Notes under the pieces: model-generated | Databases searched by the model: none | Seen by the model: the letters and a program-made list of their open reading frames with translations, nothing else | Told to the model about the DNA's origin: nothing | Made by a program: the position numbers and the translations under genes | Assembly: GCA_964469925.1 (NCBI GenBank) | Contig: CAYXZL010000003.1 | Location: 40,448-104,447, forward strand | Source: an uncultured Candidatus Peribacteria bacterium | Lineage (GTDB): Bacteria > Patescibacteriota > Gracilibacteria > Absconditabacterales > Absconditicoccaceae | Reading direction: 5' to 3' | Length of the DNA stretch: 64,000 nucleotides | Part shown: positions 1-64,000 of the stretch, piece after piece | How positions within the stretch are numbered: position 1 is the first letter of the stretch | Layout of the letters: every line of letters begins with the position of its first letter

Positions 1-807
1 GACAATCTTTTTGACGTCATCAAGGCTATACATTTCAGTAAATCTGATATCGATTTTTGCAACCGCTTTATCAGGGACGGCATTGATGGTATGTCCTCAT
101 TGTAACACATTGAGATTAACACTTGTTCATCGATGATCATCAGAAAAATAGACTTTCTGAGTATCTTGAAGTTTTTCTCTGAGGGTAATAAAGTAGTTAA
201 CAATATTGTGTAGCGCATTGATACCAAGCCATGGTCTAGAAGAGTGGCAGGCTTTACCTTGGGCCTCTACGGTAAACATGTAGATTCCCTTTTGTCCGAC
301 AACAATCTCATCGGTAGCACCCCCATCGGGTATCAGTACGATATTCGCCGTGTATCACATCTCGCTGATAATCGCGTTCACACCATCAAATCAGCCGACT
401 TCCTCGTCAGACGTAATCATAAGACAGATCTTTTTATCAACAAAGCGTTGATCCAAGATATCTTTCATGACTTGGATTATCAGGGCAACACCAGCCTTCA
501 TATCGCCAGCACCTCTAGCATAGAGTCTGCCCTCTTTTTCATAAGGAGAAAATTGTCCCTCTTGGGTTGGTGCAACAACATCAATATGACCGTTGAGAAT
601 GATGTCTGCATGAGTTCATTCGAAATTTTGTACCAGCAAAGAAGGTTTGTTATTGAAAACAACCTTTTCCAAGAATGCATGATCGTAGTGAGAAAAGTGT
701 TGAGCAATAGAGTCGATACATGCATGTAATTGATCAATATCAGACGATAGCGACGGGATTGCAATCAAATCACGAGTGAGAGAGACTATGGTGTGGGGGA
801 AGCTCAT
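1..807 (-). CDS. M20-family metallopeptidase (ArgE/DapE/acetylornithine deacetylase-like); C-terminus runs off the left edge
   Basis: Minus fragment 616..924 continues across in-frame TGA into NGHIDVV, GAGDMKAG and SDEEVGG motifs typical of M20 zinc peptidases. ATG at 805-807 lies 14 nt after the upstream stop. Confidence 0.8.
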
Positions 808-821
808 GGGGACAAAAGTAC

Positions 822-2162
822 TTAAAAAGGGATCTTGTGTGATTGTAAGAGTGGTATCATCGAGCTTGTCCAGGGGTGGCGAGTAATGGTGCTGATAAAA
901 GAGGAGAAATCGTGGGACCATCACTCTTTAGCGAGTTCCAAAAGCTTGACGGTAATTGGCTCAAGAAGTTTTTCATAATTACCGTTTGACGTCCAAGCCA
1001 GTTTGTCGTCGCTAGGCTGTAGACAAGAGGAGAGAGCATCAAAACTTAAGTCAAACGTATATGAATAGTCTTTTCTGTATCAACTGGAGTTGAAGATATG
1101 GATATTGTGAAGATTGGTGATCATAAGATACTGTACATATGAGTCAGAAACACCCTTTGCTAACACTCCCTTGTGTTCAAGGTAATAGGAAAACATCACG
1201 GAAATAAGGTCTGTACGTATCTCTTCAAAGGTGCTATAAGCAGCTCAGGCACGCTCGATGTATCCAGGATATTTACCGATAGTGTGACAGATCTCATGGA
1301 GGAGAACGTGGAGAAAATACCGCCTTTCAAGAAACGACGAAACATGCTGGTGTCACTCATCTGTGTAGACAATAGAGGACAATGGGATACTCATGGTATC
1401 AGTTTTGCGTTTGAGATTATTGAGAAAAACTTGTTTGATGCTACCATGTTCTGCAGCAAGTTGAGGGTTTTCTGGTCTGGACCATCAGGTGGCATTGAGT
1501 CTTTTAACTTCTCCAGACCAGTCAACAATATGGGACAAAACTGAGGTAACACGTGTTGGGCGATAGGATCCTGCTACTGAAAGAGATGCATGAAACGGCA
1601 CGATATGATCATGTACCGAACTAACAAAATCAACGAGTGACTGGTCAACCTGGGCAAAGACTGATGTAAAAAACCTTTTTTTGCCGTGTATGTGATCAGA
1701 TCTCGTCTCGATAGGGCCAAAGTTCCAAATATAGTCTATAGTAGGTTGAGAAAAAATATCTAGCCAGACTCACTCGAGTCTCAGTCGATCATTGTCACCA
1801 AGTGTTCTTTTGATTGCCTGTACAAAGTCTCTGAGATAGGAGGGTAGTTCCGAGTCAGCAAGAAGTTGGTCAAGCAATCTATCGATTGCGTCAAACTCTT
1901 CACGATACATGGTCACATAGGGTACGGATTGTATGCTAGAGTTTTCTCACTTTTTCATACAGCAAAACTGGTCATTGACAGCTGCTGGCAGTGTAGCAAT
2001 ATGCTCCATAAGCTGAGCATCAGCATAGGGATAGACACCACGGTCATCACCAATTTGAAGCTGGTAAATAGTTTCTATAAGAGCGTTGATATCCTGAATA
2101 ATGGCTATGATAGAGTTCATATAATCCTGTCTATAGGGGTAAACAAGTTTGGTACTGAGCAT
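822..2162 (-). CDS. HExxH zinc metallopeptidase, M49/DPP3-like (paralog 1), 446 aa
   Basis: Frame of ORF 1947..2219 stays open across 7 in-frame TGA down to TAA at 822-824. Contains LLHEICHTIG (HExxH) followed by FEEIRTD, which resembles the second metal-ligand motif of M49. N-terminus aligns with the gene at 5565..6854 (ETIYQLQIGDD vs DTIYWLQLGND). Confidence 0.6.
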
Positions 2163-2169
2163 AACGATA

Positions 2170-3777
2170 TTAGGTGTTTTTTGCCACGAGAATATTTCAC
2201 CAACCATAATAGGGTGCAACCATCTGTCATACTAATGCAAATGCAGCATCATCACGATCCTTTGCTGACATCTGCGGAAAGCATTGGTGAACCTCATTCG
2301 CCATGAAAGTAACAAGTAATGGAAAGTGCCTTTGCACCAATGCAGCAATCTTCACTGCCGTTTGCCCAACATTAGTTTTTTTATTTCCCCTTCTGGTAAG
2401 TCAGGTAAAGGGCTGTGTTCCTATGCCTCACGGAGACATCAATCTAAACTCCAAATCAACGGGGAGTTGAGATTTACCAAAACCTTCCCGTGTCTGTAGG
2501 GTAGGTATAGCTTGTTGTATACCACAATTGGGGGGTACTCTGTAGGACGAGTAGGGACCGACAGTGATGGGCTCAACACCATGTCCTGATTTACTATTGT
2601 TTGGTTTGAGATAGAAACACAAAGCAGAAGCAGTCATATTATCAACAACAGTAGTTCAAAACTGACGTACATAATGGTGTTTAGTACGTTCTCACTCTCT
2701 CATGATTCACAAGTCCTCCTTAGTCACCAAAAGACAGGTGTGCGGCCCAACCACCACATTGAGATTGTCAAGATCATCTCAATCAGGCGATTGTGCACAC
2801 AAAAATCTATAGACATACATGAGATCCCCTTGCGTACAGCCACACTGCAGCATATTAGCGACTAGGCGGTCCACATCATCTTGCTGCATTCTATTCCATA
2901 AGTAGTTGACCTTCACTTCTCCTACAGAAGTATTGTCAGGGTCGTAGACGTCGCAGTACCATGCACCATCACGAAAATGAAGGTTCATTTTCTGCAAAGC
3001 AAAGCTATAGGGAGTGATGGGCCGCGTATCACTAAGGGCTTGAGCATGACCTATCTTGTCAGGACCAGTGAGATCAAATGCATTCGTATCCATCACATAG
3101 ATAGGGGCGTTGCTTGCCAATACCTCTCTGATGCGTAGAAGAGAGTCGTAGGCCTCAGTGAGTCATCAATCAGTGATCTCTGAAGTATCCCGTTGCAGTA
3201 CACGCTGATAGGTCGTGAGCATATCCATAAAAAGGGTGAGGTACGCCATGCTTGCTTGAAACTCAAGGACTTGAAAAGGCTTTTCTGGATCAGAGCTAGC
3301 GAGTCAATCATAGGCAAAGGGTTGATTAAATCACAATGCTTGATTAGATACGAACGAACCAATGAGTGCTGGAGAAACAATCTTTTCTCTGCGACCAGTT
3401 TCAAAAGGAAAGGTACTTGTTCTCTGAGAAATACGCTCTTCAATAGCACTTCTAGTAGAGAAAAACCTTTTCTGACAAATCTGGTATGCTTCTTGTGCAG
3501 CAGAAACAAGGTTATTCCAAAAATTTTCAGATACAACGACAGGAGGGGTTGCTGTCAAAACTCCTCCAGGTTGACCATTTCACGGTATAGATGAGATAAT
3601 GTTATTTTCAAGGAGATCTCGGTTTATTGCTTTTTGGGCATCAGGACCCACCCTCATAAAAGCATAATCTGGCGATATGCGATCCAGAGAGTATGGTAAG
3701 GTGGGGGAGGAGGCGACTGCATGAAATGAGTCGTACGGTACGGGAAGATAATCGTTTCAAAGAGTAGAGTGTGTCAT
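2170..3777 (-). CDS. hypothetical protein, possible ATP-grasp amide ligase (glutathionylspermidine-synthase-like), 535 aa
   Basis: Fragments 3331..3558, 2779..3120 and 2428..2637 share one frame and join through TGA. ATG at 3775-3777, TAA at 2170-2172. Weak GspS/ATP-grasp-like strings are present (PFQVLEFQAS, VNYLWNRM, LKPNNSKSGHGV). The coding call is firm; the function is tentative. Confidence 0.55.
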
Positions 3778-3807
3778 AGTGATTGCTACAATATCATAAA
3801 ACAAATA

Positions 3808-5223
3808 TTAGTGTTGGGTAGACAGGCGACGTTCAATTGCTCACAAGGTCTCCTCAATAAGACTGGTAGCATATGCAACTTGCAGATCAAGTCAGTCGCC
3901 AATATTTTCTTCTATGTCTTCTGCAGAGGATCATTCTGGCCACGCATCAGGACCTCTAAACTCTGCAGTGAGGTTTCCTCAGGGTGCCTTGAGTACAACA
4001 TCACCATGTGACCTTTTGGGAGCAATGCCTTTGGGAAGTTTAGGAGAGTGGTTATGATAGTGTTCCCATACAGTTTCAATTTCTTCAAGACTAAAATACT
4101 GTTCAAGGACAACCTGTAGGAGTTCACGTCTCCACTCATCACCAGAAAGATCAACTCATTGATCAGCCATGTTCTCTACCATCTTATGGATATGGCATGC
4201 TAAGGAGGCATCAGGATCGTATCACATAACCATAGGCTCAACCACCCAGAGTAATGGGTGCAGAAGATGCTGTGCAGCCAGATCAGTAGATATAGGATCG
4301 CTGAGATTTCAGTCCTCATCTGGTTGCATAGAGGCATCTACGTTATTGCCAGGTTTTCGACCGTAGGTATCTTTCAAGTATAATGCACTTTTTCTACTCA
4401 GCCAGTATCTAAGCGATACAATCGCACCAAAAGCTATATGACGTTTTTCCGACTTGAGTAAGTCCACATAAAATTCCGTTCACTGTTCTTTTCTAGCATG
4501 TCATTCTCGATACAAAAGATCGAGAAAAAGGTTAAGCGTCTCAGTGATAGTAGCACCTGATGTATGGACGTGTAATCAGGTAGTCCCAACAGCTGATCAT
4601 AATCATCGTTTCTGAAGGATTGCTGGTTGAATATGATCTCTCACAAGCCAAAGAGACTCAGGACAAGGAGTCTCAGGACAATATGCGTGCCACTCACGAT
4701 TGATGGTATCAATATCTTGCTGAGAAAAATAGGATCACCGATGCACCAATGGATTGATAACGAGCGGGTAGTACCCATCCTCTTTTGCTGGCTCTGGTTG
4801 TACAAGATCAACGTCATTAACGCCTTTGATATCTAGGTGTTCTAGTTGCTGGGTCGTAAGACGTCATCACAATTCTCAAACTGCCCATGAAAGCACGCGG
4901 TGCAATGTGACCATATGATCTTGTGCAAGGTTTTGTGGTCCATAGTGTCCAACAACCTCCGGCATATAAGACAGTCCGTCAGGTATAATAACTCAGACAG
5001 GGTCGTTGAGGAGATCAAAAATCTCTGCACAAAAATCTCAATTAGATTTGGCTGAAATTTTAAATTTTTCCCTAAGAAAATTCTGGTTATCTGGGTCAGA
5101 CAAAAGTGCAACAAGTCTCGGCACCAATCTCGGTCATCCTGATGAGAGAAGGGGCAAATTCGTTGCAGCATCCACTGCTATGTACTCTCTTTCAGCACCG
5201 AAGGAAAGTGGTTTTCAATGCAT
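3808..5223 (-). CDS. GCS2-family carboxylate-amine ligase (YbdK/gamma-glutamyl-cysteine-ligase-2-like), 471 aa
   Basis: Frame open from ATG 5221-5223 to TAA 3808-3810 with many sense TGA. N-terminal SFGAEREYIAVD and internal GLHVHTS match the GCS2 signature strings (GxExEf, GxHVHvg). The listed ORF 4842..5171 is an off-frame artefact. Confidence 0.65.
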
Positions 5224-5253
5224 AATCTTAGTGTTTATCATCTCATAAAAAAA

Positions 5254-5272
5254 CCTCCCGAGCAGAGGGAGG
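5254..5272 (-). terminator. intrinsic terminator hairpin (CCTCCC-7 nt loop-GGGAGG) followed by a T-run on the minus strand
   Basis: Perfect 6-bp GC-rich stem. On the minus strand it is followed by TTTTTTTAT. It sits between the small ORF 5304..5393 and the ligase gene start at 5223. Confidence 0.5.
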
Positions 5273-5303
5273 TAGAAGTGCTATTTCAAGTTGTTAGTAG
5301 TGA

Positions 5304-5393
5304 CTATAGTTCTTGAAACACACCAAAGCTCCCTCTGTAGACAAAGAGTGTAATAATAGAGAGGAGAATAGTGTGGAACGAGATCTGTTTCAT
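5304..5393 (-). CDS. small hydrophobic peptide, 29 aa (MKQISFHTILLSIITLFVYRGSFGVFQEL)
   Basis: ATG to TAG ORF lying directly upstream of the hairpin at 5254..5272. No homology recognised and no obvious SD. Confidence 0.25.
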   Translation of the reverse strand: MKQISFHTILLSIITLFVYRGSFGVFQEL

Positions 5394-5564
5394 CAAAGAT
5401 TGTATCATAACAAACGTGATGACATATATATAATCTATGTCAATAATGCAAGTGATTTGTAGAAAAAGCCTACAATCTCTAAAAAGTGAGAGGAAAGGAC
5501 TTGATTATACAGGAACTTTCTGTAATTCACAATACCCAAGAGTCAACTTTACAGTCAATAGAAA

Positions 5565-6854
5565 ATGGTAATAGCGATAGGGAATTTGACAGATACTATA
5601 TACTGGCTGCAGCTAGGAAATGATAGTAATGCTCCTATCTATCCATGCTGAGACAAAAAAAACCTCTCTGCTTGGTTGGGAAGCGGAAATAGCCACGACA
5701 CCTACAGTATCCTGATTTCGAACTGACAAGGTGGTTACCTTACTGTACCCTATACGGAATCATATGCTACACAATTAGCAGCAGTTTTAAATGAAATAAA
5801 GAACAATGACCTTTTTGATCATGAAGACCTGAAATGGCTAAGGGCATCGTTAGTATGAGCTCTAAAAAACAATAATCGACGCCAGCTTGCAATCGATTGG
5901 CTCAATCACTACTGACCCAACAATTCTCATGCCGCGAGTGAGTATGTAGTAAGTTTTGGTCCCATTGAAGCATATGAAAATGACTTTTGATTTAGGATAT
6001 TCTCCTATGTTCTCCTAAAATTATCATGAGAGTTGCAAGACAAGTTCACAGAGTACTTAGCACAAACACAGAATTTTTTAGAAACAATCTGACTGGGGGA
6101 CCTAACTGTCAGATCAAGACTCTATATTGGTGATGCGGTCAATATGTCCTGACAACTAGGGAAATTTCAAGCATCAGGCTGGTCTAGACCGACGAGCACT
6201 ACGTTAACCCAAGAGTACGGTAGTGTACAACAGCTATTCCTCAATAACATGAGACTGAAAACAAACAGCATGTATCGACCTAGCTATAACGTTGCCCGAT
6301 GAGAGGAAACGTCAGAGAAGGATTTTTTTGAGTTATTTTTGTTACACGTAGGGATGCACGAAGCCAGTCATCCAATCAAAGTACCATGATATGTGGAGAG
6401 TTTTGGTGAAAAAAACAATAATCTCTTCCTGACATTTGAAGAAATAAAAACTGATGTAATGGTTTTGGCTCGCGTTGCACATCTTGAAAAGTTGTGACTG
6501 GTTTCATGAGGGACAACAAAAAGACTACTAAAGGTAGTAGTAACGAATAATTTGCATATGTCTTATGTCTGCGAGAGATCATGATGAAAAAAGAGAAGAG
6601 AATATGACAAGACTTTTGATTATTTCTTATGGAGATTGCAGAATCATATGGGAATAGATGAGTGAACTATGATCCATCTCGCATGAGAAGATGCTGTTAT
6701 CATGGAAGAGCTCCAAGCTATGGCACAAGAAATGGCAGGACTCATGAGACAATCTGATTATGTTGAATTTGAAAGGTTTTTCGGGGAACTACAACTAGCA
6801 GAAAGAAAAAAGGATCTAGTATGAAAACTACTGCTGAAGAATGTCGCATATTAA
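5565..6854 (+). CDS. HExxH zinc metallopeptidase, M49/DPP3-like (paralog 2), 429 aa
   Basis: Frame 0 is open from ATG 5565 to TAA 6852-6854 through many TGA. Contains LLHVGMHEASHP (HExxH) and FEEIKTD. Collinear with the gene at 822..2162. Confidence 0.6.
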
Positions 6855-7014
6855 AGAGCGGTACCTCTCTTAAAAGTTCGTGATAACAGGACACCAACCA
6901 AAGGGACTGAGATATATGCTGTATCAGTAGAGTTGTAAACTAGTATAGCATAAGCACTTGCAATGGCAGTTGTTTTTTGTAGAGTGCTACTGTTTTAGTA
7001 CGGTACAACAAGAA

Positions 7015-7290
7015 ATGTCTCAATTTCCTGCTTTACAAGAAGCTCTCAATACACTTTCAGGTGTATTGTTGGCAGTCAAAGACCAACAAGGAATGAAAAA
7101 TCTCCTAGACGATCTGTTGACACCACAAGAACTCACAGAAATGGCAGAAAGGATCAATATAGTGAGATTGTTAAAGCAAGAAAAAACCCAAAGAGACATA
7201 GCACAAGAGTTGGGGATATCAGTAACTACAGTGAATAGAGGAGCAAGAATGCTAAAGTACGGAACGGGTTGATTTAGAGACCACATCTAA
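7015..7290 (+). CDS. TrpR/YerC-YecD family DNA-binding protein, 91 aa
   Basis: LLTPQELTEMAERINIVRLLKQEKTQRDIAQELGISVTTVNRGARMLKYG is the YerC/YecD (Trp-repressor-like) HTH pattern. Reads through TGA at 7270 to TAA at 7288-7290. Confidence 0.75.
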
Positions 7291-7333
7291 TTTTTTTTGC
7301 AGAACAGTTTTAATATATTAATACAGCAGTATA

Positions 7334-8266
7334 ATGGAATGAGAAGATTTAGATAGGCAAAGAGTGTGACTGGAGCTAGAGTGCAGGTTAATGAATGATT
7401 CATGAGAAGTTCTGCTACAGTTGGAGTATCAGGAGATTCCTGATGCAATCAGAACAATAGCTCTAACACAAAATGAACTAGGGAAAGCATTAAATCAAGG
7501 TCATATAGCGATATCGCCAGAGTTTAATCGTGATCAGTTTGAGTTGGCAACATATGGCACAACTACATTTACGTCGGCTCTCGATATGCTTCTAAACTTC
7601 TGTGGTCAATTAGCAGAGTGTTTAAGTGAACAGCATTGAGTGACAATAGACCTATCTGTTGTACCGCCAAGGCAAGCTGTCCTAGAGTATACGAGCTACA
7701 AGCCGTATTATCCAACACTAGCAGAAAATGCTAGAAGACAAGCACAAGAGACAGATCCAGAAACCTACGGTCCAAGCTGATTATTGGCATTACGTTTATT
7801 TGATATCACATCAATGCAGTTCAATATCGATGATCCAGACTTATGACTGTATAGGTCACAAGCAAGGAGAGTCAACCAGGCAGTATGATCAAGAGATTTC
7901 TCACAATTATGAACCTCCGAAAGGCTGGAGATATTTGAAAAAATCGTATGATTAGTGGCAGCGTCTGGTATGATACAGCCAGGGATAGTGCCTCCATTAT
8001 GGAAAGGCTGAGAAAGGGGAGATTGTCATACAAATGCAGAGTTGCTACAATACTTCCTGGAGGGACCAACAACACAACATCTTATAGAGATTAAGCCATC
8101 AAATGACTTGGCTAATCGTCAGGGGCACTATACAGAAATAAAATTTACTGACAGCGGAGTTGTTTCGCCAAAAAAATTTGAGCCTCATGATCTCGTGAGG
8201 GCGATACAGCGAGCAGCAGAAAAGAACTTTTGACTTATAAAAAGTTCTTATGAAAGCAGAGGCTAG
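7334..8266 (+). CDS. GCS2-like carboxylate-amine ligase homolog (short form), 310 aa
   Basis: ATG 7334 precedes RVGLELECRLMN (compare YbdK TLGIELEMQVVN). QFELAT and GHYTEIKFTD (compare GTVEVRVMD) follow. Fragments 7421..7639 and 8042..8233 are in the same frame. TAG at 8264-8266. Confidence 0.5.
8222..8248 (-). terminator. 10-bp perfect hairpin (AAGAACTTTT-7 nt-AAAAGTTCTT), probable terminator of hsp20
   Basis: Lies 35 nt downstream of the hsp20 stop on the minus strand and is followed there by CTTTTCT. It overlaps the last 15 codons of the convergent gene 7334..8266. Confidence 0.45.
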
Positions 8267-8282
8267 ACCGTACTAGTCATAG

Positions 8283-8636
8283 CTAGTCCTCGATATGTAC
8301 ATCAATCTTTTCAGGGACACTGTATTTGGGGAGAGTAATGATCAGAATATTGTCTTTTGTCAAGCTGCTATGAATTTTGTCAAACACGATATGGCTCGGC
8401 AAATCAATCTTTTGTTCAATAGGACCTCGATAGCATTCTCCTTGTAACAACGCAAATCAGTCCTTGAAGTCAGGCTTTACTCTTTCTCCCATAATAATGA
8501 GTTTATAGTGCTCAATCGACAAGTGGATGCTCGCCTTATCTACTCATCATAACGGTATAACAAAAACAAGTTCTTGTTTGGACTCATACATGTCCACGGG
8601 GATAGTAACACGCATTGGCTTCATGTGAGTGCTCAT
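8283..8636 (-). CDS. Hsp20/alpha-crystallin small heat-shock protein, 117 aa
   Basis: The translation has the alpha-crystallin domain pattern: VDMYESKQELVFVIPLGGVDKASIHLSIEHYKLIIMGER ... DKIHSSLTKDNILIITLPK. Confidence 0.85.
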
Positions 8637-8660
8637 AAAAAACAAACAAAACAGACAATA

Positions 8661-9257
8661 TTAGGGATGGGGTGGTCAGGAATGTAGAGAAATAGCTATT
8701 TCAACGATCATAAGTACCTTGGCCTTTACCTCTTCAGGTTTTTTGACCCAAGTAAGATTAATCTCCCCAGATCAGCCAACTTGGTCTCACTCAGCAAAAA
8801 ACTCTAAATTTCCAATATCAAAGACGCTAAACCAAAAGCCCGCCTTATCAACCGTAGCAGTTTTGATCTTTTCTGTTTGTAGTGTCCTAATACGCCTTTT
8901 GAGGATACCCGTCTGATTATAAGAAATCAACTCTTCCGGGGTGACAATAGTAAAGTCCAAGATATAATCTAAATAGACCTTACCTACACGATAGATCATG
9001 ACAAGAAAAATGACCACACTCAAAGGAACTCACACAATATACAAAAATGAGTCTATAGCAGAATCATTAAGTAAACTACTGAGCCACAAAACTACTCCAA
9101 TCAAAGCAAAGTAGAAAATTGCAGGTAGCATGATGTGTATAATAGAGAAAAGAAAGGTTCTCTCGATGAGGAGTACCTTATCAACACCAAACTTTTGCAC
9201 AAAGTAATCATATCTTTCTTGTTTGAGTCACAGATCGAAAGTAGAAAAAAGTGCCAT
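8661..9257 (-). CDS. membrane protein with YdbS/YdbT-like bacterial PH domain, 198 aa
   Basis: Two N-terminal hydrophobic helices are followed by YNQTGILKRRIRTLQTEKIKTATVDKAGFWFSVFDIGNLEF (bPH_2-like). Extends fragment 8787..9023 in both directions across TGA. Confidence 0.6.
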
Positions 9258-9348
9258 AAGCCCAACAAATCATAAAAGCTACACGACTAACAGGGGACAC
9301 TATACTAATAGCAAAGATTATTACAACTCACAAAAACGACTGACTTGG

Positions 9349-9936
9349 CTAGAAAGTAGTAAACGATTGAAAAGGGAGGAGTCTCAACGATGCTTTCCCA
9401 ATAATGTTTTGAGCGGGTACCAGATAGGGAGTGTCCTCATTACATCACGCACCAAAACAACAACGTGAGTCTGTGCTTCCAGGTCTATTGTCTCCAAAGA
9501 CCACAAAGCTATTGGGTTTTACGTCAAAAACCGTGACATCACACATTGCGGTCGTTTTGATACCCTCATCCAGATAGGGTTCGTCAAGCTTGCGACAGTG
9601 GTCTGGGTCTGTTTTTTGATAGTCGCAAATATATACCTCTTGGTTTTCTAGCTTGACAGTTTCGCCAGGTAAACCAATAATCCTTTTTATAAAGGCGTTT
9701 TGATTAATGGTTGGAACAAAGACGACGATGTCTCCTCTTTGATATCCATGAAATCTAGGTGTAACTTTATCAACTATGAGTATGTCGTTTTCATGAATTG
9801 TGCTTGCCATACTCGACCCAACGACAGTGAAGGGATTAAATATAAAAAACCTAATAAAAAGGACAATACCACCTATAAATACCAAAAAGCTAACAATGTC
9901 AAATATCTCCCAAATCAACATCTTCAAAAATCTCAT
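9349..9936 (-). CDS. lepB: signal peptidase I, 195 aa
   Basis: GSSMASTI (catalytic Ser box), KRIIGLPGE and GDNRPGSTDSR boxes. Reads through TGA at 9445 into NIIGKA. Stop at 9349-9351. Confidence 0.9.
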
Positions 9937-9985
9937 GGAGAGTATAGATAGTAAAACAACAACGAAATACAGTATACTAATTTAA

Positions 9986-10027
9986 CAAAAAAGCACAAGT
10001 TATAGACCGAAGTCTCACTCGTGCTTT
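9986..10027 (-). terminator. intrinsic terminator downstream of ssb
   Basis: Long imperfect stem AAAGCACAAGT...ACTCGTGCTTT with an inner AGAC/GTCT stem, followed on the minus strand by TTTTTG. Confidence 0.6.
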
Positions 10028-10072
10028 ATATCGGAAAGCTTGGTAGCGACATAGCAACAAAATAGTCTATTC

Positions 10073-10504
10073 CTAGAATGGTATATCATCATCCTCTGCG
10101 GGAGAATTAACATCTTCGCCATTGGAACTATCATGATGCATTAAGCTATCGTCATCTCCACCTTCATCAGGACCTTTAGAGTCCAAAAAGATAAAGTTGT
10201 CGACAATGATCTCCGTTGAATGCTTTTCAACCCCATTGCCATCTTCCCATTTCCTCGTCCTCAATCTGCCCTCAATGTACAGTCTTTTGCCTTTGTGGAG
10301 ATATTGACCCAATACATCTGCTCCTTTCCCATAGGCAACGCACCTATGATATTCAGCCTCTTCCATCAGATTACCTTCCTTGTTTCTGTACTTCCTATTG
10401 GTAGCGATGACAAAATTAGCCACGGACGTTCCTGTACTCTCGATAGTCTTGATTTGAAGATTGGTTGTGGCTCTTCCAATAATCATTACCTTATTAAGAT
10501 CCAT
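10073..10504 (-). CDS. ssb: single-stranded DNA-binding protein, 143 aa
   Basis: MDLNKVMIIGRATTNLQIKT...ANFVIATNR...HRCVAYGKGADV forms an OB fold, and the acidic tail ends DDDIPF. Confidence 0.9.
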   Translation of the reverse strand: MDLNKVMIIGRATTNLQIKTIESTGTSVANFVIATNRKYRNKEGNLMEEAEYHRCVAYGKGADVLGQYLHKGKRLYIEGRLRTRKWEDGNGVEKHSTEIIVDNFIFLDSKGPDEGGDDDSLMHHDSSNGEDVNSPAEDDDIPF

Positions 10505-10685
10505 GTATCCAAATAACATGATAAAATTCACATAGTCGAGCAAATACTCGAAAAAAAAGTAGTATTTTATACAATGAATGCAATTGATTTTCGCTAAGAC
10601 ATCCCTATAGTGCTGGACATGCATTGCAAAAAAGTCACAATAGGCTTTTAGCTAATGAGCAGAAAAAGCATACGAAAGTCCCTTT

Positions 10686-10771
10686 GCCTGGGTGGCGAAA
10701 CTGGTAGACGCGTCAGACTCAAAATCTGATGACCTTTGGTTGTGAGGGTTCGAGTCCCTCCCCAGGCACCA
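10686..10771 (+). tRNA. tRNA-Leu (anticodon CAA), type II with long variable arm, CCA encoded
   Basis: Acceptor GCCTGGG/CCCAGGC. Anticodon stem TCAGA/TCTGA with loop CTCAAAA. T arm GAGGG-TTCGAGT-CCCTC. 3-prime ACCA. Confidence 0.9.
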
Positions 10772-10851
10772 CTTACAACAAAGACGAAAAGCTTCCCCAT
10801 GGGAGGTGTTTTTTTGTTCAAATCAAAGAGAGTTAATCGAGAAAAAGAGGG

Positions 10852-11964
10852 CTACGTATGGCGTGCTGTTCTTTTCTTAGAATGTATGGTTTTGGGAGAG
10901 GTATTGATGCGTCTAATAGAGAAAAAAAGATTAACAAGCACCAAAAGAACAATCACACTGAGGGCTGCCCATACGGGAAACATAAAAAATGAAGCTGACT
11001 GCACCAGTGTTTCTAAATCTTCGGAGACTCAAGTGACTCATCCAATAGGATGATGTGTTAGTGCTAGATCGGCAAAGAAGTATCACTTATATCGAGGGAA
11101 AGCATCAAGGGAGAAGGTGATATTTTCTTGGTGTTGATTCATGATAATTTTGCTTTGCTTATAGACTCACACAACATATCACAGTGTATTTTTTATGGTG
11201 AGAGTAGCATCTACGTTTTCATCCAAATCTCAGTGATTATTGAGTCATACAACTATGGCAACCGATCACATGGGAGTTCTATGAGCATAGAGGAGAGGAT
11301 TGTTACTGATGTTTTCTCAACGAGGAACGTTGAGCGGCTCTATGATACTAAGTGTCGAGTTTGTCGGTCATTCTACCATAACGTCAATAAAATGCCCTTT
11401 GCGTACAACAACATTAAACTGGCCTGTCGAAGTATCAGAATATCAGGGATTGAGAGAAAATACTAAACATCAATGGTAGATACCCACAGCTGATGGAGGC
11501 AATGAGAGAGTGGCATGGGTAGTAATAGTTTCATTGGGACCAATAGAAAAAGTATCGGCATATCCACTGACGTACTGTCAAAACCTATCAGTAAATTCGT
11601 TGCTCTTACAGGATTTTTTCTGAAGAGAGTCTACAGTATATGCACCATCAACAAATCACATCACAACCGTGGCGGGTTTGTCATTGTTGTTATACAAAGA
11701 AAGACAGATGTCCAAAGGCTCGCCAGGTTTGACACTCGTAGTTAGACGGTCTTCTTGGTTTGCTGTATTATTCGGATTACAAAACTTCAGTTGAACATTA
11801 GTTAAGTCAGCAGTTATACCCATTGGATCATCAATGGGTGCGGGTGGCTGTACGGTGGAGGTTGTATCGGCTAAAGCTATTCAAGAGAAACAAAAAAACG
11901 CTAAGGAAAACAATCACAATAAGACGGAAGAAGGAAATAGCAAAGCTAGACGAAGTTTGATCAT
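10852..11964 (-). CDS. secreted, C-terminally membrane-anchored surface protein, CscA-like (DUF916/DUF3324-like architecture), paralog 4 of 4, 370 aa
   Basis: Signal peptide, conserved Cys pair, then GFVDG, KSCKSNEFTDRFGQYV, GCL, FNVVVRKGHFIDV and RYKG motifs and a C-terminal TM helix. Open frame across about 20 TGA to TAG at 10852-10854. Confidence 0.65.
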
Positions 11965-12036
11965 GCCACATAGCAAAATAAACGACTAAACCCACGTATA
12001 ATGATCACGAAAACAAATACAAGAAACAGTAGTTTC

Positions 12037-13377
12037 TTACTGGTTTGCTGGTCCTAGAGAGTCGACACTATTGTGCATATTCTGTCATCACTGTAGCTGG
12101 TTTTGGCCGAGAAAAGTTGGTTGATTTCAGCCTCAGGCACTTTGTGGCTGATGAGAATCCGGAGGCACTTGTGAGTCAGCAAATGACTGTTGAAATCAAG
12201 ATGGACCAAAAGCTCACGCAGTATTTCAAGGAAACATCATGTTCTGAGGGAAAGAGTTCATTCAGTTTTTTTGCCTTTTTTTATGTCTCCAGATGATAAC
12301 CACAAAGAGAACAAAGATGATGGCGATCAGCCATCGCCCAATACTGACACGTTTAGCTGTAGGCGTGTAACGGACAGGTTCAAGTTTTATTGTCTGTTTT
12401 TGTTTCATATCTTCCGTTACAAACTCGGACTCGAAATTATAGCTTGGTGTATGGTCAACACTAGCCGAGATACTCATCAATCACTTGTACCACGGAAAGC
12501 TTGGTATTTCAAACTGAACGTCTTGTTTACCTCAGGCTTCTACTCTCATTTCTTTTGTTTGCTGCATGATTTCTCTTCAAAGTATTCAGTGCAGACGGAT
12601 TGTGGTTGTGGTTTGCTGATCGACTTGTCCAGTATTGTTAAGTCATAAAGAAAGTAAAAGTTTACCCGAATCAACGGGGCGAAGAAAGAAGGGAGGGGCA
12701 CTAAGGAGGTTGGTTGTCTGGTCAAAGCCACTTGGTACACCAACACTAAAACCAGCCTCAAGTTGTCCATCGACAATTGCATCAATAAACTTTGCTTTAC
12801 GCAAGACAATATCAAACAATCATGTTGGTTTTTGTTGTGCGTTGGGAACAAATACTTCCACTGCTAAACATCACAAAAGATGCCCCACATAGTCATCAGG
12901 CAAACGGAGAGTCGCCTGTTGTTTAACACTCGAACGTGGCGGTATCGTCACTAACTTATCGTACTTGCTAACATACTGACCAAACTTATCAACAAACTCA
13001 TTACTCTTGCATGATCTCTTGCGCGTCGAATCGATAGTAATAGCTCCGTCTACAAAGTGAGTTTTGACTGCGATAGGACTCTTACTAGAATTGGTGAGGT
13101 TATAACATAGAGAGCGTGCAGCTCATTTTTCTAGTGTATAAGTAATGCCGTTGGTATTGCTCTCCACATCATCTGCACCTAAATCACAAAACTCTATATC
13201 GACAAAACCAAGAAGACTAACACCAGTATCATTGTCCTTGGGATTCTCTTCTTGTCCGTATCCAATGAGGGGAGAAAACGCTAGTATGCAGACAAGCATA
13301 GTGCGTATAAATATGGTGTTCACTGACTGGAGCTGCATAAGAAAGGCGACGTAGAGTAAAGGTGCGAAATCTATCAT
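12037..13377 (-). CDS. CscA-like surface protein paralog 3 of 4, 446 aa, with Q/P/G-rich cytoplasmic tail
   Basis: Fragments 13123..13377 and 12262..12480 are in the same frame. Motifs HFVDG, RSCKSNEFVDKFGQYV, FDIVLRKAKFIDA and PWYKG, then a TM helix and a low-complexity tail ending at TAA 12037-12039. Confidence 0.65.
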
Positions 13378-14720
13378 CAGATAGGAGTATTGGGATCCTG
13401 GAAACCACTAACTCATCATGGGGTCATGGGTGGGGTGTTTCATAATTGCGAGTTAGTTAGATTGTTGTTGATGGGTTGATTAACAATCGGTTGTGCAGAT
13501 TGAGCCATCTGAGGATTAGTTTGGATCGACAGGTTAGTAGGTTGTATGGTGTTAGGGGGGGGTTGCATCATCTGATTAGCCACATTAGGAAGAAATCATC
13601 AGGGGTACATTCAAGGCTGTTGCATACGGTATTGCTGAGCATACATATTTTGATACATCTGCTGCATCTGTTCCATCATGGCCTGTCTTTTTTTCCTATG
13701 TCTCTTTATCAAGAGAATCATCGTCCTCCGAAGTGCAACCAAGACCAACAATGCAGCCACTATCCACCAAGGGAAGATGAAAATAGAGGTTGCAAAATGC
13801 ACGCTCTGCGTTTTTCTCATCTCAGGAGTTATTTGTTCACTATCAAAAAGAAAGTTCGGCGTATAGTCAGCGGAAACACTGATGTCAAAACTCCCCTTGT
13901 ACCACGGTAGTACAGCAGAAAAGGCAGCGATAGTGCTTTCTTTTCATTGAACATATTTGATTTGCGGAGTGAACTCGATCGGCTTGCCGAAAAGCGGTTT
14001 GATCTCACCCTTCAAGAGTACGTCTTGCGCTACATTGCCTTTATTGTCCAACTGCAAAGAAACGACGATTTCATCATTGGCTGTTTTTTTGACGTGCAGT
14101 TGCTTATTGTTAGAGATGCTTCACTCATCTTCAGGTTTAGAGACTTCAAGACCAATCACTAAATCTCACTTGACAAAAACATCAATAAATCTCGTACGCC
14201 CAACGACCACATCAAACATTCATCATGCCTGTTTATCAATTACATTGTACATCAAACATCCCATAACCTGCCCTACATATCATAGGGGAAAAGAAAGTTT
14301 GGATGTGACTTTTTGGCTTTCTCAAGCTCATAGCGACAGAGTGTCGCTATTGGGTTGGACATACTGACCAAAAAGATCTTTTTTGGCAGCAGAGTGACAC
14401 ACCCTAGAACCATTAGAGAGTCATCCGTCAACAAAATTAACTTTCACGTCTAAGGGCTCACTGTAGGTATTAGTGACCTGGTAACAGAGGTTTACAGAGC
14501 TGTTTTCGTTGAGTTCCAAATAGATTTTTTTATCTTTCTTCGACCCAGTAGTATCATCACATTCGAAAAAATCTACTTTGATATATTGTAAAAACGTCCC
14601 ATATTCAGCATGGCTTACAAGAGGCCTAAAAAAGACGAGTGAAGCAATAACTGATAACAAAAAAAGTTGTGCCGACCTCTGCCGATAATGCGTAGAAGAA
14701 TATGGTTTATGTTTCTTCAT
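13371..14720 (-). CDS. CscA-like surface protein paralog 2 of 4, 449 aa, with Q/P/M/N-rich tail
   Basis: Fragments 14421..14801 and 13611..13820 are in the same frame. Motifs NFVDG, FDVVVGRTRFIDV and PWYKG, then a TM helix. TAG at 13371-13373 overlaps the next gene start. Start taken at the internal MKKHK (14720). Confidence 0.65.
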
Positions 14721-15855
14721 GGGCTTTTGTCTTGATAAAGTTCTTTCTGCTGTGGGTTCTGGTCTTTCTTCATTTGAGATAGTGAAACCACGCATGTACA
14801 TTATATAAGATAATAATCAATAAAGCAAAAAAATAGATCATCCGTGGAAATGAAAAGAATTGTTTGTGAAAAGGGAAACGTAATCGGGGCTGTCAAGTCA
14901 AGTTTTTGAGGGATAAATCGAGCGAGGAATCGTTGAGATAGAGAGAATAACGTCAGAACGATAAAAGGTTGATAGGCAGTTGGTGGCTAATAACAACAGA
15001 GGATTGCGGGGGAAGATCGTAGTCACCAGAAAAGTGTACTATTGTGCCAAAAGAAGACAGGGCTCATGAGCTTACAAACACAAAAGAAGAGTTTCAGGTA
15101 TTGATGACCATATATTGTAAAAGAAAAGAGCGGGGATTTAGTTTTGAAAGATGATAAAAGGAGTTCTTCAAAAGATTTTTCGCAGGCAAATTGTGAGGAA
15201 AAAGCATTGGATTGATAACAGATGTGTTGGTATCAAAAATAAGAGAGAATGGTCTAACCCTAACAAGATTGACGGTAAATAATCACATACGTTGTTTGGG
15301 ACGGTGAGGTGGCACATATTCTCAGGCACGAATACAGCCCTCCACGTGTTCTATGTCTGCAAAGGTTTGAGGCTGTATATGAAAAAAAAACTGCTGGTAA
15401 CTATGCCCACTGACCAACACTAAAGCAGTGTTTCAAGAAGCAAGTAAACTATTATGGTTGAAAATGGAGTAGTCATGGTCAAAGCCGGCTGCGTGTGAGC
15501 ATTGTCACGGCAAGAGGTCTCATCAGTCTTGGGAGGCTCCGCTACTGTAATAACTGCCCAATGAGAGCAATACAAGCACTGGAGCCTGATCCTTGTTGTT
15601 TATTCACAAACAGAGTATCATAGGAAGGCCTGCTTGATAGGTTTTGCGATAAGGTGCAACAATTCCGTACTGATCCTTGTTGTTACAGAAGTCGATCGAT
15701 ACATGGGAAAAGTCAGCAAGATTGCCCGTATAGGTAGGAGAGGCATAGTATGATGCAGCTCAAGAATCAACAAAAGACGCTCGAAGAGGGAGAGAGTAAA
15801 ATAAACCAAGTACAGTGAAAACCAAGCCACAAACCCTGGATATATTATTTCTCAT
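14707..15855 (-). CDS. CscA-like surface protein paralog 1 of 4 (most divergent), 382 aa
   Basis: Signal peptide MRNNISRVCGLVFTVLGLFYSLPLRA, a Cys-containing N-terminal domain and a C-terminal TM helix (MIYFFALLIIILY). Open to TAA 14707-14709, overlapping the next start by 14 nt. Confidence 0.55.
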
Positions 15856-15924
15856 AGAGAAAAACCACCAATTATCTTCTAAAGCCCAAACCAGGATATA
15901 TAAAAGCAAAAAAGAATGCAAAAG

Positions 15925-15948
15925 AAAGGAGGCTCTAACGCCTCCTTT
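15925..15948 (-). terminator. intrinsic terminator after the WxL-like gene
   Basis: AAAGGAGGC-6 nt-GCCTCCTTT perfect 9-bp stem, followed on the minus strand by CTTTTGCATTCTTTTTTGCTTTT. Confidence 0.7.
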
Positions 15949-15991
15949 CGTATACAATTGCGTAACTTTTGATACATAGATTGTCTACAAC

Positions 15992-16624
15992 CTAGAATGA
16001 GACAGTAATCGTTCCGCGGTAGGTGTCTGGTACAACTCAACCAGGTATGTCGAGAGCGACACCAGGAACCAATCTCCATGTTCCGATAGCATTATCAGCA
16101 GCATTATAGGTTCTCGTAAGAACTGCTTGTGATTGGGTAGCTAAGAACGCTGTAGAGGAGAACGCTTCCGCTGTAACATAATCAGAGTCTGAACCATCTA
16201 CCTGAGTAAGGTTGGCACTGGTATCGTCGTTACCAGCAGCTTGTGTGATTTTCATCTCCACATCACCATTTCCATTACCGTCTACGACAGAATCGTTACT
16301 CGCAGCAGGAGTCAAAACCTTTCCTTGACTAGCTCCACTGAGTGCATCAAAGGCAAGAGAAACCTGCCAGATTGTACCAGTGCTACCACAGCTACCCTGT
16401 GTGTCTGTAACAGTGATACCATTACCCCATGATCCAGGAAGGTCGGTTTGTTCGGTTAGACTGGTTTGACTAGTACCGAAGTCGAGATCGGCGACGGTGA
16501 CTTGAAGGTTTCATGAACCACAGTCAATACCTAAAGTAGCATCAGATGTTGCTCCGTTGACATAAGACACAACACCACAGACACCAAGTGCGAGCAAAGA
16601 AATTGCCCCAAGAGTTTTCTTCAT
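15992..16624 (-). CDS. WxL-domain-like secreted surface protein, 210 aa
   Basis: Signal peptide MKKTLGAISLLALGVCGVV. ITVTDTQGSCGSTGTIWQVSL (first WxL-like block) and GTWRLVPGVALDIPGGVVPDTYRGTITVSF (C-terminal WxL block). Confidence 0.7.
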
Positions 16625-16771
16625 GATAGTAAGAGTATAGAGTAAATAAAACAATTTACCACAACCTGATATGCAAAGTATGCAGTGTGACACGGTATTG
16701 CATAGCGTTAGGTTTCACTATGACATACAAGAGTATAGGAAACACATAAACAGATGTCAAATTTTTTACTA

Positions 16772-17434
16772 CTATCACTCATTAATATACAAAAACATAT
16801 CTCATTGATAAGAACCAATTGGAATATAAGGAGGAATCTCCAATATAATGTCTGGGACAAACTCCCACTGACCAATACCAGCATCCAACTCGTCAGCAGC
16901 TCTTGAGATGAGTGGTAACGATTGGTCTCCTATGACAGTTTGGTTGTCATATCAGCGGACTTTAACTGACCATGTGCTCGGTCATGCAAGTTGTGTGAGT
17001 TGAGAGCTCTCCAAGGCAGATCACGAAGAGGTGTGAATGCTGATTGTAACATTGATGACGTCGCCAACTCATGCGTAGTCAGCAACCCCAGTGACGTAGA
17101 GGTACTGTGTTCAACTGGAGGCATACATGTTTCCAAATCATATAGAAATATCCCAGATGTCTCCATCTTCATCAATATCTTCATTACAATTGGACTTCGT
17201 ATCACTGATCACGATACCACTACCTTCAGCACTATTGAGCCAATATCAAGACAAGATGAGGTTTTCACTATAGGAGTTGACAACAGTACCAAAGGTGACA
17301 TCGTGAGCAATTACGCTAATGGCTCAGTCTTCACATGAAACAGTGAGGTTACTGGTACTGATTGCTCAATACACAAAATATCAGAGCAGAAACCAAACAA
17401 AAAGAGCAAGCGATCAGAGTAACTTAGGAGACAT
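16772..17434 (-). CDS. WxL-domain-like secreted surface protein 2, 220 aa
   Basis: Signal/TM region, then GIVISDTKSN and C-terminal GQWEFVPDIILEIPPYIPIGSYQGDMFLYI. Frame verified against off-frame ORF 16930..17205. TAG at 16772-16774. Confidence 0.6.
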
Positions 17435-17567
17435 CAAGGTGCATGACAAAAGATATGAAACAACGACAAAACACATACGTTCTAATCATATACGACTAGA
17501 AAATCAATTACAAAAAAGCACCCAGACAGTATTGTCCAGGTGCATGATTAGTACGTGCCAATGATAC

Positions 17568-17870
17568 CTATCAGTTACTCAAGTCATTGTCCACCAATTG
17601 TAGGTGTTCTCTATAGCTTGTAATAAGATTTATGCAAGACTCTTCTCTAACGGAGTCTTCACAATACCGTTGAGCCGATCACGGTGCTGGTGTATAAGAT
17701 GCACCTGAACGCAGTATTGATGTTCATGCAATAAATCATACGATCCATGCCGCACCGACTGCAATAGACTTCCACAGTCAAACTTTGAGAGCGACAACAA
17801 AAGCTGCCAACGAGGAAACGCCTAGTGGACTATGCCAAAACGACTGATAGGGTGTCTTCCCAAAAGACAT
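17568..17870 (-). CDS. small membrane protein, 100 aa, first gene of the surface cluster
   Basis: ATG to TAG frame with hydrophobic segments (LAAFVVALKVGLWKSIAVGAAWIVGFIAG). No homology recognised. Confidence 0.35.
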
Positions 17871-18055
17871 GGGTTAGCGTATTGGCTAAAAGCATGAACT
17901 CGGCACTGAAATTGTAAGTTGCATGCAATAGTATTATAGATCAAAAATACAATCTGTCAAATAACTAGGGGCGATCTTTTTTGTCTTTCGCTGCTTTTAT
18001 GACTATACTTAGTGACACCAAGAGGTGTTTTGTACTTAATGCATGGTGATGTGTG

Positions 18056-21000
18056 ATGGCGGTAGGACCCAAAAGTAACGCTAACAGCAACCAAAACGAT
18101 CAATACCAAGAACAGAGCATGAGATTAGATTCTGAGGTTTTTTCTATACTACAAAGGTCCTACATAGACTTTCTAAAAAAGGAAAAACTTGATCGGACAA
18201 CAATGAAGAGACACCAAGATTACGTAGAAAAGTTTTTTGAATATATAAAAAAGTGATGAAACAAGGAATTGTTGAGCCTAGCAAATAAAAAAACGCTCAA
18301 CGCCTTTTTTTCTGCAATAGAAGAAAGATGAATAAAGGCAGTAGACTTGCTGGGAGACAACAACGCTAGTATCTCAAAACGTATAAAACCAGCCAATAGT
18401 GAAAAAGTTGGTTTAGAGAGAATGCTGAAAAAAATCTATGAAGAAACGGCTGATGTGACAGTTTGAGACGATAATGCTTTCAAAAAATTCGCTGTAAAAC
18501 ATTGACTAAACTTCAAGGAGGCTACCGGTCTCTGTAGTATCGATAAAAACTCAAACATACAATCGATAGCATCATTAAAAAAAGAACGAAGAAAATTCGC
18601 CAGCTGATTGCCAGACAAAGTGAGACAAAGAGTAAAAAAAAACGTATTCAAGCATACAGCTACAATGTTCTATGACCAGACTGAAAAAATGGCTGCCACA
18701 GCTCTATTGCTGAAATATCGTAGGGTAATAAAAAGCCAAAACTCCAAGGAGTTGCTAGAGGATTTTGATAGAGAGTTTCCTATACCTTTGCCAATTTACA
18801 ATAAAAACTCCTATGGCTGAGACGAATATGAGCAAACCAACAGTCTGCCAGAAATTAGGTGAAGATGGGCTAACTTTCTAAACGAAAGTGCTAGGAATAA
18901 TGCCGATACCATAGTACAAGAAATCAGCGACATAAGAATAACAAATAGTGACGTAGTTGAGGCGTACAAGGACTTCGGATGAGCAGAAAATGACGAGTTT
19001 GACGGTCTAGATAGCAAGAACGTGAATAAATGGTCGACTCAAACCAGGATCATGTTCAATAAGCTGGTGGCAGAGCAGTTTATAGCAGACTATGAAAAGA
19101 GTAAAGATTTTGTCGACCAAGGTCTTAAGACAGTCGCTTCAGCTATTGCTGACACACCACCGACCTTTAATCAGTTGTTCAAAAAGTACAAAACAAGCAG
19201 AGAGGAGTTGATAAGCTTTGATCCTTCTCTGGAAGAAAAACTAAAGAACAAAGATCAGTGTATTGAAGATTTGCAAAAAGAAAGGGATAGTGAGCAGGCA
19301 GATCATAACAAAAACTATGCCAAACTAATTAATGAAGAAAGGCAAAAACAGCAAGAGGATCTGATGCAAGCTTTTTTTGTTCAAGTGAGACAAGATGATG
19401 ATGAGTTAGGCAGAATCCTAGAAATAGCTTATGATAATAACTTCAACTTGGCAAAATTAGACCACAAGCAACAACAATACCTCATCCGCCAGTTGTGTAG
19501 CATCACATTAGATGATGTGAAAGTACAAGAAATAGTAGTGAAGATGGGTATTGATCCAGACTGATTAGAAAAATTCAGTACAGAATTATTTGATCTAAAC
19601 AGCAATGCCATAACTATCCCGATGGGCGATCAAAGCATACCGATCGAATTTACAAAAAAAGGTTTTTTGCCAACCAGCATACACAAAAGCAACGTGGACC
19701 TAGAAAAAATGAAAGAACGAAGACATTTGGGTTTCAATCTATCTATCAAGGTAACTCCTGAAAACGAAAAATACCTCCAGTCACTATACAGAAAGTCACC
19801 CTTTCTGTTTAGAAAATTCGGTACAAAGGAATCATCACCCACTATCAGCGAGTGATACAAGGTTAGAATAAGCAGAAACGGTGAGTCGTATGTGGGGTAT
19901 CTGTCATTGAGATGAAAGGAGATAGAAAATGAAAAAGATCAGACCAAAATGGAGCGACATTTGTATAGTAAGCCAGTCAATCAATATGAAACGGAGAGGG
20001 AACTGGCCTACGGTAAGCCCATACCAGATGATGAGGCTCATGAGCGAGACGTGGATATCCTAGAAAAAACCGTACATCTCAACGGAGATGCTATAGGAGG
20101 GTTAATATTGGGTCACATAGCAGGCGAGGCTACAAAAACTAAAGATTTGAATACAGATACAAAGGATGTGTCAAACCGAGCAGAAGACTGAAGTTTTGCA
20201 AACACATATCGTGATACCTTAGAGCAGCAAGCACTTGAAGAAGATAAGTGGGCAGTTGAACAAAAAAACAAATTGGAGTCCGAAGAGGATGCGAAAAGAA
20301 ATTTAGAAAAAGCACGAAACGAAATCCAGCCACGCAACAAAAAGGTAGCATTGGAAAAGGGAACGAGTTTGCGAGTACAGGAGTGAGAGTCCGAGATTTT
20401 TCAGCCCTTCATCGATCAAGGTTTTGGGGAGTGATGATACTGGCATTGTTTTGAGATAACGGACATAGATACAAGCAAAAACACAATTACATTTAGAAGG
20501 CATGGTTGAGAACAGAAACATAGTCAGGAGTGAACAATAACGATGCCTCTGAAGCCAGAAACGTTTGAAAAGTTCCGCAGTAGCTACGGGATAAATCTCT
20601 ATAAGACCCCTAAAGTAAAAGCTAGAGAAGAATGATTTTTTGGTCAAATAAGGTATCTGGAGGAGGCGGCCATCCCCAATGTGTCTGATAATCTTAAGGT
20701 CATTGGAGGACAAGTAAAGTTTAATGGAAGCAGGTTTTCGACGTCTCATAGTGGAGAAAGCCTTGAAACGCAGTATTTCTGAGCGATGGCAGACAATCCT
20801 GAAACAGGGAAACCAACTATCATAACATTCAAAGTCGAGCCATGATCCGACGGCAAAATCAAAGTGTCTGGCTGAGAGTTGGTGAAAAGATGAGACAGGG
20901 GAGAGATACTCCAACGCTACAAATATAATAAAGATATGGATTATACAAGCTTTCTCCTGTTTATAGGAGAGCACAAGCTTAGCCCGTTGACCGATGATCA

Positions 21001-23308
21001 AATCAATGCCTTCAAATTACAACAAAAAGAAGCATATGGTGCAATTGATGATGGTGATCTATCGAACAAAAAACTAGAGTTTTTTTCCTTGTCAGATTTT
21101 GGTTGATTTTTTAAGTGACGATATAGTAAGTTTACTGATAAGCGAAAGGAGTATAATGAAGAGAGATTAGATATGTTGACCGATTTGATGGTGACCGATC
21201 GAAGGTTATATCAGAAAATGTCTAATACGCTGTGATTCTGGTGAAATTGGAGAAGTACGTGGTCCAAGATAGATTATGACGTGAGATTGGAAAAGGCTGG
21301 GAAAATTATGGCGAAGATTACTGCACGGAGAGATAGATACGCCAAAGAGCCAGATAGAAGCCCTGTGGCAGCAGAGATACTCAAGATGGTGTTAAAATGA
21401 CCCTTTCCAAACACGGAACGCCTTTACCAAGTAGCGGGTGCATTCCTCTATATGATGGAGAAGGCAGGCGGTATGTATGTGAGAGCGTTTGCCCCATATG
21501 CATGACAGGGCTTGCGGGTCAGAGCACTGTTGTGAGACGCACACCGATCGAAGTACAAAAGACAATTGGCAGATCTAGAAGCAAAACTAAAGGCCGATCC
21601 CACTAATGAAGATTTACGTGCACAGATACAGCAGTCAGAGGCATTATATTTGAATATAGCGATTGATTGAGCAGATGAGGTCCTAAAGTTCAGATTCTGA
21701 ATAGACTTCGCCGATGCTATCATGCCAGCCTATCAGTGATCGTTGGGTACTGAAAAAATAAACTCAACAGCAAATGCACTAACAGGGATGGCACAATTTT
21801 GATATATCTTTGACCAAAAATTTAGAGCAGAACTCCAAAAAGGACAAACCGCTAAAGCTTTGGCCTGACTCAAAGCGGCTGCCTCACTAGCAACCCGTAG
21901 CTATGAAGTAGAGAAAATAAAAGGTGGGATTCTGTTGGTGCTACTGTCGGGAGTAAATATGTATGGAGGAGATAGTGAATCAATCAACTTTCTGGTGCAG
22001 TTTTCGAGAAAGATATGATTTTTGCCAGGTATGCGAATGGAAGACTTCAATTGTCAGACCAAAACCGCTAGACTCCTCCACATGATCACAGGAGACTTTT
22101 ATGTAGAGACTGGGTATAAAATAGAGAATTTTGCGGCAAGCAATTATGGCCTATGAATGAAAAATACGAAATGATGATATACGGCTGCATTTATGAGGCG
22201 GTGGAATACTGCGAAGCTAGGAGACACGAAAAGTCGTGGCAGTAACATAACAGATTTTTTGGATATGAAAAGCTTGGCATGAGACCATAGTTTGCTGTGA
22301 GGCACCATAAATGGTAGACAGCTATCCTACGAGGATAGGAAATTGGTACAAGAACTGATAGGCTTTAGTTTCAACGACTCAACCAGCACCATTACTGACC
22401 TGAACAACAAAGAGTTCTATAGAAATCCGATGACGGTACCTAAGACGGTCGCACAACAGTTCATGAATTTTAGGGGCACAGACTTTGCTGGTGATGATAA
22501 TCAAAAAGAAAGTGCTCAAATATTTTGGCGTTCATTTGCGGATGCAATACCAGTCGATACGATCAATGATGATCAGTTCAAGACAACAACACGCTTTATT
22601 ATGAAAAAGTTCGCGGACACAATTGGGTCCAAGTACTTCACAGGAAGTAACGAAAACGACCTTATCAGAGCACTAGGTGTAGTAAGGAACATCGGAAGAG
22701 ACAAGGACATAGCAAACAAGAGGGCTGAGATAGATTTTCTCCTCCATGCTATCATTACAATGAACTTACAATCAGCCTATCAAGGTATTCCGAACGAAAT
22801 TGATGCGGTCGGTGAAAAATTCAAAAGATTTCTTGAAAATAATATTGCCAATATTGACGGTGATGTGATAGAAGAAACATTTTGACCAAACAAGAGGGAT
22901 ATGTTTGATAATCCGTGAGATTATGTCGCATGACTCGGCTTTGACAAAAGAGAAATTGACAAAAAGGTGAAGGAAAGGACAGATGCGGGTGAGACCAAAC
23001 CCTTGTTTAATCAGAGATTGCGAAATATCCATAGAGGTATGATGACCAGATGACAGGGATTGGACTTCGAGTATCAAAAAATCATGAACAAATACGATGT
23101 TTCGTGAAAAGAAAAAGAAACTCAAGAAACGGCAAAAACGAAAGTGCAGGCATTAGGAGAAAAGAAAAAGTTCGTAGCAATCAAAAACCCAGATGGATAC
23201 GATCAAGACAACAAGAGTTCTCCGTGAGATCCAAATCCATCTGCAGGCATTGGAACAGGACAATACGATTATGACGAACCAGCTTGGGTATGACAGCAAG
23301 AATACTAA
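18056..23308 (+). CDS. giant hypothetical protein, about 1750 aa, K/E/D-rich
   Basis: Six listed fragments (18053, 18608, 19022, 19622, 19949, 22343) share frame 2. I read 20189-22343 codon by codon and found only TGA interruptions. TAA at 23306-23308. Start ambiguous (ATG 18056, GTG 18053 or ATG 17999). Confidence 0.75.
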
Positions 23309-24423
23309 CACGCAGGTTGGCAAAGTGTTTGTTCTACCAAGTCACCGTCAATGTATTCTTCCTTCTGTGAGAGCTCATGAACGAAGGGAACGTCATGAAG
23401 CCACCAATCAATGTGCTTACTCACTTTTTCTTGTAAGTCATGTTGACTGAGAGTTCATTGTTTTACCTGACTACGTAAAGTGGCATAGTCACAAGGATCA
23501 AACTTATCGTTTCTAACGAGTCAGTCGTTTTTCGCGTTATTAACACATTCTTGTGAACAAAATCACAAATGCTTTCTGTATGCTTTGGGGGTTGCTATAA
23601 TGCGTGCGTTGCAAGGACTATATCTACAGTTTTCACAGTTGTCAGTTTTGTTTCAGCTATAAATACATCTGCCTATCGTCTGATGGGTGGTTTTATCTCC
23701 AACCATCATACTGACTCTGCCATCAAAAGTATAAAGATTCCCCAACCGATTCCCATCGTTGAAGCTATTCACATATTTCATCACTCAACCATCAAGTTGA
23801 TAGACCTGGTCGATTCCAAACTCTCTCATCATGACAGTAGCTTTTTCACACCTAATCCCACCAGTACAATAGGTAACCACCTTTTTCCCCTCAAATTTTT
23901 TCTTGTACAAGTCGATGTACTGATCCAATTCTCTAAAATTAATCGTTCAGGCTGGTATAGCATTCTTGAAGTGCCCGAGTTTATATTCGTAGGTATTTCT
24001 CATGTCGAGGATCACATAATCATCAGTATTGCTATCCATAATGTTTTTAAATTCCTCGATTGATATCCTCTGACCGCCATGTGCGATGGTTTGTGCAGAA
24101 TACGTTTTCCCCAAAGCGACAATCTCTGCACGATATTTCACGATCATTTTAGAAAAACAGTGTCATGGGACAGTAGTTGCCTTGATGTCGATGTCGGCAA
24201 TGTCGTAAAAGTAGGGGTTTTGCTGGAGGTACTGTTTATAAGCCCAAAGTTGTCGGGCATTCCCAGTGACAGTAGAACTGATTCATTCTTCACCTATGTA
24301 AACCCTTCACTGTAGACCAATATCGTGACAAAATGCTTTATGCTCAATGACCTGTCATTGAGGGTCGCTAACATCAACAAACTTGTAAAAGGTCAAAAGT
24401 TGGAAAGTCGACTTGTGTCTCAT
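23305..24423 (-). CDS. trhO: rhodanese-domain tRNA uridine(34) hydroxylase (UPF0176/YceA family), 372 aa
   Basis: LLTFYKFVDVSDP N-terminus, rhodanese block YVILDMRNTYEYKLGHFKNAI and active-site loop YCTGGIRCEKA, followed by a Cys-rich C-terminus. Confidence 0.8.
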
Positions 24424-24573
24424 CGGTGAAGTGAAAATAAAGCAAGAGAAACATGCACATATGTAAATAGGTATTGGACCGCAAAAAGCAACAAGATGTC
24501 AAGTTGACATTGCAAGGTAGTAGCAAAATCATAGACTTGCGAAGACTAAGGTTTTACAGAATAAAGAAGTGTC

Positions 24574-25002
24574 ATGCGAACAGTCATAAGAAGGGCGATT
24601 TTCCTCACCGTCATAGCACTGGTAGTATATGGCGTACTATTGCGAATTAGCCCAAATGCAGCTCAAAAGGCTGAAGAGCGAATTGCCTGACTAGATATTC
24701 CCTTCACCACCAAAACATCTTCCAATACTGCAATCAAAGAATTGCTACAAAAAGAAGCAGATGAGATAGAAGCATCACAAGAAGACAACCAAGACGCCAA
24801 AACTTTCAAGGGAACGATAAGTCTCAGTTGATCTGTCGAGTCTGGAACAATAAAATGAGTGATGGAAAAAGACTCCAGAGAAAAAGAATCAAACGATGCT
24901 GTGCCAATAAACTCATACGCAGAAAACCAAACAAAGAATACTAAACTCTCAGAAGAAGACAAAAAAAAGATAGAAGAAATGATCTATAGTCTTATAAAGT
25001 AA
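24574..25002 (+). CDS. N-terminally membrane-anchored hypothetical protein, 142 aa
   Basis: ATG to TAA with 3 sense TGA. One TM helix (AIFLTVIALVVYGVLL) is followed by a charged region. The listed minus ORF 24663..24962 is antisense to it. Confidence 0.5.
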
Positions 25003-25029
25003 CCAAGACTTTTATACTCACACCAATTG

Positions 25030-26451
25030 ATGAATCTAACACTTAGCTCCTATATACAATCCTGCAAAAAAGGAGAGCTCACCCCAAAAGATGTACGAAA
25101 CTATTATATCAACAAGGCACAAAAAGAGAACCAAGAACTGAACGCATTTGCTTCTATTCAGTCAGACTATGCTGAAAGAAATTTTGACGCCCTAGTAAAG
25201 AATCCTTTTTATTGAGCACCAATCGGCATAAAAGATAATATTCTGACTAAAGGATACATCGCAGGAGCATGTTCAAATATGCTCAAAGAGTATGTTTCCA
25301 CCTATAGTGCAACCTGTTTTTCGAAGCTGGAAGAAAGAGGGGCATGTATGATCGGAAAAACAAATATGGACGAATTCGCAATGTGAGCAAGTAGTGAGTA
25401 TTCATCGCACGGGGTGACCAAAAACCCATATGATACGACAAGGGTTGCCTGAGGGACTTCATGATGATCTGCAGCCGCAGTCGCCGCAGATTTGTGTGTG
25501 GCGGCATTAGGAACTGATACAGGATGAAGTGTACGTATGCCAGCAGCCTTATGTGGCGTTGTATGATGCAAGCCAACCTATGGTCGCATATCAAGATATG
25601 GAGTGATAGCTATGGCATCATCGTTCGATCAAGTAGGTACGCTAACCAAAACAGTTGAGGATGCTGAGATCTTATTAGAAACAATGTCGTGATATGATCT
25701 TCATGACAGCACGAGTATAGCATCACAATCCACCAGTAATCGATCAGAATCACTAAAAAAGGGTGTAAAAGGTATGCGTATAGCATTGCCAGAAGAGTTT
25801 ATGGCCACTGGACTCCATCCAGCTATCAGGGAGAGAGTAGAACAGACCGTAAGGCAGTTACAATCAATGGGAGCGATCGTAGAGATGGTGAAGTTACCAC
25901 TACTAAGGTATGCCCTAGCAGTCTATTACGTACTAGTACCTGCAGAAGTAAGTACTAATCTATCAAAATACGATTGAATAAGATATGGAGAGCAGGGGAA
26001 TACTTTCGAGTATGAAGAGTTTCATGATTATACGACTACGATGAGATCACGTAATCTTGGACCAGAAGTGAAAAGAAGGATCCTAACATGAGTATATGTG
26101 ATGAGTAGTGCTAACTATGATGGCTATTTCTTGAAGGCACAAAAAGTGAGGATGTTGATTAAGAAAGAAATGGACAACATATTCTCCCAGTATGATCTCA
26201 TTATCGGACCAACCTCACCAGAGCCAGCACGAGAGATAGGTGAAAAGGCAAAAGACCCACTCAGGATGTATTTAGCAGATGTCTACACAGTACTAGCAAA
26301 TATAGTATGACTGCCGGCAATTTCGGTTCCGTCAGGAACGATCAATGAAGCTGGTAAGGATTTGCCAGTCGGCATACAACTCATAGCAAACCAACGAAGA
26401 GAGGATCTGATGTTCACCGGAGCTACAGCCATTGAGTCAATATACAGCTAA
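25030..26451 (+). CDS. gatA: Glu-tRNA(Gln)/Asp-tRNA(Asn) amidotransferase subunit A, 473 aa
   Basis: Amidase signature GGSSGGSAAAVA, with several of its glycines written as [13 protein letters not shown] and GTDTGGSVR are present. Fragments 25027, 25774 and 26098 are in the same frame. Confidence 0.9.
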
Positions 26452-26463
26452 AAACCAAGGACC

Positions 26464-27096
26464 ATGATGAAATACAAAACAATACAAGGGCATGCCGTCC
26501 GAGAAATACCCAAAATAAAAGGTTCGCGTTTTATCGCATACGCCTATTCATTAGAGGACCAAACACAAGTAAAGCCAATACTAGCTGATTTAGAGGGGCT
26601 ACATCCTCAAGCCACCCACATATGTTATGCATATCGTAGTAATGTTGCTCTCCAAACGGACGTATTCGGTAATCAAACAATTACAGCAGGCTCACAGCGT
26701 TCTTACGATGCAGGAGAGCCAACCTATACAGCATGAAAACCCGTAGAACGCACTTTGCAATCATACAAATTAGAAAATATCTTGATTGCGGTTGTGCGCT
26801 ATTTTTGAGGTACCCAGCTCGGCATCGGGGGACTAATAAAAGCTTACTGACAGGCTGCAGAAGCTGTAATTTCTCAGTCAGTAATCGTTGAGCAGGAGAT
26901 AACAATCAAAACCAACTGCTATTTCCCTTTGTCAGATTTGGGCGTGTTTTTGCACACAGTAGAAGGTAAAAAGCGAGGTTATCACTATCATATTGTTGTT
27001 GATCGCGTAGAGGCAAATATAACCTGTGCGGTGTCAGAGAAAGAGAACATGAAAACTATGCTATCTAAACACATACTCTCTCTGACATGGTCATAA
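26464..27096 (+). CDS. yigZ: IMPACT/YigZ (UPF0029) family protein, 210 aa
   Basis: IKGSRFIAYA, HICYAY, DAGEP and VVRYFGGTQLGIGGL are the N-terminal IMPACT domain strings. Confidence 0.8.
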
Positions 27097-27158
27097 ATTG
27101 CAAAATCATCAAGAGCTGATTACACTAACTACGGTGAGTATTTGTGTTGTTTGTTACG

Positions 27159-27629
27159 ATGAAAAAATCCTTTAATCGACTATTGTGTCTGACTATTATT
27201 ATTGTTTCTACGAGCATAGTGCATGCTCAATGATGGGGAAAATATTGATCAGACCCGATGCGTGTATTGGATGCAGTTGCCAGTGAGGCAAATGACGAGT
27301 ACAAAATACAAGACACACAGCTAGATGACGTTTCTCCTCTGCAAGGGTCATACCCTGCACAATATAGACTTGCAAACACACTTGATGCGTTAAGAAAAAA
27401 TATCGGTCCCTATCTTGATCGAGCATTTTTTGTCGGTTTGGCAGTCGCCGTCATGATGATCATATACAATGGTTTCTTATTGGTGACCCACACAGTACAC
27501 GGAGAGGGAGAATGGTGAGAAACAAAGAAAAGATTGATAAATGTCGTATTGGGGGTCATTGTACTGACAGGGGTCTACGCAATTCTAAAAATTGTCCTAT
27601 CGCTCATTGGTTTAGTGTTTTCCTCATAA
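27159..27629 (+). CDS. VirB2/TrbC-like pilin-type membrane protein, 156 aa
   Basis: Signal peptide ending VHAQG, a soluble segment, then TM - short charged loop (HGEGEWGETKKR) - TM, which is the VirB2/TrbC topology. No sequence-level proof. Confidence 0.45.
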
Positions 27630-27632
27630 CAC

Positions 27633-28532
27633 ATGCAAAAAAAAACACGGAAATACTGATGAATAGCCATATTAGGGTTATTGATGGGAACGAGTGCGTT
27701 CGCTCAAGCTCCGAGTTTTGATGATTTCGCAGGCGGTTTGAGTCAGTGATCGGAAAAAGTCTACACAATTGAAGGCGTTGATCCCAATAAAAGTCTGCAA
27801 GACAACCTCATAACTCTTTTTTACCCCGATGTTACAGGTAATAAATCAGTATTGTGGCAATATATCCGTATTATAGGGGTGTGACTGTTTGTGCTATTTA
27901 TGATTTTCAATGCAACGAACTTATTATTGAGTGGCAGTGATGAATCTAAGGTAAAATCATCATTGCAAAATATCTGAGTAGCTTTTGTAGGTGCCTTACT
28001 CTATTTTGGTGCCGTATGGATTGTCGGGATAGCACTCAATCTCACTGCAAGCGGACCAGCGCAAGATATCATCGCAAACGTACAGCAGAGAGTACTCTTC
28101 CAGGTCTTGCTTTTCCTCAAGGCAGCAGCATTTTTCGCAGCAATTATAGCCCTCATAGTAGCATGATTAAAAGTGATGGCTGCAATGGATCAAGAGGATA
28201 AGGTAAAGGCCGCAAGACGCTGATTTCTCAATATCATCATTGCGTTAGTGTTTATTAAGGTCATAGACTTCCTCTATTTGATTGCACAGAAAAGTAGCTT
28301 TGCATCAGACGCAACAGCAGTAATTATAAGCATTGCCAAGATTGTGTGACGAATTATTGGTGCAGCACTAGTGATAGCGGTGATCGTGGCTGGCTATCTA
28401 TTTATCACTGACAGCGGTAGCGGTGATGGGGCAAAAAAAGGGAAAAATATTATTATAACAGTATTTTTCGTATGATTAACAATATTCTTATTCCTGCTTA
28501 TTATATACCAACTCTTAGTGCAGTTTGGGTAA
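27633..28532 (+). CDS. polytopic membrane protein built of three tandem TM-charged loop-TM hairpins, 299 aa
   Basis: Signal peptide, then three repeats of helix - short Asp/Lys/Gly loop - helix (loops SGSDESKVKSS, AAMDQEDKVKAARRG, TDSGSGDGAKKGKN). Starts 4 nt after the preceding stop. Confidence 0.55.
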
Positions 28533-28559
28533 GAATATAGATGTCAGAAAAAAACAAAA

Positions 28560-28583
28560 AACTCCCTGCCGAAGCCGAGAGTT
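28560..28583 (-). terminator. intrinsic terminator of atpD (possibly bidirectional)
   Basis: AACTC(C)C(T)GC-CGAA-GC(C)G(A)GAGTT stem with two mismatches, followed on the minus strand by TTTTTGTTTTTTT. Lies 30 nt past the atpD stop. Confidence 0.55.
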
Positions 28584-28612
28584 GTGATCAGGACGAAAGT
28601 TAAGAAAAAAAA

Positions 28613-30019
<1,407 letters not shown>

Positions 30020-30165
30020 TGTTTTTTTAATACAAAAAAATAAAGAAGTCTTTACAAAGGATACTACTATTACTGTACCAAAATGCAACTAGCAAATAAT
30101 AATTCAAAACACCTGATCGGACATGAAAACACCAATTTCATCTCACACAAAAGCACTTACGGCAC

Positions 30166-30420
30166 CTATCTAGCCATAAGTGTCACGGCTAACGCACCAG
30201 GTACATCAAGGTCGTACAGCACTTCTCCCGTGTAGAAGGTGTTTCACATATGAATAGGAGTTTGCGGGTCGACCTGCTGTCAGGCGGTTTTAGCTTTGTA
30301 AGTAAGGAAAAGTCATTCAACAACAGTTGCTGCAATCGGATAGGCAATAGGACTGGCATCTCGGTTAGTATCATGGAGAAGTTGGATTTCATCAAGGGAG
30401 ATTGAGAGCATAGAGGACAT
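30166..30420 (-). CDS. hypothetical protein, 84 aa
   Basis: ATG to TAG frame with 3 sense TGA and a protein-like composition (MSSMLSISLDEIQLLHDTNRDASPIAYPIAATVVEG...). Sits between atpD and the gene at 30535. Confidence 0.3.
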
Positions 30421-30534
30421 GTGTGTAAGAAGAGAATATGTAAGATAAAACAGTACTATACATACCCTAAACCTACCACAGAGGTTATTTGAATGGTGAG
30501 GGTAGGTGGTACATATCGAAGTAGAAGATCAGAA

Positions 30535-30924
30535 TTAGAATCATTTATTTCCAGCTTTTGGCTTTTGTTTGTCGGTTCTTGCAGCAGCCTCATCCTCATT
30601 GACATAGTCTATGAAGTGCTGGACTGCATATAGCAAATTGGAAAAAACTCATGTACGAGTTTCGTAGACAACAAGTTCTTTGTTAAGCAGCTCATCTGTA
30701 ACCTCGTTGGCAGGCACGTCACCAAGGACATCTGCAAGACGATTATCAATATTGTGCAAATGACGATCTGCAGTACCGAGGTGAGATTGAGCAAAATATT
30801 TCTTGTCGCAGTTAAAAAAATCATGAGATTTAGCTCTCTCTAAGACATCGGCTATATCAGAAACATCACCGTAAGTAAGATTGTCAGGAATTTTACTTTC
30901 ATCAAAATTAAATTCGATAGGCAT
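30535..30924 (-). CDS. hypothetical protein, 129 aa
   Basis: ORF 30649..30924 extends through TGA to TAA at 30535-30537. Acidic, no recognised motif. Confidence 0.55.
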
Positions 30925-31135
30925 GAGCAGCAGAAGAAAACTAAAATATAGGATCCGTAGCGTAGGTTAAAATAATAGTACAATAATAATGAAGAAAAGA
31001 AAGTCAATGGTGTTTAAGATTACTTTAAGATTGGTATCTATACTGACAAACCGTATTTTTCATAGCATTGAACCTATCTTTGACTACAAACAGGATACAG
31101 CCACATCTTCGTCTCCATAAGAAATAACCTGATAG

Positions 31136-32356
31136 ATGAAACTACACACCTCGACCCGTCTAAGTGTCCAATTTACCGCGGTGGCAACGATACTGGTGCT
31201 AGTTTTTGCTATTGGCATCAATATGCTTTTCCTCTCCATGTGGATGAGTAATGAGCAGAAAACATTAAACATAACTGTCAGCCGCCCACTACCACAGAGA
31301 CTTTTTGACAGAGTGGGGGCAAGAGTACGTAGTTTCCCTATCGATGACCCGCGTATACAGGACCTGATCCAGCATCGCTGGTACAAAAACATTATTCACA
31401 ATGGGGATGAACGGTATCTCTACAAGGTAGATCCACTTATGGTGACATTGGTAGATATTACACCACAGGTCGAGAGGCAACTAGACTTGGTGCGTCTTAG
31501 TCTGATAGGGATCATTCTATTTGCATTGATCAGTTACGGTGTATCAAGACGGTTCACGCGTCAAGCGTTGTCGGATATCCAAAAGCTAGCAAGCTTTGTC
31601 AATACGCTTGATCTCGATTCTCTCAATCAACGTATCCAGTTTGATCATGTACCAGAAGACGACGAAATAGCCGTGTTGGCAGAAACAATCTATAGCATGA
31701 ATAAAAAAATCCATGATCAGGTAGCTGCTATCAAAAGTTTTGTATCACATGTATCTCATGAGTTCAGGACGCCTTTTATGGTCATGCAAAGCGATAGTGA
31801 GCTGGCACTCAAGACCAAAAAGTACAAAGAAGGTCTAGATAACAATCTCCAAACGATCACGCAGCTCAATGGTTTGTTGGAGAGCCTTATAAGCCTAACC
31901 AAGGCTGAAAGTGCAAAGTTGGTCAAAACAATGGTCTGAGTAGGGGAGTTAGTAGAGTTGGCGACCAGGCAGGCAGAACTTCGTTACGACAAAATGATTC
32001 GCAAAAAGATAATGGTAGATACCTCACTCACTATCAAGGCAGACAAAAACGCACTTACAAGCATCATCTCCAATATCATAGACAATGCTTACAAGTATAC
32101 ACCTCCAACGGGTACGATTACTATCACAGCAAACGCAAAGATGATACGCATCGAAGACACGGGCAAAGGAGTTTCTACAAAGGACATACATCATATTCGA
32201 GATGAGTTTTGGCAGGCAGACGATTCAAGGTGAGTGGATACATGATTTGGATTGTGACTCAGTCTTGTAAAAAAATTGGTAAGTTTACACGGTCGACGTA
32301 TCACAGTCCAAAGCGAAAAAAAGAGGTGAACATGCTTTACAATATATTGGTCCTAA
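31136..32356 (+). CDS. sensor histidine kinase (two TM helices, HisKA, HATPase_c), 406 aa
   Basis: H-box SHVSHEFRTPF, N-box IIDNAYKYT, G-boxes EDTGKGV and GFGLGLSLV (glycines as TGA). Fragments 31136 and 31958 are in the same frame. Confidence 0.85.
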
Positions 32357-32359
32357 TAT

Positions 32360-33016
32360 ATGAACTATCTGTGTTTGGTCGAGGACAATGAGCGTATCGG
32401 TGCAAATACCAAAGCGTATCTGGAGTCAGAAGGATTCAGTGTTGATCGGGAAAAAGATGGAGCAAAGGCCTGGGCTGCCATACAGCACAAAAGCTATGAT
32501 GTAATCATAGTAGATATCATGCTACCAGGTATGAACGGAATACATCTCTGTCAGAAAATAAGATTATCAAGACAGATACCCATTATCATGACCACAGCCA
32601 AAGGACAGTTGGAAGACAAGGCCGAGGCATTTGACTGTGGAGCGGACGACTATTTGGTAAAACCCTTCGCACTCGAAGAACTGGTGATGCGTATTCGTGC
32701 TCTTCTCAAAAGAACTGAGGTAGTAGATATTGTTCGTATTGGTGATGTAGAGGTCCTAGTAGACGATAATATCGTGAAAAAAGCAGGAAGAGAGGTTCAT
32801 CTTACGACCAAAGAGTTTCTGATTCTCAATTATTTAATCGATACAATGCCACACGTAGCTTCCAGGAGCGATATTCTAGATTTTGTGTGGTGATCAGACG
32901 GTCTCTGGGATAATGATGCAAAACTTGATGTCTATATAGCGAACTTGAGGAAAAAATTAGGAAAAAACCTGATACAGACAGTAAAGGGCGTGGGCTACAA
33001 GATAGCACGTTCGTAA
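32360..33016 (+). CDS. OmpR/PhoB-family response regulator, 218 aa
   Basis: Receiver motifs LVEDN, DVIIVDIMLPGMNG and DDYLVKPF. Winged-helix LTTKEFLILNYL ... VKGVGYKI. Starts 4 nt after the kinase stop. Confidence 0.9.
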
Positions 33017-33134
33017 AAAAACAAACATGCCCCTCATTGGCACAAGCAAAATAATCGCAGTTCAAAGTGCTGTTGAAAATGTTTAATAAGTTGAAAACAG
33101 AACGAGCAAGCAAACATGATGAACGAATCGGAAA

Positions 33135-34430
33135 CTAGAAGTGTATCGTGTGAGTTTCTTGTCAATGAGAAAAAGCAATGGAAACAAAATAGATGCCTTG
33201 GAGGCTGATGTACTGTGAGGGGTTTCGTTGTCATGTTGGAGGATTGGAAAAGGTCTGCGTATACACCACAGTACCACCGCTAGAAACAATAGTGATAGTG
33301 CAGGGTCAGGAACAGTCAGGACCAAAAACAATCGATGTACCAGCAGTAGAAGTACAAAAATTGGGACTAGTCGTACTGGTTTGTGCAGTATCCACTACTA
33401 CATCTTCACAAGGGGGGAGAGCAAGTAAATCGTTAAGAGTAGATTGTGCAGTAGCAATACTTTGTTCGACATGAGTGACAAGTTGTGTGGTAGTAGTGAC
33501 CCGAGGGGCATGAGGATCACACCCTGTTTCCTCCTCGTATCTGGTCAAGGCCTGTTGCCAGCGTGCATTAGCCTCAGAGATTCTCGATGATCGGTCACTG
33601 GCAAGTTCATTACGATCAACTCTAATGATCCAATCACCAAAATGCATGGTATCTTGGCAGTTTTTGGCAGCATCGAACAGACCATATTCGCCAGAGGCAA
33701 TAGTAAACATATCGAGTCTAGGAATAAAGCTAGCAAACAGTAAGGCAGTTTCTGGGTATGATAGGATGCGGTGACCATATTCCAAAGTAGCCAAAGCATC
33801 GGATGAATCAGGGACAGACGACAAGTCTAGAGTAGAAGAAAGTGGCCCTACATATACAGTGTCAGGAGCACCTTTGTTGCCATAGCCTCCAGTTGTGTAC
33901 ACAAACTCTACTCAGTCAGGACTCAAGCCAGTCACGTTACAAAAAAGGGCTAAACCTTGAGGCACAGGAACAGGATCTAGCATAGTAGAATCTCCATTGT
34001 CGACGTCAGACTCAAGCTGTAATGCGTAGGATCTTTGCTGACGATCTAAATCGCCTGCCCTATCTCACAAGCTATCAAGTGCTAGTTGGACACTGGCACA
34101 GCTGGGTATGAGATTGCCTCTGGGGTTAAAACACCTCTCGTACGTGGCAACAGGCAAGGAATCGAGAGATCAAGTTTCTGTATTAAAAACCACATAGAGC
34201 TCTTCTGCCTTGGCGACCGCAAGCGAGTCACCTAATCCAAGATCAGTGCCATCAGAAGCGATAGGCCTTGTAGTACTACAAAGATGCCCACGATAAAATT
34301 TTTTGGAAGGTTTGCATCCGAACACAGCAATGAGTGCGAGTAACGCCAAAGTAATGACAATGCGGCTTGAATGACCATTATTTCAAGAAGCTGCCGAACG
34401 AGGGTGAGCACGCATAACAAAGAAATGCAT
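33135..34430 (-). CDS. secreted protein, probable lipoprotein, 431 aa
   Basis: N-terminus RIVITLALLALIAVFGC is lipobox-like. ORF 33306..33902 extends both ways across TGA. Thr/Ser-rich linker near the C-terminus. Confidence 0.6.
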
Positions 34431-34699
34431 AAAATAATCACGTATCACACACAAAATTTGGGATACAGACCTCATTGCATCAAGATCTTGGATCGCAGGA
34501 GTGACGTCATCAAATCTTCTTCCCTCAATGTTTGAGGGCACAAATTATAACAGGCACAATAGACAATAGTACGGGAAAGTCAAGAGAGAGGATTGGTAAA
34601 AATATAGTGACTTTTATGGATTAATGTCTATGATAAAAACATGAAATTATGATTGTCTCCAGGTAGTACAGGTGTTATTTTAGCCAATAGGTAAATAAC

Positions 34700-35755
34700 A
34701 TGAACACGAGCTACGGAATGATAGCGGTATTGGTTGTTTCCTTAGCATTATGATCAAGTAGCTGTGCCGTGTTGGACAAACTCCAACCAAGACTGCAGCA
34801 AGCGCTAAAACAAGATCACATCAATATACCACAACCAGACCCTCAGTGGCTGGAGTGGGTAAGTGATCTTCACGCAGTGTTGCTCCACCATAAGGGAGAA
34901 GGAGTAGATATCGATATGTTGCTAAAACTGAATAATCCCATTGTACAGGCTGTCTTTTGATCAAAGTTTCGCCAGCTCGATCAACACGAACAAGATGCTA
35001 TCATCCAAACATGGCAGTTATTGTGTGAAATCTCATGACTAGGGAGAGATGATGTTCCATATATGGATCACGTAGCAGCCAAAGTATTGTATCTACAAAA
35101 TCTTGTTGATCGACCAAGCATAAAAACAAAACAAAAAGCCAAAAGAAGTCACTATGGTCAAACTCTAAACAGACTAGTACTCAAAAAAAACAATACAATA
35201 CAAGTGGGTGCACGACACCATCCACTACCGCCACTGTTTGATAGACGGCTTGAAGAGATGTCCCATGCTTTTCAATACAAGGTACAGAAAATCGACATAG
35301 CGAGTAATACGGTGATTTGTGTTGCTAGACACGGTTTCCCCTATAGTAAACAGTACAAGACACCATGAACACTTGAGTATCATGCACACACCATCATACA
35401 GCCACAGTTGTGATATTACCTATTCTCTGATAAATCAACCATCGATATCATCCACCAAGAGGCAATGAAGCATCTAGAGAGGGGAGAGATGAGGTGACTG
35501 GTCTCGCTCAGAGATATATTGGTATACCATCTCATCGTGGGAGACGAGCAGTGAGCTGACTACATTACACGTATTATTCATCACTTACAAGAATATGCCC
35601 GTAATAATCCATTGGTAAGCCCAAGTCGCATAGTGGAGTATATGACCACAATAGGCGACCCCAAAACCTGCGAAACAGCGATTGACGAAGAACTAATCCC
35701 ACGAGAGCTAAAGCAGTATATCCAAAACTATATATGTGAAAAATTTTCATTATAA
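34700..35755 (+). CDS. secreted protein (signal peptide, possible lipoprotein), 351 aa
   Basis: MNTSYGMIAVLVVSLALGSSSC N-terminus. Fragments 34769 and 35063 are in the same frame. TAA at 35753-35755. Confidence 0.6.
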
Positions 35756-35759
35756 AAAA

Positions 35760-35777
35760 GCTACCTCGTGGAGGAGC
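35760..35777. terminator. shared hairpin between convergent genes (GCTaCCTC-GTG-GAGGAGC)
   Basis: 7-bp stem with one bulge. A-run upstream and CTTTCT downstream, so it can serve both the plus gene ending at 35755 and the minus gene ending at 35816. Confidence 0.4.
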
Positions 35778-35815
35778 CTTTCTAGAAACTGATATATGGA
35801 TGACGACCAAACCAA

Positions 35816-36499
35816 CTAGTTGGAGAGAGAGTTGTGTACTCTATACAGCAAGATAGCAATATCTCACCTACTGATACTCTGATCATAATTTCTTTTATCC
35901 CTCATCGGCAGTCAGTACATAACCCCCTCAGCAGTTAAGACATCATAATAGTTATCAGCCCAATGTCACTGAGTCTCGTCTTTTTTACCATCAAGTATCC
36001 TCGCCATGACAGTGATGGCCTGTGCGTTGGTAATAGAAGCGGTTGGCAAAAACTTCCCTTGTGCTCCATAAAACAATCATGCTTCACAACTACTTCTGAC
36101 CACTTCAATCAAGTCACTATGAGCCTGTGCCAGGTCTGGAAAGTCACAGTTGCTATTGACCGTAGATAGTGAGAGAGAGGACTCAGCAGTAACGAAACGA
36201 TAAAACATAGTAGCTGCTTCATCTCTCCTAATAGGCTGATCAGGCATAAAGCTCTCAACTGTGTTAAATTTAGTGATTTTCATGTCGTAGATTGCTGCTA
36301 TAGCCTTAGCGAGTTCTTCAGTGTCATTCCCATACTTGTATATACTCTCCTGTTCCCGCTGAGCCAGTTCATCATCTAAGAGCTTGAAGATTTGGTTGAG
36401 CATATCATTTTCTGTCTGTGTCGTCTGTGCATAGCTAAGACCAATTCGTGAACTAGTGAGTATAAGAAGACTAAGGATGGAAGAGACGATCGTACGCAT
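35816..36499 (-). CDS. secreted protein with S-layer-homology-like repeats, 227 aa
   Basis: Signal peptide MRTIVSSILSLLILTSS...AQ. FMPDQPIRRDEAATMFYRF and FLPTASITNAQAITVMARIL resemble SLH repeat cores. Confidence 0.5.
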
Positions 36500-36580
36500 G
36501 AGATTGGAATGAAAATCTAAAGAGAAAACACCTGCTTCATTATTAGTTATTTGCACCAGTCACTACTTTTACAGACTACG

Positions 36581-38794
36581 CTAGTCCAAAGCAATGGTTT
36601 TATGTGTCTTGCCAACCACAAAATCAACAAAAAGGTTAGTAATCATATAGACAACATCACCAGCGTATCCCACTCTACTACCCAGGTCGTTCAAAACATG
36701 ACCGTAGAGTTCATAAGGATAGTGAGTACTAAAGGCGTCTATGTAGTTGAGACTACGTGTTTCGTTGATCGCCGCAGTTGTGTTGGTAGTGATATGAAAA
36801 GATTTGAGTCAGACAAAGCTTGTTTTGGTTTGGTCATAGTCATAGCAGTCCTGACTGATGATAGCACCCTGAGCATCATAGTTGGTAGTACACTGTTTCT
36901 TGCCAGGCGTTGTATCCGTGAGGAGTACTGGCAGGATAAGAGTGTTGTCATCATCCATCACAAATAGTCTTGGATTGTCTAGAACAGGTGAATAGCTTCC
37001 TTCTTGTCCTAGAGTTATTGAGTCCAACTGCTCGACTCTCATACGAGTTGGATCAAGGGTTTTGATACAAGAAGCATACGCAGACCCATCGGAGGAGAGG
37101 CTACCACATAACGAGTTTGCTGTTTCTTTTTGGAGATAATTCACTTTGTAAACATCAATCTTGAGTCACGCAGTCCTTGTTCCTCACCATTGGTTGACAT
37201 CGGTATCATAGCCTAGACCCAAAAGATACTGTATACCATTATGTTCCAGTCACAATGGATGGAGGTAGTTGCTATAGCCAGGCATCTTGAGTTGACCAAT
37301 AATCTGAGGGCTTGATCTATTGCTTATATCAATCACAAATAGGGGATCGATCTGCTGAAAGGTAACCAAGTAGAGCTTGTTCCCCATAAACCTGGCACCT
37401 TGAAAGCTTTCCCCAGGCTCAATATTAGTGAGTTTTCATACAAGCTGAAGTTTTTCATTGAGGATATAGAGATTGGTTGACTGTTGTGTGTGCCAAGTCT
37501 GTGTGATAATTCTAAATGATCACTCATATTCGTCCATGCTATATTGGTTGTACAGGGGACTGCCAGCAATGAGATTGCTAGCTGTATAGGATAGTTTTTC
37601 TGACCCTCAGAGAGAAAACCCATGAATCAGTGTATGGGATTCTCCGCCCCAAAAGAGGGGCTCAGCACATAGTACGTTGGGTGGACAGCGAAAGGGCTGT
37701 GGCATATATAAGGATTGTGCCAAAAATAAGCCTTTTTCTGACATATGTATCTGGGCTGGCTGACCAAAGATCACCTGTGTATGAGTAGTATTGTGAGATA
37801 GTTGTATCGCGTTAATCGTCGTGAAGGAGGGCCATTGCCCAAATGAGCTAAGCTGGTCTTTGTTGGGAAGGAGATAACGAATGCGTTTGCAGTCAGCAGG
37901 CACTACTGTACTAGAAAGTGTGCCATTGGTGTTGGTGACAGTGATTGTCTTTGGGAGCAACTCGTTTGTACGAAGAGAAACTTTCAGGTCAGAAGCATAA
38001 CTATTGATGCCATATCGTCGGTTAAAGCTCAGATTAGTCATTACATAGAGAGTGCCATCACGTGTGTCGAGTCTAATATCGTTCTTTGCACCATCAAACT
38101 CTTGATAGGAAAGCAAGCTCAGTGACGTCGGATGAGAAATATCATAACGAACGACTGCAGTCCTATCGTTCCTTTGGAGATGACCAAGAGGAACACGATC
38201 AGAATATCTGTAGGCCACGATGATGAGCTGCTTCTCATAGAGTATCAAATCGATATTGCTCAGTGAAGAGGGAATGTTGATTTCACTGACAATATGTGCC
38301 TTATCCAGTGATATAAGAGAGTTGCTAGGATCATAGGGTGACTCAAGGATTTGTATTTTTGCTGCCTTGCTATTGTAATAGTAGAGATAGCGACCGTCTG
38401 TCTTGAGAATATCTGGCTCATCTATTCATTCCTTTTGCAGGTTTGTCTGAGAGAACCCATCACGCACAGAAGACCTCACTTCATTAGTCTGGTCTGACTC
38501 TGGGGAGACGGCTTGAGCACCGTCAAGTGCAACATCATCCAGCATTCATCATCATCTACCATAGGGCATGATAGGGTATGGCTGCTCCTTGATGTAGCCA
38601 CTCACAAAGTCTTGCAATACCTGCTGCATCTCATCACAGCTAGTGAATTCGCGAAGCTGAAGCTGGTCATAGTCAATTGTTTGGGTAGTGGGTCAGACAG
38701 CATCGAGCAACTGGTCATCCTGTACTTGTGCGAATACAGGAGACAAAAGAAGGAGGCTACTGAGGAGGCTGGCGATTCACAAAGCTCATTTCAT
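36581..38794 (-). CDS. secreted beta-propeller domain protein (Beta_propel family), 737 aa
   Basis: Signal peptide. FSQTNLQKEGIDEPDILKTDGRYLYY and GESFQGARFMGNKLYLVTFQQIDPLFVIDISNRSSPQIIGQLKMPGYSNYLHPL match this family as I remember it. Fragments 37607..38248 and 36809..37144 are in the same frame. Confidence 0.75.
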
Positions 38795-38974
38795 GAATAA
38801 TACCAAGAAAAAGACTAAAAAAACAATAATCATGTACATGTACGACTCACAGTATAAGCTGTGACAGATAAATAGCTAGACTAAGTATGCCGGGTTACTC
38901 AGATACCATTGCCTTGTGTCTGATAATTTCTACACTAAGACAAAAAGAAGCTTTATCAAATAGCAGGCAAGAAG

Positions 38975-39589
38975 ATGCAAGCAGTGGCAGCAATCACGTC
39001 TATGATAGTAGCACTATGATCTCGGTTAGTCCACTGAATCGAGTCTGTCTGGGTAGCAGGAAATGAGGTGTATCAAACACATATTTCTCCATTGCCAAAG
39101 ACGACAGAATATTCATGATCAACCAGCACACACCGTGATGAGTTGCAGATAAAAGTAGTGGCTGAACAAGAGGGAAGCATCAGTCGTGAACAATACTGTT
39201 TCGACACGGTATGTGTTGATCTAGAGATAGCAGACACACAGTCAGCTCGTAGCTATTGATTGATGTTTAGGGAAGATATGCCGGAATTGTCTGGGATGAT
39301 GTTTGTGTTTAAAGAGCCTTGAATCAATATGTTTTGGATGAAAAACACACTATTGCCGTTGGATATTTTATGGGTCGATAAATCGGGGATAGTAATCGAT
39401 ATACAAAAGGCTGACCCTTGTACCCAAGATCCATGCGATACCTATTGACCACATCAGGAGTCATTGTATGTGGTTGAGCTCAATCAAGGGATTTCGGACA
39501 AATATAGGATAGTAAGAGGATCCCATATACAGTGACCTCGTTTTAGCTATACTTCACAAAGAGAAAAAGAATGATTCGAACAACAATAG
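38975..39589 (+). CDS. DUF192 (COG1430) family protein, 204 aa
   Basis: LEIADTQSARSYGLMFRE, GMMFVF, MFWMKNTLLPLDILWVD and YVVELNQG are the DUF192 core strings. Confidence 0.7.
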
Positions 39590-40665
39590 CACTGTTTATG
39601 AGTAGCAGCACCTTCTACTATCTGTTGGCAGTAGTTGTAGTAACGATAGCGTTTCTGATAGCAAAAAAACGGTGAAAAGAAGCAATTCACAAGGCTTTAC
39701 ACAAAAAAGTTCATGAAAAACATATAGTAGCAATTATCTCGAGGGCTGCCTACCTTGGTCGGATTATCTACATATTGATGGTAGTAAATCTGGTGTGAGG
39801 AATTGATTCCATTGCACAAATCCGAGGACCAATAGTAAGGTACTCGCTCTTTGCTACCGACACCATACGTGTTACCTTGTGATCAGTGGCAAAAGGAATA
39901 ATCGTGCGGCACGTATTGTTTCAAGTACTAAAACTAGCAAGATATACCGTAAGATCGTACGTGCATTACGATGACGATATTCACACAATCGAAATACTGA
40001 TCTACAACACTGCTTTGATTATTATCGTCTTTTTTGCGATAGGAACGGTAGGGATCAATCGAAAAATCCTTATCCCCATAGCATGAGCGGTGGGTATCGG
40101 AGTAGGGTTTGGCTTACAGGATCTACTCAAAAATATTATTAGTGGTCTAACCATTATGTTTAGCAGGTCGGTCAAGGCAGGGGACCGAGTGACGGTAGAT
40201 GAGTATTATGGGAAAATTAGTGAGATAGGTCTGAGGGTATCGGTGCTGAGGACACTAGACAATATAGAGATATTGGTGCCAAACTCTATCTGGGTAAGTC
40301 AAAAACTCATCAATCGGTCATACAACGACAGCAAGGTAAGAATTTGTATCCCCGTGAGAGTGTCCTATCAGAGTGATGCGTCACTTGTCAAAAATGTGTT
40401 GTTGGAGGTGGCAGAAAGTGCTGAGCATGTACTCAAAGAACCATCACCAGACGTCATTTTTGTCTGATTTGGTGAGAGTGCTCTTCAGTTTGAGTTACGC
40501 GTTTGGATGAATGTAAAAAAATACACCATCCCACCTTTCAAAAGCGACATCAACTTTGCTATCCGACACGCGTTCAAAAAATACGGTATTCAAATACCAT
40601 TCCCACAACACGATGTGTGGTTCCGCAATAAACTATCTCTAACACCAACCAAAGAGGGTGAGTAA
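39571..40665 (+). CDS. MscS-family small-conductance mechanosensitive channel, 364 aa
   Basis: GVGFGLQDLLKNIISGLTIMFSRSVKAGDRVTVDEYYGKISEIGLRVSVLRTLDNIEILVPNS is the MscS pore-helix and beta-domain signature. Fragments 39886 and 40090 are in the same frame. Confidence 0.85.
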
Positions 40666-40725
40666 AATATTGCCATATGCAGAGGACAGCGTTATACTAG
40701 AGCATGTTTCAATTTTATTGTGCAT

Positions 40726-41859
40726 ATGGCAGGTCAAGCAAAAGAGAGATTAGAGCTACAGTCGGAAAAATTAACTGTCTCAGAAGAGTTTTTAACGTTG
40801 ATGGAGGATATTTACAGGACGGAATTTGATAAGCAGTTTGACAATGTGATGAATAGCGATAGAGTCAAACGAACAAAAATTTGCAAATGATTTGGTTTGT
40901 CAATAGAGGATGCAAGGGATATCTTGTACAACGAGTTTTTCCTTTCAATCCTCAACAATACGGTCGAGGATAAGTTCAGTAAAGAAAGTACAGGGGTGTT
41001 TGAGCTCATTGGAAGATGATTCGAAAAGGCTGTATCAGGAATAAAGGCATCAGTAATAGAGAAGCTAACAAAAAACGATGCCATGACACAGCTCATCGAG
41101 ATTATGACAATTTTTGCAAACACACAGCTAGGTACAGCCACGACAACACAACAACTACATGACTTAAAAACGAGTGCAACGAGGGAAGAATCACCGGTAT
41201 GAGCGGATAATACGAGTGATAGAGGTGGTGTAGAGCCCTGATCGGCAAACAATCCCTGAGCTGCTGTGGCAACTACGGCAGCAGTCTCAGTAAAAATGAG
41301 ACAAGCTCCTGAATCCCAAACTTTAGCTCTTCCACTGTTACAGGGTAGGCAAACGATTGCTTTTGAAACAATACAGGGGAAAGCAGACCCTTACGAAGAA
41401 AAAAATGAAATGACTTACTGTTCGCAAACAGCACAGGATAATGCGAAAAACATTTTCGGTATCGTTCTCCCTTGAGGAGATGGGACAGCAGCCAACACTG
41501 AAAGGGTAACAAGGTGATGACGTATAGCCAATAGTGCCAAATCAGGAGAATCAGTCAGTAGCTATGTATCAACCGTCGAAAACAAATCATCTAACCGTGC
41601 GTTCTTTAGGGATCCACCTCCAAACGCTGTTATTGCCGACATATTTGCCAAAAGTAGGAGAGCTGAGTGACATAGGGCACTAGCATTTATAGCAGTCGAT
41701 CCCACAACAGGGAAAACGGAGCGGTATATTCTTGATCCCTACAGAAATAAGAGATCGACGATGCCCATACCCTTGGATCGTTACAATGGAAGCATTACAA
41801 GAGCAGATTTTTACACGTCCACAAAAGTGGTAATCAAAAAACCACAGAGAAAAATATAG
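40726..41859 (+). CDS. hypothetical protein with possible C-terminal Cys-His (NlpC/P60- or CHAP-like) hydrolase module, 377 aa
   Basis: Frame of ORF 41266..41475 extended. The C-terminal half has MTYCSQTAQDNA ... EGHRALAFIAVD, a spacing reminiscent of papain-fold amidases. Tentative. Confidence 0.5.
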
Positions 41860-41914
41860 ATATCATGGAGACCCAGTGCCATCAAAATCAAAAAGCAGAC
41901 TAAGTAAACAAGAC

Positions 41915-43813
41915 CTAGGCTGTGGGAGTCGGTGCCTTTGCTGCAATAGGCGGTCTTGCACGAGTGCCACCCGTATTGTTTCGTAGAGGAACACCGTTTG
42001 TGTTTTTCATGGTATTAAGCCAGCTGATGTACTGTTCAATATTTGCAGAAAGATGTGGGTACTTTTGTTGTAAGGCTCAAGCGGACAATGCACGTTTTTT
42101 TACGCTTATTCCAGGAACCCAGTACTCAGACTTATGATCAAAATAAATTCAAGCTCCACGCCCAATAGTAGAAGTGTTATACTCAAATGCTTGTGCCACA
42201 CGACCATCGCCAGCAAACTCTTTGACAAATTTACAGGTCAAGAGACCAACTCTGACCGCTTCAGTGAGTTTGTTGCCACCATAGCTAAGCGGGAAGTCCT
42301 CAATTGTTATAGTAGTTACACGTCATTGAGCATCTTTGGTGATGTGGAAATCAATACATTGTCACCATGAATTCAGAGTGTAGATGTCGGGGTTGCTCGG
42401 GTTGATGCTAAAGGAAGCATTCCTTTCCATTCCTTGTGCAATGTGGTACTCAGTACCAGTCTTGACGATGTCATCAAGAGTCGTATTGAGTGCGGCGATC
42501 ACAGGATCCCCTTCTGGGTTATCTTGTTTTTCTTGGTTTCCCGGAGTCCATATTCCCAGACTGTTTAAGTAATTCATAAAGCGTATCCTATTGGCTTTTT
42601 CATTGAGACTAGGACAAAGTTCTTTCAGGGTAGACCGGTATCATGCACTGATAGCAAATTCTCCTTCTCACTTTCCACCTTCAACAACAGTTTTCACAAA
42701 AATATCTCCCGATAGCTCCCGATTACTCCAGTTATCTGCAATATAAAATGGTGTCGGTGATGAACATTTGCCAGCAAAACGAGCTTTGAGTGCGTTAACT
42801 AGATTAGCAGCAAAAATGAGTTCTTCGTATTTGCCAAAACCGACATCCAGTCAGGCTATCATTTTTTTATTCTTATCGATTGCAGTACGTTGATTGGTGA
42901 ATGAGCAAATACTAGTAGAAGACTCGTCAAATGTTATTGCTCATCTGTTAGCATTCAGCTCATCTTCATTGATGTGTTCCAATTGTGAGTGGGTATACAA
43001 GAGTGCATCATCAAAGTTTAACTTCTTCTCAAACATATCACCGAAAAGAGGTATTTTCTTGAGATATTTCCAACCAAGTGCTGCTGCAGCTCATCATCAC
43101 ACAAGCCATAGCCAATTTCTACGTAACCAAGACCCTTGTTTCGTACCATTATTGATGACAATATTAACATCGTCTTTATTATCGTCAGAGGAAGACGCAA
43201 CAGACGAAGATTTCTTGCTCCCTCCAAATATCCAACGTCACAGTCATACGACACCAACAAGCAATGATCAGACGATAGCTGTTTTACCGAGAGTGCTGCT
43301 ACTGGTTCGCGTTTCTGTTACTCGCTCTCTAGCAGAACCCAAAAACCCTTTTGGTGGTGGGGGGGCTGCTGGTGTGTGAATCGAAGCTTTTAGTGTAGTC
43401 AATTCCGTAGCATAGTTTTGTGATAATCTCTCTTTGAGAGCAACGTAGTCGGACCTTAGTTGATCAAGTTGTTGCTTGAGCGTAGCATCCAGTGTCATGC
43501 TGGTAAGTTGAACTAATCCAGCATCAATTTCTTTTTCTATAGCAACATAGGCTTGCAGTTTTGCATCTTTCTCTGTAATAGCTTCAGCACGTAAGCTGCC
43601 TAATTCTCTTTCAATAGTTTGAAGACTGCTGAATTTACCTTTAAGTTCTTCTATTTTTTGAGACGCCGTCATAGACATAGCGAAAGCACAGTAAGCAAAA
43701 ACTATCGTATCAATAGTAATCCCAAAGAACACAATTGTCAAAAAGCGAAGAAGAAAATGATAGGACTGCGATAGTGAACGGTTGTTCTCTTTTACTTGCA
43801 ATTCGATTTGCAA
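41915..43813 (-). CDS. membrane-anchored coiled-coil hypothetical protein, up to 632 aa
   Basis: Fragments 43268..43813 and 42362..42577 are in the same frame, and I read the gap without stops. N-terminal hydrophobic helix, then a heptad-like region. Start uncertain (TTG 43813 or ATG 43678). Confidence 0.6.
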
Positions 43814-43886
43814 AGGCTATGGTTTTGCATATACCAACAGCGAGCTATATCACAAACTAACAATTTTATTTGGGAAAGGGGAAGAA

Positions 43887-44966
43887 ATGTCAAAAAAAGA
43901 TGAAGTATTACAGGATGCGTTTAGGTCGATCGAAAAGCAATTTGGAAAAGGAGCAATCATGAGGATGGGAGACAGTAGTACAGTAGCGATGGTCAATACC
44001 TTCCATACCTGATCGTATGTGTTAGATATGATCTTGGGTGGGTGATTTCCCGAGTGAAGGGTATTAGAGATCTACGGTCCAGAGTCGTCAGGTAAAACAC
44101 TTATGGCACTACAGGCGATAGCAGAGATACAAAAAAGGTGAGAGTTGTGTGCCTTCATAGACGCTGAGCATGCACTAGATCCAAGTTTCGCGAGATTACT
44201 AGGTGTCGATACAGATAACTTGCTCTTGTCCCAACCAGACTATGGGGAACAAGCTCTCCAGATAGCACAAGAGTTAGCAAAAACAGGAGCGGTAAAACTG
44301 ATAGTCATCGATTCGGTAGCCGCCTTAGTACCAAGAGCAGAGGTGGAGGGCGATATGGGTGACAGTTTTATGGGCTTGCAAGCGAGAATGATGTCTCAGG
44401 GATTGAGAAAACTAACATCCATACTTGCTAAAACAGGAACTACCTGTATCTTCATCAATCAAATCCGTATGAAAATAGGGGTTATGTTTGGTAATCCTGA
44501 AACCACGACAGGAGGTAATGCCCTCAAGTTTTTTTCGTCACAAAGGTTAGAAGTCAGAAAGGGAGAGAAAATAACAGAAGACAAAGAAGAAGTATGATAC
44601 GCTATCAAGGTAAAAGTAGCCAAAAACAAAATAGCACCTCCATTCAAAAAAGCCGAGCTTCCTGTCCGCCGGTGACAGTGATATGATCCAATAGGTGATG
44701 TGATTGAGGCAGGCTTATTATTGGGAGCAATAGCAAGAGCATGAGCATTTTATACTATCGGTAGCGAAAAGATTCAAGGGAAAGAAAGACTCGGTGAATA
44801 TCTCCAAAAAGATCAGAAATTGCTCAATGATCTAGAAAAACATATTCAGACTAAGATCAAACAGATGAGAATGGGAGAAAAGGTTTTGAATGATGCCGCA
44901 CTAGATGATGTACAAATAGAGACAGAGGGTGATGATATGGAAATAGATGAGAGTGGCGAAGAATAG
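43887..44966 (+). CDS. recA: recombinase A, 359 aa
   Basis: GPESSGKT Walker [21 protein letters not shown] and [27 protein letters not shown]. Eight in-frame TGA fall at conserved RecA glycines by my reading. Confidence 0.95.
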
Positions 44967-45015
44967 GTAGAAGTAAAGACTAAAGGAGAGACACAAAAGG
45001 GGCCCACACGTCATA

Positions 45016-45050
45016 ACTGCTGGGTCGTTTTCGTTATAGCAGGTTTTTTT
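45016..45050 (+). terminator. probable intrinsic terminator after recA
   Basis: ACTGCT ... AGCAG(G)T stem with a 16-nt loop, followed by TTTTTT. Confidence 0.45.
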
Positions 45051-45111
45051 GCAAAAAAATCGTAATCGATATATACTATCATCGCTCTCTGTTTATTTCA
45101 TAGACGGGCAT

Positions 45112-45444
45112 ATGGGGTTTCAAAAAGCTATTGATGAGTTTACAAGCTATGAAAAAGAAAAAAAAAGAGCAACGCTCATAAGTCTGCTCACTGTTTTTCA
45201 AGGTTATGGAGAGGTGATAGAAAAATTACTCACTATCACTAAGCAAGAAAACACAACGGACGATACGATGATTGATATCTATCAGGTCGTGGTCAATGCA
45301 ATTGATGAGGTCAAAGTATCTAATTTTAGTGAAGAAATAGACAAATTGGCAAGTATCAAAAAAATAATCGAGGATATCAGAAGGCAAGAACAAGAAGAGA
45401 AAAAGAAAGAGGACCCAGAGACGCTCCTAAAAAAGATTATGTAG
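45112..45444 (+). CDS. hypothetical protein, 110 aa
   Basis: Uninterrupted ORF. Start taken at the internal MGFQKAIDEF of listed ORF 45049..45444. Helical, K/E-rich. Confidence 0.5.
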   Translation: MGFQKAIDEFTSYEKEKKRATLISLLTVFQGYGEVIEKLLTITKQENTTDDTMIDIYQVVVNAIDEVKVSNFSEEIDKLASIKKIIEDIRRQEQEEKKKEDPETLLKKIM

Positions 45445-45495
45445 ATTAGATAAATATCGTTACCTGGACTTTTTACAAATTATGTAGCAATACCA

Positions 45496-45978
45496 ATGAC
45501 TAACCCAGAACAGACAAAAAGTATCGAAAAACCAAAATCTACAGGCGTAGAAGCAGTACAACAGGCGGCTAGAGGTCTGAGACCAGAGCAAATGTTGGAG
45601 GTTTCTAAGAAAATAGACACAACAGACAATCCAGAGGCAGCGAGATTGCAGGCAATTGCCAAAAAACTATCGGATATTACCTATGTATGAACAGATGGTA
45701 TGGCAGACACGGTGACGATAAACGGCAAAAGCTATACAGTCACCAACGAAGGTGAAGGAGAAGTGGTGGTGACATCACAAGGAGATCCTGCACTAATAAT
45801 ACAAGAAAAACTAGGATCATTAGTGGTGGGCTATAAAAACAACGCGACAGATAGTAGTTTTGGACAAGTGCTATACAATAGTGAAGCAGATAATAATGAA
45901 AGTGGAGGAATATATGAGCCAACAGCGACGATACTACAAAAAATATACGATGCTATGACTACGACAGAGGGGCAATAG
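45496..45978 (+). CDS. hypothetical protein, 160 aa
   Basis: Listed ORFs 45496..45690 and 45700..45978 are in the same frame and are joined by one TGA. Confidence 0.5.
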
Positions 45979-46063
45979 GACCATAGCTCTATCGTATATC
46001 AAGAGAAAAAGAGACCGTGCAAGTAAATAGCTAAGTTATTACATTTAAAACAGAATATCAACC

Positions 46064-47284
46064 ATGCCAAATCCAGAAGAGAACAAAAAGATCGAATGAG
46101 GACCTGAGAAGTGAGAAACGGGTACTGTAGAGTGAGTGGCTCGCGATCTTACGCCTTGAGACAAGGCGAGGGTAGTAGAAGAGGTGAAGAAAAACTGAAG
46201 AGAGAGCATTCGAACAACAACTACAACTACCACAGTCGAAGAGATGAACTTTGGGCCAGATATTCAATTTCAACCATTAAATCTGGCAACACTTGATATA
46301 ACAAAATTTTCTCCCAAAGCACAAGCATCCATTGAAGCGATCAACGCAGAGCATGAAGCAGGAACAGCGGGAAAAGTGAATAGGCTAGCATACACACGTG
46401 CTCATTACCAGTTACCCTACAATCAGGTTTCTTTGGGTGCGATGAAAAGTAATGCTGAATGGCAGGCACTATGACAAGAAATGCAAAGAGTAATGACACT
46501 CACAGGTGAGGCTATAGTAGACCCAAGCAAAATACAAAATCCAGAGGAGCGGGAGGCACAACAAAAAAAGTTTGTTGCATGATTTCATATAGAGTGAGTT
46601 GCAAGCCCCAAAAACACAAGCTATGTCAGTTCAAATCCCGCCAATCCCTTCCTATGAGACTATAACCTCATGATGGCACAGGGAGAAAGCGACCCCAACA
46701 AGATTGGTCTGCAATGCAATCAAATGCTCGCCTGGGATAGGGCAGAAGTAGCCAGACAGCGACTGGTCGAGGTGGTCGGTGTCCCAGCTGAAAAGGTCTC
46801 AATAAGTAGTACAGCAGTGAGAGAGTTGCCACCTGGCGTAAATGATGCAGATATACCTTGAGTAAATATTGAGGGTGTGTATGGCAGTTTTGATCAAACG
46901 ATTACAAACATCAGCAACGTGTCAGTTGAGGAAGTGAGGTTTAATGACCAAATGGATGTCCCCATTGGCTTCACAAACCTCAAACCAGAAATGAGGGAGC
47001 AATTGAAGGATATCGTTGCACTACCAAACCTCTGATCGTTGGCAGCAATACAGGGGGAATCGCAGGTAGAGTGATATCTCACAGACGGCTATTGGATTTG
47101 GTCAGGTATCTTCCAAAACTGAAAACTGATAAAGGGAAAGATAACCCAATCTACATGATCAGGGAATGTTATCATATCGACTGTTAGAGATCCAGGGATA
47201 GATATTGCATGATTTCTGAAGACTAAGAGAGCCGAGGGTAAGTCAGGTTCACAGGTAGATAAGTTACTCAGTGCGAGTTCATAA
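46064..47284 (+). CDS. hypothetical protein with OmpA/MotB-like peptidoglycan-binding module, 406 aa
   Basis: Fragments 46244 and 46670 are in the same frame. GESDPNKIGLQCNQMLAWDRAEVARQRLVEVVGVPAEKVSISS resembles the OmpA_C core (N..LS..RA..V...L...G). Confidence 0.5.
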
Positions 47285-47321
47285 AAAATAAGCTATACGA
47301 ATCAAGGATTGGTTGTATTGA

Positions 47322-47340
47322 AACATACTTTCAGTATGTT
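47322..47340. promoter_or_regulatory. perfect 8-bp inverted repeat AACATACT-TTC-AGTATGTT in the intergenic region upstream of the GNAT gene
   Basis: Lies 38 nt after the upstream stop and 33 nt before ATG 47373. There is no T-run, so it is either an operator-like palindrome or a weak terminator. Confidence 0.3.
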
Positions 47341-47372
47341 GGACAGTATACAGTTTACACAAAGAGTAACAC

Positions 47373-47816
47373 ATGTCAATCATCTACACAACACTGACAG
47401 CGGATAATGTTGATCAATATCGAACATCATATGGGGAGACACTCAATGCTCTCGTGCCATCCAAGGACATCAGTCATGCAAGGTTCAAAAAGTTCTTAGA
47501 CAATATGTTGGCTCAAGGTAGTCATATTATCATTGCTCTTCATGACAGGCAGAAGGTTGTGTGAGCTCTAACTGTCCTGATAGAGCGGAAATTGACGAGA
47601 TGATGATGCAAGGCCGCTCACTTAGAGGAAATTGCCGTTCATCCAAATCGACAAGGACAATGAATCGGTGGCCAACTAATCAGAGAAGCCATCATTATCG
47701 CAAAAGATCAGGGTTGTTACAAAATTGTGTGAGAGACTAGTGAGGAGCTCATATCTCGATACGAGAGATCGGGTTTTGAAAGCAAGGAGCGTAGTTTCAA
47801 AATGTATTTGAAGTAA
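47373..47816 (+). CDS. GNAT-family N-acetyltransferase, 147 aa
   Basis: HLEEIAVHPNRQGQGIGGQLI is the acetyl-CoA binding motif A (Q/RxxGxG/A), with Gly written as TGA. Confidence 0.8.
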
Positions 47817-47833
47817 AATTGAAGTAAAAATGA

Positions 47834-48571
47834 TTACCCTGTAATGATTTTTTCCAAGACAAAACCAACATAATATGCAACGCCAGCAGCTAACGTACCC
47901 AAGATAAGGGTTTCTGCTATAGCCTTTCGTCTACGAGAATGTGTGACGTAACTTTTTAGTCGTCCTATAAAAACGAAAGCACAGGCCGTGAGGATCAACG
48001 AGACGAAAAAGAGTTGCGATTCATCAGTATTACTCAGATAGGACACAACATAGGTCAGCAGGGGGATAAGCCCCAAAATCACGAAAGCAACGAATGTCAT
48101 CGATCAGGTCATAAGGGGTCACTTGTCTGGTTTGCTCATTTCCAATTCCTCTTTCATCATGACATCCACCCACCTATCCTTATCGGCGGTGATAGTGTCG
48201 ATAATCTGTTCAAGCAAGTCGCCGTGAAATCATTTAGATTGGTAAATTTTTCTGATTTCCTCCCTTTCTTTGTCAGGGAGATGGTCAACCTCTCGGTACT
48301 CGGTGGCCAAGCTTTTGGTATAGGCGTCATGCTCTGACTTAGAGGACAGATAGGCTCCTACAGACATAGAAAACCCATCAGCAAAAAGGTTAGCAAATCA
48401 CAAAATAAGCACAACAGACAGGTCTAATTGTGCTCCCGTAGCACCTGCCACGACTGCAAAGGTAGTGACAACACCATCAATCCCTCCATAGACAAACTCA
48501 GGCAAATATTTAGTCCATTTCCCAAGGATATTGACTGATCAGTGGAGATGTGCTTCGTTATGAGAATGCAT
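47834..48571 (-). CDS. VIT1/CCC1-family iron/manganese transporter, 245 aa
   Basis: FVYGGIDGVVTTFAVVAG, LGFANLFADGFSMSVGAYLS and a C-terminal TM bundle. ORF 47834..48100 extended upstream across TGA to ATG 48569-48571. Confidence 0.85.
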
Positions 48572-48603
48572 GCTGCTAAGATATACAAAAAGTTAAATTA
48601 TGA

Positions 48604-48909
48604 TTATATTCAATAATGCTTTTTTAGGTCTGACTTTCGAGAGTCGGGAAGTACTGTTAGAAAATCAGTCCCATAAAGTTCTAATGCAATATCAGCAACA
48701 AGGAAAGAGAGTTCATAGAGGGGCGATGATGTATCCTGAGGAAGATCTCGTCATCATCCCACACTCGTGAGAAACTGGTCCTCTCTAGAATCTTTCGGGC
48801 TTGAGGACAATCGCAGCATCAAACGATCTCTACATCAAAAGTCTCAGGGAATATCGCTACTGAGCTGAGCAAGTCTGTCGAGATACCCTTGCTGGTTAAG
48901 GCTAGTCAT
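48604..48909 (-). CDS. hypothetical protein, 101 aa, start overlapping the giant-ORF stop (ATGACTAG)
   Basis: ATG at 48907-48909 overlaps TAG 48902-48904 of the upstream gene. Frame open with sense TGA to TAA near 48604. Composition only moderately protein-like. The alternative is a 5-prime leader of the VIT gene. Confidence 0.3.
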
Positions 48910-51900
48910 TCGTATTTCAAGTAGCTAAAGTATCATTTACCCTAGAAGGATCATGAGAAGATTCTCATCAACCTTGGTCGCTATCGCGGACTCATCAAGT
49001 ACCTGTTCTTGCTTGGGAAATCGCCTGAGCGACGGGTGGCATCATATGTTCAAGCATATTATTTGCACTGATAAAAATTGCAAGGTGAGACAGAGAGTCG
49101 CCAGACGTAGCAATATGTTGGTACAGAGCAATACGGTCAAGTATATAAAGATATTGACTTTCGTATTTGTCGATCTGATCCGGATAATTATGAATATCAG
49201 AGAGTAATCTTTGGAGACTGGCCATCTCAAAGGCCTGTATATCAAGAATTTGAGCTGGTGTTTTGGTGCCAAGATTGATCAGGTCGTAGGAATAGAGTTC
49301 TGCAAGTTTAGCATAGGCGTCGGCATCTATTTGCTGTCTCTTGAGCTTAAAGCCTTCGACATGATGTCTCACATCCTCTCTGACTTGGGGGTACGCGTTA
49401 AGTGCATCGTTAATATAGCTATTACGTTGGTCTTGATCATGGTTTTGTTTACCAGCAACGATGGCATCTAAGTATCAAACAAATCCATCAACCGTAAGGT
49501 CAGGCCTAAGCATCCCTATTTTGAGCATCCTTCCTCAGGCCTTGTGATATTTCCCTGGCTTCATCACTCAGCGATCATAAGCTGATACGGTAGTAGTATG
49601 ATAGAGTTCAGCGATAAGATTGATGCCGTAGTAGTCAGCTTGTGCTCATTTTTCCAAAAATCTAACAGGCCTATCTCATCACATATCAATATCATAGGTT
49701 GCTGCACCCATAGCCTCACCAGCTAGTGCCGTGCCTTGATCAACAAAAAAGATCTCGAAAGCATAGGGAACAGGTCAGACTTGATAACGTCCTGTGATCT
49801 TTAAGTGTTGATAGCCAGGTTCACGAGAAAGTTCTCAAACAATAAGTTCTAGCTCACCAGCTTGTGGGGGTGGCGTAATAGTCCTGAGAACCCTACCATT
49901 CACATCGGTAATATCAAGTGTTTGAAAATCTGTATCATGAGCTAGATCATGAAGTGCATTCGGAAAGTCGCTAGCTGGAATGCTTGGCTCAACATCTTCA
50001 GGGATAGTATTGTGTTCCGTTCACATAAACAGTGCAGAGCTACCACAGAATACAATATCTTTCACAGACGAAAGAGTGTTGGTAAGTTTTTGTACGGTTG
50101 TATGCCATGCAGTATAATAGTCTGAAGCACTATAGCGGCTGTCTGCATGTGCTGGTAGTCTGAGTGATGCTGGGTTGTTGTTTTTTTGTGCGTAGTGATA
50201 GCCAACATACTGTCACACCAACAACAGATCATTGATATGCGACTGAATAAGACGAACACGTCCAGGATTATTGTCCGTTTTAGCTTGTTCTAGGTCAGCA
50301 TAAAGCTTTTCCAATAATTTCTTTATATGTTCTACTGGAGGAAGCTCAGAATCAAAAAGTTTGAAACTAGCCGCAATAGCAAGAACCCTCTGCAAAATAG
50401 GGTTATCAAGAAGGGACTTCCTAAGATCATGCTCTCGATTAGCGATAGCCTCACGATGTTGGTTGAGAATAGGGAGAATCTCTGCAATTTTGTCCGTAAT
50501 GCGAGTATACAATTCTGATCATGCTAACAAGAGACTGTTGTTTTGTACAAGTGCAATGTTTCCATCAGCAAAGGTAGTGAGCTTGAGATGTTGTTCTTGC
50601 AAAAATGCTTGTAGTGATGTTATTTTGTCAGACAAAAACTGTGAAATATGGTCAAGCCCATCAGACGCCCTGCCGGCGATGCTTTTGAGTAATTGAGGAG
50701 TTTTAGTCACGCCTTCCATAATACCTCCATACAGGATCGTAGAGGATACGACCTGACCAAGGTTTTCTGGTGAGAAGTTGAGTTGCGTAGCTTCTCGAGC
50801 TGCCTGAAACGCATCGCTAATACGTCGTGCTTGATAGCGAAGTTTATTATCAGCACCGCCATCCAAAGGGGGTTCTGATGAAGATGGAGCGTTGAGGGCT
50901 GTTGATCACACAACAGGTTGTGCGTCGGTTCCCACAAAAGTGTTGATCCCCGTCCTCATGACATTAAATGCAGGATCGATCAGGAGGGACTCCCACACAA
51001 GCTCTTGCATGCCAAAACGTAATCATTGAGAAAAAACGTTGCTGCTACCACTCAAAACAGGTGGCATGACTTTGCTTAATCCCAGTGTTGCCCTATGAAC
51101 TATGATATCGCCAGCCAAGTCAAGTACGATTTTGTCCGCTCCATAAGCATTCCCTTGCTGATCAAAGAAGCCGGTAGCATTCATAGCAATATTCCAGACA
51201 TCGTCTGGTGACTTTCCTTCAGCTACAGCACCCAAAAATCAACCAGCAGTAGCTCACAGTCTCGATCAAATAGTAAAGGAAGCAGACGCAACCCAGGGGT
51301 TCTTAGTAACGACAAGAGTAGCAGCAAAAACCAGTGATCATCCCACCAAAGAGCCAATCTGCTGTCCTACTTCGGACCGCCTTCCCTGCTTCCATGCATC
51401 GATAGTTTTTTCGACTCCATCACTGAATTGCTCTCCAAAGCCATCTCTCACGATATCATCAGGGTTTGATCCTTTGGAAAAATCAAGCTTTGTCCCAGTG
51501 AGAGGATTAATAATCACTTGTCTTTGGCTAACACATGAGGGGGGTGGTGAAGCACTGAGGAGAAGTTTGACATAGTCCACATTCATAAAGTAGAGCAACC
51601 TTTCGTTCTGATGATAGTAGTCAGCATAAGCACTTTGTCTTGCTTGTTCATACATTCCTGCTCTGAAAGCCCTTTCCCCAGGCTCTCCTGCGGGACCAAA
51701 GCTCATCTCGGCCTGTTTAACTCTGTCAGGGTAGGCAGCATCACCTTTTGCCTTAAACTCAGCTATTTTTTTATCTCGCTGACTAATGGTGTCAAAGAAC
51801 GAGCTAATGCTTCTGAGGTCAACGTTGTGAAGCTGGAGTTGTTGTAAGGCCTCCATGCGTTGCTGGATATCGCCGTTTTGACTAAGAAATTGCTGTCCAA

Positions 51901-52984
51901 TACGAGTCTCTCTCATGAGAGATAAAAGAGTTTTCCCATCAGATGTCTGCGTAAGTTGAGTTTCATCAAACCAAAACGCCTCGCTGCCCTTGATGGCTTT
52001 TTTGTAAGGACCAAGACGAGTCAGAATGTAGGTCTGCAGCAATGGTCAACAAAATGATGTCGATTCATATTTTTTAGCAATAGTGAGGAGGGAAGAATGA
52101 GGAGCCCGTTTTTCAACAGCAGCAGCGAATTGCTGATCATTGAGACGCATAGTACCCAAATAGAGTTCCAAACTATCACGTGCTATACTGTCAATTGGGA
52201 AACGGGAACGTCCTTGAGAAATAGAAATATATTTGTTTTTGAGGTCTTGGAAATATTGACCGATCTTTTTCATCCTCTCCATATGCAATACGCAATCCTG
52301 GAGGGTATGGTGCGTCATACCTTCTCACTTGTAGTTTTTGTAATCAGGGAAGACGTAAAGATAATGAACAAAGAACACCTGTAAGTTGCGTACAACATAA
52401 GGTAGATAGTCCTGTTTGACAGTAGCACGTGGCAAAAGTCTCGCTATGTCGTCAACACGAAGAGTCGTCCGAGATTCTTTCGTGGGGAATTGTTTGAGAA
52501 TAACGCTCCAATTTGGTACAGTGTCCAAAGATATTCCCATGATTTCAAGGTTTTTCTCGGGAGGAACGGTAGTGGCGACCAATAACTCATCACGATAGTG
52601 CTTGTTAGAGTTTTGTAGTTCGAAGGAGTTAAGGTGTTGGCGAAAGGCGGAGAATTGTTCATACAGGTGGAGTTCATGATCCAGGAGAGGTAAGCCACCA
52701 TCTCAGCGACTAACAATAGACAAAAATTGTTCAGCAAAAGCACGAGATGTTTCATCGAGGCTATCGCAGGTGGCGGGGTTGGAATAGCTATCAAGTAGCT
52801 GTGACAGAGCTTCAAAAAAAGAATGAGCAACATCTCCTGCTTGCTCAATTTCTCATGGGAGTACCGCCAACTCGTGCGGTTCATCCAAGAGTCCCTTTTG
52901 TAGTCACTGCAAAAGCTCATTGTATGAGACAATGTTTTGATCTTCTTGTTGATTCAGTTGTCTAATCTGATCAATAGTGTTCAT
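48902..52984 (-). CDS. giant hypothetical protein, about 1360 aa
   Basis: Seven listed fragments (52325, 52046, 51338, 51023, 50519, 50213, 48995) share one frame, and I read the gaps without TAA/TAG. Central Gly/Ala-rich hydrophobic segment. Start at MNTIDQIRQ (52984). TAG at 48902-48904. Confidence 0.7.
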
Positions 52985-53264
52985 CGAGTCAATCGAGTAA
53001 ACGATTTGCATCATCTTCATCATGAATACGCTCCTGTTCCTCTTGTACGTGGATCTGCTTGATCGTATCGAGTTGCTGCTGCAATGCGTGTTGCATTTTT
53101 TTATTAGCAAGACGGCCAACAGCTGCATTGATCGGCTTCAATACAATATCGAGCATACTGTCAGGGAGATCGTAGTTTTCTACCACGATCAAAAGTGCAT
53201 CTGCACTGTCCCAATACGGTTGCAGCTTAGTCAAAACACGTATAAGTAAGTCCTTTTTGTTCAT
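52962..53264 (-). CDS. hypothetical protein, 100 aa, 3-prime end overlapping the giant ORF start by 23 nt
   Basis: ORF 52989..53264 extends 8 codons past TGA to TAG at 52962-52964. Helical, acidic C-terminus. Confidence 0.5.
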
Positions 53265-53470
53265 GGCTCACATCCAAATGAAGCCACGATAATCATACTG
53301 ACATCTAGCACAAAAAATGAGATACGAGGCTTCCTCAAAGGATCATGTATTGACAGAGGGAGGTTTTGACATGAGCATATGAATGGTGTAGAAAACATGT
53401 CGTTTTTTTGCAATCAAAAAGAGCGGGGACTATAATAGTACTACTTATAGATTTACCTGCTACAGAGCCG

Positions 53471-56400
53471 ATGCGTCGACACAGCCTAGTCAGCTCAGTA
53501 ATAGCCAGCCTATTGCTGGTCAACATTGCGTTTGCACAAAGTTGTGTCATCATGATTGACAGCAACATAAATGAAGATAAGTCGTGATGATATGATGGTT
53601 GCCTAACTGGTTGTATACTGACAGATGCGAACAAGGTAACCGATAACGAACAGAATACCACAGCGATTATGTCGGTACCCGCTGTTGATGGAAAAGGATG
53701 ACAAAGGTTGACAATCAGCTTCCCAACGACGTTCACACCAGGTACGACAATGTGATTTGGTCTGGTAGATGATGCGAAAGCATTGAATTCGTATCTTCCC
53801 TACCTTACGCTGAGAACCTATTACAATGGTGTGAGTAAGGATGTCATAGCTTGATCATCAATATTAGTATCGACCTTGTCTTGACTGCAAAAAACACTTT
53901 CTTTCGTAACTACCACAGAGTTAGACACCATGCAGATAGATGTCGATGCTCCATCTTCATGATCAGCTTTAACACTAAAATTTGACTTCCCCTTTTACTC
54001 CACAGGTAGCTTTACAGGAGACCTAGACGCAGACACAATTCCCGATGTTTGTGATGGTGACCGAGACGGTGATGGGATCGCAAATGGGGCTGATAATTGT
54101 CCCTTGAGCGGAAACGCTCAACAAGAGGATCTTGACGGAGATAGTATAGGAGACATATGTGATGATGACAAAGATGGTGACTCTATTGTTAATAGCGTAG
54201 ATAATTGTGTCAACACAGGTAACAACGATCAGGCTGACCGTGACAATGACAAGGTAGGGGATGTATGTGATAGTGATATCGATGGAGATACAGTCAGTAA
54301 TGATAAAGACAACTGCCCACTCCTAGCAAACAATAATCAAATCGACACAGACAAAGATAGCATCGGAGACGACTGTGATGAGGACAAAGACGGCGATGAA
54401 ATAATAAACGTGGCAGATAATTGTTCCATGAAATCAAATCCACGTCAGGAAGACTTAGATGGTGATGGCATCGGAGACGACTGTGACGATGATCGAGACG
54501 GTGATAATGTAGCTAATAATTGAGACAAGTGCCCACGAAATAATGACCCACAACAGCTTGATACAGATCAAGATGGCTTTGGAGATGCTTGTGATGACGA
54601 TCTTGATGGTGACACGATAAAAAACATAGAGGATAATTGTCCCTGAGCGGTAAATCGAGAACAAGAAGATATGGACTCAGACTGATCGGGAGATGTGTGT
54701 GATGACGATCTCGATGGTGATTCCGTTGCGAACAGCGTCGATAACTGTGATCGTGTGGCCAACCCACAGCAGGTGGATACGGATGCAGACTGATTATGAA
54801 ATGCATGCGATCCAGACAAGGATTGAGACACGATAATGAATGAGAGCGACAACTGCCCCCTCGTGATAAATTCAGATCAAAAAGACAGCGATGCAGATGG
54901 CATCGGCGATCCCTGCGATATTGATCAAGATGCAGATGGGGTTAAGGATAGCGATGACAATTGTATGCTTATCTCAAATCCAGATCAGAAAGATACTGAT
55001 CAGGACGGCTTTGGCGATGTATGTGATGATGATATTGACGGAGACCAAAGAGAAAACGCAGATGACAATTGCCCAACGATCTCCAACCCCGATCAATATG
55101 ACACAGATCAAGATACAATAGGTGACCCCTGTGACAATGACGTAGATGGAGATGGGATAAATAACGCAGACGACAATTGTCCGACCACAGCCAATGAACT
55201 TCAAAACGACAGTGATGGTGATGAGGATGGAGACATGTGTGATGATGATCGTGACGGTGATGGAATTGCTAACATAAATGACAATTGTCCCTATTTTGCG
55301 AATCCTTGACAACAAGATCAAAATCAAAACCTCATAGGAGATGTGTGTGAAGATGATGATGATGGTGATGGAGTTGGTAATGAAAGCGACAACTGTCCTA
55401 AGCTCAGCAATGCAGACCAGCAAGATAGAGATACCGATGGTGTTGGAGATGTCTGTGATACGGATAAGGACAACGACGGAGTGTTAGATGCCATAGACAA
55501 CTGTCCTGTACTTTCCAATCCGGGACAGGTTGATGGAGATGGCAACGGAATAGGTGACAAGTGTGAAACAGACTATGATGGAGATCTAGTATACAATGCA
55601 GAAGATAACTGTCCTAGCAAATATAATCCAAATCAATGAGATCAGGATGGTGATGGAATTGGTGATGAATGCGACAACGATAAGGATGGTGACAAAAGAC
55701 TCAATGCACAGGATAATTGTGTGTGAGTAAGCAATCGACGACAGCACGATATAGATCAAGATGGAATTGGTGATGAGTGCGACGTGGATATGGACAATGA
55801 CGGCATAGTGAACGAGCTAGACAATTGTCAGCGAGTAATAAATAGTGACCAAAAAGACGAAGATGGAGATGGAACCGGAGATGTCTGTCAAGACGATGCT
55901 GACAAGGATTTGATAAACAACGAGCTAGACAATTGTATATTTATTTATAACCCAGATCAAAAAGACAGCGACGCTGATGGCATCGGAGATACATGTGACG
56001 ATGATCTTGATCAAGATGGTTTCCTCAATCAACAGGACAACTGCCCAGTGGCAAACAATCCTACACAAACAGATAATGACAGTGATGGTATAGGAGATAT
56101 CTGTCAGGATGATTATGACGGAGATGGAGTCTGAGATGATCAAGACAACTGTTTAGAGATAGCCAATCCACAGCAGTGAGATAAGGACCTGGATGCTATA
56201 GGAGATTTGTGCGATCCAGACAAAGATGGTGACAAAATAAAAAATAACGCAGACAACTGTCCTAGCATAGCAAACTTTGATCAGAAAGATATCGATGGTG
56301 ATGGAGTCGGCGATAAGTGTGACGCAGATAAGGATAACGATGGTATAGATAATCAGAACGATAATTGTCCCATGATAGCAAACAGCGACCAGAGCGATGA

Positions 56401-57340
56401 AAATGTTGACGGTCAGGGGGATATCTGTCAAGACGATCAGGACGGCGATGGCATAAAAGATGCCAATGATAATTGCCCAACAATTCAAAATATGCTACAA
56501 ACAGACGCAGATCAAGACGGTTTCGGTGATGACTGCGATATCGATAAAGACAACGATGGAATAGATAATCAAAACGACAACTGTCCATGGGTAGTAAACC
56601 CAGACCAAATCGACGAAAACATCAATAAAATCTGAGATGCTTGTGAGGGAGACGACGATTGAGACGGGATAGAAAATGACGTGGATAATTGTCCAATGGC
56701 CTATAATACGGGACAGGTCGATCAAGATTTTGATGAAATAGGAGATATCTGTGACGGTGATAGTGATGGAGACTGACTGGAAAATGGCTTTGATAACTGC
56801 CCTAGTATAGCAAACACAGACCAAATTGATATTGATGAGGATGGTGTAGGAGACGTTTGTGATGATACGATCTATGGTACGGGAGTAGTCAGACTATTGG
56901 ATTATGACATTATATTCGGTACGATAAAAACGAGCAAAACAGCTCAAATTATGAGTGGTCATGTAGCTGGTGATGGACTGATAAAGGTGCAAGATACAGC
57001 AGGAACCAAGCCTCGGTATGTGACGATCGAATTTACCGATATTGTCAATAAAACATACGGTAACAAGATAGATGCCGATAATTGTTTTTATAGAGTGAAT
57101 CCAGATGCTGAAGTGGTGGCGGTAGAAGACTTCTATCCATTACAAGTCTCCAATCATGGTGGAGAGATTGCTCTAGGAGAGCCAGTACAGCTGTTCCATA
57201 GAGATGTGTTGAACGGGCAAAAAGGAACAATGGGTATAGGAACAGCCAGCGGAGCAATCGATATCCGATGCAATATACCACCATTTTTGAAACCATGAGA
57301 GTACGAGTGAGACATTGTTCTCACCCTCATAAGAGACTAA
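53471..57340 (+). CDS. secreted thrombospondin type-3 (calcium-binding) repeat protein, 1289 aa
   Basis: Signal peptide [23 protein letters not shown] and a 180-aa N-domain. About 26 units of DxDxDGxxDxxDNCPxxxNxxQxDxDxDGxGDxCD follow, then a 150-aa non-repeat C-domain. Six listed fragments are in the same frame. Confidence 0.85.
54020..56870 (+). repeat. in-frame tandem array of about 26 degenerate ~108-nt TSP3 repeat units (approximate bounds)
   Basis: The GAYAAYTGYCC (DNCP) core recurs with a regular period. The repeats generate the many spurious antisense ORFs listed at 54455..56824. Confidence 0.8.
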
Positions 57341-57394
57341 CAGAAATAACGGAAGAGTAAGAGAGTAAGAGGGAAATATTATCAAAGAAAAATA

Positions 57395-59185
57395 TTATCA
57401 AGAAATATAGAGTATATCATCCCAAGGAGTCCTAAACAAACCTTCGTCCAATCTTTGTTGGTCCAAATAATGTCCGATAAAGCCGATAGATCTTGCAAGT
57501 ACAAAAAACGCATTAGCAATACCAGCATTGAGATAGTGCTGAATATCAGTAGCATCCATGCCAATGCCTATCATCAAATCAAGGAGTAAGGCGGCAATAT
57601 GACCATCAACATTTAAAATCAGATTTGGTTTTTTTTCCAAAGTGAGCTTCTCGACTGCCTTAGCAAAATCAATATGTGTACTTGTGGGGAAATGTGCTGC
57701 AATCTCCAATAAAAGGCTGCATCTCGTGTCGGGATTATATTTTGACTTCACTCTATGACCAATTCACTGGATCAGCTCGCCTCTACCTTTGTGGTCATCA
57801 ACATACTGCTCGGGGCTCCGTCAGTTATGTACTGCGGAGAAAAACCCTGTAGCTGCACCATCAATGGCTCCACCAAAGCGTGGTCAAATGGTGGCTAGTC
57901 CTGCAATAAGACTAGAAATTAGGTCTTTCCCAGCTCTTGCGGTAACAATAGTGTTGATGGCACCAGACACAGCGGGACCATGGTCGGCAAGGAGAATCAA
58001 GACTGTAGTAATGAAACGCAGAGCCCAATCAGGAAGCTCTTTCTTGAGCCAGAGATGACCGATAACACGAGCAATAGATTGTGATGTCACAAAATCATCA
58101 ACAGCGATACCATCGTACAGAAGTGTCTCGCCTCTTTCATCGCTAATGCTTGAACTAAAGCGACTTGGTCTCCTGCGATTGATAACAGATAGTCTTTCCA
58201 ATACAGTAGTCTCGGAGATGAGAGGCTCTGCTATGTGGCAGTGTTGTTGAAAAACAGATGAAATGAGACTACCAAACTCTCTATAGCTGTTCGGTACATG
58301 GATGCCAGCCTGTTGAAGATAGTCTATTTTGTAGGATGATTTTTCTTCATCGGTATTGGCCTTGGCTCATGCATGACCAAACTGTACGTCTTGTGTCGTC
58401 TGCTCGGCAAATGAACCGCTGACCCAAGCTACAACAGGCTTGGTAATCGATCATGCTTTGACTAAATCTGCAACGGCGAGTTCATCTTTGTTGCCAACTT
58501 CACCGAGCATGACAATCATCTGGATATCGGGATTGTCCTGATATGCCAATACGATATCTGCAAATTGAGAAAAAGGATATCTATCTCAACCTAATGCAAT
58601 AGCGGTGTGTACTCAGTCAGTATTCTGTGCAATTACCCTACACAACTCATTCATCATCCCTCATGACTTAGAGACAAGCCCCACAGATCATGGTCTGTAG
58701 AGCTTCGACTTAATAATATTGTCAAGTGATCATCCAGTATATCACAATCTCAGCACCCCCGCACCCAGTCAGCCAACAGTCGATGGACCAATCAGGAGGA
58801 TATCTCTTCCTTCGTCACGTTTGATCTGTTGTTTGAGTGCTATAAGCTCTCTACTTTCCCTTTCGGGTATCCCTTCTGCAACGACTACAATAGTGGTGAT
58901 CCAGTCATATGTCATCGCTTCACGCGTACTCGTTGTGGCAGAGCGATGAGAAGAAAAATTAAGTAGACAATGTGCTCCCGTCGGTTGTGCATGAGCAAAA
59001 TCAGGAAAAACTGGACAGAGAAATTCAGAAGCACCATAGCTAAGTTTGATATTACCCTTGTTTCCAGGGCTGATAAATCAAACAATACTAGGAGTCCTCC
59101 CACATAGATAGTCAAAATCCAACATTCTTTGGGCAACCACCTGCTGCTTGCCATAAATGAGGCAATACGTATCTGCGGAAAACAT
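57395..59185 (-). CDS. aclA: ATP-citrate lyase alpha subunit (CoA-ligase plus citrate-synthase-like domains), 596 aa
   Basis: Collinear with the remembered human ACLY C-terminal half. Shared strings: MLDFDY, IIAEGIPE-like VVAEGIPE, GPSTVGG, NTGG-like YTGGSLDNI, KLYRPGSV, SKSGGM, GGDRYP, catalytic-His loop QFGHAGA, ADHGPAVSGA, GPRFGGA, GIGHRVKS, KKPNLILNVDG and FIGHYLDQQRL. Confidence 0.9.
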
Positions 59186-59219
59186 CAATCAGACCAACAA
59201 TCAATAAAACACTAGCTCT

Positions 59220-59801
59220 TTACTGCTTGGCAAATTCTATCCCCTTCATACGTCCAATAGTATAGACTCCAGATTCTCACCTGTGTATTTCAAGGTATGC
59301 ACAATCTGCTAAAGAAGCAATTTCGCCATGCCACAAGAGCTCCCTGGCAATACAACGTATGGGTCACCCGTGAGTAACAATCAGAGCACGATCATCTTTT
59401 TGCACATCATCAAAAGCATCGCAGACCCTAAAATTGAATGCACTGTAGTTTTCTGCACCCATAACAAGACCATCGTAACGAGAGACCTTCTCAACCAGAT
59501 CGGGGTACCGTTTTTGTGCATCGAGCTTGATCATACCGCTGAGAATACCATAGTGGTTTTTTTCACGAAAATCATCGTAAATCATGACATCGACTCCCAA
59601 GCGTTGACCAATAATCTCTGCAGTCTGCTGAGCCCTGATCAAGGGGCTGGTATAGATGACAGAAATGGCGTAATCACGAAAATCATCAGCTAGAGACACT
59701 GCTTGTTCAAATCATAGTTCAGTCAGTTCATCATTGTATAGTCATCCATAGCGATTCTCGACGTCGCTAGTACTTTGACCATGCCTTACCAATCGTACCA
59801 T
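59220..59801 (-). CDS. histidine phosphatase superfamily branch 1 (PGAM/cofactor-dependent phosphoglycerate-mutase-like), 193 aa
   Basis: N-terminal LVRHGQS (RHG catalytic motif), SPLIRAQQTA and a late THGG. ORF 59364..59699 extended both ways across TGA. Confidence 0.8.
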
Positions 59802-59887
59802 AGATAGATTATGCTGATAAATATTGGGAATGTAGCTCTTCTCAACGCAAATACAACCAAAAGAAACCATAGGGACAAGGCTAGGCA

Positions 59888-61126
59888 CTAACGAATGTTT
59901 CTCAAGATATCGGTCATATAGATATCTCCATCAGCGGTAGTGACGGAAATGCCATGTTCTTTGCATACACGATCGACCATTGCCAGTCCTTTCGTATCGT
60001 TGAGTCATCATCTCCTGACCAAAAGTCTGATATCTTGCTGTTTGATTACTGCTGCACAATCGGTAATCGCATCACACACACCAATAAACAGGCTATCAAT
60101 ATAGGTGAAGTTTGCTATCCCACCAGCGATTAAGAGGTATTTGTTTTGTGCTTTGCTTGCAAGCATTTGTTTGATAACAAGACGAGAGTACTCCCTGTTA
60201 GAGTCGGTGTCGGGGTTGCCAGAAAGTTCTCCATAGTTTGCAATATCATCTGATAAGCCCATTTCTCAGAGGCTATCAATCAAAATGACTGATGCACCTC
60301 AACCGCCCAAGATCATCCAAATACGACCATCGGGATTGAGGATATGGAGCTTGAGACTTGCAGCACTTTTCTCATCCATGTCCTGTACAATAGCTTCTAC
60401 AGGATCAATATTGGTACCAAAAGGCTTGATTCGGTGTATGTAACCCCAAGCCCCTCACATCCTGATCTGAGCACAATCGTCGACCTTTGCAACCATATCA
60501 AGTAAGATACTCTTACCATCAACAATAGTGAAGGGATTACATTCCACGTACACAAAGCCATTGCTCCTAAAAAAACGAAACAGACGAGCAATAAGTTCTA
60601 CAATAATGCCACGGTCACCATCCTGATCAATGTCTCATTGTCACAAGAGTTGTTGAAGTTGCTCATCGGTGATCGTGTCCAAAACACCAATACGAAGGGA
60701 GCTGACCGATTCTCGATTCTCCTCAACATCAACCCCTCAGCGAGGAGAAAAGTTGATGATATCGGCATCTCTCTGTGTCTCAAAAGAAAGATAATACTCC
60801 TGCGTATGTGCTACATAAGGCTCAATCAAAAAGGTCGTCAAAATTCATGATATGCCATTGACGCTAGTAGCCTTCCCCATTCTGTCGGCAATCCAATGGT
60901 GCACTCACTCTGCATCGAGTTTGAGTCCTATCAATCCGTGTTTGCCTCTCTTGCCAAAAAGCTGATCAGGCTTGACGACAAACAGATCATAGTCAGACTC
61001 TTGTAGCTGCCTAATAAGAGAGCCAAGCTCCTGCGGATTGCTGACAATCCAGCCACTATAGGGCTGACCACTGTGCTGTGACCAGAGGATTTTCGCATCA
61101 TACTCACGAATGCCACGTTGTGCCAT
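59888..61126 (-). CDS. aclB: ATP-citrate lyase beta subunit (ATP-grasp/citrate-binding), 412 aa
   Basis: IREYDAK, VVKPDQLFGKRGKHGLIG, FLIEPYV, SAASLKLHILNPDGRIWMILGGGGASV, ANYGELSGNP, GGIANFT and VRRGG are collinear with the ACLY N-terminal half. I read the gap 60262-60905 without stops. Confidence 0.85.
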
Positions 61127-61264
61127 ATACAAAAAATAATACTAAAGAGTTGCAAAAAGAACCCAACTGTGAGTAGTCAACACTATCAGAAATACCACGT
61201 CAATCACAAAGGGACTGGTTGACAGGTGAGAGGAAAGATGTATACAATTGAATGAGAGGCGATA

Positions 61265-64000
61265 TTAGTTTCTTGGATTATTGAGGGCATGGTAGTAATT
61301 AACAATATCGCGAACCTCCTCACGAATAGCGACAGAACGAACTCGATCATCAAGCTCTTTACCTGTAGAAGCTGGATTAGGCCTGGGGATGAGTTCAAAG
61401 CTTTTTTGGGTCATGCGGTCACGACCAAAGGGATAGCAGGTTGTGGCACGCCTTGCAAAAGTAATTCAGGGACGAAATGCAGGTCAATCTTGAGGTCTTA
61501 CAGGATTGATAGTACCAAACATGAGATCAGTAAATCAGCTAGCACTAAATGACATGAGAACAGGAGCGGCAGAGTCTCAGCTATGGATACAGGTATCAAG
61601 GAGGAGGGTCGGCTCACCAGCATTGAGATAGAGATTTTTATACCTTGTTTGAAACTCAGTCTGGATGTCCTCAAAGCTTTCTGGCAACGAAAAAGGATCG
61701 CAGGCATTTCCTTTTCTGTTTTGCTCATCAATAATATATCTCGCCTCCTCTTCATCGTACATTTCTTTTGACTTAAATCCCATAGGATTAACAAAATAGA
61801 TTTTAGGCCTTTGTGCTCTGGGCCGCCCTTCCAAGTTCCAGTACCTCATAAGACCCAGTGCCATTGGCCTCATAGAGCGATCAAACAAAACAAGGTTCTT
61901 AATGCCATGAGTCCTAATATAGTCTGAGACACTCACGATGTGTCCATACAGCTCAGCCCTTGCCATCTCAGTGTCGAAGATGTCGTATTGTCTACCATTG
62001 CTATCAGTGTCTGTCTTGCCACAATATCACTCTCTGATCAGCCACGATGCTTGCTCAATCGTCAATCAACCATCAATCAAGATACGCATTTTTCTTGCTA
62101 ACTGCTCAGGTGTATAATTGTAAAGCTTAGCAGGTGTGCCATCTTTACCTTTCTCTCCACTACCAACTTGATGGGCGACCTCAATGAGTTCTTGAAGGGC
62201 AATATCGCTGATGTCGGGGGTCTGTCTGTTGGAAAATTGTTCTTTGAAAGGAGCAACTTTTTGACTCTTATCCAGCTTACTATTGGCTTGTTTACGGATA
62301 CGTTCAGTTTCGATACTATCATCTTCAAGGTCACGTTGAATAACGTCGAGTGCGAGATCTTCTGATACAAGATCTTTTCATCATCTGATAGCAGCATCAG
62401 CTCTTATATCGATACCTGCACCAAGCGATTCACGTAAACGTCTTTTCAGAGACTCTAATGATTTGCCCGTACCAATCGTGTCGTCAATGAGGGTAATATG
62501 AGAAACGCCACGCAAAAATTCGGCAGGAGTTTGAGATGGCGAGATTGCTGTGTAGGAAATCGTCCCATCAGCTTGTCTCTCAAGCACCCATCCATGGTAA
62601 TTGCTATTGGGGTCGCCGTTTTGGTGTGGATCGAGAAAAAACACTTTGTCACCAGTCTTTTTGAGAGATGCTCTCGCACTTTCCATCATAAGGAGCCCAG
62701 CATACAGCATAACGACTGGCGTCCTACCATCTTTGCGACAACGGTCGAAGATGAGTGTTCCCCTCATGTTAAACAGGTCAAATCACTGTCTACTCACTTG
62801 TGCGGCTTTGGCAGCATTGATAGTTCTAGTAGGATCATTGACCGCCTCCAGTGCATTCGTCACAGCAGCTTGATAGTCTGCCTGATCCGTAGCTGTTTTG
62901 TCAGATGATTGGAAAGTTAGATAGGCATCGATGACAGCGTCTTGCTGTGGACCAGCATCAGTATACTTGCAAGCGAAGTAGAATCATAAGTCACCAAACT
63001 TTGGATGAAGAAGATCTGTAATCTCGCTCTTCCCAAACTGAGCTTGTCTGTGTTGAAGTGCATCTAAAGAGCTAGGTGGAAGGAGTGTGGGAATCGACTG
63101 CTCTGGAAGTGTAAAAGCAGAGACAAGAGCGTTTATCGTGTTGATCAGACGCTGTCTGATGGCCCAATCAGTAGGATCCATGTTTTCTATGAGTCAGTTG
63201 TAGATGGAGAGGAGTGTGCTTGCACGTTTTTGCAACTTCTCGAGTTCTCATTTATTTTTAAGGAGTTCTAGTGCTCATCATCATGACGCTCTGGAGGTAG
63301 TCATGGCAGTAAGTGCTATGGTTTCTAAATAATCATCAACTGTGTTGATCTGAAAAACCGTCTGGAAGGTTTGGTTGATGCCAAGGTGCGTAAGATCCAT
63401 GATCCCATTAGTCAAGAGCTCTTCACTAATTTCTCCTACCACTTCGTAACCAAACCTTTTGACAATCTCACGTTTGGTCATATCTCCCAAATATTTGCTC
63501 ATGTATCAGCCAGAGAGTTTTTCTCAGACTAGGCTTTCTACGACACCATCGACGCTACTAGCAAAAAAGGCATATTCTGCAGCTCAAGCTCACGTTAGTC
63601 CGCTATTGATAGCAAGTGTAAGGTTGTCGTCTAAGCGACCAAAATAGGCCCATCACAGCTTCCCAAGTACATCAGAACTAGGGGGTATATACTCCGCAAC
63701 GACACCAGCACGGACCAAGAGTGATTCAGCCTGTTCGGAGAGGAACCTAGCTCCTGTCCTCATGAGGAGAAAGTCAGTGTAGGCACTTTCTGTTTTATAA
63801 AAAAGTGATCAGATGTTCCAACTCCCGTCAGGGTTGACAAGAGGGGTAGAGGCCATGACTGATGCTGGCGTGGTAATAATGCCAGTAGTCTTACTAAACA
63901 GATTTCCTTTGTTCCAATCATCAATCATCTGAGCTTCATATTTATCGTCTGATAGCCATTTTGCCCCAGCAACACTCAAGTCATAGGGAGATTTGAGTGT
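61265..64000 (-). CDS. giant hypothetical protein with two PRTase-like modules; N-terminus beyond the right edge (more than 911 aa visible)
   Basis: Fragments 63281, 62984, 62381 and 61577 share one frame, open to position 64000. TAA at 61265-61267. HITLIDDTIGTGKSL and TLLLDTCIHSGDS resemble type-I phosphoribosyltransferase PRPP loops. Confidence 0.7.

Follow-up and report, generated by a model that had tools for sequence, protein, structure and literature searches.

Evidence for an extended SR1-type genetic code, with UGA read as glycine and CGA and CGG as tryptophan, in an uncultured patescibacterium

Described codes and how this genome compares

The combination of UGA as glycine with both CGA and CGG as tryptophan has been predicted for Absconditabacteria on the same tRNA criteria as those applied here (Shulgina and Eddy, 2021, eLife 10:e71402; PMC8629427; restated in PMC13092985). 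NCBI table 25, in which UGA is glycine, is ascribed to Candidate division SR1 and Gracilibacteria (Campbell et al., 2013; Rinke et al., 2013; both as cited in PMC13695967), and CGG is read as Trp in Anaerococcus and in Onthovivens/RFN20 Bacilli (PMC8629427; PMC13092985). Here we describe a stretch of 64,000 nucleotides, analysed as a whole and called the window below, together with the 1.17-Mb genome from which it comes. This genome very probably uses the extended SR1 code, with UGA = Gly, CGA = Trp, CGG = Trp, and UAA and UAG as the only stops. UGA is also sense, but read as Trp (table 4), in Mycoplasmatales, Entomoplasmatales and several endosymbionts, some of them of insects. We know of no NCBI table that encodes the combined code.

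With the SR1 genomes of Shulgina and Eddy (2021) the present genome shares all three reassignments, the tRNA features, a missing tRNA-Arg(ACG), the use of mostly AGA for arginine and the loss of RF2; it differs in that its use of CGA and CGG is further advanced and its GC content (0.385) lies just above their range of 0.26-0.38. The code is already published and is known biology; what the genome provides is a further well-supported bacterial sense-to-sense reassignment. Organisms using table 25 share with it UGA = Gly, tRNA-Gly(UCA), RF2 loss, a small genome and affiliation with the CPR, but in table 25 CGA and CGG still encode Arg, which they do not in this genome. Those using table 4 share sense UGA, RF2 loss and ORF structure, whereas UGA here appears to be Gly by way of a Gly-type tRNA(UCA). 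In Anaerococcus and RFN20 an Arg codon of the CGN box has likewise been captured by a Trp-type tRNA(CCG), but those bacteria keep CGA = Arg (tRNA-Arg ICG) and UGA as a stop; that CGA and CGG are both Trp here probably reflects the inability of tRNA(UCG) to tell one from the other.

Reading frames and the columns that TGA occupies

Annotated with table 11 the window, like the genome, shows debris: only 21 ORFs reach 150 aa, with a maximum of 267 aa, and the coding cover, measured with non-overlapping stop-to-stop ORFs of 100 aa or more, is 43.6%, none of these reaching 300 aa. With TGA as sense the window holds 77 ORFs of 150 aa or more, the longest of 1775 aa, and the cover is 92.9%, with 27 of the stop-to-stop ORFs reaching 300 aa; when TAG or TAA is read through instead, as a control, the cover is 63% or 60%, with two such long ORFs and one respectively. 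The rise is common to all substantial contigs, which rules out contamination. Within 42 window ORFs (19,395 codons) there are 463 in-frame TGA codons, making TGA the commonest Gly codon (31% of Gly codons). A preliminary description of this DNA had held that the broken fragments share a frame and that the apparent pseudogene debris consists of intact genes. Both points stand, as the fragments rejoin in frame and the resulting proteins align with their Pfam families over the full length (399 bits for RecA, 443 for Amidase and 246 for ATP-synt_ab). Its observation that genes end in TAA or TAG also holds for the 41 complete window ORFs (23 TAA, 18 TAG), the absence of TGA stops being true by construction when TGA is read through.

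The columns opposite TGA assign it to glycine. Across solved homologues of five proteins (RecA, AtpD, GatA, AclB and AclA; Table 1), 41 of 47 masked TGA codons fall at Gly and none at Trp, the outcome that the column check proposed in the preliminary description called for. All motifs in which the preliminary description had placed TGA-encoded glycines are present, with TGA where it was claimed, save that the GatA motif is GGTSGGS and not GGSSGGS. In a genome-wide tally against 800 kb of one standard-code relative of the same class, in which every test codon was masked in the same way, 54.1% of 1,534 TGA codons lie opposite Gly and 0.3% opposite Trp, the corresponding Gly values for the control codons GGA and GGT being 57.4% and 60.8%; in likelihood terms Gly is ahead of Trp by 2438 lnL units. 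On RpoB and RpoC columns whose conservation among 66-75 standard-code Patescibacteria is 80% or more, TGA occupies Gly columns in 36 of 42 cases, and a tally restricted to the window and a single reference genome (G080) places 17 of 31 TGA codons opposite Gly. In-frame TGA occurs in essential genes (recA, atpD, rpoB, rpoC and prfA, the last with 12), and the pattern is found in all 18 sampled family genomes.

Table 1. Genes with diagnostic codons and the RNA genes discussed. Positions are those of the window unless prefixed C1 or C2; g, glycine encoded by TGA; w, residue encoded by CGA; x, residue encoded by CGA or CGG.
Feature	Position	Strand	Diagnostic codons or elements
recA	43887..44966	+	8 TGA, 8/8 at Gly of E. 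coli RecA (examples 44010-44012, 44043-44045, 44055-44057; motifs HT-g-S, LGG-g, E-g-R); CGG 44670-44672 opposite conserved Tyr of ILYGEGI
gatA-type amidase	25030..26451	+	11 TGA, 11/11 at Gly (motif G-g-T-S-g-g-S, 25462-25467); 4 CGA: 25741-25743 opposite Trp in Aquifex GatA, 26395-26397 opposite Trp in Aquifex and Phe in Thermotoga, 26230-26232 opposite Phe in both, the fourth opposite Val at a variable site
atpD (F1 beta subunit)	28613..30019	-	5 TGA, 4 at Gly (Walker A GGA-g-VGKT, 29552-29554), the remaining one opposite Gln/Glu where the column is variable
ATP-citrate lyase CoA-ligase/citrate-synthase subunit (AclB)	57395..59233	-	12/13 aligned TGA at Gly of human ACLY (catalytic loop GHA-g-A, 58367-58369; TVG-g; S-g-GM; G-g-DR)
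ATP-citrate lyase ATP-grasp/citrate-binding subunit (AclA)	59888..61132	-	6/10 masked TGA at Gly; VRR-g-g, two TGA (60005-60010); CGA 60713-60715 opposite Trp in Methanosaeta concilii ACLY-A; CGA 60431-60433 opposite Phe in M. concilii and human ACLY
MscS-family channel	39571..40665	+	CGA 40060-40062 (GIN-x-K) and CGG 40315-40317 (LIN-x-S) at Trp invariant in E. coli MscK and MscM
Histidine kinase	31136..32356	+	G-box D-T-g-FGL-g, both Gly TGA (32243-32245, 32255-32257)
Thrombospondin type-3 (TSP3) repeat protein	53345..57340	+	Internal repeat control: TGA repeatedly at invariant Gly of DxDxD-G; CGA in DNCQ-w-VINSDQ at the repeat position of a TGG-encoded W in a segment of 11 residues (letters not shown)
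tRNA-Leu(CAA)	10686..10771	+	Only RNA gene in the window
tRNA-Gly(UCA)	C1:120140-120213	-	G1-C72, C2-G71, G3-C70, U73
Trp-type tRNA(UCG)	C2:80715-80786	-	A1-U72, G73, U20 (no A20)
Trp-type tRNA(CCG)	C1:157988-158059	-	A1-U72, G73, U20 (no A20)

The columns that CGA and CGG occupy

The window ORFs contain 86 CGA and 37 CGG codons, together 123 or 46% of their Trp codons, against 142 TGG. In the genome-wide tally masked CGA (n = 309) lies opposite Trp in 29.4% and opposite Arg in 5.2% of cases, the background Arg frequency being 5.0%, and Trp is 40-fold enriched at CGA. For masked CGG, with a smaller sample (n = 73), the values are 19.2% Trp and 5.5% Arg. As references, TGG is opposite Trp in 37.0% of cases, and CGT, CGC, AGA and AGG are opposite Arg in 28-48%. 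The likelihood prefers Trp to Arg by 408 lnL units at CGA and 72 at CGG, and opposite CGG the alignments show W, F, Y, I and L, all of them aromatic or hydrophobic, Arg staying at its background level. All three CGA or CGG codons on conserved RpoB/RpoC columns stand on columns of 98-100% Trp (two CGA, one CGG, the latter on a 100%-conserved RpoC Trp column), and none occurs on the 88 conserved Arg columns of these proteins. Among the window genes, Trp is met twice in MscS, twice in GatA and once in AclA, and Phe or Tyr in GatA, AclA and RecA (Table 1). In the window-only tally against G080 alone, none of nine CGA and two CGG codons lies at Trp, most of them being in variable positions of the TSP3 repeats.

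The preliminary description's choice of table 25 is therefore right for UGA but not for CGA and CGG: if these are Trp, table 25 places Arg at all 123 window codons, and at about 54% of the Trp codons of the genome. Every gene in the window that seemed broken reads as intact, and its correct translation, like any other reading of the window, calls for TGA = G and CGA/CGG = W. With table 4, about 2% of codons are rendered as Trp although they encode Gly. With table 25, roughly 0.8% of codons are rendered as a charged Arg although they encode Trp; they account for over half of the genome's tryptophans and in many cases specify aromatic residues that are buried or invariant, which weakens homology searches, structure predictions and motif calls (e.g. 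of WxL-type motifs) for all other findings in the window.

Decoding machinery, alternative readings and placement

The recoding tRNAs all lie outside the window. The tRNA with anticodon UCA, whose presence elsewhere in the genome the preliminary description had anticipated, carries Gly identity elements (Table 1); it was detected in 54 of 61 family genomes, with the identity elements kept in all 30 copies examined and compensatory changes in the acceptor stem. G37-C38 in its anticodon loop is invariant in the family, whereas other Gly tRNAs have A37-A38. ARAGORN labels this tRNA 'SeC', but at 74 nt it folds as a canonical cloverleaf and lacks the long variable arm that marks tRNA-Sec, and that structure and the TGA columns rule out a Sec tRNA. 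Trp-type tRNAs are recognized by G73 and the lack of A20, with A/G1:U72 as supportive (PMC8629427). tRNA(UCG) and tRNA(CCG) show these features and are 65-69% identical to tRNA-Trp(CCA) and 41-58% to Arg tRNAs; Trp-type tRNA(UCG) was found at every one of the 30 loci examined in genomes of the family. The Arg tRNAs GCG, UCU and CCU have A73 and A20; tRNA-Arg(ACG) is absent, and tRNA-Arg(GCG) serves CGU and CGC. A single TrpRS gene, 2.2 kb from tRNA(UCG), is present in the genome, with no second one to serve the new tRNAs. The lone class-I release factor fits prfA (404 bits) better than prfB (232 bits), carries a P-D-T tripeptide and GGQ, and lacks SPF; as the preliminary description had predicted, prfB (RF2) was not found in this genome, which is 96% complete. 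RF2 is present in 93 of 121 class genomes and absent from 11 of 11 sampled family members.

Alternative meanings of UGA fare poorly on this evidence. Table 4 would open exactly the ORFs that table 25 opens, and its users have also lost RF2, but next to no TGA codon stands at Trp, in the five proteins or genome-wide, and tRNA(UCA) has a Gly acceptor stem and U73 rather than the Trp elements A1-U72 and G73; the chance that UGA is Trp is exceedingly slight. Slighter still is the chance that the standard code applies, with the TGA codons true stops (in pseudogenes or through assembly errors) or sites of Sec insertion or programmed read-through. The ARAGORN label would suit the Sec version, but TGA codons in such number, at conserved Gly columns, in essential genes and throughout the sampled family, speak against the standard code in each of these versions, as do the lack of a long variable arm and a cover of 93% obtained only with TGA as sense.

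Plain table 25, with CGA and CGG still Arg, accounts fully for UGA, and some 5% of CGA and CGG codons do face Arg (32 of 382 face Arg or Lys). That 5% is nevertheless the background, the Arg- or Lys-facing cases are scattered over weak alignments, no more than two to an ORF and without clustering in any gene, and the enrichment of Trp, the likelihoods, the empty Arg columns of RpoB/RpoC and the lack of A20 and A73 in the tRNAs reading CGA and CGG all argue for Trp, so that we consider it very improbable. An intermediate state, in which UGA is Gly and CGA is Trp while CGG is ambiguous, unassigned or only partly Trp, draws on the smallest sample and weakest Trp signal of the data set (19% against 29% for CGA) and on the mixed status of CGG reported among related Gracilibacteria (Shulgina and Eddy, PMC8629427). 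Against it stand a dedicated Trp-type tRNA(CCG), a tRNA(UCG) that should also read CGG by wobble, the aromatic or hydrophobic residues facing CGG with Arg no commoner than background would give, CGG at Trp positions invariant in MscK/MscM and RpoC, and a likelihood that still selects Trp; we regard it as improbable.

Under the extended SR1 code, translation might work as follows. With RF2, the reader of UGA, lost, a single RF1-type factor would terminate at UAA and UAG, and the dedicated tRNA(UCA), bearing the GlyRS identity set and presumably charged by GlyRS, would insert Gly at UGA. Dedicated tRNA(UCG) and tRNA(CCG), built on a tRNA-Trp body, would insert Trp at CGA and CGG, leaving Arg to CGU/CGC (tRNA GCG) and AGA/AGG (tRNAs UCU and CCU). 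Both would be charged by the one TrpRS, in which case the enzyme must accept tRNAs with U34 or C34 and with G36. Recognition by TrpRS normally depends in large part on the CCA anticodon, and C35 and G36 are Arg determinants, so that some mischarging or ambiguity of these two tRNAs is possible. A tentative and rather doubtful extension would combine CGA and CGG as majority Trp codons, two Trp-type tRNAs, one TrpRS relaxed to little beyond C35, and G37-C38 (possibly m1G37) of tRNA-Gly(UCA) as an adaptation against misreading of UGG; neither the relaxed TrpRS state nor the G37-C38 adaptation has, as far as we found, been described or tested in the literature.

The placement in Gracilibacteria/Absconditabacteria given in the preliminary description would narrow to the Absconditabacteria (SR1) side, for which the combined CGA and CGG reassignment has been reported. 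RpoB is 65% identical to that of the one named relative whose label is credible, 'Candidate division SR1 bacterium MS502-49'; closer matches (66-78%) are labelled 'Candidatus Peribacteria' or only 'bacterium'. The nearest named relatives lie at 63-78% and all other Patescibacteria at about 45%, with no named BD1-5 reference among the matches. This one named RpoB relative and the code itself point to Absconditabacteria (SR1) rather than BD1-5 Gracilibacteria.

Codon use in long ORFs of the genome is 60 CGA, 18 CGG and 68 TGG per 10,000 (40 CGA and 11 CGG among homology-aligned codons only). GC content and the use of both codons exceed the 2021 Absconditabacteria ranges (CGA below 37, CGG below 7 per 10,000; PMC8629427), our counts covering all long ORFs and theirs Pfam-aligned columns; the excess is a matter of degree and leaves membership in the extended code unaffected. 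CGA and CGG make up 54% of Trp codons, compared with 17% to 49% in ten sampled relatives; this usage lies at the top of a continuous range and does not mark a state of its own, and captured codons at so high a level of use bear on codon-capture models.

Reading frames and the meaning of UGA

Under the standard bacterial code (table 11) 21 ORFs of the window reach 150 aa and none exceeds 267 aa; with TGA as sense there are 77 of that size, extending to 1775 aa. When cover is measured as the percentage of the window occupied by stop-to-stop ORFs of 100 aa or more that do not overlap, it rises from 43.6% (no ORF of at least 300 aa) to 92.9% (27 such ORFs); control read-through of TAG or TAA gave 63% and 60%, with two and one long ORFs respectively. 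Once rejoined, the ORFs match Pfam families along their whole length, among them RecA, GatA-type amidase, ATP synthase beta and both ATP-citrate lyase (ACL) subunits, as well as a histidine kinase and response regulator pair, SSB, signal peptidase, VIT1 and MscS. The TGA-interrupted genes claimed in the preliminary description are thus real, and every motif that it listed is present, with TGA at the glycine it indicated, although the GatA motif reads GGTSGGS rather than GGSSGGS. The same jump in cover occurs in all substantial contigs of the assembly (1.165 Mb, 24 contigs, 96% complete), and therefore the recoding belongs to the whole bin.

To keep TGA from steering the alignments, we masked it as X before aligning proteins of the window to homologues of solved structure that come from organisms using the standard code. 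Masked TGA fell opposite Gly at 8/8 positions in RecA, 4/5 in AtpD (Walker A included), 11/11 in GatA, 12/13 in the CoA-ligase subunit of ACL (with the GHAGA catalytic loop among them) and 6/10 in the ATP-grasp subunit (including VRRGG), or 41 of 47 overall; the remaining six all lie at variable positions, none opposite Trp. Across the genome, ten test codons were masked in the same manner and all ORFs aligned to 800 kb of G080, a complete genome from the same class that uses the standard code. Of 1534 TGA codons, 54.1% stood opposite Gly and 0.3% opposite Trp; for the Gly controls GGA and GGT the Gly share was 57.4% and 60.8%. Likelihoods built per codon from the substitution profile of these alignments favour Gly over Trp for TGA by 2438 lnL units. 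Of 42 TGA codons on RpoB and RpoC columns with conservation of 80% or more among 66–75 standard-code Patescibacteria, 36 fall on Gly columns, where TGA is the commonest codon (36, with 34 GGA and 32 GGT). The thrombospondin-type protein of the window serves as an internal control, the invariant Gly of DxDxDG in its 26 repeats being repeatedly TGA. The glycine assignment proposed from the window sequence is borne out by these comparisons, as is its expectation for the TGA columns of RecA, AtpD, GatA and ACL. In-frame TGA occurs in rpoB of all 18 sampled genomes of the recoded family to which this genome belongs, and in none of 15 other genomes of the class or 57 others of the phylum.

CGA and CGG as tryptophan codons

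The first clue to a further reassignment was a 'tRNA-Arg(UCG)' that starts AGGGG and ends CCCCU-G, resembling tRNA-Trp. In an unmasked 64-codon tally CGA stood opposite Trp in 25% of cases and Arg in 8%, despite being translated as Arg. With masking, CGA (n = 309) faced Trp in 29.4% of cases (next Leu, Phe and Tyr) and Arg in 5.2%, and CGG (n = 73) faced Trp in 19.2% (next Phe, Ile and Tyr) and Arg in 5.5%; the Arg background is 5.0%. The TGG control faced Trp in 37.0%, and the Arg controls CGT, CGC, AGA and AGG faced Arg in 35.8%, 28.3%, 48.1% and 46.6%. Trp is favoured over Arg by 408 lnL units for CGA and 72 for CGG, by a method that returned the standard meaning for all seven control codons. 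Table 25 (UGA as Gly, CGA and CGG still Arg), put forward earlier as the code of the window, is therefore right for UGA and incomplete.

Individual columns agree. All three CGA/CGG codons on conserved RpoB/RpoC columns sit on columns that are 98–100% Trp, and none occurs on the 88 conserved Arg columns. Of the GatA CGA codons, two lie opposite Trp in the Aquifex protein and one more opposite Phe in both references; a RecA CGG lies opposite the conserved Tyr of ILYGEGI. Codons of the MscS-type channel and AclA are given in the table. Foreign TGA-free genes keeping CGA and CGG as Arg were looked for in this genome and not seen.

Features of the window (bare coordinates) and of contigs C1, C2 and C7 of the same assembly
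Feature	Location	Strand	Remarks
Large ORF	17981-23308		no Pfam match
Large ORF	48902-53146		no Pfam match
Large ORF	61265-63979		no Pfam match
Orphan region	10852-17870		no Pfam match
MscS-type channel CGA	40060-40062		opposite invariant Trp, E. coli MscK and MscM
MscS-type channel CGG	40315-40317		opposite invariant Trp, E. coli MscK and MscM
Secreted TSP type-3 protein	53345-57340	+	1331 aa, ~26 Ca-binding repeats, Pfam TSP_3 774 bits
Split ACL, complete	57395-61132	-	
AclB	57395-59233	-	522 bits; scored against Methanosaeta and human ACLY structures
AclA	59888-61132	-	277 bits; same structures as for AclB
PGAM-type histidine phosphatase ORF	59220-60077		overlaps AclA/AclB junction
AclA CGA	60431-60433		opposite Phe, Methanosaeta subunit and human ACLY
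AclA CGA	60713-60715		opposite Trp, Methanosaeta ACLY subunit
tRNA(UCA)	C1:120140-120213	-	74 nt, ARAGORN
Short GGQ protein	C1:141249-141368	-	His/Lys-rich C-terminal tail, ArfB-like
tRNA(CCG)	C1:157988-158059	-	A1-U72, G73, U at position 20 instead of A
TrpRS	C2:77536-78522	+	2.2 kb from Trp-type tRNA(UCG)
tRNA(UCG)	C2:80715-80786	-	A1-U72, G73, U at position 20 instead of A
Class-I release factor, single copy	C7:58921-59982		12 in-frame TGA in own gene

Transfer RNAs and release factors

The tRNA genes were judged by the rules of Shulgina and Eddy 2021 (PMC8629427). Among the 41 tRNAs found by ARAGORN is the tRNA-Gly with a UCA anticodon that the preliminary description had anticipated elsewhere in the genome: its acceptor stem (G1-C72, C2-G71, G3-C70, G4-C69) and U73 are those of both tRNA-Gly genes of the genome, whereas tRNA-Trp(CCA) carries A1-U72 and G73. 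Of 61 family genomes sampled, 54 contain a homologue; the UCA anticodon and Gly elements are retained in each of the 30 copies inspected, whose acceptor stems show compensatory changes. The anticodon loop is (C/A)U-UCA-GC in all 30 (loci L175–L204), with G37 and C38 invariant; tRNA-Gly(UCC) and tRNA-Gly(GCC) of this genome carry A37-A38. G37 may be modified to m1G37, which would bear on how UGA is decoded while misreading of UGG is avoided. The UCG and CCG tRNAs are 65–69% identical to tRNA-Trp(CCA) and 41–58% to Arg tRNAs; the Arg tRNAs GCG, UCU and CCU have A73 and A20. Trp-type tRNA(UCG) genes were present at all 30 loci examined, from family genomes of about 25 genera, and the genome has a single TrpRS gene.

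The expected loss of RF2 (prfB) is likewise confirmed, in that this 96%-complete genome has one class-I release factor, scoring 404 bits as prfA and 232 as prfB, with an RF1-type P-x-T tripeptide (PDT) and GGQ, and without SPF. The sole other RF-1-domain match is the short GGQ protein, resembling a ribosome rescue factor. Bona fide RF2 is found in 93 of 121 genomes of the class and in none of 11 sampled family members.

The column tests and tRNA identities together reject UGA as Trp (table 4), a pseudogene or Sec reading of TGA, and plain table 25. Only one rival retains some weight, namely that CGG may not yet be read cleanly as Trp, as its small sample and weaker Trp signal could indicate, but a dedicated Trp-type tRNA(CCG) is present and two CGG matches fall on invariant Trp columns. 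Shown directly at the level of sequence are the codon-column statistics, the tRNA genes with their identity elements, the lack of RF2 and the family-wide conservation, and a code with UGA as Gly and CGA and CGG as Trp is by far the most probable reading of them. We infer from the tRNA identity elements which synthetase would charge each recoding tRNA; TrpRS would be expected to tolerate UCG and CCG anticodons, and any base modifications, like decoding without ambiguity, are predictions.

Placement and use of the code

This code is known biology and already published. NCBI table 25 already covers the reading of UGA as Gly by SR1 and Gracilibacteria (Campbell 2013, Rinke 2013, as cited in PMC13695967). 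Absconditabacteria were predicted additionally to read CGA and CGG as Trp by Shulgina and Eddy (2021; PMC8629427), who noted that the CPR lack tRNA-Arg(ACG) and argued that tRNA(UCG) makes the two codons change jointly; a 2026 paper repeats the prediction (PMC13092985). The present genome agrees with the Absconditabacteria code in every defining respect and differs only in degree, with a GC of 0.385 versus 0.26–0.38 and higher CGA/CGG usage.

By RpoB, the nearest named relative is CP060225.1, deposited as 'Candidatus Peribacteria' HK-STAS-PATE-9 (75–78%), followed by two 'Peribacteria'-labelled MAGs (65–69%), 'Candidate division SR1 bacterium MS502-49' (65%) and an unclassified MAG (64–66%); all remaining comparisons are at about 45%. 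Given the extended code and this SR1 relative, the earlier placement in 'Gracilibacteria/Absconditabacteria (CPR)' was probably a little too broad. The 'Candidatus Peribacteria' records (L044, L045, L048: CAYWIJ010000012.1, CAZBFX010000001.1, CP060225.1) cluster with the SR1 genome. Since all five nearest named relatives carry TGA at conserved RpoB/RpoC Gly columns, the 'Peribacteria' labels are probably wrong, and probably so is the translation table used for these deposits. Six more families of the class lack RF2 (f57, f63, f65, f67, f71 and f72 in the 121-genome sample, by the tool's taxonomy). As roughly 90 genomes with RF2 and the standard code belong to the same class as the RF2-less family of the present genome, the class label does not predict the genetic code.

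The 42 ORFs of the window contain 463 TGA (31% of Gly codons), 86 CGA, 37 CGG and 142 TGG. Genome-wide, CGA and CGG make up 54% of Trp codons, so table 25 still errs at about 0.8% of residues (Arg for Trp). In ten sampled relatives these codons account for 17% to 49% of Trp codons, and TGA for 15–70% of Gly codons, from 15–17% in G107, G126 and HK-STAS-PATE-9 (GC 0.39–0.41) to 70% in G074 (loci L155–L158, GC 0.285). The CGA/CGG share, 17% to 54% within the family, does not simply track GC, and inside its family this genome stands at the upper end of a continuous range. All other findings in the window need to be read with the extended code. Recoded codons occupy several repeat positions of the thrombospondin type-3 protein. 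To find the split ACL in a CPR genome of some 1.2 Mb is unexpected. Translated with table 25, most large window ORFs (examples in the table) match no Pfam family, and reading CGA and CGG as Trp in these orphans could alter motif calls such as WxL.

Follow-up and report, generated by a model that had tools for sequence, protein, structure and literature searches.

Seven genes lie at positions 1 to 8266 of the window, the whole 64,000-nucleotide stretch of DNA that was analyzed. Their layout in the earlier note is recovered once UGA is read as glycine (code 25), with all seven ORFs at the coordinates given below; each starts at an ATG. The summed ORF length rises from 12.6k amino acids under code 11 to 45.6k under code 4/25, marking UGA as a sense codon, and its assignment to Gly follows from orthologs, in which, of 205 UGA sites, 103 are matched by Gly and 1 by Trp. 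CGA and CGG are probably read as Trp, a second recoding; the catalytic Arg residues of g4 are encoded by canonical Arg codons. Neither this recoding nor a conserved leader upstream of g4 had featured in the earlier note. The minus-strand operon has the order g4-g3-g2-g1, with g4 as the first gene and g1 as the last, and its tight spacers of 30, 7, and 14 nt agree with the 7 to 30 nt claimed. Genes g5, g6, and g7 lie on the plus strand.

Peptidase and ligase-like genes

The peptidase labels proposed for g1, g2, and g5 were all borne out. The minus-strand gene g1 (positions 1 to 807), cut by the window edge, encodes the N-terminal 269 amino acids of an ArgE/DapE-type M20 metallo-deacylase/dipeptidase (PF01546, 6.4e-18; PF07687, 1.8e-18; TIGR01910, 1.8e-44). 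The best-scoring models for this type of enzyme are ArgE/DapE/LysK-type deacylases, and the full-length M20 orthologs of two related loci, L004 and L005, reach 172 to 189 bits on TIGR01910, below its cutoff of 217.6, and pass no equivalog cutoff.

The minus-strand gene g2 (positions 822 to 2162) and the plus-strand gene g5 (positions 5565 to 6854), which is divergent from the g4 operon, encode paralogous short-form zinc peptidases resembling M49 dipeptidyl peptidase III (DPP III), with 29% identity to each other (E value, 2e-39). Both retain HExxH and EExxxD, as the pentapeptide HEICH with EEIRTD in g2 and as HEASH with EEIKTD in g5, in common with the HExxH and EExK/RxD zinc site of the short bacterial DPP III of Caldithrix abyssi (PDB 6eom) and Corallococcus (PDB 5zum). 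The g2 sequence matches 5zum at 1.4e-10 and 6eom at 8e-7, and the family profile matches 6eom at 5.3e-13 and 5zum at 7.3e-13. Neither g2 nor g5 matches PF03571 in Pfam. At 430 to 446 amino acids, compared with approximately 540 to 566 in the solved enzymes, g2 and g5 are without roughly the first 100 residues, and unlike the solved enzymes they are two paralogs flanking a ligase operon. DPP III activity has been proven for the short M49 subgroup with the pentapeptide motif (PMC5805324, PMC9820243).

The first gene of the operon, g4 (positions 3808 to 5223, minus strand), encodes a 471-amino-acid candidate carboxylate-amine ligase of the GS fold, similar to the GCS2/YbdK superfamily. It has four matches among 5.8e9 proteins, one of which is g4 itself. 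Alignment of the homologs, which are 33 to 74% identical, revealed the invariant motifs G9-x-E11-x-E13, D82GLxYMxE89, T214TxxH218xH220xSG, R261, R404SHxDxVLKAP, and LTxE421xR423xxD426, such that every metal- and phosphate-binding motif of the GS fold is kept. When g4 and g7 were each aligned by hhalign with our own nine-sequence GCS2 reference alignment, with 120 shuffles each, g4 scored 28.4 (z, 4.6; 0 of 120 shuffles as high), and independent segments of g4 fell on GCS2 positions 10 to 31 (P = 0.0017), 131 to 157 (P = 0.011), and 235 to 255 (P = 0.038). The second motif of g4, DGLSYMPE, had no independent segment match to GCS2, and three of four members of the g4 family were not significant against GCS2 in HMMER. 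A relationship of g4 to the GCS2/YbdK superfamily is thus supported by profile-profile statistics that are modest.

The plus-strand gene g7 (positions 7334 to 8266) encodes a 310-amino-acid GCS2/YbdK-like protein with a degenerate active site. Its hhalign score was 35.1 (P = 5e-4; z, 7.7; 0 of 120 shuffles as high), collinear over query positions 6 to 275 and template positions 9 to 244, and with HMMER filters off, decoys reached the scores of three family members in 0, 0, and 2 cases per 500. These comparisons support a relationship to the same superfamily, whose motif series (PF04107, TIGR02050), GxExE, E...E, HxH, SxR, and WDxRP...TxExRxxD, is collinear with both g4 and g7. In g4, which is approximately 100 amino acids longer and carries insertions, the acidic, His, and Arg residues of the series are kept. 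In g7, the alignment shows QxN (or QxS) in place of HxH and Lys in place of both Arg residues, so g7 may not be a ligase. Unlike members of GCS2/YbdK, neither protein reaches any curated threshold; the best curated match of g7, to TIGR02050 (E value, 0.043), was seen in one of three family members. The "GCS2-like" label thus drew no backing from Pfam, NCBIfam, or PDB, while the collinear segments and scores against our own reference speak for it.

Between g4 and g2 lies g3 (positions 2170 to 3777, minus strand), a 535-amino-acid orphan and candidate GspS/YgiC-like, ATP-grasp-related amide ligase with three matches, including itself, among 1.84e9 representatives and none in Pfam, NCBIfam, PDB, or PHROGs. 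Against our own GSP_synth reference alignment, with 100 shuffles, hhalign gave a score of 25.2 (P = 0.029; z, 3.9; 1 of 100 shuffles as high). A relaxed alignment was collinear over query positions 80 to 474 and template positions 38 to 377 with the family motifs paired, four independent segments fell in collinear order, and two of four g3 family members were left unscored by HMMER. Hence, g3 and its relatives are collinear with nearly the whole domain of Escherichia coli GspS, YgiC (named peptide-spermidine ligase in RefSeq), and YjfC, and the hallmark strings are paired; the Arg of the RxD motif, however, is Ala or Val in the g3 group, and g3 is approximately 150 amino acids longer and, unlike the plasmid GSP_synth references, has no amidase domain or DUF1190-type neighbor. 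The GspS/ATP-grasp-like identity suggested previously is therefore weakly indicated, the collinearity favoring it and the marginal shuffle statistics and lack of a curated match counting against it.

Negative controls (g3 against GCS2, z of 0.3; g4 against GSP_synth, 2.2; g7 against GSP_synth, 0.6), together with the lack of signal from the M20 and M49 proteins in the same tests, indicate that the profile signals are family specific. No curated model (Pfam, NCBIfam, or PHROGs) and no PDB sequence recognizes g3, g4, or g7, and two AlphaFold models (pLDDT, 43.8 and 32.3) were too low in confidence for use. All three families are extremely rare, with three to four lineages each, and all relatives except one of g3 lie on UGA-recoded contigs.

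Gene order in related lineages

The neighborhood is not unique to this genome. In the closest relative (L001), g7, g6, g5, g4, g3, and g2 occur in the same order until the contig ends inside g2; the g2 ortholog is 80% identical and the g5 ortholog, in the same divergent position, 60%. Here, as for the gene pairs of L004, L005, and L006 described below, linkage has been kept despite near-saturated synonymous divergence. Between g6 and g5, L001 carries an insertion of further enzymes of the same theme, namely, a PepD dipeptidase (TIGR01893, 435 bits), a GATase1/C26-like protein (PF00117, 1.4e-9), and a g3 paralog.

Two conserved units emerge. The first pairs the M20 gene with g4: in L004 and L005, g4-like genes (46% and 33% identical) directly adjoin g1-like M20 genes (52% and 56%), here the two belong to one operon with g3 and g2 between them, and the linkage probably extends to L001. 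The second, found in three lineages, is g7 with g6 (positions 7015 to 7290, plus strand), a YerC/TrpR-like helix-turn-helix protein correctly labeled as such (PF01371, 4.6e-23; TIGR02531, 48.9 bits, above the cutoff of 42.2). In L001 (where g6 is 82% identical) and in L006, a g6 ortholog immediately precedes a g7-like gene, which in L006 is followed by an AstE/AspA deacylase gene. Genes g3, g2, and g5 are accessory, being found here and in L001. The idea of a duplicated ligase-plus-M49 pairing was not upheld: g4 and g7 have no detectable similarity, neither recognizing the other, and g5 is not a conserved partner of g7 in the relatives. The broader proposal that amide-forming ligases are functionally tied to metallopeptidases holds at its core, although the ligase folds themselves are modest profile-profile matches and g7 is degenerate.

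These gene pairs also bear on whether the locus is mainly an island for peptide scavenging, in which dipeptides released by the M49 enzymes from host-derived oligopeptides are split by the M20 enzyme, and g3, g4, and g7 act on other molecules or are not ligases. In its favor, solid assignments exist only for the three peptidases, DPP III activity is established for solved relatives of g2 and g5 (PMC5805324, PMC9820243), the ligase folds are predicted from sequence alone, and CPR bacteria, according to published accounts, depend on hosts for building blocks. We nevertheless consider this explanation improbable, since no M49 gene lies near the g4-M20 pair in L004 and L005, where this pair makes up the only cluster genes present, since the GS-fold motifs persist across such divergent g4 homologs, and since the profile signals withstood the negative controls.

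The leader of the g4 operon

A conserved 215-nt region upstream of g4 (positions 5246 to 5460, minus strand) is a candidate riboswitch or attenuator. Over 214 nt it shares 83% identity with L001, whereas third codon positions in the flanking genes share 42 to 57%, and a terminator scan placed a terminator-like site at its end, a hairpin followed by T7 (positions 5247 to 5253), 23 nt before the g4 ATG. The minus-strand segments 1 (CU rich; positions 5358 to 5368), 2 (AGAGGGAG; positions 5329 to 5336), 3 (the 5' arm of the terminator; positions 5264 to 5271), and 4 (positions 5254 to 5259) can form mutually exclusive pairings 1:2, 2:3, and 3:4 of -12 to -20 kcal/mol in the window, L001, and L004. 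Segment 1 would sequester segment 2, leading to termination, whereas segment 2 paired to segment 3 would allow read-through. A promoter-like site, TTGTGA-17-TATAAT (positions 5504 to 5532, minus strand), matching the consensus at 10 of 12 positions and recognized by consensus only, marks a putative start of the leader transcript.

The leader resembles known riboswitch and attenuator leaders with terminator/antiterminator platforms in being long and conserved and in having both an intrinsic terminator that abuts the start codon and an antiterminator pairing as the alternative; unlike them, it matches none of 4227 Rfam families and is represented by two to three sequences. No second copy was found within the window or the compared loci, L005 has no leader (its gap before g4 is only 30 nt), and the L004 leader was not significant in a leave-one-out homology search (E value, 3.8). 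With two to three sequences, covariation does not discriminate between RNA structure and a dense protein-binding region, and the folding signal (z of the minimum free energy, -2.5) is modest. The stretch might therefore be a dense divergent promoter/operator region, for example, for the YerC/TrpR-like g6, given its position between divergent g4 and g5 with promoter-like sites on both strands, or a small-protein gene, given a 29-codon minus-strand ORF (positions 5304 to 5393) open in the window and in L001. We regard both as unlikely, because conservation peaks next to g4 and falls to its lowest in the spacer (63% identity to L001) in the distal, promoter-proximal part, because the leader ends in a terminator-like hairpin with the same three alternative pairings in three loci, and because the small ORF differs by one synonymous and nine nonsynonymous codons, with 7, 4, and 6 changes over the codon positions. 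The g4 operon is apparently switched by a conserved RNA-like leader.

Proposed function of the cluster

We tentatively propose, at somewhat less than even confidence, that this operon, restricted to UGA=Gly lineages (Gracilibacteria/Absconditabacteria), makes and hydrolyzes a small amide-linked compound, for example, an amino acid, peptide, or amine conjugate, under metabolite-type feedback. With its full catalytic motifs, g4 would activate a carboxylate as an acyl phosphate with ATP and Mg and join it to an amine, and g3 might add a second amide bond, much as GshB or GspS acts after GshA in thiol-peptide pathways. The M20 enzyme would remove or recycle the amide bond, while the two M49 enzymes may supply substrate by cutting dipeptides from imported oligopeptides or may degrade the product. 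As a second, separately conserved module, g6 and the degenerate g7 are more likely to be regulatory or sensory than to provide a second ligase.

A more specific version of this model is a low-molecular-weight thiol or gamma-glutamyl peptide cycle, with g4 as a gamma-glutamyl-cysteine-type ligase and g3 as an analogue of glutathione or glutathionyl-amine synthetase. The role of Cys-Gly-type dipeptidase would fall to the M20 enzyme (and PepD of L001), and that of gamma-glutamyl hydrolase to the GATase1/C26-like protein of L001. Cys-Gly is a substrate of PepD-type and M20 enzymes, and gamma-glutamyl amides are substrates of C26 enzymes. The family matched by g4 and g7 includes glutamate-cysteine ligases (plasmid homologs are so annotated), g3 is closest to the glutathionylspermidine synthase family, and the L001 insertion would supply the hydrolases; against this, GCS2/YbdK and GSP_synth substrates are diverse, the surroundings of the cluster showed no thiol-dependent enzyme, and L004 and L005 retain only g4 and the M20 gene, which leaves the thiol cycle with a low probability.

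The ligase-deacylase pairs of amino acid and polyamine metabolism, LysX-LysK, acetylornithine deacetylase (ArgE), DapE, and PuuA-PuuD, offer another parallel, in that an ATP-dependent amide-forming enzyme accompanies an amide hydrolase that is an M20 enzyme or otherwise depends on a metal or Cys, as here. By analogy, g4 might protect an amine with an acyl or aminoacyl group, the molecule being transformed elsewhere before the ArgE/DapE-type M20 enzyme removes the group. The deacylase models scoring best for g1, the ligase-deacylase pair as the conserved core, and the g7-like gene with AstE/AspA in L006, which repeats the theme, all favor this scheme. Unlike those systems, however, the cluster is without intermediate-transforming enzymes, none of the loci having an oxidoreductase, aminotransferase, or kinase between the ligase and deacylase genes or next to them; no carrier protein gene was seen, the M20 enzyme passes no equivalog cutoff, and published accounts describe few biosynthetic pathways in these bacteria. 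We thus hold protection and deprotection to be quite unlikely.

The synthesis and hydrolysis of an amide-linked compound that we favor also recalls predicted amidoligase-peptidase gene neighborhoods, reportedly described by Iyer, Abhiman, Burroughs, and Aravind in Mol BioSyst in 2009 (a paper cited in PMC3511204), in which GS-like (COOH-NH2 ligase) and ATP-grasp-type ligases are said to cluster with peptidases or deacylases, implying synthesis and trimming of peptide-like metabolites or tags. Ligases and peptidases are likewise clustered here. In contrast to those neighborhoods, the ligase families have diverged beyond the reach of any curated model, and their peptidase partners are an M20 and two M49 enzymes. 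Carrier or tag peptides and transglutaminase-like, Ntn, or alpha-E components were not seen. The cluster occurs only in UGA-recoded lineages, and a conserved attenuator-like leader precedes it. The locus places very rare, probable amide-bond-forming enzymes beside metal-dependent peptidases, with core gene pairs that recur in a few related lineages.

Genetic code and gene content of the island

Read under the standard bacterial code, the island breaks up into a mosaic of short ORFs, and the total length of ORFs of 100 aa or longer in the window rises from 12,623 aa to 45,560 aa once UGA is treated as a sense codon. Comparison with ortholog codons directly shows UGA to be glycine in these genes: opposite in-frame UGA codons of g1 to g7, the ortholog sense codon was for glycine in 103 of 205 cases and for tryptophan in 1 of 205. 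As far as is known, this reassignment is confined to the Gracilibacteria and Absconditabacteria (PMC8629427). No UGA-reading tRNA-Gly(UCA) gene was found in the 64-kb window, where the only tRNA gene is a tRNA-Leu(CAA) (10686 to 10771, plus strand). Under code 25 all seven genes lie where the earlier note had placed them, with ATG starts: g4 (3808 to 5223), g3 (2170 to 3777), g2 (822 to 2162), and g1 (1 to 807) on the minus strand, separated by spacers of 30, 7, and 14 nt, and g5 (5565 to 6854), g6 (7015 to 7290), and g7 (7334 to 8266) on the plus strand.

A second set of codons is affected. In the island genes and in their orthologs from three relatives' loci (L001, L004, and L005), CGA and CGG stand opposite UGG or one another, and only very rarely opposite canonical arginine codons. 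Judged from these alignments, the pattern fits a reported reassignment of CGA and CGG to Trp in Absconditabacteria and some Gracilibacteria (PMC8629427). These codons make up 15 of the 123 nominal arginines across g1 to g7, and about 12% of the arginines in the island proteins may be tryptophan instead; the catalytic arginines on which the ligase reading relies are encoded by AGA, AGG, or CGT. The public database copies of g4, g3, and g7 (P0001, P0005, and P0006) carry a UGA=Trp translation, with 11 to 20 wrong tryptophans per protein, and are 96 to 97% "identical" to the window proteins. Wrong-code translation hinders homology detection and probably also hindered structure prediction here.

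The island proposed in the earlier note is real and exceeds chance, and its M20, M49, and YerC/TrpR-like labels proved correct by curated models and by similarity to solved structures. The window edge truncates g1, whose product belongs to the ArgE/DapE type of M20 enzymes, with catalytic and dimerization domains above cutoffs (PF01546, 65.8 bits, cutoff 24.6; PF07687, 66.9 bits, cutoff 21). Its full-length orthologs score 172 to 189 bits against TIGR01910, short of the cutoff of 217.6, and fall far below the cutoffs of all equivalog models compared, such as those for DapE, ArgE, LysK, and PepV. The two M49-like peptidases, g2 and g5, are true paralogs (29% identity, E = 2e-39). Alone, g2 matches the short bacterial dipeptidyl peptidase III (DPP III) structures 5zum (E = 1.4e-10) and 6eom (E = 8e-7), and a family profile of g2, g5, and their orthologs reaches 7.3e-13 and 5.3e-13, respectively. 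The zinc motifs of g2 (HEICH/EEIRTD) and g5 (HEASH/EEIKTD) are invariant in the family alignment and align to HEISH/EECKAD and HELMH/EEAKAD of the solved enzymes. The classical M49 hexapeptide HExxGH is absent from both proteins, neither of which matches the Pfam M49 model PF03571 at E ≤ 1; the M49 subgroup with a pentapeptide HExxH and EExK/RxD has been shown to be active (PMC5805324; PMC9820243). At 446 and 429 aa, g2 and g5 are shorter than two-lobe M49 enzymes (about 550 to 740 aa), and their alignment begins at residue ~107 to 158 of the solved DPP III proteins, leaving them about 100 N-terminal residues fewer. The regulator g6 is YerC-like rather than TrpR proper, because it lies above the cutoffs of PF01371 (81.5 bits, cutoff 27) and the YerC/YecD model TIGR02531 (48.9 bits, cutoff 42.2) and below that of the TrpR equivalog TIGR01321 (56.4 bits versus 67.25).

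Elsewhere in the window, positions 10852 to 15984 (minus strand) hold three to four consecutive paralogous proteins of 370 to 476 aa that have the string FVDG...C.S..F.D.FGQYV in common. They combine a signal-like segment at the N terminus with a hydrophobic C-terminal segment and a Q/P/N-rich tail of low complexity, and they probably represent a family of surface proteins. Under code 25 the window also contains very large ORFs at 17969 to 23308 (plus strand, 1,779 aa), 48902 to 53179 (minus strand, 1,425 aa), and 53309 to 57340 (plus strand, 1,343 aa).

Conservation of the gene neighborhood

The gene order recurs outside this genome. L001, the closest relative's locus, has g7, g6, g5, g4, g3, and g2 in the window's arrangement, with a g4 that is 74% identical and synteny across the whole region that takes in the flanking Hsp20-like, membrane, signal-peptidase, and SSB genes. 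Between the YerC-like g6 and g5 it carries a three-gene insertion (L001 4216 to 8196) encoding a PepD dipeptidase (TIGR01893, above cutoff), a GATase1/peptidase-C26-like protein, and a 526-aa paralog of g3, that is, further amide-bond enzymes within the cluster. Third codon positions are only 42 to 57% identical between the window and L001; selection, rather than recent shared ancestry, therefore maintains the linkage.

Two much more distant loci, L004 (GC content, 51%) and L005 (32%), which are UGA recoded too, keep only a g4-like gene followed directly by a g1-like M20 gene. In L006 (1 to 2069; GC content, 33%; UGA recoded), three successive genes are YerC/TrpR-like, g7-like (39% identical), and of the AstE/AspA deacylase family, which by sequence is a second kind of pairing of a predicted GS-fold protein with a deacylase. 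From the arrangements in these four loci, the stable units are therefore g4 with M20 and YerC with g7, and in both a predicted GS-fold protein adjoins a metal-dependent amide hydrolase; g3, like the M49 genes, is accessory. This conserved linkage supports the prediction of the earlier note that ligases and peptidases act on a common small product.

About 6 kb from the g4-M20 pair, L004 also has a GH3-family gene (1680 to 3413, minus strand; PF03321/PF23571/PF23572), apparently split by the gene caller. It is of the acyl-acid amido synthetase type, which is ATP dependent and amide forming and is unusual in bacteria.

Near-orphan ligase candidates

Neither as single sequences nor as family profiles did g3, g4, and g7 give a usable match in Pfam, NCBIfam, PHROGs, or PDB sequences. 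The g3 family profile found nothing in the PDB even at E ≤ 10, g4 matched no curated model, and g7 matched TIGR02050 alone, in one of three family members and at E = 0.043 (13 bits versus a cutoff of 176). Among 5.8 billion proteins, g4 had four matches including itself, and a protein search with g7 returned itself and two relatives. An exhaustive HMMER search of 1.84 billion representatives with g3 yielded itself, a fragment, and a distant relative (P0010) with an uninformative gene neighborhood, to which L001 adds one ortholog and one paralog. Scans of 185,579 GTDB species representatives with a protein pattern and with the UGA-tolerant DNA pattern RSHxD[VI]VLKAP turned up no g4 homolog; JGI metagenome contigs gave two chance matches to g4 and no homolog, and neither g3 nor g4 had any match in viral contigs. 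The three are thus nearly orphan families, present in three to four lineages among billions of proteins. Their invisibility to standard annotation is partly due to the wrong code in public records, where UGA is read as Trp and CGA/CGG as Arg.

We relied on profile comparisons with two references built for this study: a GCS2/YbdK set of moderate test strength (nine sequences, comprising Escherichia coli YbdK and eight diverse plasmid homologs) and a GSP_synth set (E. coli YgiC and YjfC and seven plasmid homologs), with hhalign scores calibrated by column-shuffled queries. Against GCS2, the g7 family scored 35.1 (P = 5e-4, z = 7.7) and the g4 family 28.4 (P = 0.009, z = 4.6), scores reached by none of 120 shuffles in either case; the g3 family scored 16.5 (z = 0.3), reached by 41 of 120. 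Against GSP_synth, the g3 family scored 25.2 (P = 0.029, z = 3.9; 1 of 100 shuffles), the g4 family 20.8 (z = 2.2; 1 of 40), and the g7 family 16.9 (z = 0.6; 11 of 40).

The alignments of g4 and g7 to the GCS2 catalytic core are collinear. When query alignments were cut into independent segments and each was compared with the reference, three of four g4 segments were each placed where collinearity with GCS2 requires (at the GxExE strand, P = 0.0017; at HxH, P = 0.011; and at TxExRxxD, P = 0.038), as were two of g7 (P = 0.001 and 0.01), with a third collinear at P = 0.063. All four g3 segments lay in collinear order on GSP_synth, each weakly (P = 0.09 to 0.32). In unfiltered HMMER runs calibrated with 500 shuffled decoys for each sequence, the GCS2 scores of the g7 members were reached by 0, 0, and 2 decoys and that of the window g4 by none; the remaining g4 members were not significant in this comparison. 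Against GSP_synth, 4 of 500 decoys reached the score of P0010 and 14 of 500 that of g3, two family members being unscored. AlphaFold models of the g4 family (P0001 to P0004; mean pLDDT, 43.8) and the g3 family (P0010, P0005, and P0009; mean pLDDT, 32.3) were of low confidence because the alignments are too shallow.

The metal- and phosphate-binding residues ExE, E...E, HxH, R, and ExR are all present in g4 and invariant in four homologs, down to 33% identity, making g4 a plausible candidate for a carboxylate-amine ligase of the GS fold, divergent but complete in its catalytic motifs. Assignment to the same superfamily as g4, GCS2, with YbdK closest, is plausible for g7, which retains ExE and E...E, has QxN or QxS in place of HxH, and has lysine in place of both arginines; on these substitutions, g7 may bind rather than ligate. 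The collinear alignment pairs strings of g3 with RxD...LExNADTP, KLYPxE, EPxWKxxxSNK, VxKPxxGREG, and GIRE of GSP_synth, the Arg of RxD being absent, and g3 is probably, and tentatively, GspS/YgiC-like. Of the ligase labels in the earlier note, on which curated models are silent, those of g4 and g7 are thus made plausible by the profile tests against GCS2, and that of g3 stands as tentative only. Its idea of a duplicated ligase-plus-M49 pairing found no support: the g4 and g7 families show no relationship in hhalign, the two were rejected as paralogous ligases, and on this comparison they are not recent duplicates; nor does either of the stable units pair a ligase-like gene with an M49 gene.

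A candidate regulatory leader and its implications

The g4-g5 spacer (341 nt) aligns with L001 at 83% identity. The 215 nt adjoining g4 (5246 to 5460, minus strand; L001 9760 to 9980; L004 ~8970 to 9190) are 83% identical between the window and L001, above the neutral-like third codon positions (42 to 57%), and the distal part of the spacer is 63% identical. A promoter-like site on the g4 strand (5532 to 5504) precedes this conserved leader, which ends in a terminator consisting of a 7-bp GC-rich hairpin and T7 (5273 to 5247, minus strand), 23 nt before the g4 ATG. The purine block AGAGGGAG (5336 to 5329) is a perfect complement of the terminator 5' arm and can alternatively pair with an upstream CU-rich block (5368 to 5358). 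Three mutually exclusive pairings, each of -12 to -20 kcal/mol, are common to the window, L001, and L004, and the leader folds somewhat better than shuffled sequences (z = -2.5).

Conservation above the neutral rate in a non-coding stretch, together with an intrinsic terminator and a competing antiterminator, makes the leader a candidate riboswitch or attenuator with no described counterpart. A known RNA family was rejected for want of an Rfam match (no family at E ≤ 5 to 10), and a small-protein gene was rejected as well, the substitution pattern of its 29-codon ORF not being coding-like. Three sequences are too few to establish covariation: of the 38 predicted pairs, 7 vary on both sides, and many are broken. 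The L004 leader (~290 nt) is otherwise dissimilar in sequence, and its homology to the others is not significant in a leave-one-out search (E = 3.8); we therefore claim only shared architecture for it. L005 has no leader before g4, and no second copy was found in the window or any locus. A terminator-like CTTCCC...GAGAGG with T7 occurs antisense inside g5 (5656 to 5683, minus strand), where the match to the leader profile is nonsignificant (E = 3.9 to 5.9).

Overall, the cluster is a fresh variation on amidoligase-peptidase neighborhoods, built of near-orphan families, found in altered-code bacteria only, and its control seems to lie with a leader element not described before. A riboswitch or attenuator at this position would imply that the operon answers to a metabolite, like biosynthetic operons. 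We also entertain, as an unlikely combination, that the leader would be a new riboswitch class sensing what an orphan pathway with two ligases, exclusive to UGA=Gly CPR bacteria, makes or consumes and that g7, as a catalytically degenerate GS-fold protein, would be the ligand-sensing partner of the YerC/TrpR-like repressor g6. The proposed sensor and repressor would resemble feedback-inhibited glutamine synthetase controlling TnrA/GlnR in Bacillus. If true, organisms believed to be nearly without biosynthesis would possess a small-molecule pathway not described before, sensed at both the RNA and the protein level.

Gracilibacteria and Absconditabacteria are uncultured or barely cultured, host dependent, and minimal in their metabolism. 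A conserved, ATP-spending, apparently feedback-regulated amide-bond operon would point to a metabolite that these cells must make themselves, for example, a thiol, an osmolyte, a signaling peptide, or a cell envelope component. The leader provides an experimental handle, as its ligand would disclose the chemistry of the pathway without culturing.

Follow-up and report, generated by a model that had tools for sequence, protein, structure and literature searches.

A seven-gene cluster at positions 10852..17870 of the 64,000-nucleotide stretch of DNA analysed here (the window) is probably a very divergent homologue of the WxL/Csc system for cell-surface display in Firmicutes, encoded by an Absconditabacteria-type bacterium belonging to the candidate phyla radiation (CPR). 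In this reading, a known system is present in altered form, with four WxLIP paralogues, loss of the motif-2 tryptophan, four cysteines and long tails. The original prediction, which read the cluster as a Csc/WxL locus, was partly confirmed in its observations. Its interpretation is supported because the predicted fold of one protein, controlled profile comparisons, HMMs built from CPR sequences only and the gene neighbourhood all point to this family.

Genetic code and organization of the cluster

Translation with table 11 fragmented the cluster region, whereas reading through TGA produced long open reading frames (ORFs); over the whole window, the total in ORFs of at least 100 aa rose from 9,420 aa to 38,210 aa. 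With TGA read as glycine, seven co-oriented genes are intact on the minus strand, as had been predicted. The earlier table-25 reading was right about TGA but overlooked that CGA and CGG encode tryptophan in this lineage, a reassignment that is needed to convert 'PRYKG' in P1 under plain code 25 to 'PWYKG'. The host code is of the Absconditabacteria type (UGA glycine, CGA/CGG tryptophan; Shulgina & Eddy, PMC8629427) rather than plain code 25.

In order of transcription, the cluster comprises S (17568..17870; 100 aa, with an N-terminal pair of hydrophobic segments and two cysteines), W2 (16772..17434; 220 aa, a small WxL-like secreted protein consisting of a leader and then the domain only), W1 (15992..16624; 210 aa, likewise small, WxL-like and secreted), P4 (14707..15855; 382 aa, with a leader, four cysteines, a C-terminal transmembrane (TM) segment and a basic tail), and the WxLIP-like P3 (13371..14720; 449 aa, with a 111-aa Q/N/P/M-rich tail beyond the TM segment), P2 (12037..13377 in the public call or 12037..13338; 84-aa G/Q/P-rich tail) and P1 (10852..11964; 370 aa, its PWYKG motif using a reassigned CGR codon). 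The signal peptides and TM anchors that had been proposed were recovered: all six larger proteins (W1, W2 and P1–P4) have an N-terminal hydrophobic leader, and in each of P1–P4 a basic tail follows a C-terminal TM segment.

The entire cluster is syntenic in a relative that is approximately 80% identical (loci L003–L006), and all of its genes are under purifying selection in this comparison (dN 0.04–0.32, dS saturated). The 14-nt overlap between P4 and P3 (14707..14720) is real and kept in the L003 orthologue, whereas the other overlap originally proposed, between P3 and P2 (13371..13377), requires the ATG at 13377; the orthologue-consistent P2 start at 13338 leaves a gap. Terminator-like hairpins with T-runs lie between S and W2 (17518..17543, minus strand; 11-bp stem, sequence kept in L003) and between W1 and P4 (15924..15949, minus strand). 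Promoter-like sites on the same strand lie upstream of S (TTGACA-16-TATAAT, 17933..17960; a 12/12 consensus match only) and upstream of W1 (16732..16760; 11/12), such sites being overall no more numerous than in shuffled sequence.

The small gene S is missing from public gene calls, yet 80 of 96 residues are kept in L003, with mostly third-position changes and one CGG-to-TGG swap. It had no match in a Pfam search and was not found in the distant CPR loci encoding W and P proteins, and its membership of the W/P system is uncertain.

The P proteins resemble WxLIP over both domains

P1–P3 (370–449 aa) are clear paralogues. The claim of a fourth held less directly: P4 matched P1–P3 only marginally by BLAST (E about 1e-4 to 0.01), whereas hhalign aligned it with the P1–P3 family at 95.5% (E=1.4e-08, 206 columns). 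Because of this profile comparison and the four-cysteine spacing that P4 has in common with P1–P3, P4 is, as judged from sequence, a highly divergent fourth WxLIP-like paralogue. It also evolves faster than any other gene of the cluster (57% identity with the orthologue, dN 0.32), and hhalign gave no direct match between P4 and the profile of genuine Firmicute WxLIP sequences. The motifs first ascribed to all four paralogues, FVDG, FGQYV, F(D/N)(I/V)V..R..FID and PWYKG, occur in P1–P3 and none of them in P4, and KSCKSNEF is restricted to P1 and P2. Instead of the conserved cysteine pair originally described, each P protein has four conserved ectodomain cysteines.

Profile searches, proposed with the original prediction as a check, gave a divided answer. 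PF06030 (DUF916/WxLIP_PGBD; cut-off 27.3 bits) matched P1, P2 and P3 over nearly the full profile, all below threshold (E=0.053, 0.0003 and 0.025, respectively); P2 was the best match in the window, covering profile positions 22–120 of 121. PF06030 was also the sole recurrent Pfam family among P-family members (7 of 17, best E=4e-06). By contrast, PF11797 (DUF3324) was never matched, leaving the second P domain undetected by Pfam, PF13731 (WxL) matched none of the cluster proteins, W1, W2 and P4 had no Pfam match at all, no cluster protein reached a curated Pfam or NCBIfam threshold, and profile searches against PDB sequences found neither WxL nor WxLIP. Under the refutation test of the original prediction, which named a lack of significant WxL, DUF916 or DUF3324 hits combined with unrelated folds, the Pfam result is ambiguous.

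The fold of P2 pointed to the expected family. Its AlphaFold model (pLDDT 71) consists of two beta-sandwich domains and a TM helix, and the top three of 1,783 PDB matches found by Foldseek were Enterococcus faecium WxLIP (9i25_C, 9i1y_B and 9i1y_A; E=3e-11 to 1e-9), with low TM-scores of 0.26/0.41 and generic tandem-Ig proteins ranking close behind.

For profile–profile comparison, we used genuine WxL and WxLIP profiles from six Firmicute plasmid loci picked independently of the CPR sequences. The CPR P family aligned with genuine WxLIP at 98.2% (E=2.7e-14) over 256 columns spanning both domains, and the P1–P3 family of the window alone did so at 97.8% (E=1.2e-12); cross-controls of the CPR–Firmicute comparison were null (at most 3.9%). 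In the opposite direction, an HMM built only from CPR P proteins matched only genes annotated 'DUF916 and DUF3324', both among 109 Firmicute ORFs and among the 43 ORFs of L026 and L027.

P has the same architecture as WxLIP (DUF916/PF06030 PGBD, DUF3324/PF11797 HBD and a TM helix; PDB 9i25, 9i1y). The TM segment occupies the same position (residues ~316–339 in CPR P, 310–346 in WxLIPs), and the local blocks (L/V)(T/M)N(S/N)S..I.V and P..G.(F/Y) are common to both. The conserved WxLIP motif NQIDKxxxYFDLK, however, is absent from CPR P proteins, in which FVDG, FGQYV and PWYKG are clade-specific signatures. P also has four conserved ectodomain cysteines where WxLIP has 0–1, and Q/N/P/G-rich cytoplasmic tails of up to 84–131 aa compared with 8–22 aa.

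The W proteins belong to a divergent WxL-like family

W1 and W2 are mutual paralogues (29% identity, E=1e-24). Compared directly with genuine WxL, their family reached 37.8% over the full length (E=3.4e-4) and 83% over no more than the 46 C-terminal columns. As this direct comparison is weak, their placement as WxL proteins rests on transitivity through the wider CPR W-like family, which they matched at 94.5% (E=8e-08). That family aligned with genuine small WxL proteins over its full length (96.4%, E=1e-09, 186 columns), and a six-sequence subset containing no sequence from the window did so at 95.1%. An HMM built only from CPR W proteins scored a Terribacillus WxL protein at 44.7 bits and, among the 109 Firmicute ORFs, matched only annotated WxL genes and one Ig-like protein of a WxL cluster. 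Five CPR W members gave collinear, sub-threshold PF13731 matches (down to E=9e-4, profile positions 45–211 of 214). The predicted structure of W1 was of low confidence (pLDDT 41).

The alignment locates the WxL landmarks in W1 (all minus strand). An N-terminal strand block, LQVTVADLDFGTSQTSLTEQT (16445..16507), aligns by hhalign to WxL 'L.L..V..FDFG....T..Q.Y', and the motif-1 block, ITVTDTQGSCGSTGTIWQVSLAF (16349..16417), aligns to V.D.RG...GW.L of genuine WxL. Within motif 1 (TIWQVSL), W86 corresponds to the first WxL tryptophan, here as W-x-V, and a cysteine-containing loop is inserted between the aspartate and the tryptophan. The C-terminal block, LDIPGGVVPDTYRGTITVSF (15995..16054), is a degenerate motif 2 (TITVSF), with V208 where tryptophan and F210 where leucine is expected. 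Both sequence strings singled out originally, GTWRLVPG...YRGTITVSF and GQWEFVPD...SYQGDMFLYI, are present in W1 and W2; however, the GTWRLVP portion taken for a WxL-like block belongs to IGTWRLVPG (16061..16087), which is equivalent to the Firmicute G.GTW.D.F block and to neither named WxL motif. In W2, also on the minus strand, 17135-17215 encodes the motif-1 block IVISD..GDIWDISIGF and 16775-16843 the C-terminal block.

Across the CPR W family, the motif-1 aspartate is invariant (25/25) and the motif-2 tryptophan is absent from every member (25/25), with Y, F, V or L in its place. At motif 1, most members have tyrosine, and the W1/W2 subfamily keeps tryptophan as W-x-V or W-x-I. Like the small WxL domain (PF13731), CPR W has the 'L.L..V..FDFG' strand, a 'V.D.(R/K)G...G-aromatic' motif 1, the 'G.GTW' block and a C-terminal 'Y.G.(L/I).aromatic.L' strand, and in every case the domain stands at the C terminus. 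The two motifs are spaced about 100 residues apart in both (93–103 in CPR W, 96–104 in genuine small WxL), and 120–122 in the W1/W2 subfamily. The pattern of the C-terminal closing strand is shared by unrelated beta-sandwiches, GH123 N-domains among them.

W1 is 94% identical to its orthologue, its dN of 0.04 is below that of every other cluster gene, and TGA makes up 8% of its glycine codons compared with 43–64% in neighbouring genes. Judging from these sequence features, W1 is probably highly expressed.

W and P genes are neighbours in related genomes

The survey of CPR genomes suggested with the original prediction found W-like and P-like genes to be neighbours in most loci examined. Among 13 Absconditabacteria and 'Peribacteria' loci, which were retrieved by a W query alone, eight had a large W gene followed by a P gene (L015, L017, L018, L019 and L022–L025) and one further locus (L020) had P plus a small W; one W–P locus sits in the complete SR1 genome CP006913.1. 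The W module is found by itself after a leader as well as at the C terminus of giant proteins; the giant W-proteins that precede P carry Laminin_G_3, Big_5, cadherin-like and TSP3 domains, with the W module at the end. The W/P system is widespread in the Absconditabacteria-type clade and is not confined to the present genome.

In the window, no large W or LPXTG gene is adjacent to the seven-gene cluster. An unlinked gene on the plus strand (53345..57340) encodes a leader, 26 thrombospondin type-3 repeats (TSP_3, E=3.5e-241) and a C-terminal W-like module (W-like HMM, E=2.2e-08); no P gene adjoins it. As the only large W-protein detectable here, it is a candidate for the 'large WxL' partner, 36 kb from the cluster.

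Firmicute WxL/Csc clusters include E. faecium loci A–C, E. faecalis Elr, Lactobacillus plantarum csc and those of Listeria (PMC1534035, PMC9772566, PMC10599100); we used L026 and L028–L033 for comparison. These clusters, like the CPR system, combine small leader-plus-domain proteins, large proteins that have this domain at the end and, encoded by a neighbouring gene, a membrane-anchored partner made of two Ig-like domains, and, as in the present cluster, their genes are co-oriented and the products secreted or membrane-bound. The present locus has the composition by which WxL clusters have been defined, at least one WxLIP and at least two WxL genes within four genes (PMC10599100). It differs in its host, which is a UGA/CGR-recoded CPR bacterium and not one of the Bacilli (Firmicutes account for more than 91% of known WxL proteins), in having four WxLIP paralogues instead of the usual one, in lacking an adjacent large WxL gene and an LPXTG protein, and in sequences that fall below every curated family threshold.

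Interpretation

In the favoured reading, P1–P4 are WxLIP-like proteins in which a signal peptide precedes a pair of Ig-like beta-sandwich domains (the counterparts of DUF916/PGBD and DUF3324/HBD), a C-terminal TM helix and a cytoplasmic tail, and W1 and W2 are of the 'small WxL' type, with a signal peptide and the domain only. By analogy with the Firmicute system, membrane-anchored P may reach across the wall zone and hold secreted partners by their WxL-like domain; these partners would be small W proteins and, in the clade, giant adhesin-like proteins with a W module at the end. The captured proteins would be held non-covalently at a peptidoglycan-containing surface. The usual unit in relatives is a giant W-protein followed by P; here, P has expanded to four beside two small W genes. 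As W1 appears to be separately and strongly expressed, it may be an abundant structural partner.

A rival reading gives the same parts another purpose: W1 (and W2) would be abundant wall-associated lattice or coat subunits held by P, and the system would serve mainly to build the cell's own envelope, in an S-layer-like role, and not to make contact with a host. It would accommodate the promoter-like and terminator-like sites flanking W1, its strong avoidance of the reassigned TGA, its conservation and the lack of an adjoining large adhesin gene. We consider it unlikely, since in most related loci P directly follows a giant adhesin-domain protein with a W module, which points to display of large extended proteins, and W1 showed neither repeats nor any lattice-forming feature. 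We give much less weight to donor-strand fibre assembly, in which P would act like the chaperones of chaperone–usher systems and W proteins would polymerize as pilin-like subunits through their Y.G.I.V.F strand. Pairs such as CsuC–CsuA/B do combine a two-Ig-domain protein with a beta-sandwich partner, strand insertion is possible in both cases and has itself been proposed for WxLIP–WxL (PMC10599100), the C-terminal strand of W resembles the closing strands of beta-sandwich subunits, and the P2 model also matched CsuC and CFA/I chaperones (E about 2e-7 to 4.5e-7). However, WxLIP structures outranked these chaperones by about four orders of magnitude, the profile comparisons singled out WxLIP and WxL, their controls being null, with no sequence-profile relationship to the chaperone–subunit pairs, and Pfam searches matched no pilin or chaperone family. 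Moreover, P proteins are permanently membrane-anchored, there is no usher and a monoderm envelope is expected.

Equally improbable, in our estimation, is a chance or convergent resemblance, with P and W as surface proteins of Ig-like or beta-sandwich type that are specific to the lineage and unrelated to WxLIP and WxL, and with a gene-cluster architecture shared by coincidence. Beta-sandwich folds are common, and the failure of all curated-threshold tests, the missing tryptophan and NQIDK motifs and the PDB-sequence searches that returned neither family would fit it. It would not readily account for two independent family matches (96–98%) that are full-length and collinear, with null cross-controls and loci chosen without reference to CPR sequences, for the Terribacillus score against a CPR-only HMM, for the agreement in motif order, invariant aspartate and motif spacing, or for the recurrence of the same three-part gene neighbourhood.

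Peptidoglycan is present in Absconditabacteria, and their fibrous surface has giant proteins (PMC8080830). The cluster would likely have a role in building an adhesive or fibrous surface for attachment to host or prey, to judge from the lifestyle of cultivated or observed Absconditabacteria, and it suggests how CPR epibionts or predators may tether their surface adhesins.

Gene structure and genetic code of the cluster

Read with the standard bacterial code, the region at 10852-17870 splits into short ORFs. When TGA was read through, the total length held in ORFs of at least 100 aa rose across the whole window from 9,420 to 38,210 aa, and the longest ORF grew from 267 to 1,775 aa. With this reading, the seven consecutive, co-oriented genes of the original prediction were borne out on the minus strand: a small gene, S (17870..17568, 100 aa); two genes for small WxL-like proteins, W2 (17434..16772, 220 aa) and W1 (16624..15992, 210 aa); and four genes for proteins resembling WxLIP, the membrane-anchored partner of WxL domains, namely P4 (15855..14707, 382 aa), P3 (14720..13371, 449 aa), P2 (ending at 12037, with alternative starts at 13338 or 13377) and P1 (11964..10852, 370 aa). 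The peptide strings quoted earlier were found in the translations, and N-terminal hydrophobic leaders were seen in all six larger proteins (W1, W2 and P1-P4). At the end of each of P1-P4, a basic stretch comes after a strongly hydrophobic segment, in agreement with the predicted C-terminal transmembrane (TM) anchor.

The original prediction had used plain code 25 and a Gracilibacteria label. The codon evidence corrects the code. In alignments with the ortholog locus L003, which is about 80% identical, TGA stands opposite GGN codons, whereas CGA and CGG stand opposite almost only TGG or one another and never opposite AGA or AGG, with a single CGA:CGT pair. Codon pairs over about 21 kb of orthologous sequence included CGA:TGG 12 times and CGG:TGG 8 times, and CGA plus CGG are used at 72 per 10,000 codons, against 70 for TGG. 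Absconditabacteria are known to reassign UGA to Gly and CGA/CGG to Trp (Shulgina & Eddy 2021, PMC8629427). Judged from these alignments, the window uses the Absconditabacteria code at an advanced stage, including at codon 291 of P1 and codon 68 of S, and plain table 25 mistranslates CGA/CGG sites as Arg. Once CGA and CGG are read as Trp, the PWYKG motif is invariant in P1-P3 and in one distant homolog. The genetic code alone points to an Absconditabacteria-type lineage.

Public gene calls for such proteins (P0004, P0021 and P0001) translate TGA as Trp (code 4) rather than Gly, and CGA/CGG as Arg. These spurious Trp and Arg residues weaken homology searches and structure prediction, and they may contribute to the 'hypothetical' status of these CPR proteins. 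Recoding has a second side effect, in that many long antisense ORFs (100-250 aa) arise on both strands once TGA no longer acts as a stop, and several look 'conserved' in the ortholog with dN/dS above 1. Such ORFs are shadows of real genes, by which ORF-based annotation of a recoded genome could be led astray.

Paralogy and conservation

P1-P3 are clearly paralogous to one another (24-32% identity, E=1e-26 to 1e-46), and W1 is a paralog of W2 (29% identity, E=1e-24). P4 showed only marginal similarity to the other P proteins by BLAST, but profile-profile comparison connected it to the P1-3 family (95.5%, E=1.4e-08, 206 columns), and it keeps the four-Cys spacing, TM segment and basic tail of P1-P3. 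The proposal of four tandem paralogs therefore stands clearly for P1-P3 and, through profile-profile similarity and Cys spacing, for P4. The motifs listed for the paralogs hold for P1-P3 but not for P4, and in place of the conserved Cys pair that had been described we found four conserved Cys.

The six larger genes are syntenic in the ortholog loci L003-L006. Ortholog identity is 94% for W1, 85% for W2, 75% for P1, 76% for P2, 71% for P3 and 57% for P4. Values of dN run from 0.04 (W1) to 0.32 (P4) and dS is saturated, which places all genes under purifying selection. S has no call in the public annotation, yet 80 of its 96 aligned amino acids are conserved and the changes are mostly at third positions. 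No counterpart of S was found in distant CPR loci, and its membership in the system is therefore doubtful. For the same reason, and because it has no LPXTG motif, we rejected S as a counterpart of the LPXTG protein CscD. Of the overlapping junctions taken earlier as a sign of translational coupling, the 14-nt P4/P3 overlap is conserved, whereas the P3/P2 overlap hinges on the choice of start and is not.

The P family is WxLIP-like

The search with WxL, DUF916 and DUF3324 profiles was ambiguous. P2, P3 and P1 matched PF06030 (WxLIP_PGBD, formerly DUF916) with 21.3 bits (E=0.0003), 15.1 bits (E=0.025) and 14.0 bits (E=0.053), all below the gathering threshold of 27.3 bits, and the matches span profile positions of about 20-120 of 121. 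P4, W1, W2 and S had no Pfam match; PF11797 (DUF3324/HBD) was found in none of the 17+4 proteins scanned, PF13731 (WxL) was absent among the cluster proteins of the window, and an NCBIfam scan of the cluster proteins gave nothing relevant. In the 17-member P family assembled by profile search, PF06030 was the only recurrent family (7 of 17 members, best E=4e-06). A word-indexed protein search returned only three relatives of P2, and the P-family pattern gave no match in a GTDB scan.

Structure prediction pointed in the same direction as PF06030. In the AlphaFold model of P2 (pLDDT 71), two beta-sandwich domains (about residues 59-212 and 231-337) precede a TM helix (344-374), and the tail is disordered. 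The top three of 1,783 PDB matches found by Foldseek were Enterococcus faecium WxLIP structures, 9i25_C ('bound to long WxL') and 9i1y_B/A, at E=3e-11 to 1e-9 with low TM-scores (0.26/0.41), and they outranked generic tandem-Ig proteins. Sequence and profile searches against PDB chains retrieved neither WxL nor WxLIP; their only yield was a closing motif, generic to beta-sandwiches, in GH123 enzymes.

We then compared the CPR families with Firmicute loci. Two annotated WxL clusters, L026 (Listeria) and L027 (E. faecalis), had been reached via a weak match of a CPR sequence; because this carries a selection bias, the decisive comparisons were redone on six further Firmicute plasmid loci (Bacillus, Lactiplantibacillus, Melissococcus, Lactococcus, E. 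mundtii and Terribacillus) retrieved with a genuine E. faecalis WxL query. The CPR P family matched the six genuine 'DUF916 and DUF3324' proteins at 98.2% (E=2.7e-14, 256 columns) over both domains, and the hhalign alignment extends across the second one (template columns 3-279 of 357). The P1-3 family of the window matched genuine WxLIP at 97.8% (E=1.2e-12, 217 columns), and P4 is linked to WxLIP only via the P family (95.5%). By contrast, the control comparisons gave at most 3.9% for P against WxL and at most 1.3% for W against WxLIP. Among the 109 ORFs of the six loci, an HMM built from CPR P sequences only matched solely annotated WxLIP genes (29.6, 26.0 and 22.1 bits), and among the 43 ORFs of L026 and L027 it also matched the Listeria and E. 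faecalis WxLIPs. The TM positions of the P proteins agree with those of genuine WxLIPs. The NQIDKxxxYFDLK motif is absent, the aligned segment of P1-P3 reading '(V/I).(I/L).F C(D/N)'. On these results, the P family is WxLIP-like.

Truncated and extended P variants also occur in other CPR loci. In L008, the 557-aa product of 5430-7103 has only a recognisable first domain, and variants of 243-278 aa in L011 (6393-7127) and L025 (10188-10916) cover the first domain only. In this they resemble proteins with an isolated PGBD that have been reported from Firmicutes.

The W family is WxL-like

W1 and W2 did not match PF13731 (gathering threshold 25 bits) even at E<=5. The best CPR relatives of the W proteins reached 19.7, 19.4 and 18.1 bits (E=9e-4 to 2.8e-3), also below threshold, and five relatives gave collinear sub-threshold matches over profile positions 45-211 of 214. 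When W1 was run by phmmer exhaustively against 1.84 billion representatives, three matches came back, so the W1/W2 subfamily is extremely narrow; a word-indexed protein search returned only W1 itself. With three sequences as input, AlphaFold modelled W1 at pLDDT 41, and Foldseek of that model was uninformative. The W1/W2 HMM weakly matched small ORFs beside distant P genes and the C-termini of giant proteins there, and profile-profile comparison joined the W1/W2 family to these CPR W-like relatives (94.5%, E=8e-08, 152 columns), which share the pattern F.V.D.KG...GYYTT ... Y.GTLTYTLYEN.

The wider family provides the link to Firmicutes. The 25-member CPR W family, which includes W1 and W2, matched seven genuine small WxL proteins from the loci retrieved with the E. 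faecalis query at 96.4% (E=1e-09, 186 columns), and a six-member subset holding no sequence from the window still matched at 95.1%. W1/W2 alone gave 37.8% at full length (E=3.4e-4) and 83% over the C-terminal 46 columns only. An HMM built from CPR W sequences only matched a Terribacillus WxL protein at 44.7 bits (E=8e-14), and its remaining matches were all to genes annotated as WxL, apart from the large Ig-like protein encoded in one WxL cluster. A tblastn search of plasmids with one W-like member found nothing relevant.

Alignment feature by feature places LQVTVADLDFGT of W1 on the N-terminal strand of WxL, ITVTD..G..TIWQVSL on motif 1 (V.D.RG...GW.L), IGTWRLVP on the Firmicute G.GTW.D.F block, and YRGTITVSF on motif 2 (Y...LTW.L), whose closing-strand pattern also occurs in unrelated beta-sandwiches. 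The 'WxL-like block' of the original prediction is, by this alignment, a real conserved element, but it is neither of the two named WxL motifs. Two Trp-x-Leu motifs were not found in the CPR W family. At motif 1, W1 has W-Q-V and W2 has W-D-I, most CPR members have Tyr, and the family ranges over Y, W or F. The aromatic position of motif 2 is occupied by Y, F, L or V in 25/25 members (V in W1, L in W2) and never by Trp. The motif-1 Asp is invariant in 25/25 members, and the motifs lie 93-103 residues apart (96-104 in genuine small WxL). The W1/W2 subfamily differs in having a loop inserted, by which the Asp is shifted from its usual position of W1-8 to W-12 and the motif spacing grows to 120-122. 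W1 and W2 are each made up of just a leader and the domain, and giant proteins of 693-2,791 aa end in a W module. We conclude that the W family is WxL-like.

Neighbouring W and P genes in related CPR loci

Scanning GTDB species representatives with the W-like alignment gave 13 loci, all belonging to Absconditabacteria/SR1 or to MAGs that bear the label 'Peribacteria' or simply (uncultured) bacterium; one lies in the complete genome CP006913.1. Most of these loci, found with the W query alone, have an adjoining P gene, typically a large W-protein followed by P with a small W nearby. L015, for example, encodes a small W of 198 aa, a giant W of 2,352 aa and then P, and W lies beside P in L017, L018, L019 and L022-L025 as well. 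In L008, L010 and L011, three loci retrieved with P queries, the arrangement is the reciprocal one. Adhesin-type domains such as Laminin_G_3, Big_5, cadherin-like and TSP3 occur in the large W-proteins. This arrangement of small W, large W and P mirrors the small WxL / large WxL / WxLIP triad known in Firmicutes (PMC9772566, PMC10599100).

A WxL cluster has been defined as at least one WxLIP and at least two WxL within four genes (Hassan et al. 2023). Given the homologies, W2, W1 and P4-P1, contiguous and co-oriented, fall within this definition. A Firmicute cluster contains a small WxL protein and a large one (PMC9772566), and an LPXTG protein is often present too. The cluster of the window comprises two small W and four P genes with no adjoining large W gene, a derived arrangement, and it has no LPXTG protein (S is not one).

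The only large W-protein of the window is encoded elsewhere, at 53345-57340 on the plus strand, with no P gene beside it. It is about 1,290-1,331 aa long and consists of a leader, 26 Ca-binding thrombospondin type-3 (TSP3) repeats (E=3.5e-241) and a C-terminal W module; a 1,414-aa ORF adjoins it divergently (48902-53146, minus). Divergent from the cluster itself is the 1,775-aa ORF (17981-23308, plus), which is 84% identical in the ortholog locus. As this protein has no Pfam match, no obvious signal peptide or leader and no W module, we rejected it as a large WxL partner. On the other side, P1 is followed directly by tRNA-Leu(CAA) on the opposite strand (10686-10771, plus), SSB (10073-10624, minus) and a type I signal peptidase (9349-9936, minus; Peptidase_S26, E=8e-37), and the ortholog loci have these genes in the same order. 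The signal peptidase may be linked to the secreted cluster proteins.

Differences from the Firmicute system and hints of expression

The CPR proteins depart from their Firmicute counterparts in several ways. The CPR W proteins lack the motif-2 Trp, the motif-1 Trp is also lost in most members, and the W1/W2 subfamily has an inserted Cys-loop. Unlike Firmicute WxLIPs, the P proteins lack NQIDKxxxYFDLK and have four conserved Cys in each ectodomain, compared with 0-1. After the TM helix, P2 and P3 carry low-complexity cytoplasmic tails of 84 aa (12037-12288, minus) and 111 aa (13371-13727, minus), compared with 8-22 aa in Firmicute WxLIPs; both are rich in Q/N/P/G/M, and the tails of the orthologs measure 74 and 131 aa. 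At the level of the cluster, the P gene has expanded to four paralogs and the LPXTG protein is absent.

Pattern matching on the minus strand found a perfect sigma-70 consensus upstream of S (17960-17933), a conserved hairpin with a T-run after S (17543-17518), an 11/12 promoter-like site upstream of W1 (16760-16732) and a hairpin with a T-run after W1 (15949-15924); the count of promoter-like sites was not enriched over shuffles. P4-P3(-P2-P1) look like one operon. TGA accounts for only 2 of 26 Gly codons in W1 (8%), compared with 43-64% in W2 and P1-P4, and W1 contains no CGA or CGG. This avoidance may result from selection for accurate or fast translation of a gene that is highly expressed. 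The avoidance of reassigned codons and the very low dN together suggest that W1 is a separately and highly expressed component.

Discussion

Profile-profile comparison, fold and gene adjacency support the Csc/WxL interpretation of the original prediction, with corrections to the code, to how the motifs are assigned, to the standing of P4 and to the taxonomic range. The finding is real, and the cluster is probably a divergent variant of the known WxL system. In Firmicutes, a TM helix anchors WxLIP, whose first domain binds the WxL domain and stabilises it, and the resulting complex lies on peptidoglycan (PMC10599100; PDB 9i25 title). On this model, the P proteins would act as membrane-anchored receptors for W-type domains and would keep both the small W proteins and the giant proteins tagged with W at the surface. 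The data show gene structure, homology, architecture and conserved adjacency; from homology with the Firmicute system we infer that W and P bind each other, for which conserved gene adjacency is the evidence, and that they are associated with the wall. Absconditabacteria encode peptidoglycan synthesis, and their fibrous surface has been attributed to giant proteins that are thought to mediate host attachment (PMC8080830). Given this surface and the homology with Firmicutes, host or prey attachment is the most plausible role. The chief alternative is that W1 serves mainly as a structural coat.

We rejected recent transfer from Firmicutes on the grounds that there is no significant pairwise similarity, that the genes are rich in reassigned codons and that the system is spread clade-wide. 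A broader proposal, which we advance tentatively and with some doubt, is that the WxL/WxLIP-like module might be a general wall tether for the fibrous-coat giant adhesins of UGA-recoded CPR epibionts or predators (Absconditabacteria and relatives), inherited anciently in common with monoderm Firmicutes and not acquired by recent transfer. Here the four diverged P proteins, two with long disordered cytoplasmic tails, might then form a heteromeric docking platform that selects which W-tagged proteins are displayed and couples the surface to the cytoplasm.

Firmicutes account for more than 91% of known WxL proteins (PMC9772566), and WxL clusters have so far been regarded as characteristic of low-GC Gram-positive bacteria of the gut. 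In the literature library searched, no paper connected WxL or DUF916 with CPR/Patescibacteria, and the sole name that these CPR proteins bear in public sources, if any is given, is 'hypothetical protein'. The families lie below standard annotation thresholds because of recoding, with the mistranslation that it brings, and extreme divergence. They are a case of recoding hiding homology, with UGA read as Gly and CGA/CGG as Trp in the cell and TGA read as Trp in public collections. Absconditabacteria are obligate epibionts or predators, and PMC8080830 describes no anchoring mechanism for their giant proteins. The recurrent unit, a giant protein with a terminal WxL-like module followed by a WxLIP-like anchor, offers a concrete, testable anchoring mechanism. 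The unit would also serve as a sequence tag by which the proteins displayed on the surface of uncultivated Absconditabacteria could be found, and the system adds one more monoderm-type envelope system common to CPR and Firmicutes.

Follow-up and report, generated by a model that had tools for sequence, protein, structure and literature searches.

A conserved small acidic protein gene paired with giant, hairpin-bearing proteins of exchangeable C-terminal heads, a possible polymorphic effector-like system of code-25 CPR bacteria

In the T7SSb of Firmicutes, polymorphic LXG toxins are paired with small helical Lap/WXG100-like targeting factors, and the AesA-AesB pair of Actinomycetaceae is analogous to these LXG/Lap pairs (PMC13622651, a preprint on oral Patescibacteria and their hosts). 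The locus described here resembles these systems in that a gene for a small α-helical protein (about 100 aa) lies beside that of a large, putative effector, and further in its helical N-terminal region, its variable C-terminal head with a downstream gene that may be head-specific, and the presence of several pairs per genome. In polymorphic toxin systems, a conserved N-terminal part is combined with recombining C-terminal enzymatic heads (Zhang, Aravind et al. 2012, PMC3482391), as appears to be the case here. A further parallel is offered by the prePAAR/Rhs proteins of the T6SS and their Eag (DUF1795) partners, in which a small chaperone-like gene likewise lies directly upstream of a large protein with hydrophobic helices that must be shielded until delivery, and another by epsilon/zeta toxin-antitoxin systems, in that one related giant (genome G164) has a Zeta_toxin domain at its C-terminal end and a dedicated gene next to it on the downstream side. 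Absconditabacteria/Gracilibacteria are obligate epibionts or predators with genomes of about 1 Mb, and to our knowledge next to nothing has been learned about the means by which they attack hosts or manipulate them.

The window, that is, the whole stretch of 64,000 nucleotides analysed, contains no giant ORF under table 11, the longest ORF in the region being 234 aa. When TGA was read as sense, the ORF coverage of the window rose sharply, and all eight in-frame TGA codons of recA (43887-44966) were found to align to Gly residues of E. coli RecA (8/8), so that the genetic code is table 25 (TGA = Gly); the table 11 reading was dropped in its favour. Under code 25, and only under it, the three ORFs exist exactly as first described, as overlapping genes of 100, 1360 and 101 aa. 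The features are as follows.

53264..52962, minus strand: gene A, 100 aa, 2 TGA; acidic (pI 4.8) helical protein of a lineage-specific family
52984..48902, minus strand: gene B, giant protein of 1360 aa, 27 TGA (= Gly)
52820..52984, minus strand: B residues 1-55, N-terminal leader common to all A-linked giants, from an alignment of 14 giants
51065..51592, minus strand: B residues ~465-640, conserved subfamily core, from alignments of the subfamily
51215..51367, minus strand: B residues ~540-590, Gly/Ala-rich hydrophobic helical hairpin, from hydropathy and model
50210..51064, minus strand: B residues ~641-925, helical region that follows the hairpin, common to B and its relatives as far as ~921, with helices from the model
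48905..50209, minus strand: B residues ~926-1360, orphan head with a Gly/Ser/Asp-rich tail, probably disordered
48909..48604, minus strand: ORF C, 101 aa, 5 TGA
47834..48571, minus strand: VIT1-family metal transporter gene (Pfam VIT1, E=7e-63), 32 nt downstream of C

The stop codon of A, a TAG at 52964-52962, lies 23 nt inside B, and the B stop and C start are contained in ATGACTAG at 48909-48902, an overlap of 8 nt; both overlaps had been proposed in the original prediction and are borne out. With TGA as Gly the giant ORF is not split by misread stops. The codon-usage log-odds in these frames were coding-like (A 0.28, B 0.18 and C 0.09), as referred to a mean of 0.167 (sd 0.093) for coding chunks of the genome and an off-frame 95th percentile of -0.134. 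For both genes a longer start was considered, at TTG 53417 for A and at TTG 53146 for B, and these were ruled out by codon usage, the upstream extensions scoring non-coding-like, and by the start in the 66%-identical relative L042, whose giant overlaps its A gene by 8 nt. The giant of L042 begins at the same Met ('MTSIDQ' vs 'MNTIDQ'), which confirms the start of B at 52984.

Homologs of A (pairwise E=2e-12), typically of about 95 aa, carry 'KKxLLxxVLxKLxPY(W/R)xxA' in their N-terminal part and, at the C-terminus, an acidic tail of the form '(D/E)ExxDxLL'. Within the taxonomic family to which the window belongs, 119 of 141 genomes have the A family, in 1-5 copies per genome, and in a survey of the class it occurred in 40 of 301 genomes, confined to families f1, f22 and f30. 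At 15 of the 16 loci inspected, the ORF that directly follows A is a giant one (803-2950 aa), with A homologs directly 5' of a giant in genomes G016, G015, G164, G288, G426, G412, G457, G256, G386, G397, G157, G041, G348 and G243. Within the class, the B core has the same limits as A, occurring in f1, f22 and f30 only, and A and B are, as judged by sequence comparison, a real conserved pair. The chromosomal neighbours of the pair differ in every other genome, as would be expected for a conflict-type module.

The leader of about 55 aa also occurs on giants without the rest of the B body or the B core; it alone was matched 20-35 nt downstream of A copies in G243, G439 and G261, and the G243 locus was also inspected directly. 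The B core carries, in order, 'YVKxLL..P.P' and 'LDFSK...(I/V)VR(D/N)xFxExFSDG', followed by the hydrophobic hairpin, 'NPW', the Gly-zipper 'TxGxRLGxxxG', 'QGN' and 'LDLaGD', and the distant matches in families f22 and f30 consist of this core only. We found that the central Gly/Ala-rich hydrophobic stretch noted earlier in the giant is real: the Kyte-Doolittle peak of B falls at residues 539-562, and the model places a helical hairpin there, with helices at 536-559 and 563-588. This hairpin is the sole membrane-like segment of B, and no N-terminal signal peptide is apparent from the sequence. The body of about 900 aa is all-helical in a structure model of residues 1-930 (13 sequences, pLDDT 62), for which a Foldseek search against PDB gave no match (best E 0.097). 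In a BLASTP comparison of P0002 with P0006, residues 53-921 matched at E=1e-33, after which the proteins diverged. The B subfamily is patchy: of the 141 family genomes 12 have it, and of the 43 genera 8.

Searches of Pfam, NCBIfam, PHROGs, PADLOC, PDB sequences and PDB profiles gave nothing significant for A, B or C, apart from a weak match of the hairpin to phrog_21759 (E=0.006). A word-based search of 5.8 billion proteins returned only the window's own protein, full-length at 97% identity, in a version that reads TGA as another residue. HMMER with B against 1.84 billion representatives gave 6 matches, all in the N-terminal part or the core, and a scan of genome contigs gave only two loci, both already known. 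Two papers on these lineages contain no description of the A-giant family.

The last ~430 residues of B, its head, had no match in Pfam, NCBIfam, PDB, the representative library or metagenome contigs, and no recognised toxin domain was found in it among families, PDB and library. The string 'VFCGSSALFMG' is present in the head at residues ~984-994 and is followed by acidic residues ('…EDVE'), as had been pointed out together with a faint resemblance to nucleotidyltransferases; set against the catalytic motif of the α/β NTase fold, hG[GS]…[DE]h[DE]h, this 'CGSS…EDVE' string had no Pfam or PDB match, and the single-sequence AlphaFold model of the head was unusable (pLDDT 37). In relatives, the heads are a kinase of the Zeta-toxin type, an HATPase_c domain or an HD-like phosphohydrolase, the window's head being an orphan. 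The giant of G164 ends in Zeta_toxin (38.7 bits vs a cut-off of 22.3), a HATPase_c head was detected at E=4e-13, and the giants of G288 and G412 have a common HD-like head (E=7e-56), with a different head in G426, a member of the same genus as G412. The comparisons show C-terminal heads that are exchangeable on a shared body. Several relatives carry, just before the head, a module of about 80 aa with the pattern '…AH…ENGICG', which is absent from B; the reading of 'VFCGSS' as a degenerate form of this module was ruled out (hhalign probability 0.05).

The downstream ORF is also shared between G288 and G412 (E=1e-9) and differs between G426 and G412, suggesting that head and downstream ORF change in step; this is the only informative comparison, with a single positive pair and a single contrast. 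In G164 the ORF behind the Zeta head encodes an HD_4 hydrolase, and the G457 locus is followed by HicA-like and RHH/NikA-like ORFs. ORF C itself is acidic, and codon usage in all other frames is -0.25 or lower. No homolog of C was found in the 141 family genomes, and C shows no similarity to the downstream ORFs of other loci, so that the trio is not kept as a conserved neighbourhood. With codon usage as its sole support, C is an unconfirmed candidate immunity or accessory gene; since it is an orphan, an immunity role can only be inferred. A TATAAT box overlaps the C stop, and a terminator scan predicted no terminator between C and the VIT1 gene, which is probably an unrelated neighbour. A yybP-ykoY (Mn) riboswitch leader was considered for the C region and rejected, as cmscan of 48300-49300 (E<=10) gave no such Rfam match, only two chance snoRNA-like matches.

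Machinery related to export was sought in the whole genome, which is 96% complete. The search with PF06013 (WXG100) gave 0 matches, and that with PF01580 a single complete domain (C2:70110-70625), which would fit FtsK itself, besides two short fragments of the P-loop; neither an EssC/EccC multi-FtsK ATPase nor VirB4 was found. No T7SS or T4SS machinery was detected in the genome, and no known export route for B was found among signal peptide, WXG100, EssC and VirB4.

These data set the locus apart from each of the systems that it resembles. Unlike in T7SSb, Pfam detects no LXG domain (PF04740) in B and 10 related giants, and no WXG100, DUF3130 or DUF3958 match in the A family; the window's genome has neither a WXG100 gene nor a multi-FtsK EssC/EccC, the giants are much larger and contain an internal Gly-zipper hairpin, and there is one upstream partner only. 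The likeness to polymorphic toxins extends to the Zeta_toxin head of one relative, the downstream gene that appears to change with the head, the patchy distribution and the ENGICG module of relatives, which sits in the position of a pre-toxin domain. However, known trafficking domains and pre-toxin modules were not detected here, B lacks the ENGICG module, and the head and downstream ORF of the window are both orphans. With respect to the T6SS, the hairpin of B is central (~540-590) and not N-terminal as in prePAAR effectors, and no T6SS family, PAAR and Rhs included, came up in Pfam scans of the giants. The fold of Eag chaperones is rich in β-structure, whereas A is acidic and helical, and we know of no T6SS in CPR bacteria. 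As for epsilon/zeta, the window's B has no Zeta domain, and in G164 Zeta forms the exchangeable head of a giant protein with a membrane hairpin rather than a free toxin, its partner being an HD_4 hydrolase and not an epsilon antitoxin.

We favour, tentatively and at a little short of even confidence, the explanation that the locus encodes an effector-like giant of a polymorphic kind together with its own small targeting/chaperone partner, and is one copy of a lineage-specific two-part system of code-25 CPR bacteria. The small A is made together with the giant through the overlapping genes; it may bind the leader and serve the giant specifically, as chaperone or as targeting factor. The hairpin may insert the giant into a membrane, either that of its own cell or that of a host or prey cell; the head would be an enzymatic effector or toxin, and the small ORF after the giant, here C, a head-specific protector. 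The comparison with an effector system made in the original prediction for a giant with small coupled partners gains support for the upstream A, given its conserved family, its place directly 5' of giants at 15 of 16 loci and the swappable heads including Zeta_toxin, but not for C. Against an effector stand the export machinery that was sought and not found in the genome, the missing signal peptide of B, the window's own head with no recognisable toxin domain, the occurrence of HATPase_c, kinase and HD domains in ordinary signalling proteins as well, and an A paralog in the window's genome (C14:15314-15571) with no giant downstream. A more specific proposal, which we consider distinctly doubtful, is that A and the leader form the recognition signal of an undescribed export or contact-dependent pathway, by which epibionts or predators of a few code-25 CPR families of the Absconditabacterales type would deliver giant enzymatic effectors with swappable heads into the host membrane or cytoplasm.

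Among the rival explanations, the one that survives best, although in our view still unlikely, is that the giant acts as a scaffold or in signalling and resides in the producer's own membrane, anchored by the hairpin, its large helical domains being cytoplasmic and its enzymatic head (kinase, ATPase or phosphohydrolase) serving envelope or host-attachment physiology, with A as an assembly or stabilising subunit and the downstream ORFs unrelated. With a two-helix hairpin as its only hydrophobic segment and no signal peptide, both large domains of B may stay in the cytoplasm; the undetected secretion system, heads that are generic nucleotide-using enzymes, and the lack of conservation of C point the same way. 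Giant membrane proteins are also reported as typical of Vampirococcus, where they are interpreted as attachment proteins (PMC8080830). On the other hand, a patchy B subfamily and a multi-copy A do not fit a core housekeeping role, heads are swapped among close relatives while the body is kept, one of them is a Zeta_toxin domain, and the downstream ORF appears to change with the head in the single case that is informative. It is improbable, we consider, that A is a general small regulatory or translational-coupling leader gene with no physical link to the giant, serving only to load ribosomes onto very long downstream ORFs or to regulate their expression, and that C is a spurious ORF upstream of VIT1, in its 5' region. 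The standalone paralog of A, the absence of a recognisable domain in A and the orphan status of C would agree with this, but the A protein sequence is conserved across three families, including its acidic C-terminal tail, and its co-occurrence with the leader motif on the giant N-terminus argues for a protein-protein relationship, while the codon usage of C is coding-like in a single frame and its region matches no Rfam family. Least probable of all is that the pair is part of a mobile element, with the giant as a phage or conjugative polyvalent or tape-measure-like protein, equipped with a membrane hairpin and various enzymatic domains and delivered with DNA, and A as its chaperone: Zeta-like kinases and other enzymes reportedly occur on very large polyvalent proteins (Iyer et al. 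2017), the hairpin has its weak phrog_21759 match, the G016 HATPase head matches PHROG families, the G457 locus has HicA-like and RHH/NikA-like ORFs, the distribution is patchy and the contexts of insertion vary, but the window locus lies among chromosomal genes (recA, GNAT, VIT1, ATP-citrate lyase) with no phage or conjugative gene set around it, among 10 neighbouring genes Pfam gave no match to an integrase, portal, terminase, relaxase or tail family, the locus shows no compositional anomaly, A and B have no significant PHROG match, and VirB4 is absent from the genome.

Taken together, the analysis yields four new sequence elements, the A family, the N-terminal leader, the membrane-hairpin body and the pre-head 'ENGICG' module, none of which is in Pfam and which together mark multi-copy loci of giants with exchangeable enzymatic heads. 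If the giants are effectors, as we tentatively prefer, the A gene would be a simple genomic handle with which to catalogue the weapon repertoire of these bacteria, and, as no known secretion system was found, delivery by a route not yet described would be indicated. If they are instead resident membrane scaffolds, they would still be a major uncharacterised component of the proteome of these reduced genomes.

In the region 48604-53264, short ORFs only were found under the standard bacterial code. Once TGA was allowed as a sense codon, the coverage of the window by long ORFs, 27% before, exceeded 100%. In the recA gene of the window (43887-44966), each of the eight in-frame TGA codons aligned with glycine of E. 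coli RecA, indicating, as judged from this alignment, that the source organism uses code 25 (TGA = Gly). Its genome is that of a CPR bacterium, 1.17 Mb in size and 96% complete. The original prediction had claimed three overlapping genes at this site, and with code 25 these are present exactly as described:

53264-52962, minus strand: A, the small upstream gene, 100 aa
52984-48902, minus strand: B, the giant gene, 1360 aa, with 27 TGA codons
48909-48604, minus strand: C, the small downstream ORF, 101 aa

The overlap between A and B is 23 nt long, and that between B and C has the sequence ATGACTAG. The codon-usage log-odds, trained on the long ORFs of the genome, were 0.28, 0.18 and 0.09 for A, B and C, respectively, in these frames, as compared with an off-frame 95th percentile of -0.13. 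Longer upstream starts were considered, and the log-odds argued against them. A short metagenomic contig carries a relative with 66% identity, whose giant starts at the same methionine as B and shares 8 nt with its A gene.

Relatives were sought by whole-genome searches reading through TGA. Within the same family, 12 of 141 genomes, from 8 of 43 genera, had relatives of the first ~920 residues of B, as did a few genomes from two further families. For nine relatives the upstream region was readable, and all nine have a homolog of A (92-106 aa) directly upstream, overlapping the giant or within ~30 nt of it, with the exception of one gap of 365 nt. A search with the A profile detected A in 119 of the 141 family genomes, at one to five copies each and roughly 300 genes in total, and in 40 of 301 genomes of a class-wide sample, all in the three families where the conserved core of B was also seen. 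When 16 A loci were inspected, a giant ORF directly followed in 15, being 803-2950 aa in length or still open where the retrieved DNA ended; the remaining locus is a weaker paralog from the same genome as the window. This paralog (C14:15314-15571, minus strand, outside the window) has the sequence MKSKKEYLIKLLTGLQ…ADEYLASKIDNL and no giant following; downstream lie a tRNA-like stretch, an ORF for a TrmB-like regulator and, ~1 kb away, an 802-aa ORF.

The giants of two genomes, G157 and G041, showed no detectable similarity to the body of B, that is, the helical part common to relatives. An N-terminal leader of ~55 aa, M..IL.QID…I…E(L/I)…(F/L)D…L..EL, was common to all 14 aligned giants, and the leader alone was matched 20-35 nt downstream of A copies in three further genomes. 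Since the leader is kept in all 14 giants despite the lack of the B body in G157 and G041, the alignment indicates that the invariant module is A plus leader, set in front of different bodies. The leader of several giants (alignment A8; for example, L075:542-751 and L014:8484-8693) contains a string fitting an EF-hand/dockerin-type Ca-binding loop, D-x-N-x-D-x-x-I-x-x-x-E, as in DRNKDIAITGQE and DKNQDKDILLPE, and that of the window has a degenerate copy; no Pfam EF-hand match was found.

The 1360 residues of B were divided as follows:

Residues 1-55: leader
Residues ~56-465: helical region
Residues ~465-640: conserved core, with the motifs YVKxLL..P.P and LDFSK…VRDxFxExFSDG, after which come a hydrophobic helix, the motif NPW and the Gly-zipper helix TxGxRLGxxxG
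Residues ~641-925: second helical region, common to relatives
Residues ~926-1360: orphan head, the variable C-terminal end

An AlphaFold model of the body, built from 13 sequences, was all-α, with a mean pLDDT of 62 and stretches of 70-90; Foldseek detected no significant similarity between this model and PDB entries (best E 0.097). The original prediction had seen a faint likeness to nucleotidyltransferase folds in the head, of which the single-sequence model, with a pLDDT of 37, was unusable. Searches with A, B and C in Pfam, NCBIfam, PADLOC and the PDB sequences gave no significant match, and their sole PHROG match was a weak one on the hairpin of B; A-family and B-body profiles likewise found nothing in the PDB. 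Among 5.8 billion proteins, a word-indexed search retrieved the window's own protein alone. Full HMMER searches against 1.84 billion representatives yielded six hits; each is a fragment or a relative of the N-terminal and core parts of B, and none extends over its last ~430 residues. The published work on these lineages that was consulted does not describe the A/B family, and treats giant membrane proteins in general terms or leaves them out.

We found that the heads following the common body differ between relatives:

G016: HATPase_c
G164: Zeta_toxin kinase, above the Pfam cut-off
G288 and G412: heads alike, with an HD-like domain (E=7e-56)
G426, G457 and the window: heads without an assigned domain

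An A-linked giant of G041 without the B core (L078 8385-12161, 1258 aa) gave a weak C-terminal match to a calcineurin-like phosphoesterase (Metallophos, 22.3 bits vs a cut-off of 21.5). In several relatives (L004 of G016, L014 of G288, L035 of G412, and P0015), the head is preceded by a recurring module of ~80 aa, …LTxxQxKAIxDAH…Y…EI…K…L…AGF…Q.R.LMENGICG, which stands where a pre-toxin or processing domain would be expected. The G016 giant has two copies, and the module is absent from Pfam and from the window's B. G288 and G412 have homologous downstream ORFs (E=1e-9), in step with their common head, and G426, of the same genus as G412, has another head and another downstream ORF; in G164, the Zeta head is followed by an HD_4 hydrolase. 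Such co-variation, seen in very few cases, would fit the pattern of polymorphic toxin/immunity cassettes. Directly downstream of the 2462-aa giant of G457 lie a HicA-toxin-like ORF (E=1.6e-4) and an RHH/NikA-like ORF (L036 8172-8827), which may represent a toxin-antitoxin pair or a hint of a mobile element.

The proposal that all three genes form a coupled module held for the upstream partner, conserved in 119 of 141 genomes, but not for C, which had no homolog in the 141 related genomes and no similarity to the downstream ORF of any other locus. A VIT1 gene lies 32 nt downstream of C. We considered the C region as a riboswitch leader of VIT1; no Rfam family matches there, and coding-like codon usage appears in the C frame only, so that C is a plausible but unproven candidate gene. 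A perfect TATAAT box overlaps the C stop codon (48572-48620, minus strand) and lies ~35 nt ahead of the start codon of VIT1, suggesting that VIT1 may have its own promoter within the end of C. On the other side, a ~80-nt intergenic region is common to A and a divergent gene (53345-57340, plus strand) for a 1331-aa protein, probably a surface stalk that binds Ca, in which 26 thrombospondin type-3 repeats were matched (Pfam TSP_3, E=1e-239). Elsewhere in the window, the ORFs at 41915-43678 (minus strand, 587 aa), 46064-47284 (plus strand, 406 aa) and 61265-63928 (minus strand, 887 aa) had no Pfam match at E<=0.001.

The translational coupling of A and B, the family-wide conservation of A and the leader, the conserved hydrophobic hairpin and the exchangeable enzymatic heads are established. 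One possible explanation is that A would serve as a chaperone or targeting factor by binding the leader, the hairpin would insert into a membrane, the head would act as an effector, and the product of the downstream ORF would protect the producer. We favor this effector-type reading tentatively, its chance as a whole being somewhat short of even. The main rival, that B resides in the membrane as a scaffold and keeps its domains in the cytoplasm of the producer, is unlikely but to be taken seriously, as B has no signal peptide and no T7SS or T4SS machinery was found in the 96%-complete genome (no WXG100, no VirB4 and one true FtsK domain only). A purely regulatory role of A is improbable, as its protein sequence is conserved together with the leader. 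Least probable of all is a polyvalent protein of a mobile element, given the chromosomal neighbors (recA, GNAT, VIT1 and ATP-citrate lyase) and the lack of significant matches to viral families.

The nearest known parallel is found in the T7SS, in which LXG-type effectors are accompanied by small helical Lap or WXG100-like targeting factors; a 2026 preprint used this arrangement to recognize new Esx substrates (PMC13622651). Every defining feature of the T7SS class that was tested fails at this locus. The broader likeness is to polymorphic toxin systems (PMC3482391), whose variable-head architecture is seen here. A recognized toxin domain was not found in B, nor was a known trafficking route. 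The system of A and its giants may be a variation on the theme of an effector with a small helical partner. The finding generalizes beyond this locus, in that giant proteins which occur in several copies and have interchangeable heads are marked by a lineage-specific module of A plus leader.

Follow-up and report, generated by a model that had tools for sequence, protein, structure and literature searches.

A Gracilibacteria-type ATP-citrate lyase operon with a histidine phosphatase gene between its two subunit genes

Under genetic code 25, three co-oriented genes in the window (the whole 64,000-nucleotide stretch of DNA analysed here, from whose first letter all positions are counted) read as aclB, a small histidine phosphatase gene and aclA. 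The two outer genes are predicted from their sequences to encode a complete, heteromeric, two-subunit ATP-citrate lyase (ACL) with an intact phosphohistidine loop, and the middle gene is a predicted, catalytically intact RHG histidine phosphatase. Our preferred reading, to which we assign a probability of roughly 0.7, is that this is an ACL of the Gracilibacteria clade plus a passenger metabolite phosphatase, acquired by the ancestor of one genus-level clade and probably co-transcribed with the acl genes. What appears to be new is a histidine phosphatase, intact and under selection, within the acl operon of one genus-level clade, together with different small ORFs at the aclB-aclA junction in other Gracilibacteria; the present evidence is of variation in operon structure and not of a new system. 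In the direction of transcription, the features are as follows.

61325-61308, minus strand: terminator-like hairpin after the upstream gene (consensus scan only, weak)
61305-61277, minus strand: promoter-like site about 150 nt upstream of aclB, 9/12 matches (consensus scan only, weak)
59888-61126, minus strand: aclB, ATP-citrate lyase beta subunit (ATP-grasp and citrate-binding domain), 412 aa (code-25 ORF, Pfam, PDB matches)
59802-59887, minus strand: spacer between aclB and the phosphatase gene, 86 nt (from gene coordinates)
59220-59801, minus strand: histidine phosphatase (His_Phos_1 / PGAM branch 1), 193 aa (code-25 ORF, Pfam)
59186-59219, minus strand: spacer between the phosphatase gene and aclA, 34 nt (from gene coordinates)
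57395-59185, minus strand: aclA, ATP-citrate lyase alpha subunit, 596 aa (code-25 ORF, Pfam, PDB matches)

These coordinates confirm the gene order described in an earlier note on this DNA, namely aclB, a 193-aa RHG phosphatase and aclA with spacers of 86 and 34 nt. Neither spacer held a terminator-like or promoter-like consensus in a scan that returned only weak matches overall, and the three genes are probably co-transcribed. The hairpin and promoter-like site at 61277-61325 possibly mark the start of this transcription unit. Rfam and tRNA scans gave no match within or near the operon.

How all three genes read depends on the code chosen. Translated with table 11, the region falls into fragments, and the genes are intact only under code 25. 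The table-25 assignment of the earlier note agrees with a rise in the share of the window covered by ORFs of 100 aa or longer, from 44% without recoding to 95% with TGA read as Gly, and with Gly at the TGA columns in homologues. Because TGA is recoded, the table-11 ORF listing is uninformative, and ORFs were taken from the code-25 translation instead. In-frame TGA codons number 10 in aclB, 4 in the PGAM-type gene and 14 in aclA. As the earlier note had observed, the second Gly of the QFGHAGA loop is a TGA codon in the aclA sequence (G273, directly after HA), and the corresponding column is Gly in 73/73 standard-code AclA homologues. Gly is the majority residue in the columns of 12 of the 14 aclA TGA codons, and against the orthologous locus of a sister species (L003) Gly stands at 25/27 aligned TGA positions. 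TGA in this genome therefore encodes Gly and not Trp; the Trp reading was rejected on this alignment with Gly, both in homologues and in the sister species.

AclB matched the Pfam domains Citrate_synth_N (PF24948; 185 bits, cut-off 83) and Citrate_bind (PF16114; 161 bits, cut-off 26.8). Against ACL structures it scored 284 bits with chain A of the Methanothrix concilii enzyme (6hxi_A), 255 bits with human ACLY and 118 bits with Chlorobium AclB, compared with 75 bits for the large subunit of citryl-CoA synthetase (CCS) and at most 31 bits for the beta subunit of succinyl-CoA synthetase (SCS). The alignment runs from AclB 1-407 to Methanothrix AclB 1-412, and from AclB 49-407 to human ACLY 55-414. 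The N-terminus, MAQRGIREYDAK, has the same letters in the Methanothrix protein, and the motifs ANYGE.SG, IANFT and VRRGG appear in the alignment with 6hxi_A. AclA consists of a CoA-binding/CoA-ligase part (Ligase_CoA, 65.9 bits) that contains QFGHAGA at residues 268-274, fused to a citryl-CoA lyase module with citrate-synthase homology (Citrate_synt, PF00285; 75.6 bits over residues 369-585). It scored 555 bits with human ACLY, 551 bits with Methanothrix AclA (6hxi_B) and 294 bits with Chlorobium AclA, compared with 71.5 bits for the CCS small subunit, 60.6 bits for citryl-CoA lyase (CCL) and about 83 bits or less for SCS alpha. Residues 1-594 are collinear with human ACLY 492-1094. The motifs GHAGA (with H271), ADHGPAVSGA, GIGHRVKS and GHYLDQ were invariant across 25 Gracilibacteria AclA sequences; the last three we take, from what is familiar of citrate synthase and ACLY structures, to be the His/His/Asp catalytic motifs. 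The claim that both subunits are complete and collinear with eukaryotic ACLY is thus borne out by the alignments to human ACLY 55-414 and 492-1094.

The earlier note had itself raised the alternative that the two large genes are paralogues from SCS or from the CCS/CCL pair, and we see only a vanishingly small chance of this. Its one point of departure is that the best NCBIfam matches of both genes were SCS alpha/beta and citryl-CoA lyase, each of them well short of its cut-off (69-128 bits vs 336-375 for the SCS models). NCBIfam returns SCS and CCL as best matches because it holds no ACL model, and such sub-threshold matches are therefore no argument against ACL. The ACL-specific Pfam domains, in contrast, lay well over their cut-offs, an SCS-alpha-like and a citrate-synthase-like module are joined in a single 596-aa chain that is collinear with ACLY 492-1094, and the best scores against ACL structures (284-555 bits) stand far from those for CCS/CCL (60-75 bits), SCS alpha (about 83 bits or less) and SCS beta (31 bits or less). 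On these three grounds the paralogue reading was rejected.

The presence of ACL in a table-25 bacterium, which had been flagged as unexpected, turned out not to be so. More than 100 Gracilibacteria-type AclA homologues were found at 50-56% identity, several of them titled 'ATP citrate synthase [Candidatus Gracilibacteria bacterium]', and the code-25 AclA sequences were monophyletic in a quick NJ tree. A two-subunit, archaeal-like ACL with GHAGA has also been published for a closed Gracilibacterium genome, where its proposed role is to yield acetyl-CoA and oxaloacetate from external citrate (Sieber et al., 2019, mBio, PMC6851277). By all appearances in its sequence, this is an unremarkable locus within the Gracilibacteria-specific clade of heteromeric ACLs. 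AclB would bind ATP and citrate; AclA would carry the catalytic phosphohistidine (His271 in GHAGA) and bind CoA, and its C-terminal citrate-synthase-like module would split citryl-CoA. Citrate cleavage is most likely the direction in which the enzyme works, as would suit a small genome with no reverse TCA (rTCA) genes nearby, and scavenged citrate, ATP and CoA would then give acetyl-CoA and oxaloacetate, as proposed for the closed Gracilibacterium genome. ACL would in this way offer glycolysis-poor, host-dependent Gracilibacteria a route from scavenged citrate to both products, and the present locus adds one further species to the published picture.

No other TCA-cycle gene had been seen in the window, and this is true for the 42 ORFs that were put through Pfam, a set that omitted the giant ORFs at 17969-23305, 48905-53179 and 53345-57340 and a few short ORFs. 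The giant ORF at 53345-57340 is a repeat protein. Matches included an M20 peptidase, a Trp-repressor-like protein, HSP20, signal peptidase, SSB, a rhodanese/UPF0176 protein, a GatA-type amidase, UPF0029, ATP synthase beta, a two-component pair, MscS, RecA, GNAT and VIT1; many of the 42 ORFs had no match. RecA did not tell BD1-5 and Absconditabacterales apart, as named matches from both groups stood at 71-75%.

The phosphatase begins with MVRLVRHGQ and scored 118.7 bits with His_Phos_1 (PF00300). R6, H7 and G8 of the RHG motif, the second Arg (R56), the acid Glu (E80) and the second His (H144) were invariant in a 31-sequence family alignment, and divergence from the sister-species copy (pN 0.138, pS 0.72) points to purifying selection. 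No specific family could be assigned from NCBIfam, where the protein fell under the cut-off of every equivalog, including CobC, dPGM, PspA and SixA. It scored 82.6 bits vs 225 for dPGM_arch, 26-54 bits vs 261-421 for the bacterial dPGM equivalogs, whose models of about 228-249 positions matched the 193-aa protein only to residue ~101-107, and 48 bits vs 81.7 for the subfamily model pgm_1. The SixA model (TIGR00249) gave 28.4 bits vs 74.5 and covered residues 4-83 only. An AF2 model with pLDDT 89.3 matched PGAM-fold structures; it belongs to a database call (P0121) of 216 aa in which the 4 TGA positions read as Trp and the N-terminus bears a spurious, low-pLDDT extension of 23 aa. In Foldseek, the top fold matches (9mmh, 4ij5/4ij6, 4pz9 and 6e4b) were all small-molecule phosphatases, with E-values from 5e-15 to 5e-13 and TM-scores of ~0.7-0.8 at an identity of only 20-27%. 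The top PDB match by sequence was Hydrogenobacter PspA (4ij5; 49 bits), with a fold-search E of ~1e-13. Judged by these comparisons and by the model, the phosphatase is probably functional and resembles enzymes that act on small molecules.

How widely the insertion occurs was assessed across the ACL loci listed, of which about 13 were Gracilibacteria-type code-25 loci, a set for which the tblastn confirmation is suspected of having read TGA as stop. Among the loci listed, the order aclB-PGAM-aclA was found only in the window (to which L001 and L002 are identical) and in the sister species L003. The other 10 code-25 ACL loci listed did not have the phosphatase gene, and a profile-HMM search (E<0.01) found no other His_Phos_1 ORF within 6 kb of ACL in the 87 loci listed. 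Conservation of the phosphatase in acl operons elsewhere, which the earlier note had proposed as a check, is thus confined to two species of one clade and extends to no other listed ACL locus. The gap between aclB and aclA had a median of 47 nt in 73 standard-code loci and was shorter than 30 nt in 6/13 code-25 loci among those listed. Other small putative hydrolase ORFs did occur at the same junction, Nudix-like in L008/L009 and PLD-like in L007. Between the window and L003, amino acid identity was 76% for the phosphatase, 80% for AclA and 68.5% for AclB; synonymous divergence was saturating (pS ~0.72-0.75) and the gene arrangement was kept. The whole 17-kb region is syntenic between the two, with all flanking giant genes included, and retention of the insert is therefore no specific evidence of coupling.

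Outside ACL loci, the nearest relatives of the phosphatase (39-52% identity) were proteins of ~195 aa from Woesebacteria, Microgenomates, Paceibacteria and Nanoarchaeota, with which it forms a CPR/DPANN family of its own, marked by a conserved ENRYGG motif. We examined 82 loci of this family (471 kb), all of them intact under the standard code, and found neither aclA nor aclB within 5 kb; a conserved neighbour gene was also sought around them, and no gene was shared by more than 7/82. Among the 120 best phosphatase matches, only the two from the window/L003 clade carried the TGA-recoding signature.

These results bear on what the phosphatase does. The earlier note had proposed that a dedicated PGAM-type partner could regulate or reset ACL. 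Such a partner would strip the phosphate from the phosphohistidine of AclA, or split enzyme-bound citryl-phosphate, and the enzyme would thereby be reset or turned down. The order of the genes, their short spacers and the retention of the phosphatase by purifying selection would suit such a role, as would two precedents: SixA, a bacterial protein phosphohistidine phosphatase, lies within the His_Phos_1 superfamily (PMC7948535), and mammalian ACL is a reported substrate of PHP/PHPT1 (PMC3355010). We nevertheless consider the proposal very unlikely. The gene is missing from all other ACL loci listed, the other 10 code-25 loci among them, its family has no ACL nearby in 82 loci, the SixA model reached 28 bits against a cut-off of 74.5, the top sequence and fold matches were metabolite phosphatases, and synteny with the sole other carrier spans the entire region; hydrolysis of a catalytic intermediate would, moreover, merely waste ATP. 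A clade-limited insertion whose family lives in ACL-free contexts and whose nearest structures are not of the SixA type does not favour a dedicated partner. Of the earlier interpretation, then, the genuine split ACL and the intact RHG phosphatase stand, and the unexpectedness of ACL and the dedicated partner do not.

It is unlikely, too, that the phosphatase shares a carbon flow with ACL, acts on one of its metabolites and is co-regulated with the lyase on that account, for example as a phosphoserine phosphatase or phosphoglycerate mutase/phosphatase on the oxaloacetate-PEP-phosphoglycerate-serine branch, or as an enzyme of CoA- or nucleotide-related phosphates. Probable co-transcription, the top PDB match to Hydrogenobacter PspA (4ij5), a metal-independent phosphoserine phosphatase, the partial matches in NCBIfam (dPGM_arch, PspA and CobC), and the Nudix-like ORF at the same junction in another Gracilibacteria lineage all agree with it. 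However, every NCBIfam match was far under its equivalog cut-off, the family has no conserved neighbourhood that points to a pathway, and no enzyme of such a branch was seen among the Pfam-scanned ORFs of the window. A broader proposal, that the aclB-aclA junction in Gracilibacteria repeatedly recruits small hydrolases (PGAM-type, Nudix-like, PLD-like) as accessory or 'housekeeping' factors of ACL, with the AclA phosphohistidine or a phosphorylated or CoA-linked by-product as the target here, strikes us as a long shot. If true, prokaryotes would have a genetically hard-wired parallel to the mammalian control of ACL by a phosphohistidine phosphatase, and any junction proteins that modulate ACL would make bacteria a simple setting in which to study its control through phosphohistidine or metabolite repair.

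Under the reading we prefer, a passenger metabolite phosphatase, the ancestor of the genus-level clade would have acquired the gene horizontally, and the gene would have come to lie between aclB and aclA, where its transcription is now probably shared with the acl operon; the enzyme would act on some phosphorylated metabolite and not on ACL. Several side observations would fit co-expression or some physiological coupling: all three genes point the same way, and their spacers (34 and 86 nt) are free of terminator or promoter consensus; the arrangement has outlasted saturating synonymous divergence; the phosphatase is conserved like AclA and more than AclB; and small putative hydrolases at the same junction in two other Gracilibacteria lineages may be no coincidence. 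On the sequences at hand, a functional link between phosphatase and ACL is not supported, though conceivable.

Among characterised phosphatases, PspA (4ij5), a histidine-family phosphatase of the riboflavin pathway (9mmh), mycobacterial glucosyl-3-phosphoglycerate phosphatase (4pz9) and the alpha-ribazole phosphatase CobC (6e4b) share the fold, the size of ~200 aa and the catalytic set of the window protein. SixA shares the superfamily, but its model gave 28 bits vs 74.5. PHPT1, whose fold is unrelated to His_Phos_1, is an example of ACL phosphohistidine as a phosphatase target, and no comparative evidence links the window phosphatase to ACL. The mammalian ACL is reported to lose activity through the action of PHP/PHPT1 (PMC3355010).

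Among ACLs, the locus of Gracilibacterium 28_42_T64 ('Detritibacteria gulfii', CP042461.1, L004; PMC6851277) resembles the window in its use of code 25, its split aclB-aclA, its GHAGA motif and its place in the same NJ clade. It differs in that its subunit genes, called with 12 nt between them, lie side by side without a phosphatase gene, its flanks hold unrelated genes, and identity to the window is only 50% for AclA and 42% for AclB. The ACLs of Methanothrix (Methanosaeta) concilii (6hxi/6znw) and human (ACLY; 6hxh/6uuz) are collinear with the window proteins over their full length, and their CoA-ligase and citryl-CoA-lyase catalytic motifs are identical to those of the window. The Methanothrix acl genes are adjacent, and Methanothrix-type loci have no phosphatase gene between them, whereas the window has one; human ACLY joins both parts in one chain that includes a regulatory linker, whereas the window has two subunits. 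Chlorobium limicola ACL (6hxj) is heteromeric AclA/AclB with the same domain order but is far more distant (294/118 bits), and it works in an autotroph's reverse TCA cycle, a setting of which the window shows no sign. Finally, CCS and CCL of Hydrogenobacter (6hxq, 6hxp) consist of homologous modules and carry out the same two half-reactions as the window ACL would, at scores of 60-75 bits; there they are separate proteins, whereas in the window lyase and CoA-ligase modules share one chain, as is the case in ACL.

Read with the standard bacterial code, the region from 57.4 to 61.1 kb is a patchwork of short ORFs. With TGA as a sense codon, 50 long ORFs span the whole 64-kb window; ORFs of 100 aa or more then cover 95% of it instead of 44%, with a median length of 354 aa instead of 149 aa. 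The region then holds three co-oriented genes, with spacers of 86 and 34 nt:

59888-61126, minus strand: aclB, beta subunit of ATP-citrate lyase (ACL), 412 aa, 10 TGA codons
59220-59801, minus strand: phosphatase gene, 193 aa, 4 TGA codons
57395-59185, minus strand: aclA, alpha subunit of ACL, 596 aa, 14 TGA codons

In AclA, 12 of the 14 TGA codons fall on columns with a Gly majority across 73 standard-code homologues. Eight of these columns, including the second Gly of QFGHAGA, are 100% Gly. In alignments with the orthologous genes of L003, a sister species, 25 of the 27 aligned window TGA codons lie opposite Gly. Judged by these alignments, TGA is glycine in the window. The earlier note had described the coordinates, the spacers and the TGA-encoded Gly of QFGHAGA correctly in every checkable detail. 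At the 3' end of aclA (57395-57400; codons TGA TAA), the protein ends ISG, with its last sense codon, TGA (Gly), directly 5' of the TAA stop. L003 AclA has Asp at this position, and any code with TGA as stop would shorten AclA by merely one residue.

AclB contains the ACL-specific ATP-grasp domain PF24948 (185 bits) and the citrate-binding domain PF16114 (161 bits), and AclA consists of a CoA-ligase domain fused to a C-terminal citrate-synthase domain. Both were scored against structures of ACL, succinyl-CoA synthetase (SCS) and citryl-CoA synthetase/lyase (CCS/CCL).

Scores of the window proteins against known structures
Human ACLY: AclA 555 bits (residues 492-1094, collinear); AclB 255 bits
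Methanothrix concilii ACL: AclA 551 bits; AclB 284 bits
Chlorobium ACL: AclA 294 bits; AclB 118 bits
Citryl-CoA synthetase: AclA 71.5 bits (small subunit); AclB 75 bits (large subunit)
Citryl-CoA lyase: AclA 60.6 bits; AclB not applicable
SCS: AclA ~83 bits or less (alpha); AclB 31 bits or less (beta)

The motifs GHAGA, ADHGPAVSGA, GIGHRVKS and GHYLDQ are invariant in 25/25 Gracilibacteria-type AclA sequences. Because NCBIfam has no ACL model, its matches to AclA and AclB are limited to SCS and CCL models, below threshold. By sequence, aclB and aclA are a true ACL, as the earlier note had it; the alternative of an SCS or CCS/CCL paralogue is ruled out by the ACL-specific domains, the structure scores and the invariant motifs.

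Some database proteins are tandem 'double AclA' sequences of 1004-1040 aa (L005:6001-9087, P0008; also P0004-P0015). Their N-terminal copy keeps QFGHAGA and has degenerate lyase motifs (ADRDP, GIGHCTYS); in their C-terminal copy the His loop is degenerate (QMGHMAV) and the lyase motifs are intact (ADHGPAVSGA, GIGHRIKS, GHFIDQ). The gene adjoins an aclB-like gene, isocitrate dehydrogenase and PEP carboxylase; the alpha subunit looks to have been duplicated and subfunctionalised in some standard-code organism.

The earlier note's view that ACL would not be expected in this lineage is outdated. More than 100 AclA homologues (590-600 aa, 50-56% identity) came up in a protein search, and at least eight of them already carry the name "ATP citrate synthase [Candidatus Gracilibacteria bacterium]"; one is from the closed genome of Gracilibacteria 28_42_T64. 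The GHAGA site of Gracilibacterium ACL and its resemblance to archaeal proteins have been noted, and the enzyme was proposed to convert external citrate to acetyl-CoA and oxaloacetate in an organism without glycolysis and the pentose-phosphate pathway (Sieber et al., PMC6851277). On the horizontal transfer that the earlier note had raised, a quick NJ tree of 83 AclA sequences, without bootstrap support or eukaryotes, placed all code-25 AclA (TGA read as Gly) in one clade, apart from archaeal, Aquificota, Campylobacterota, Elusimicrobiota and other AclA, with the window AclA sister to that of L003. Because the code-25 sequences form one clade, a single old acquisition followed by vertical descent would fit. 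Window RecA shares 71-75% identity with proteins that bear the names Gracilibacteria and Absconditabacterales, which puts the organism in the code-25 group without telling the orders apart.

The phosphatase belongs to His_Phos_1 (PGAM branch; Pfam, 118.7 bits), and its catalytic set (R6-H7-G8, R56, E80, H144) is complete, at positions invariant across its family; an ENRYGG motif directly after the RHG loop is also conserved. It reached no NCBIfam equivalog cut-off: CobC (87 bits, cut-off 163), archaeal dPGM (cofactor-dependent phosphoglycerate mutase; 83, cut-off 225), PspA (73, cut-off 350) and SixA (28, cut-off 74.5). With 76% amino acid identity to its L003 counterpart, pN 0.138 and pS 0.72, the gene is, by its substitution pattern, functional and under purifying selection; AclA and AclB are 80% and 68.5% identical between the two species.

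The earlier note had proposed a dedicated partnership between ACL and the phosphatase. Co-orientation, short spacers and purifying selection speak for it, as do other small ORFs that, oddly, recur at this junction elsewhere in the Gracilibacteria. However, comparative support is lacking from either side. The order aclB-phosphatase-aclA was found in two contigs identical to the window and in L003 (from P0002). Because L003 is syntenic with the window over the whole 17 kb, giant flanking proteins included (65-83% identity), retention of the insert there is part of general synteny. Among the matches listed are 73 standard-code ACL loci (Thermoplasmatota, Bathyarchaeia, Methanothrix, Asgard archaea, Aquificota, Campylobacterota, Elusimicrobiota, Caldisericota, Thermotogota and others), whose median extrapolated aclB-aclA gap is 47 nt; the gap is under 30 nt in 6 of 13 code-25 loci, and 3 of the 13, all one clade, have the phosphatase. 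A profile-HMM search (E<0.01) of the 87 ACL loci listed found no other His_Phos_1 ORF within 6 kb; in these loci the phosphatase is not conserved inside acl operons beyond this clade. From the phosphatase side, the nearest homologues outside its own clade (39-52% identical, vs 72% within it) are ~195-aa proteins of Woesebacteria, Microgenomates, Paceibacteria and Nanoarchaeota. In 82 loci of this family (471 kb) neither aclA nor aclB was found, nor any conserved neighbour common to them; all 82 copies are intact under the standard code, and the two contexts inspected are unrelated to central carbon metabolism. Among the best 120 phosphatase hits, only the two from its own clade have the TGA-recoding signature. 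A partnership therefore has a low probability.

The simplest reading of these comparisons is that a CPR/DPANN housekeeping phosphatase was acquired by the ancestor of this genus-level clade; the gene would have settled in the aclB-aclA spacer and stayed there long enough for TGA-Gly codons to appear in it (4 in the window, 8 in L003). Co-transcription is plausible, because neither spacer has a terminator-like hairpin or promoter-like site in a consensus scan, which placed such a hairpin and a weak promoter-like site just upstream of aclB (61325-61277). Most likely, AclAB would carry out catabolic citrate cleavage, and the phosphatase, though co-transcribed, would serve a separate function as a metabolite phosphatase.

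The aclB-aclA gaps are short in nearly all 73 standard-code loci, with exceptions in L005 (478 nt), L027 and L030 (~170-207 nt). In other code-25 Gracilibacteria, different small ORFs occupy the gap: that of locus L007 holds a 238-aa ORF (5277-5990) with weak PLD-like similarity (PLDc_2, 18 bits), and visibly similar ~150-aa ORFs lie in the gaps of L008 (~2850-3299; weak NUDIX similarity, 17 bits, below cut-off) and L009 (758-1219).

As the earlier note had observed for the window, no other TCA-cycle enzyme was found by Pfam in 42 other ORFs, all but three giant ORFs and a few short ones; the scan found no citrate transporter either. Identified genes encode RecA, SSB, a GatA-type amidase, ATP synthase beta, a histidine kinase/response-regulator pair, MscS, signal peptidase, M20 peptidase, GNAT and VIT1. 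The lone ATP synthase beta gene (28616-30088, minus strand; ATP-synt_ab, 246 bits) has membrane or Pfam-hitless proteins as neighbours, not other atp genes. Near the operon there is neither an Rfam family nor a tRNA; the sole RNA gene detected in 64 kb is a tRNA-Leu (CAA) at 10686-10771 (plus strand). Very large proteins of unassigned role flank the operon:

48902-53146, minus strand: 1414-aa ORF, 65% identity in L003
53345-57340, plus strand: 1331-aa secreted-looking, Asp-rich protein, convergent on aclA; almost all 'DxDxDGxxDxxDNCP' repeats, thrombospondin-type-3-like by eye; 83% identity in L003
61265-63979, minus strand: ORF of over 900 aa, cut off by the window edge; only a weak PRTase-CE match (17.8 bits), around a ITLIDDTIGTGKS motif; 80% identity in L003

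An AlphaFold2 model of the phosphatase (pLDDT 89.3, pTM 0.85), from the database version with Trp at the four TGA sites, predicts a long two-stranded beta-hairpin at the C-terminus (residues 184-213 of the 216-aa call; m34250892bc02). Its top fold matches are small-molecule phosphatases, among them a riboflavin-pathway histidine-family phosphatase (9mmh), Hydrogenobacter phosphoserine phosphatase (4ij5/4ij6), mycobacterial glucosyl-3-phosphoglycerate phosphatase and alpha-ribazole phosphatase; dPGMs rank below them. The ACL subunits, in turn, are far closer to human ACLY and Methanothrix ACL (255-555 bits) than to Chlorobium ACL (118-294 bits).
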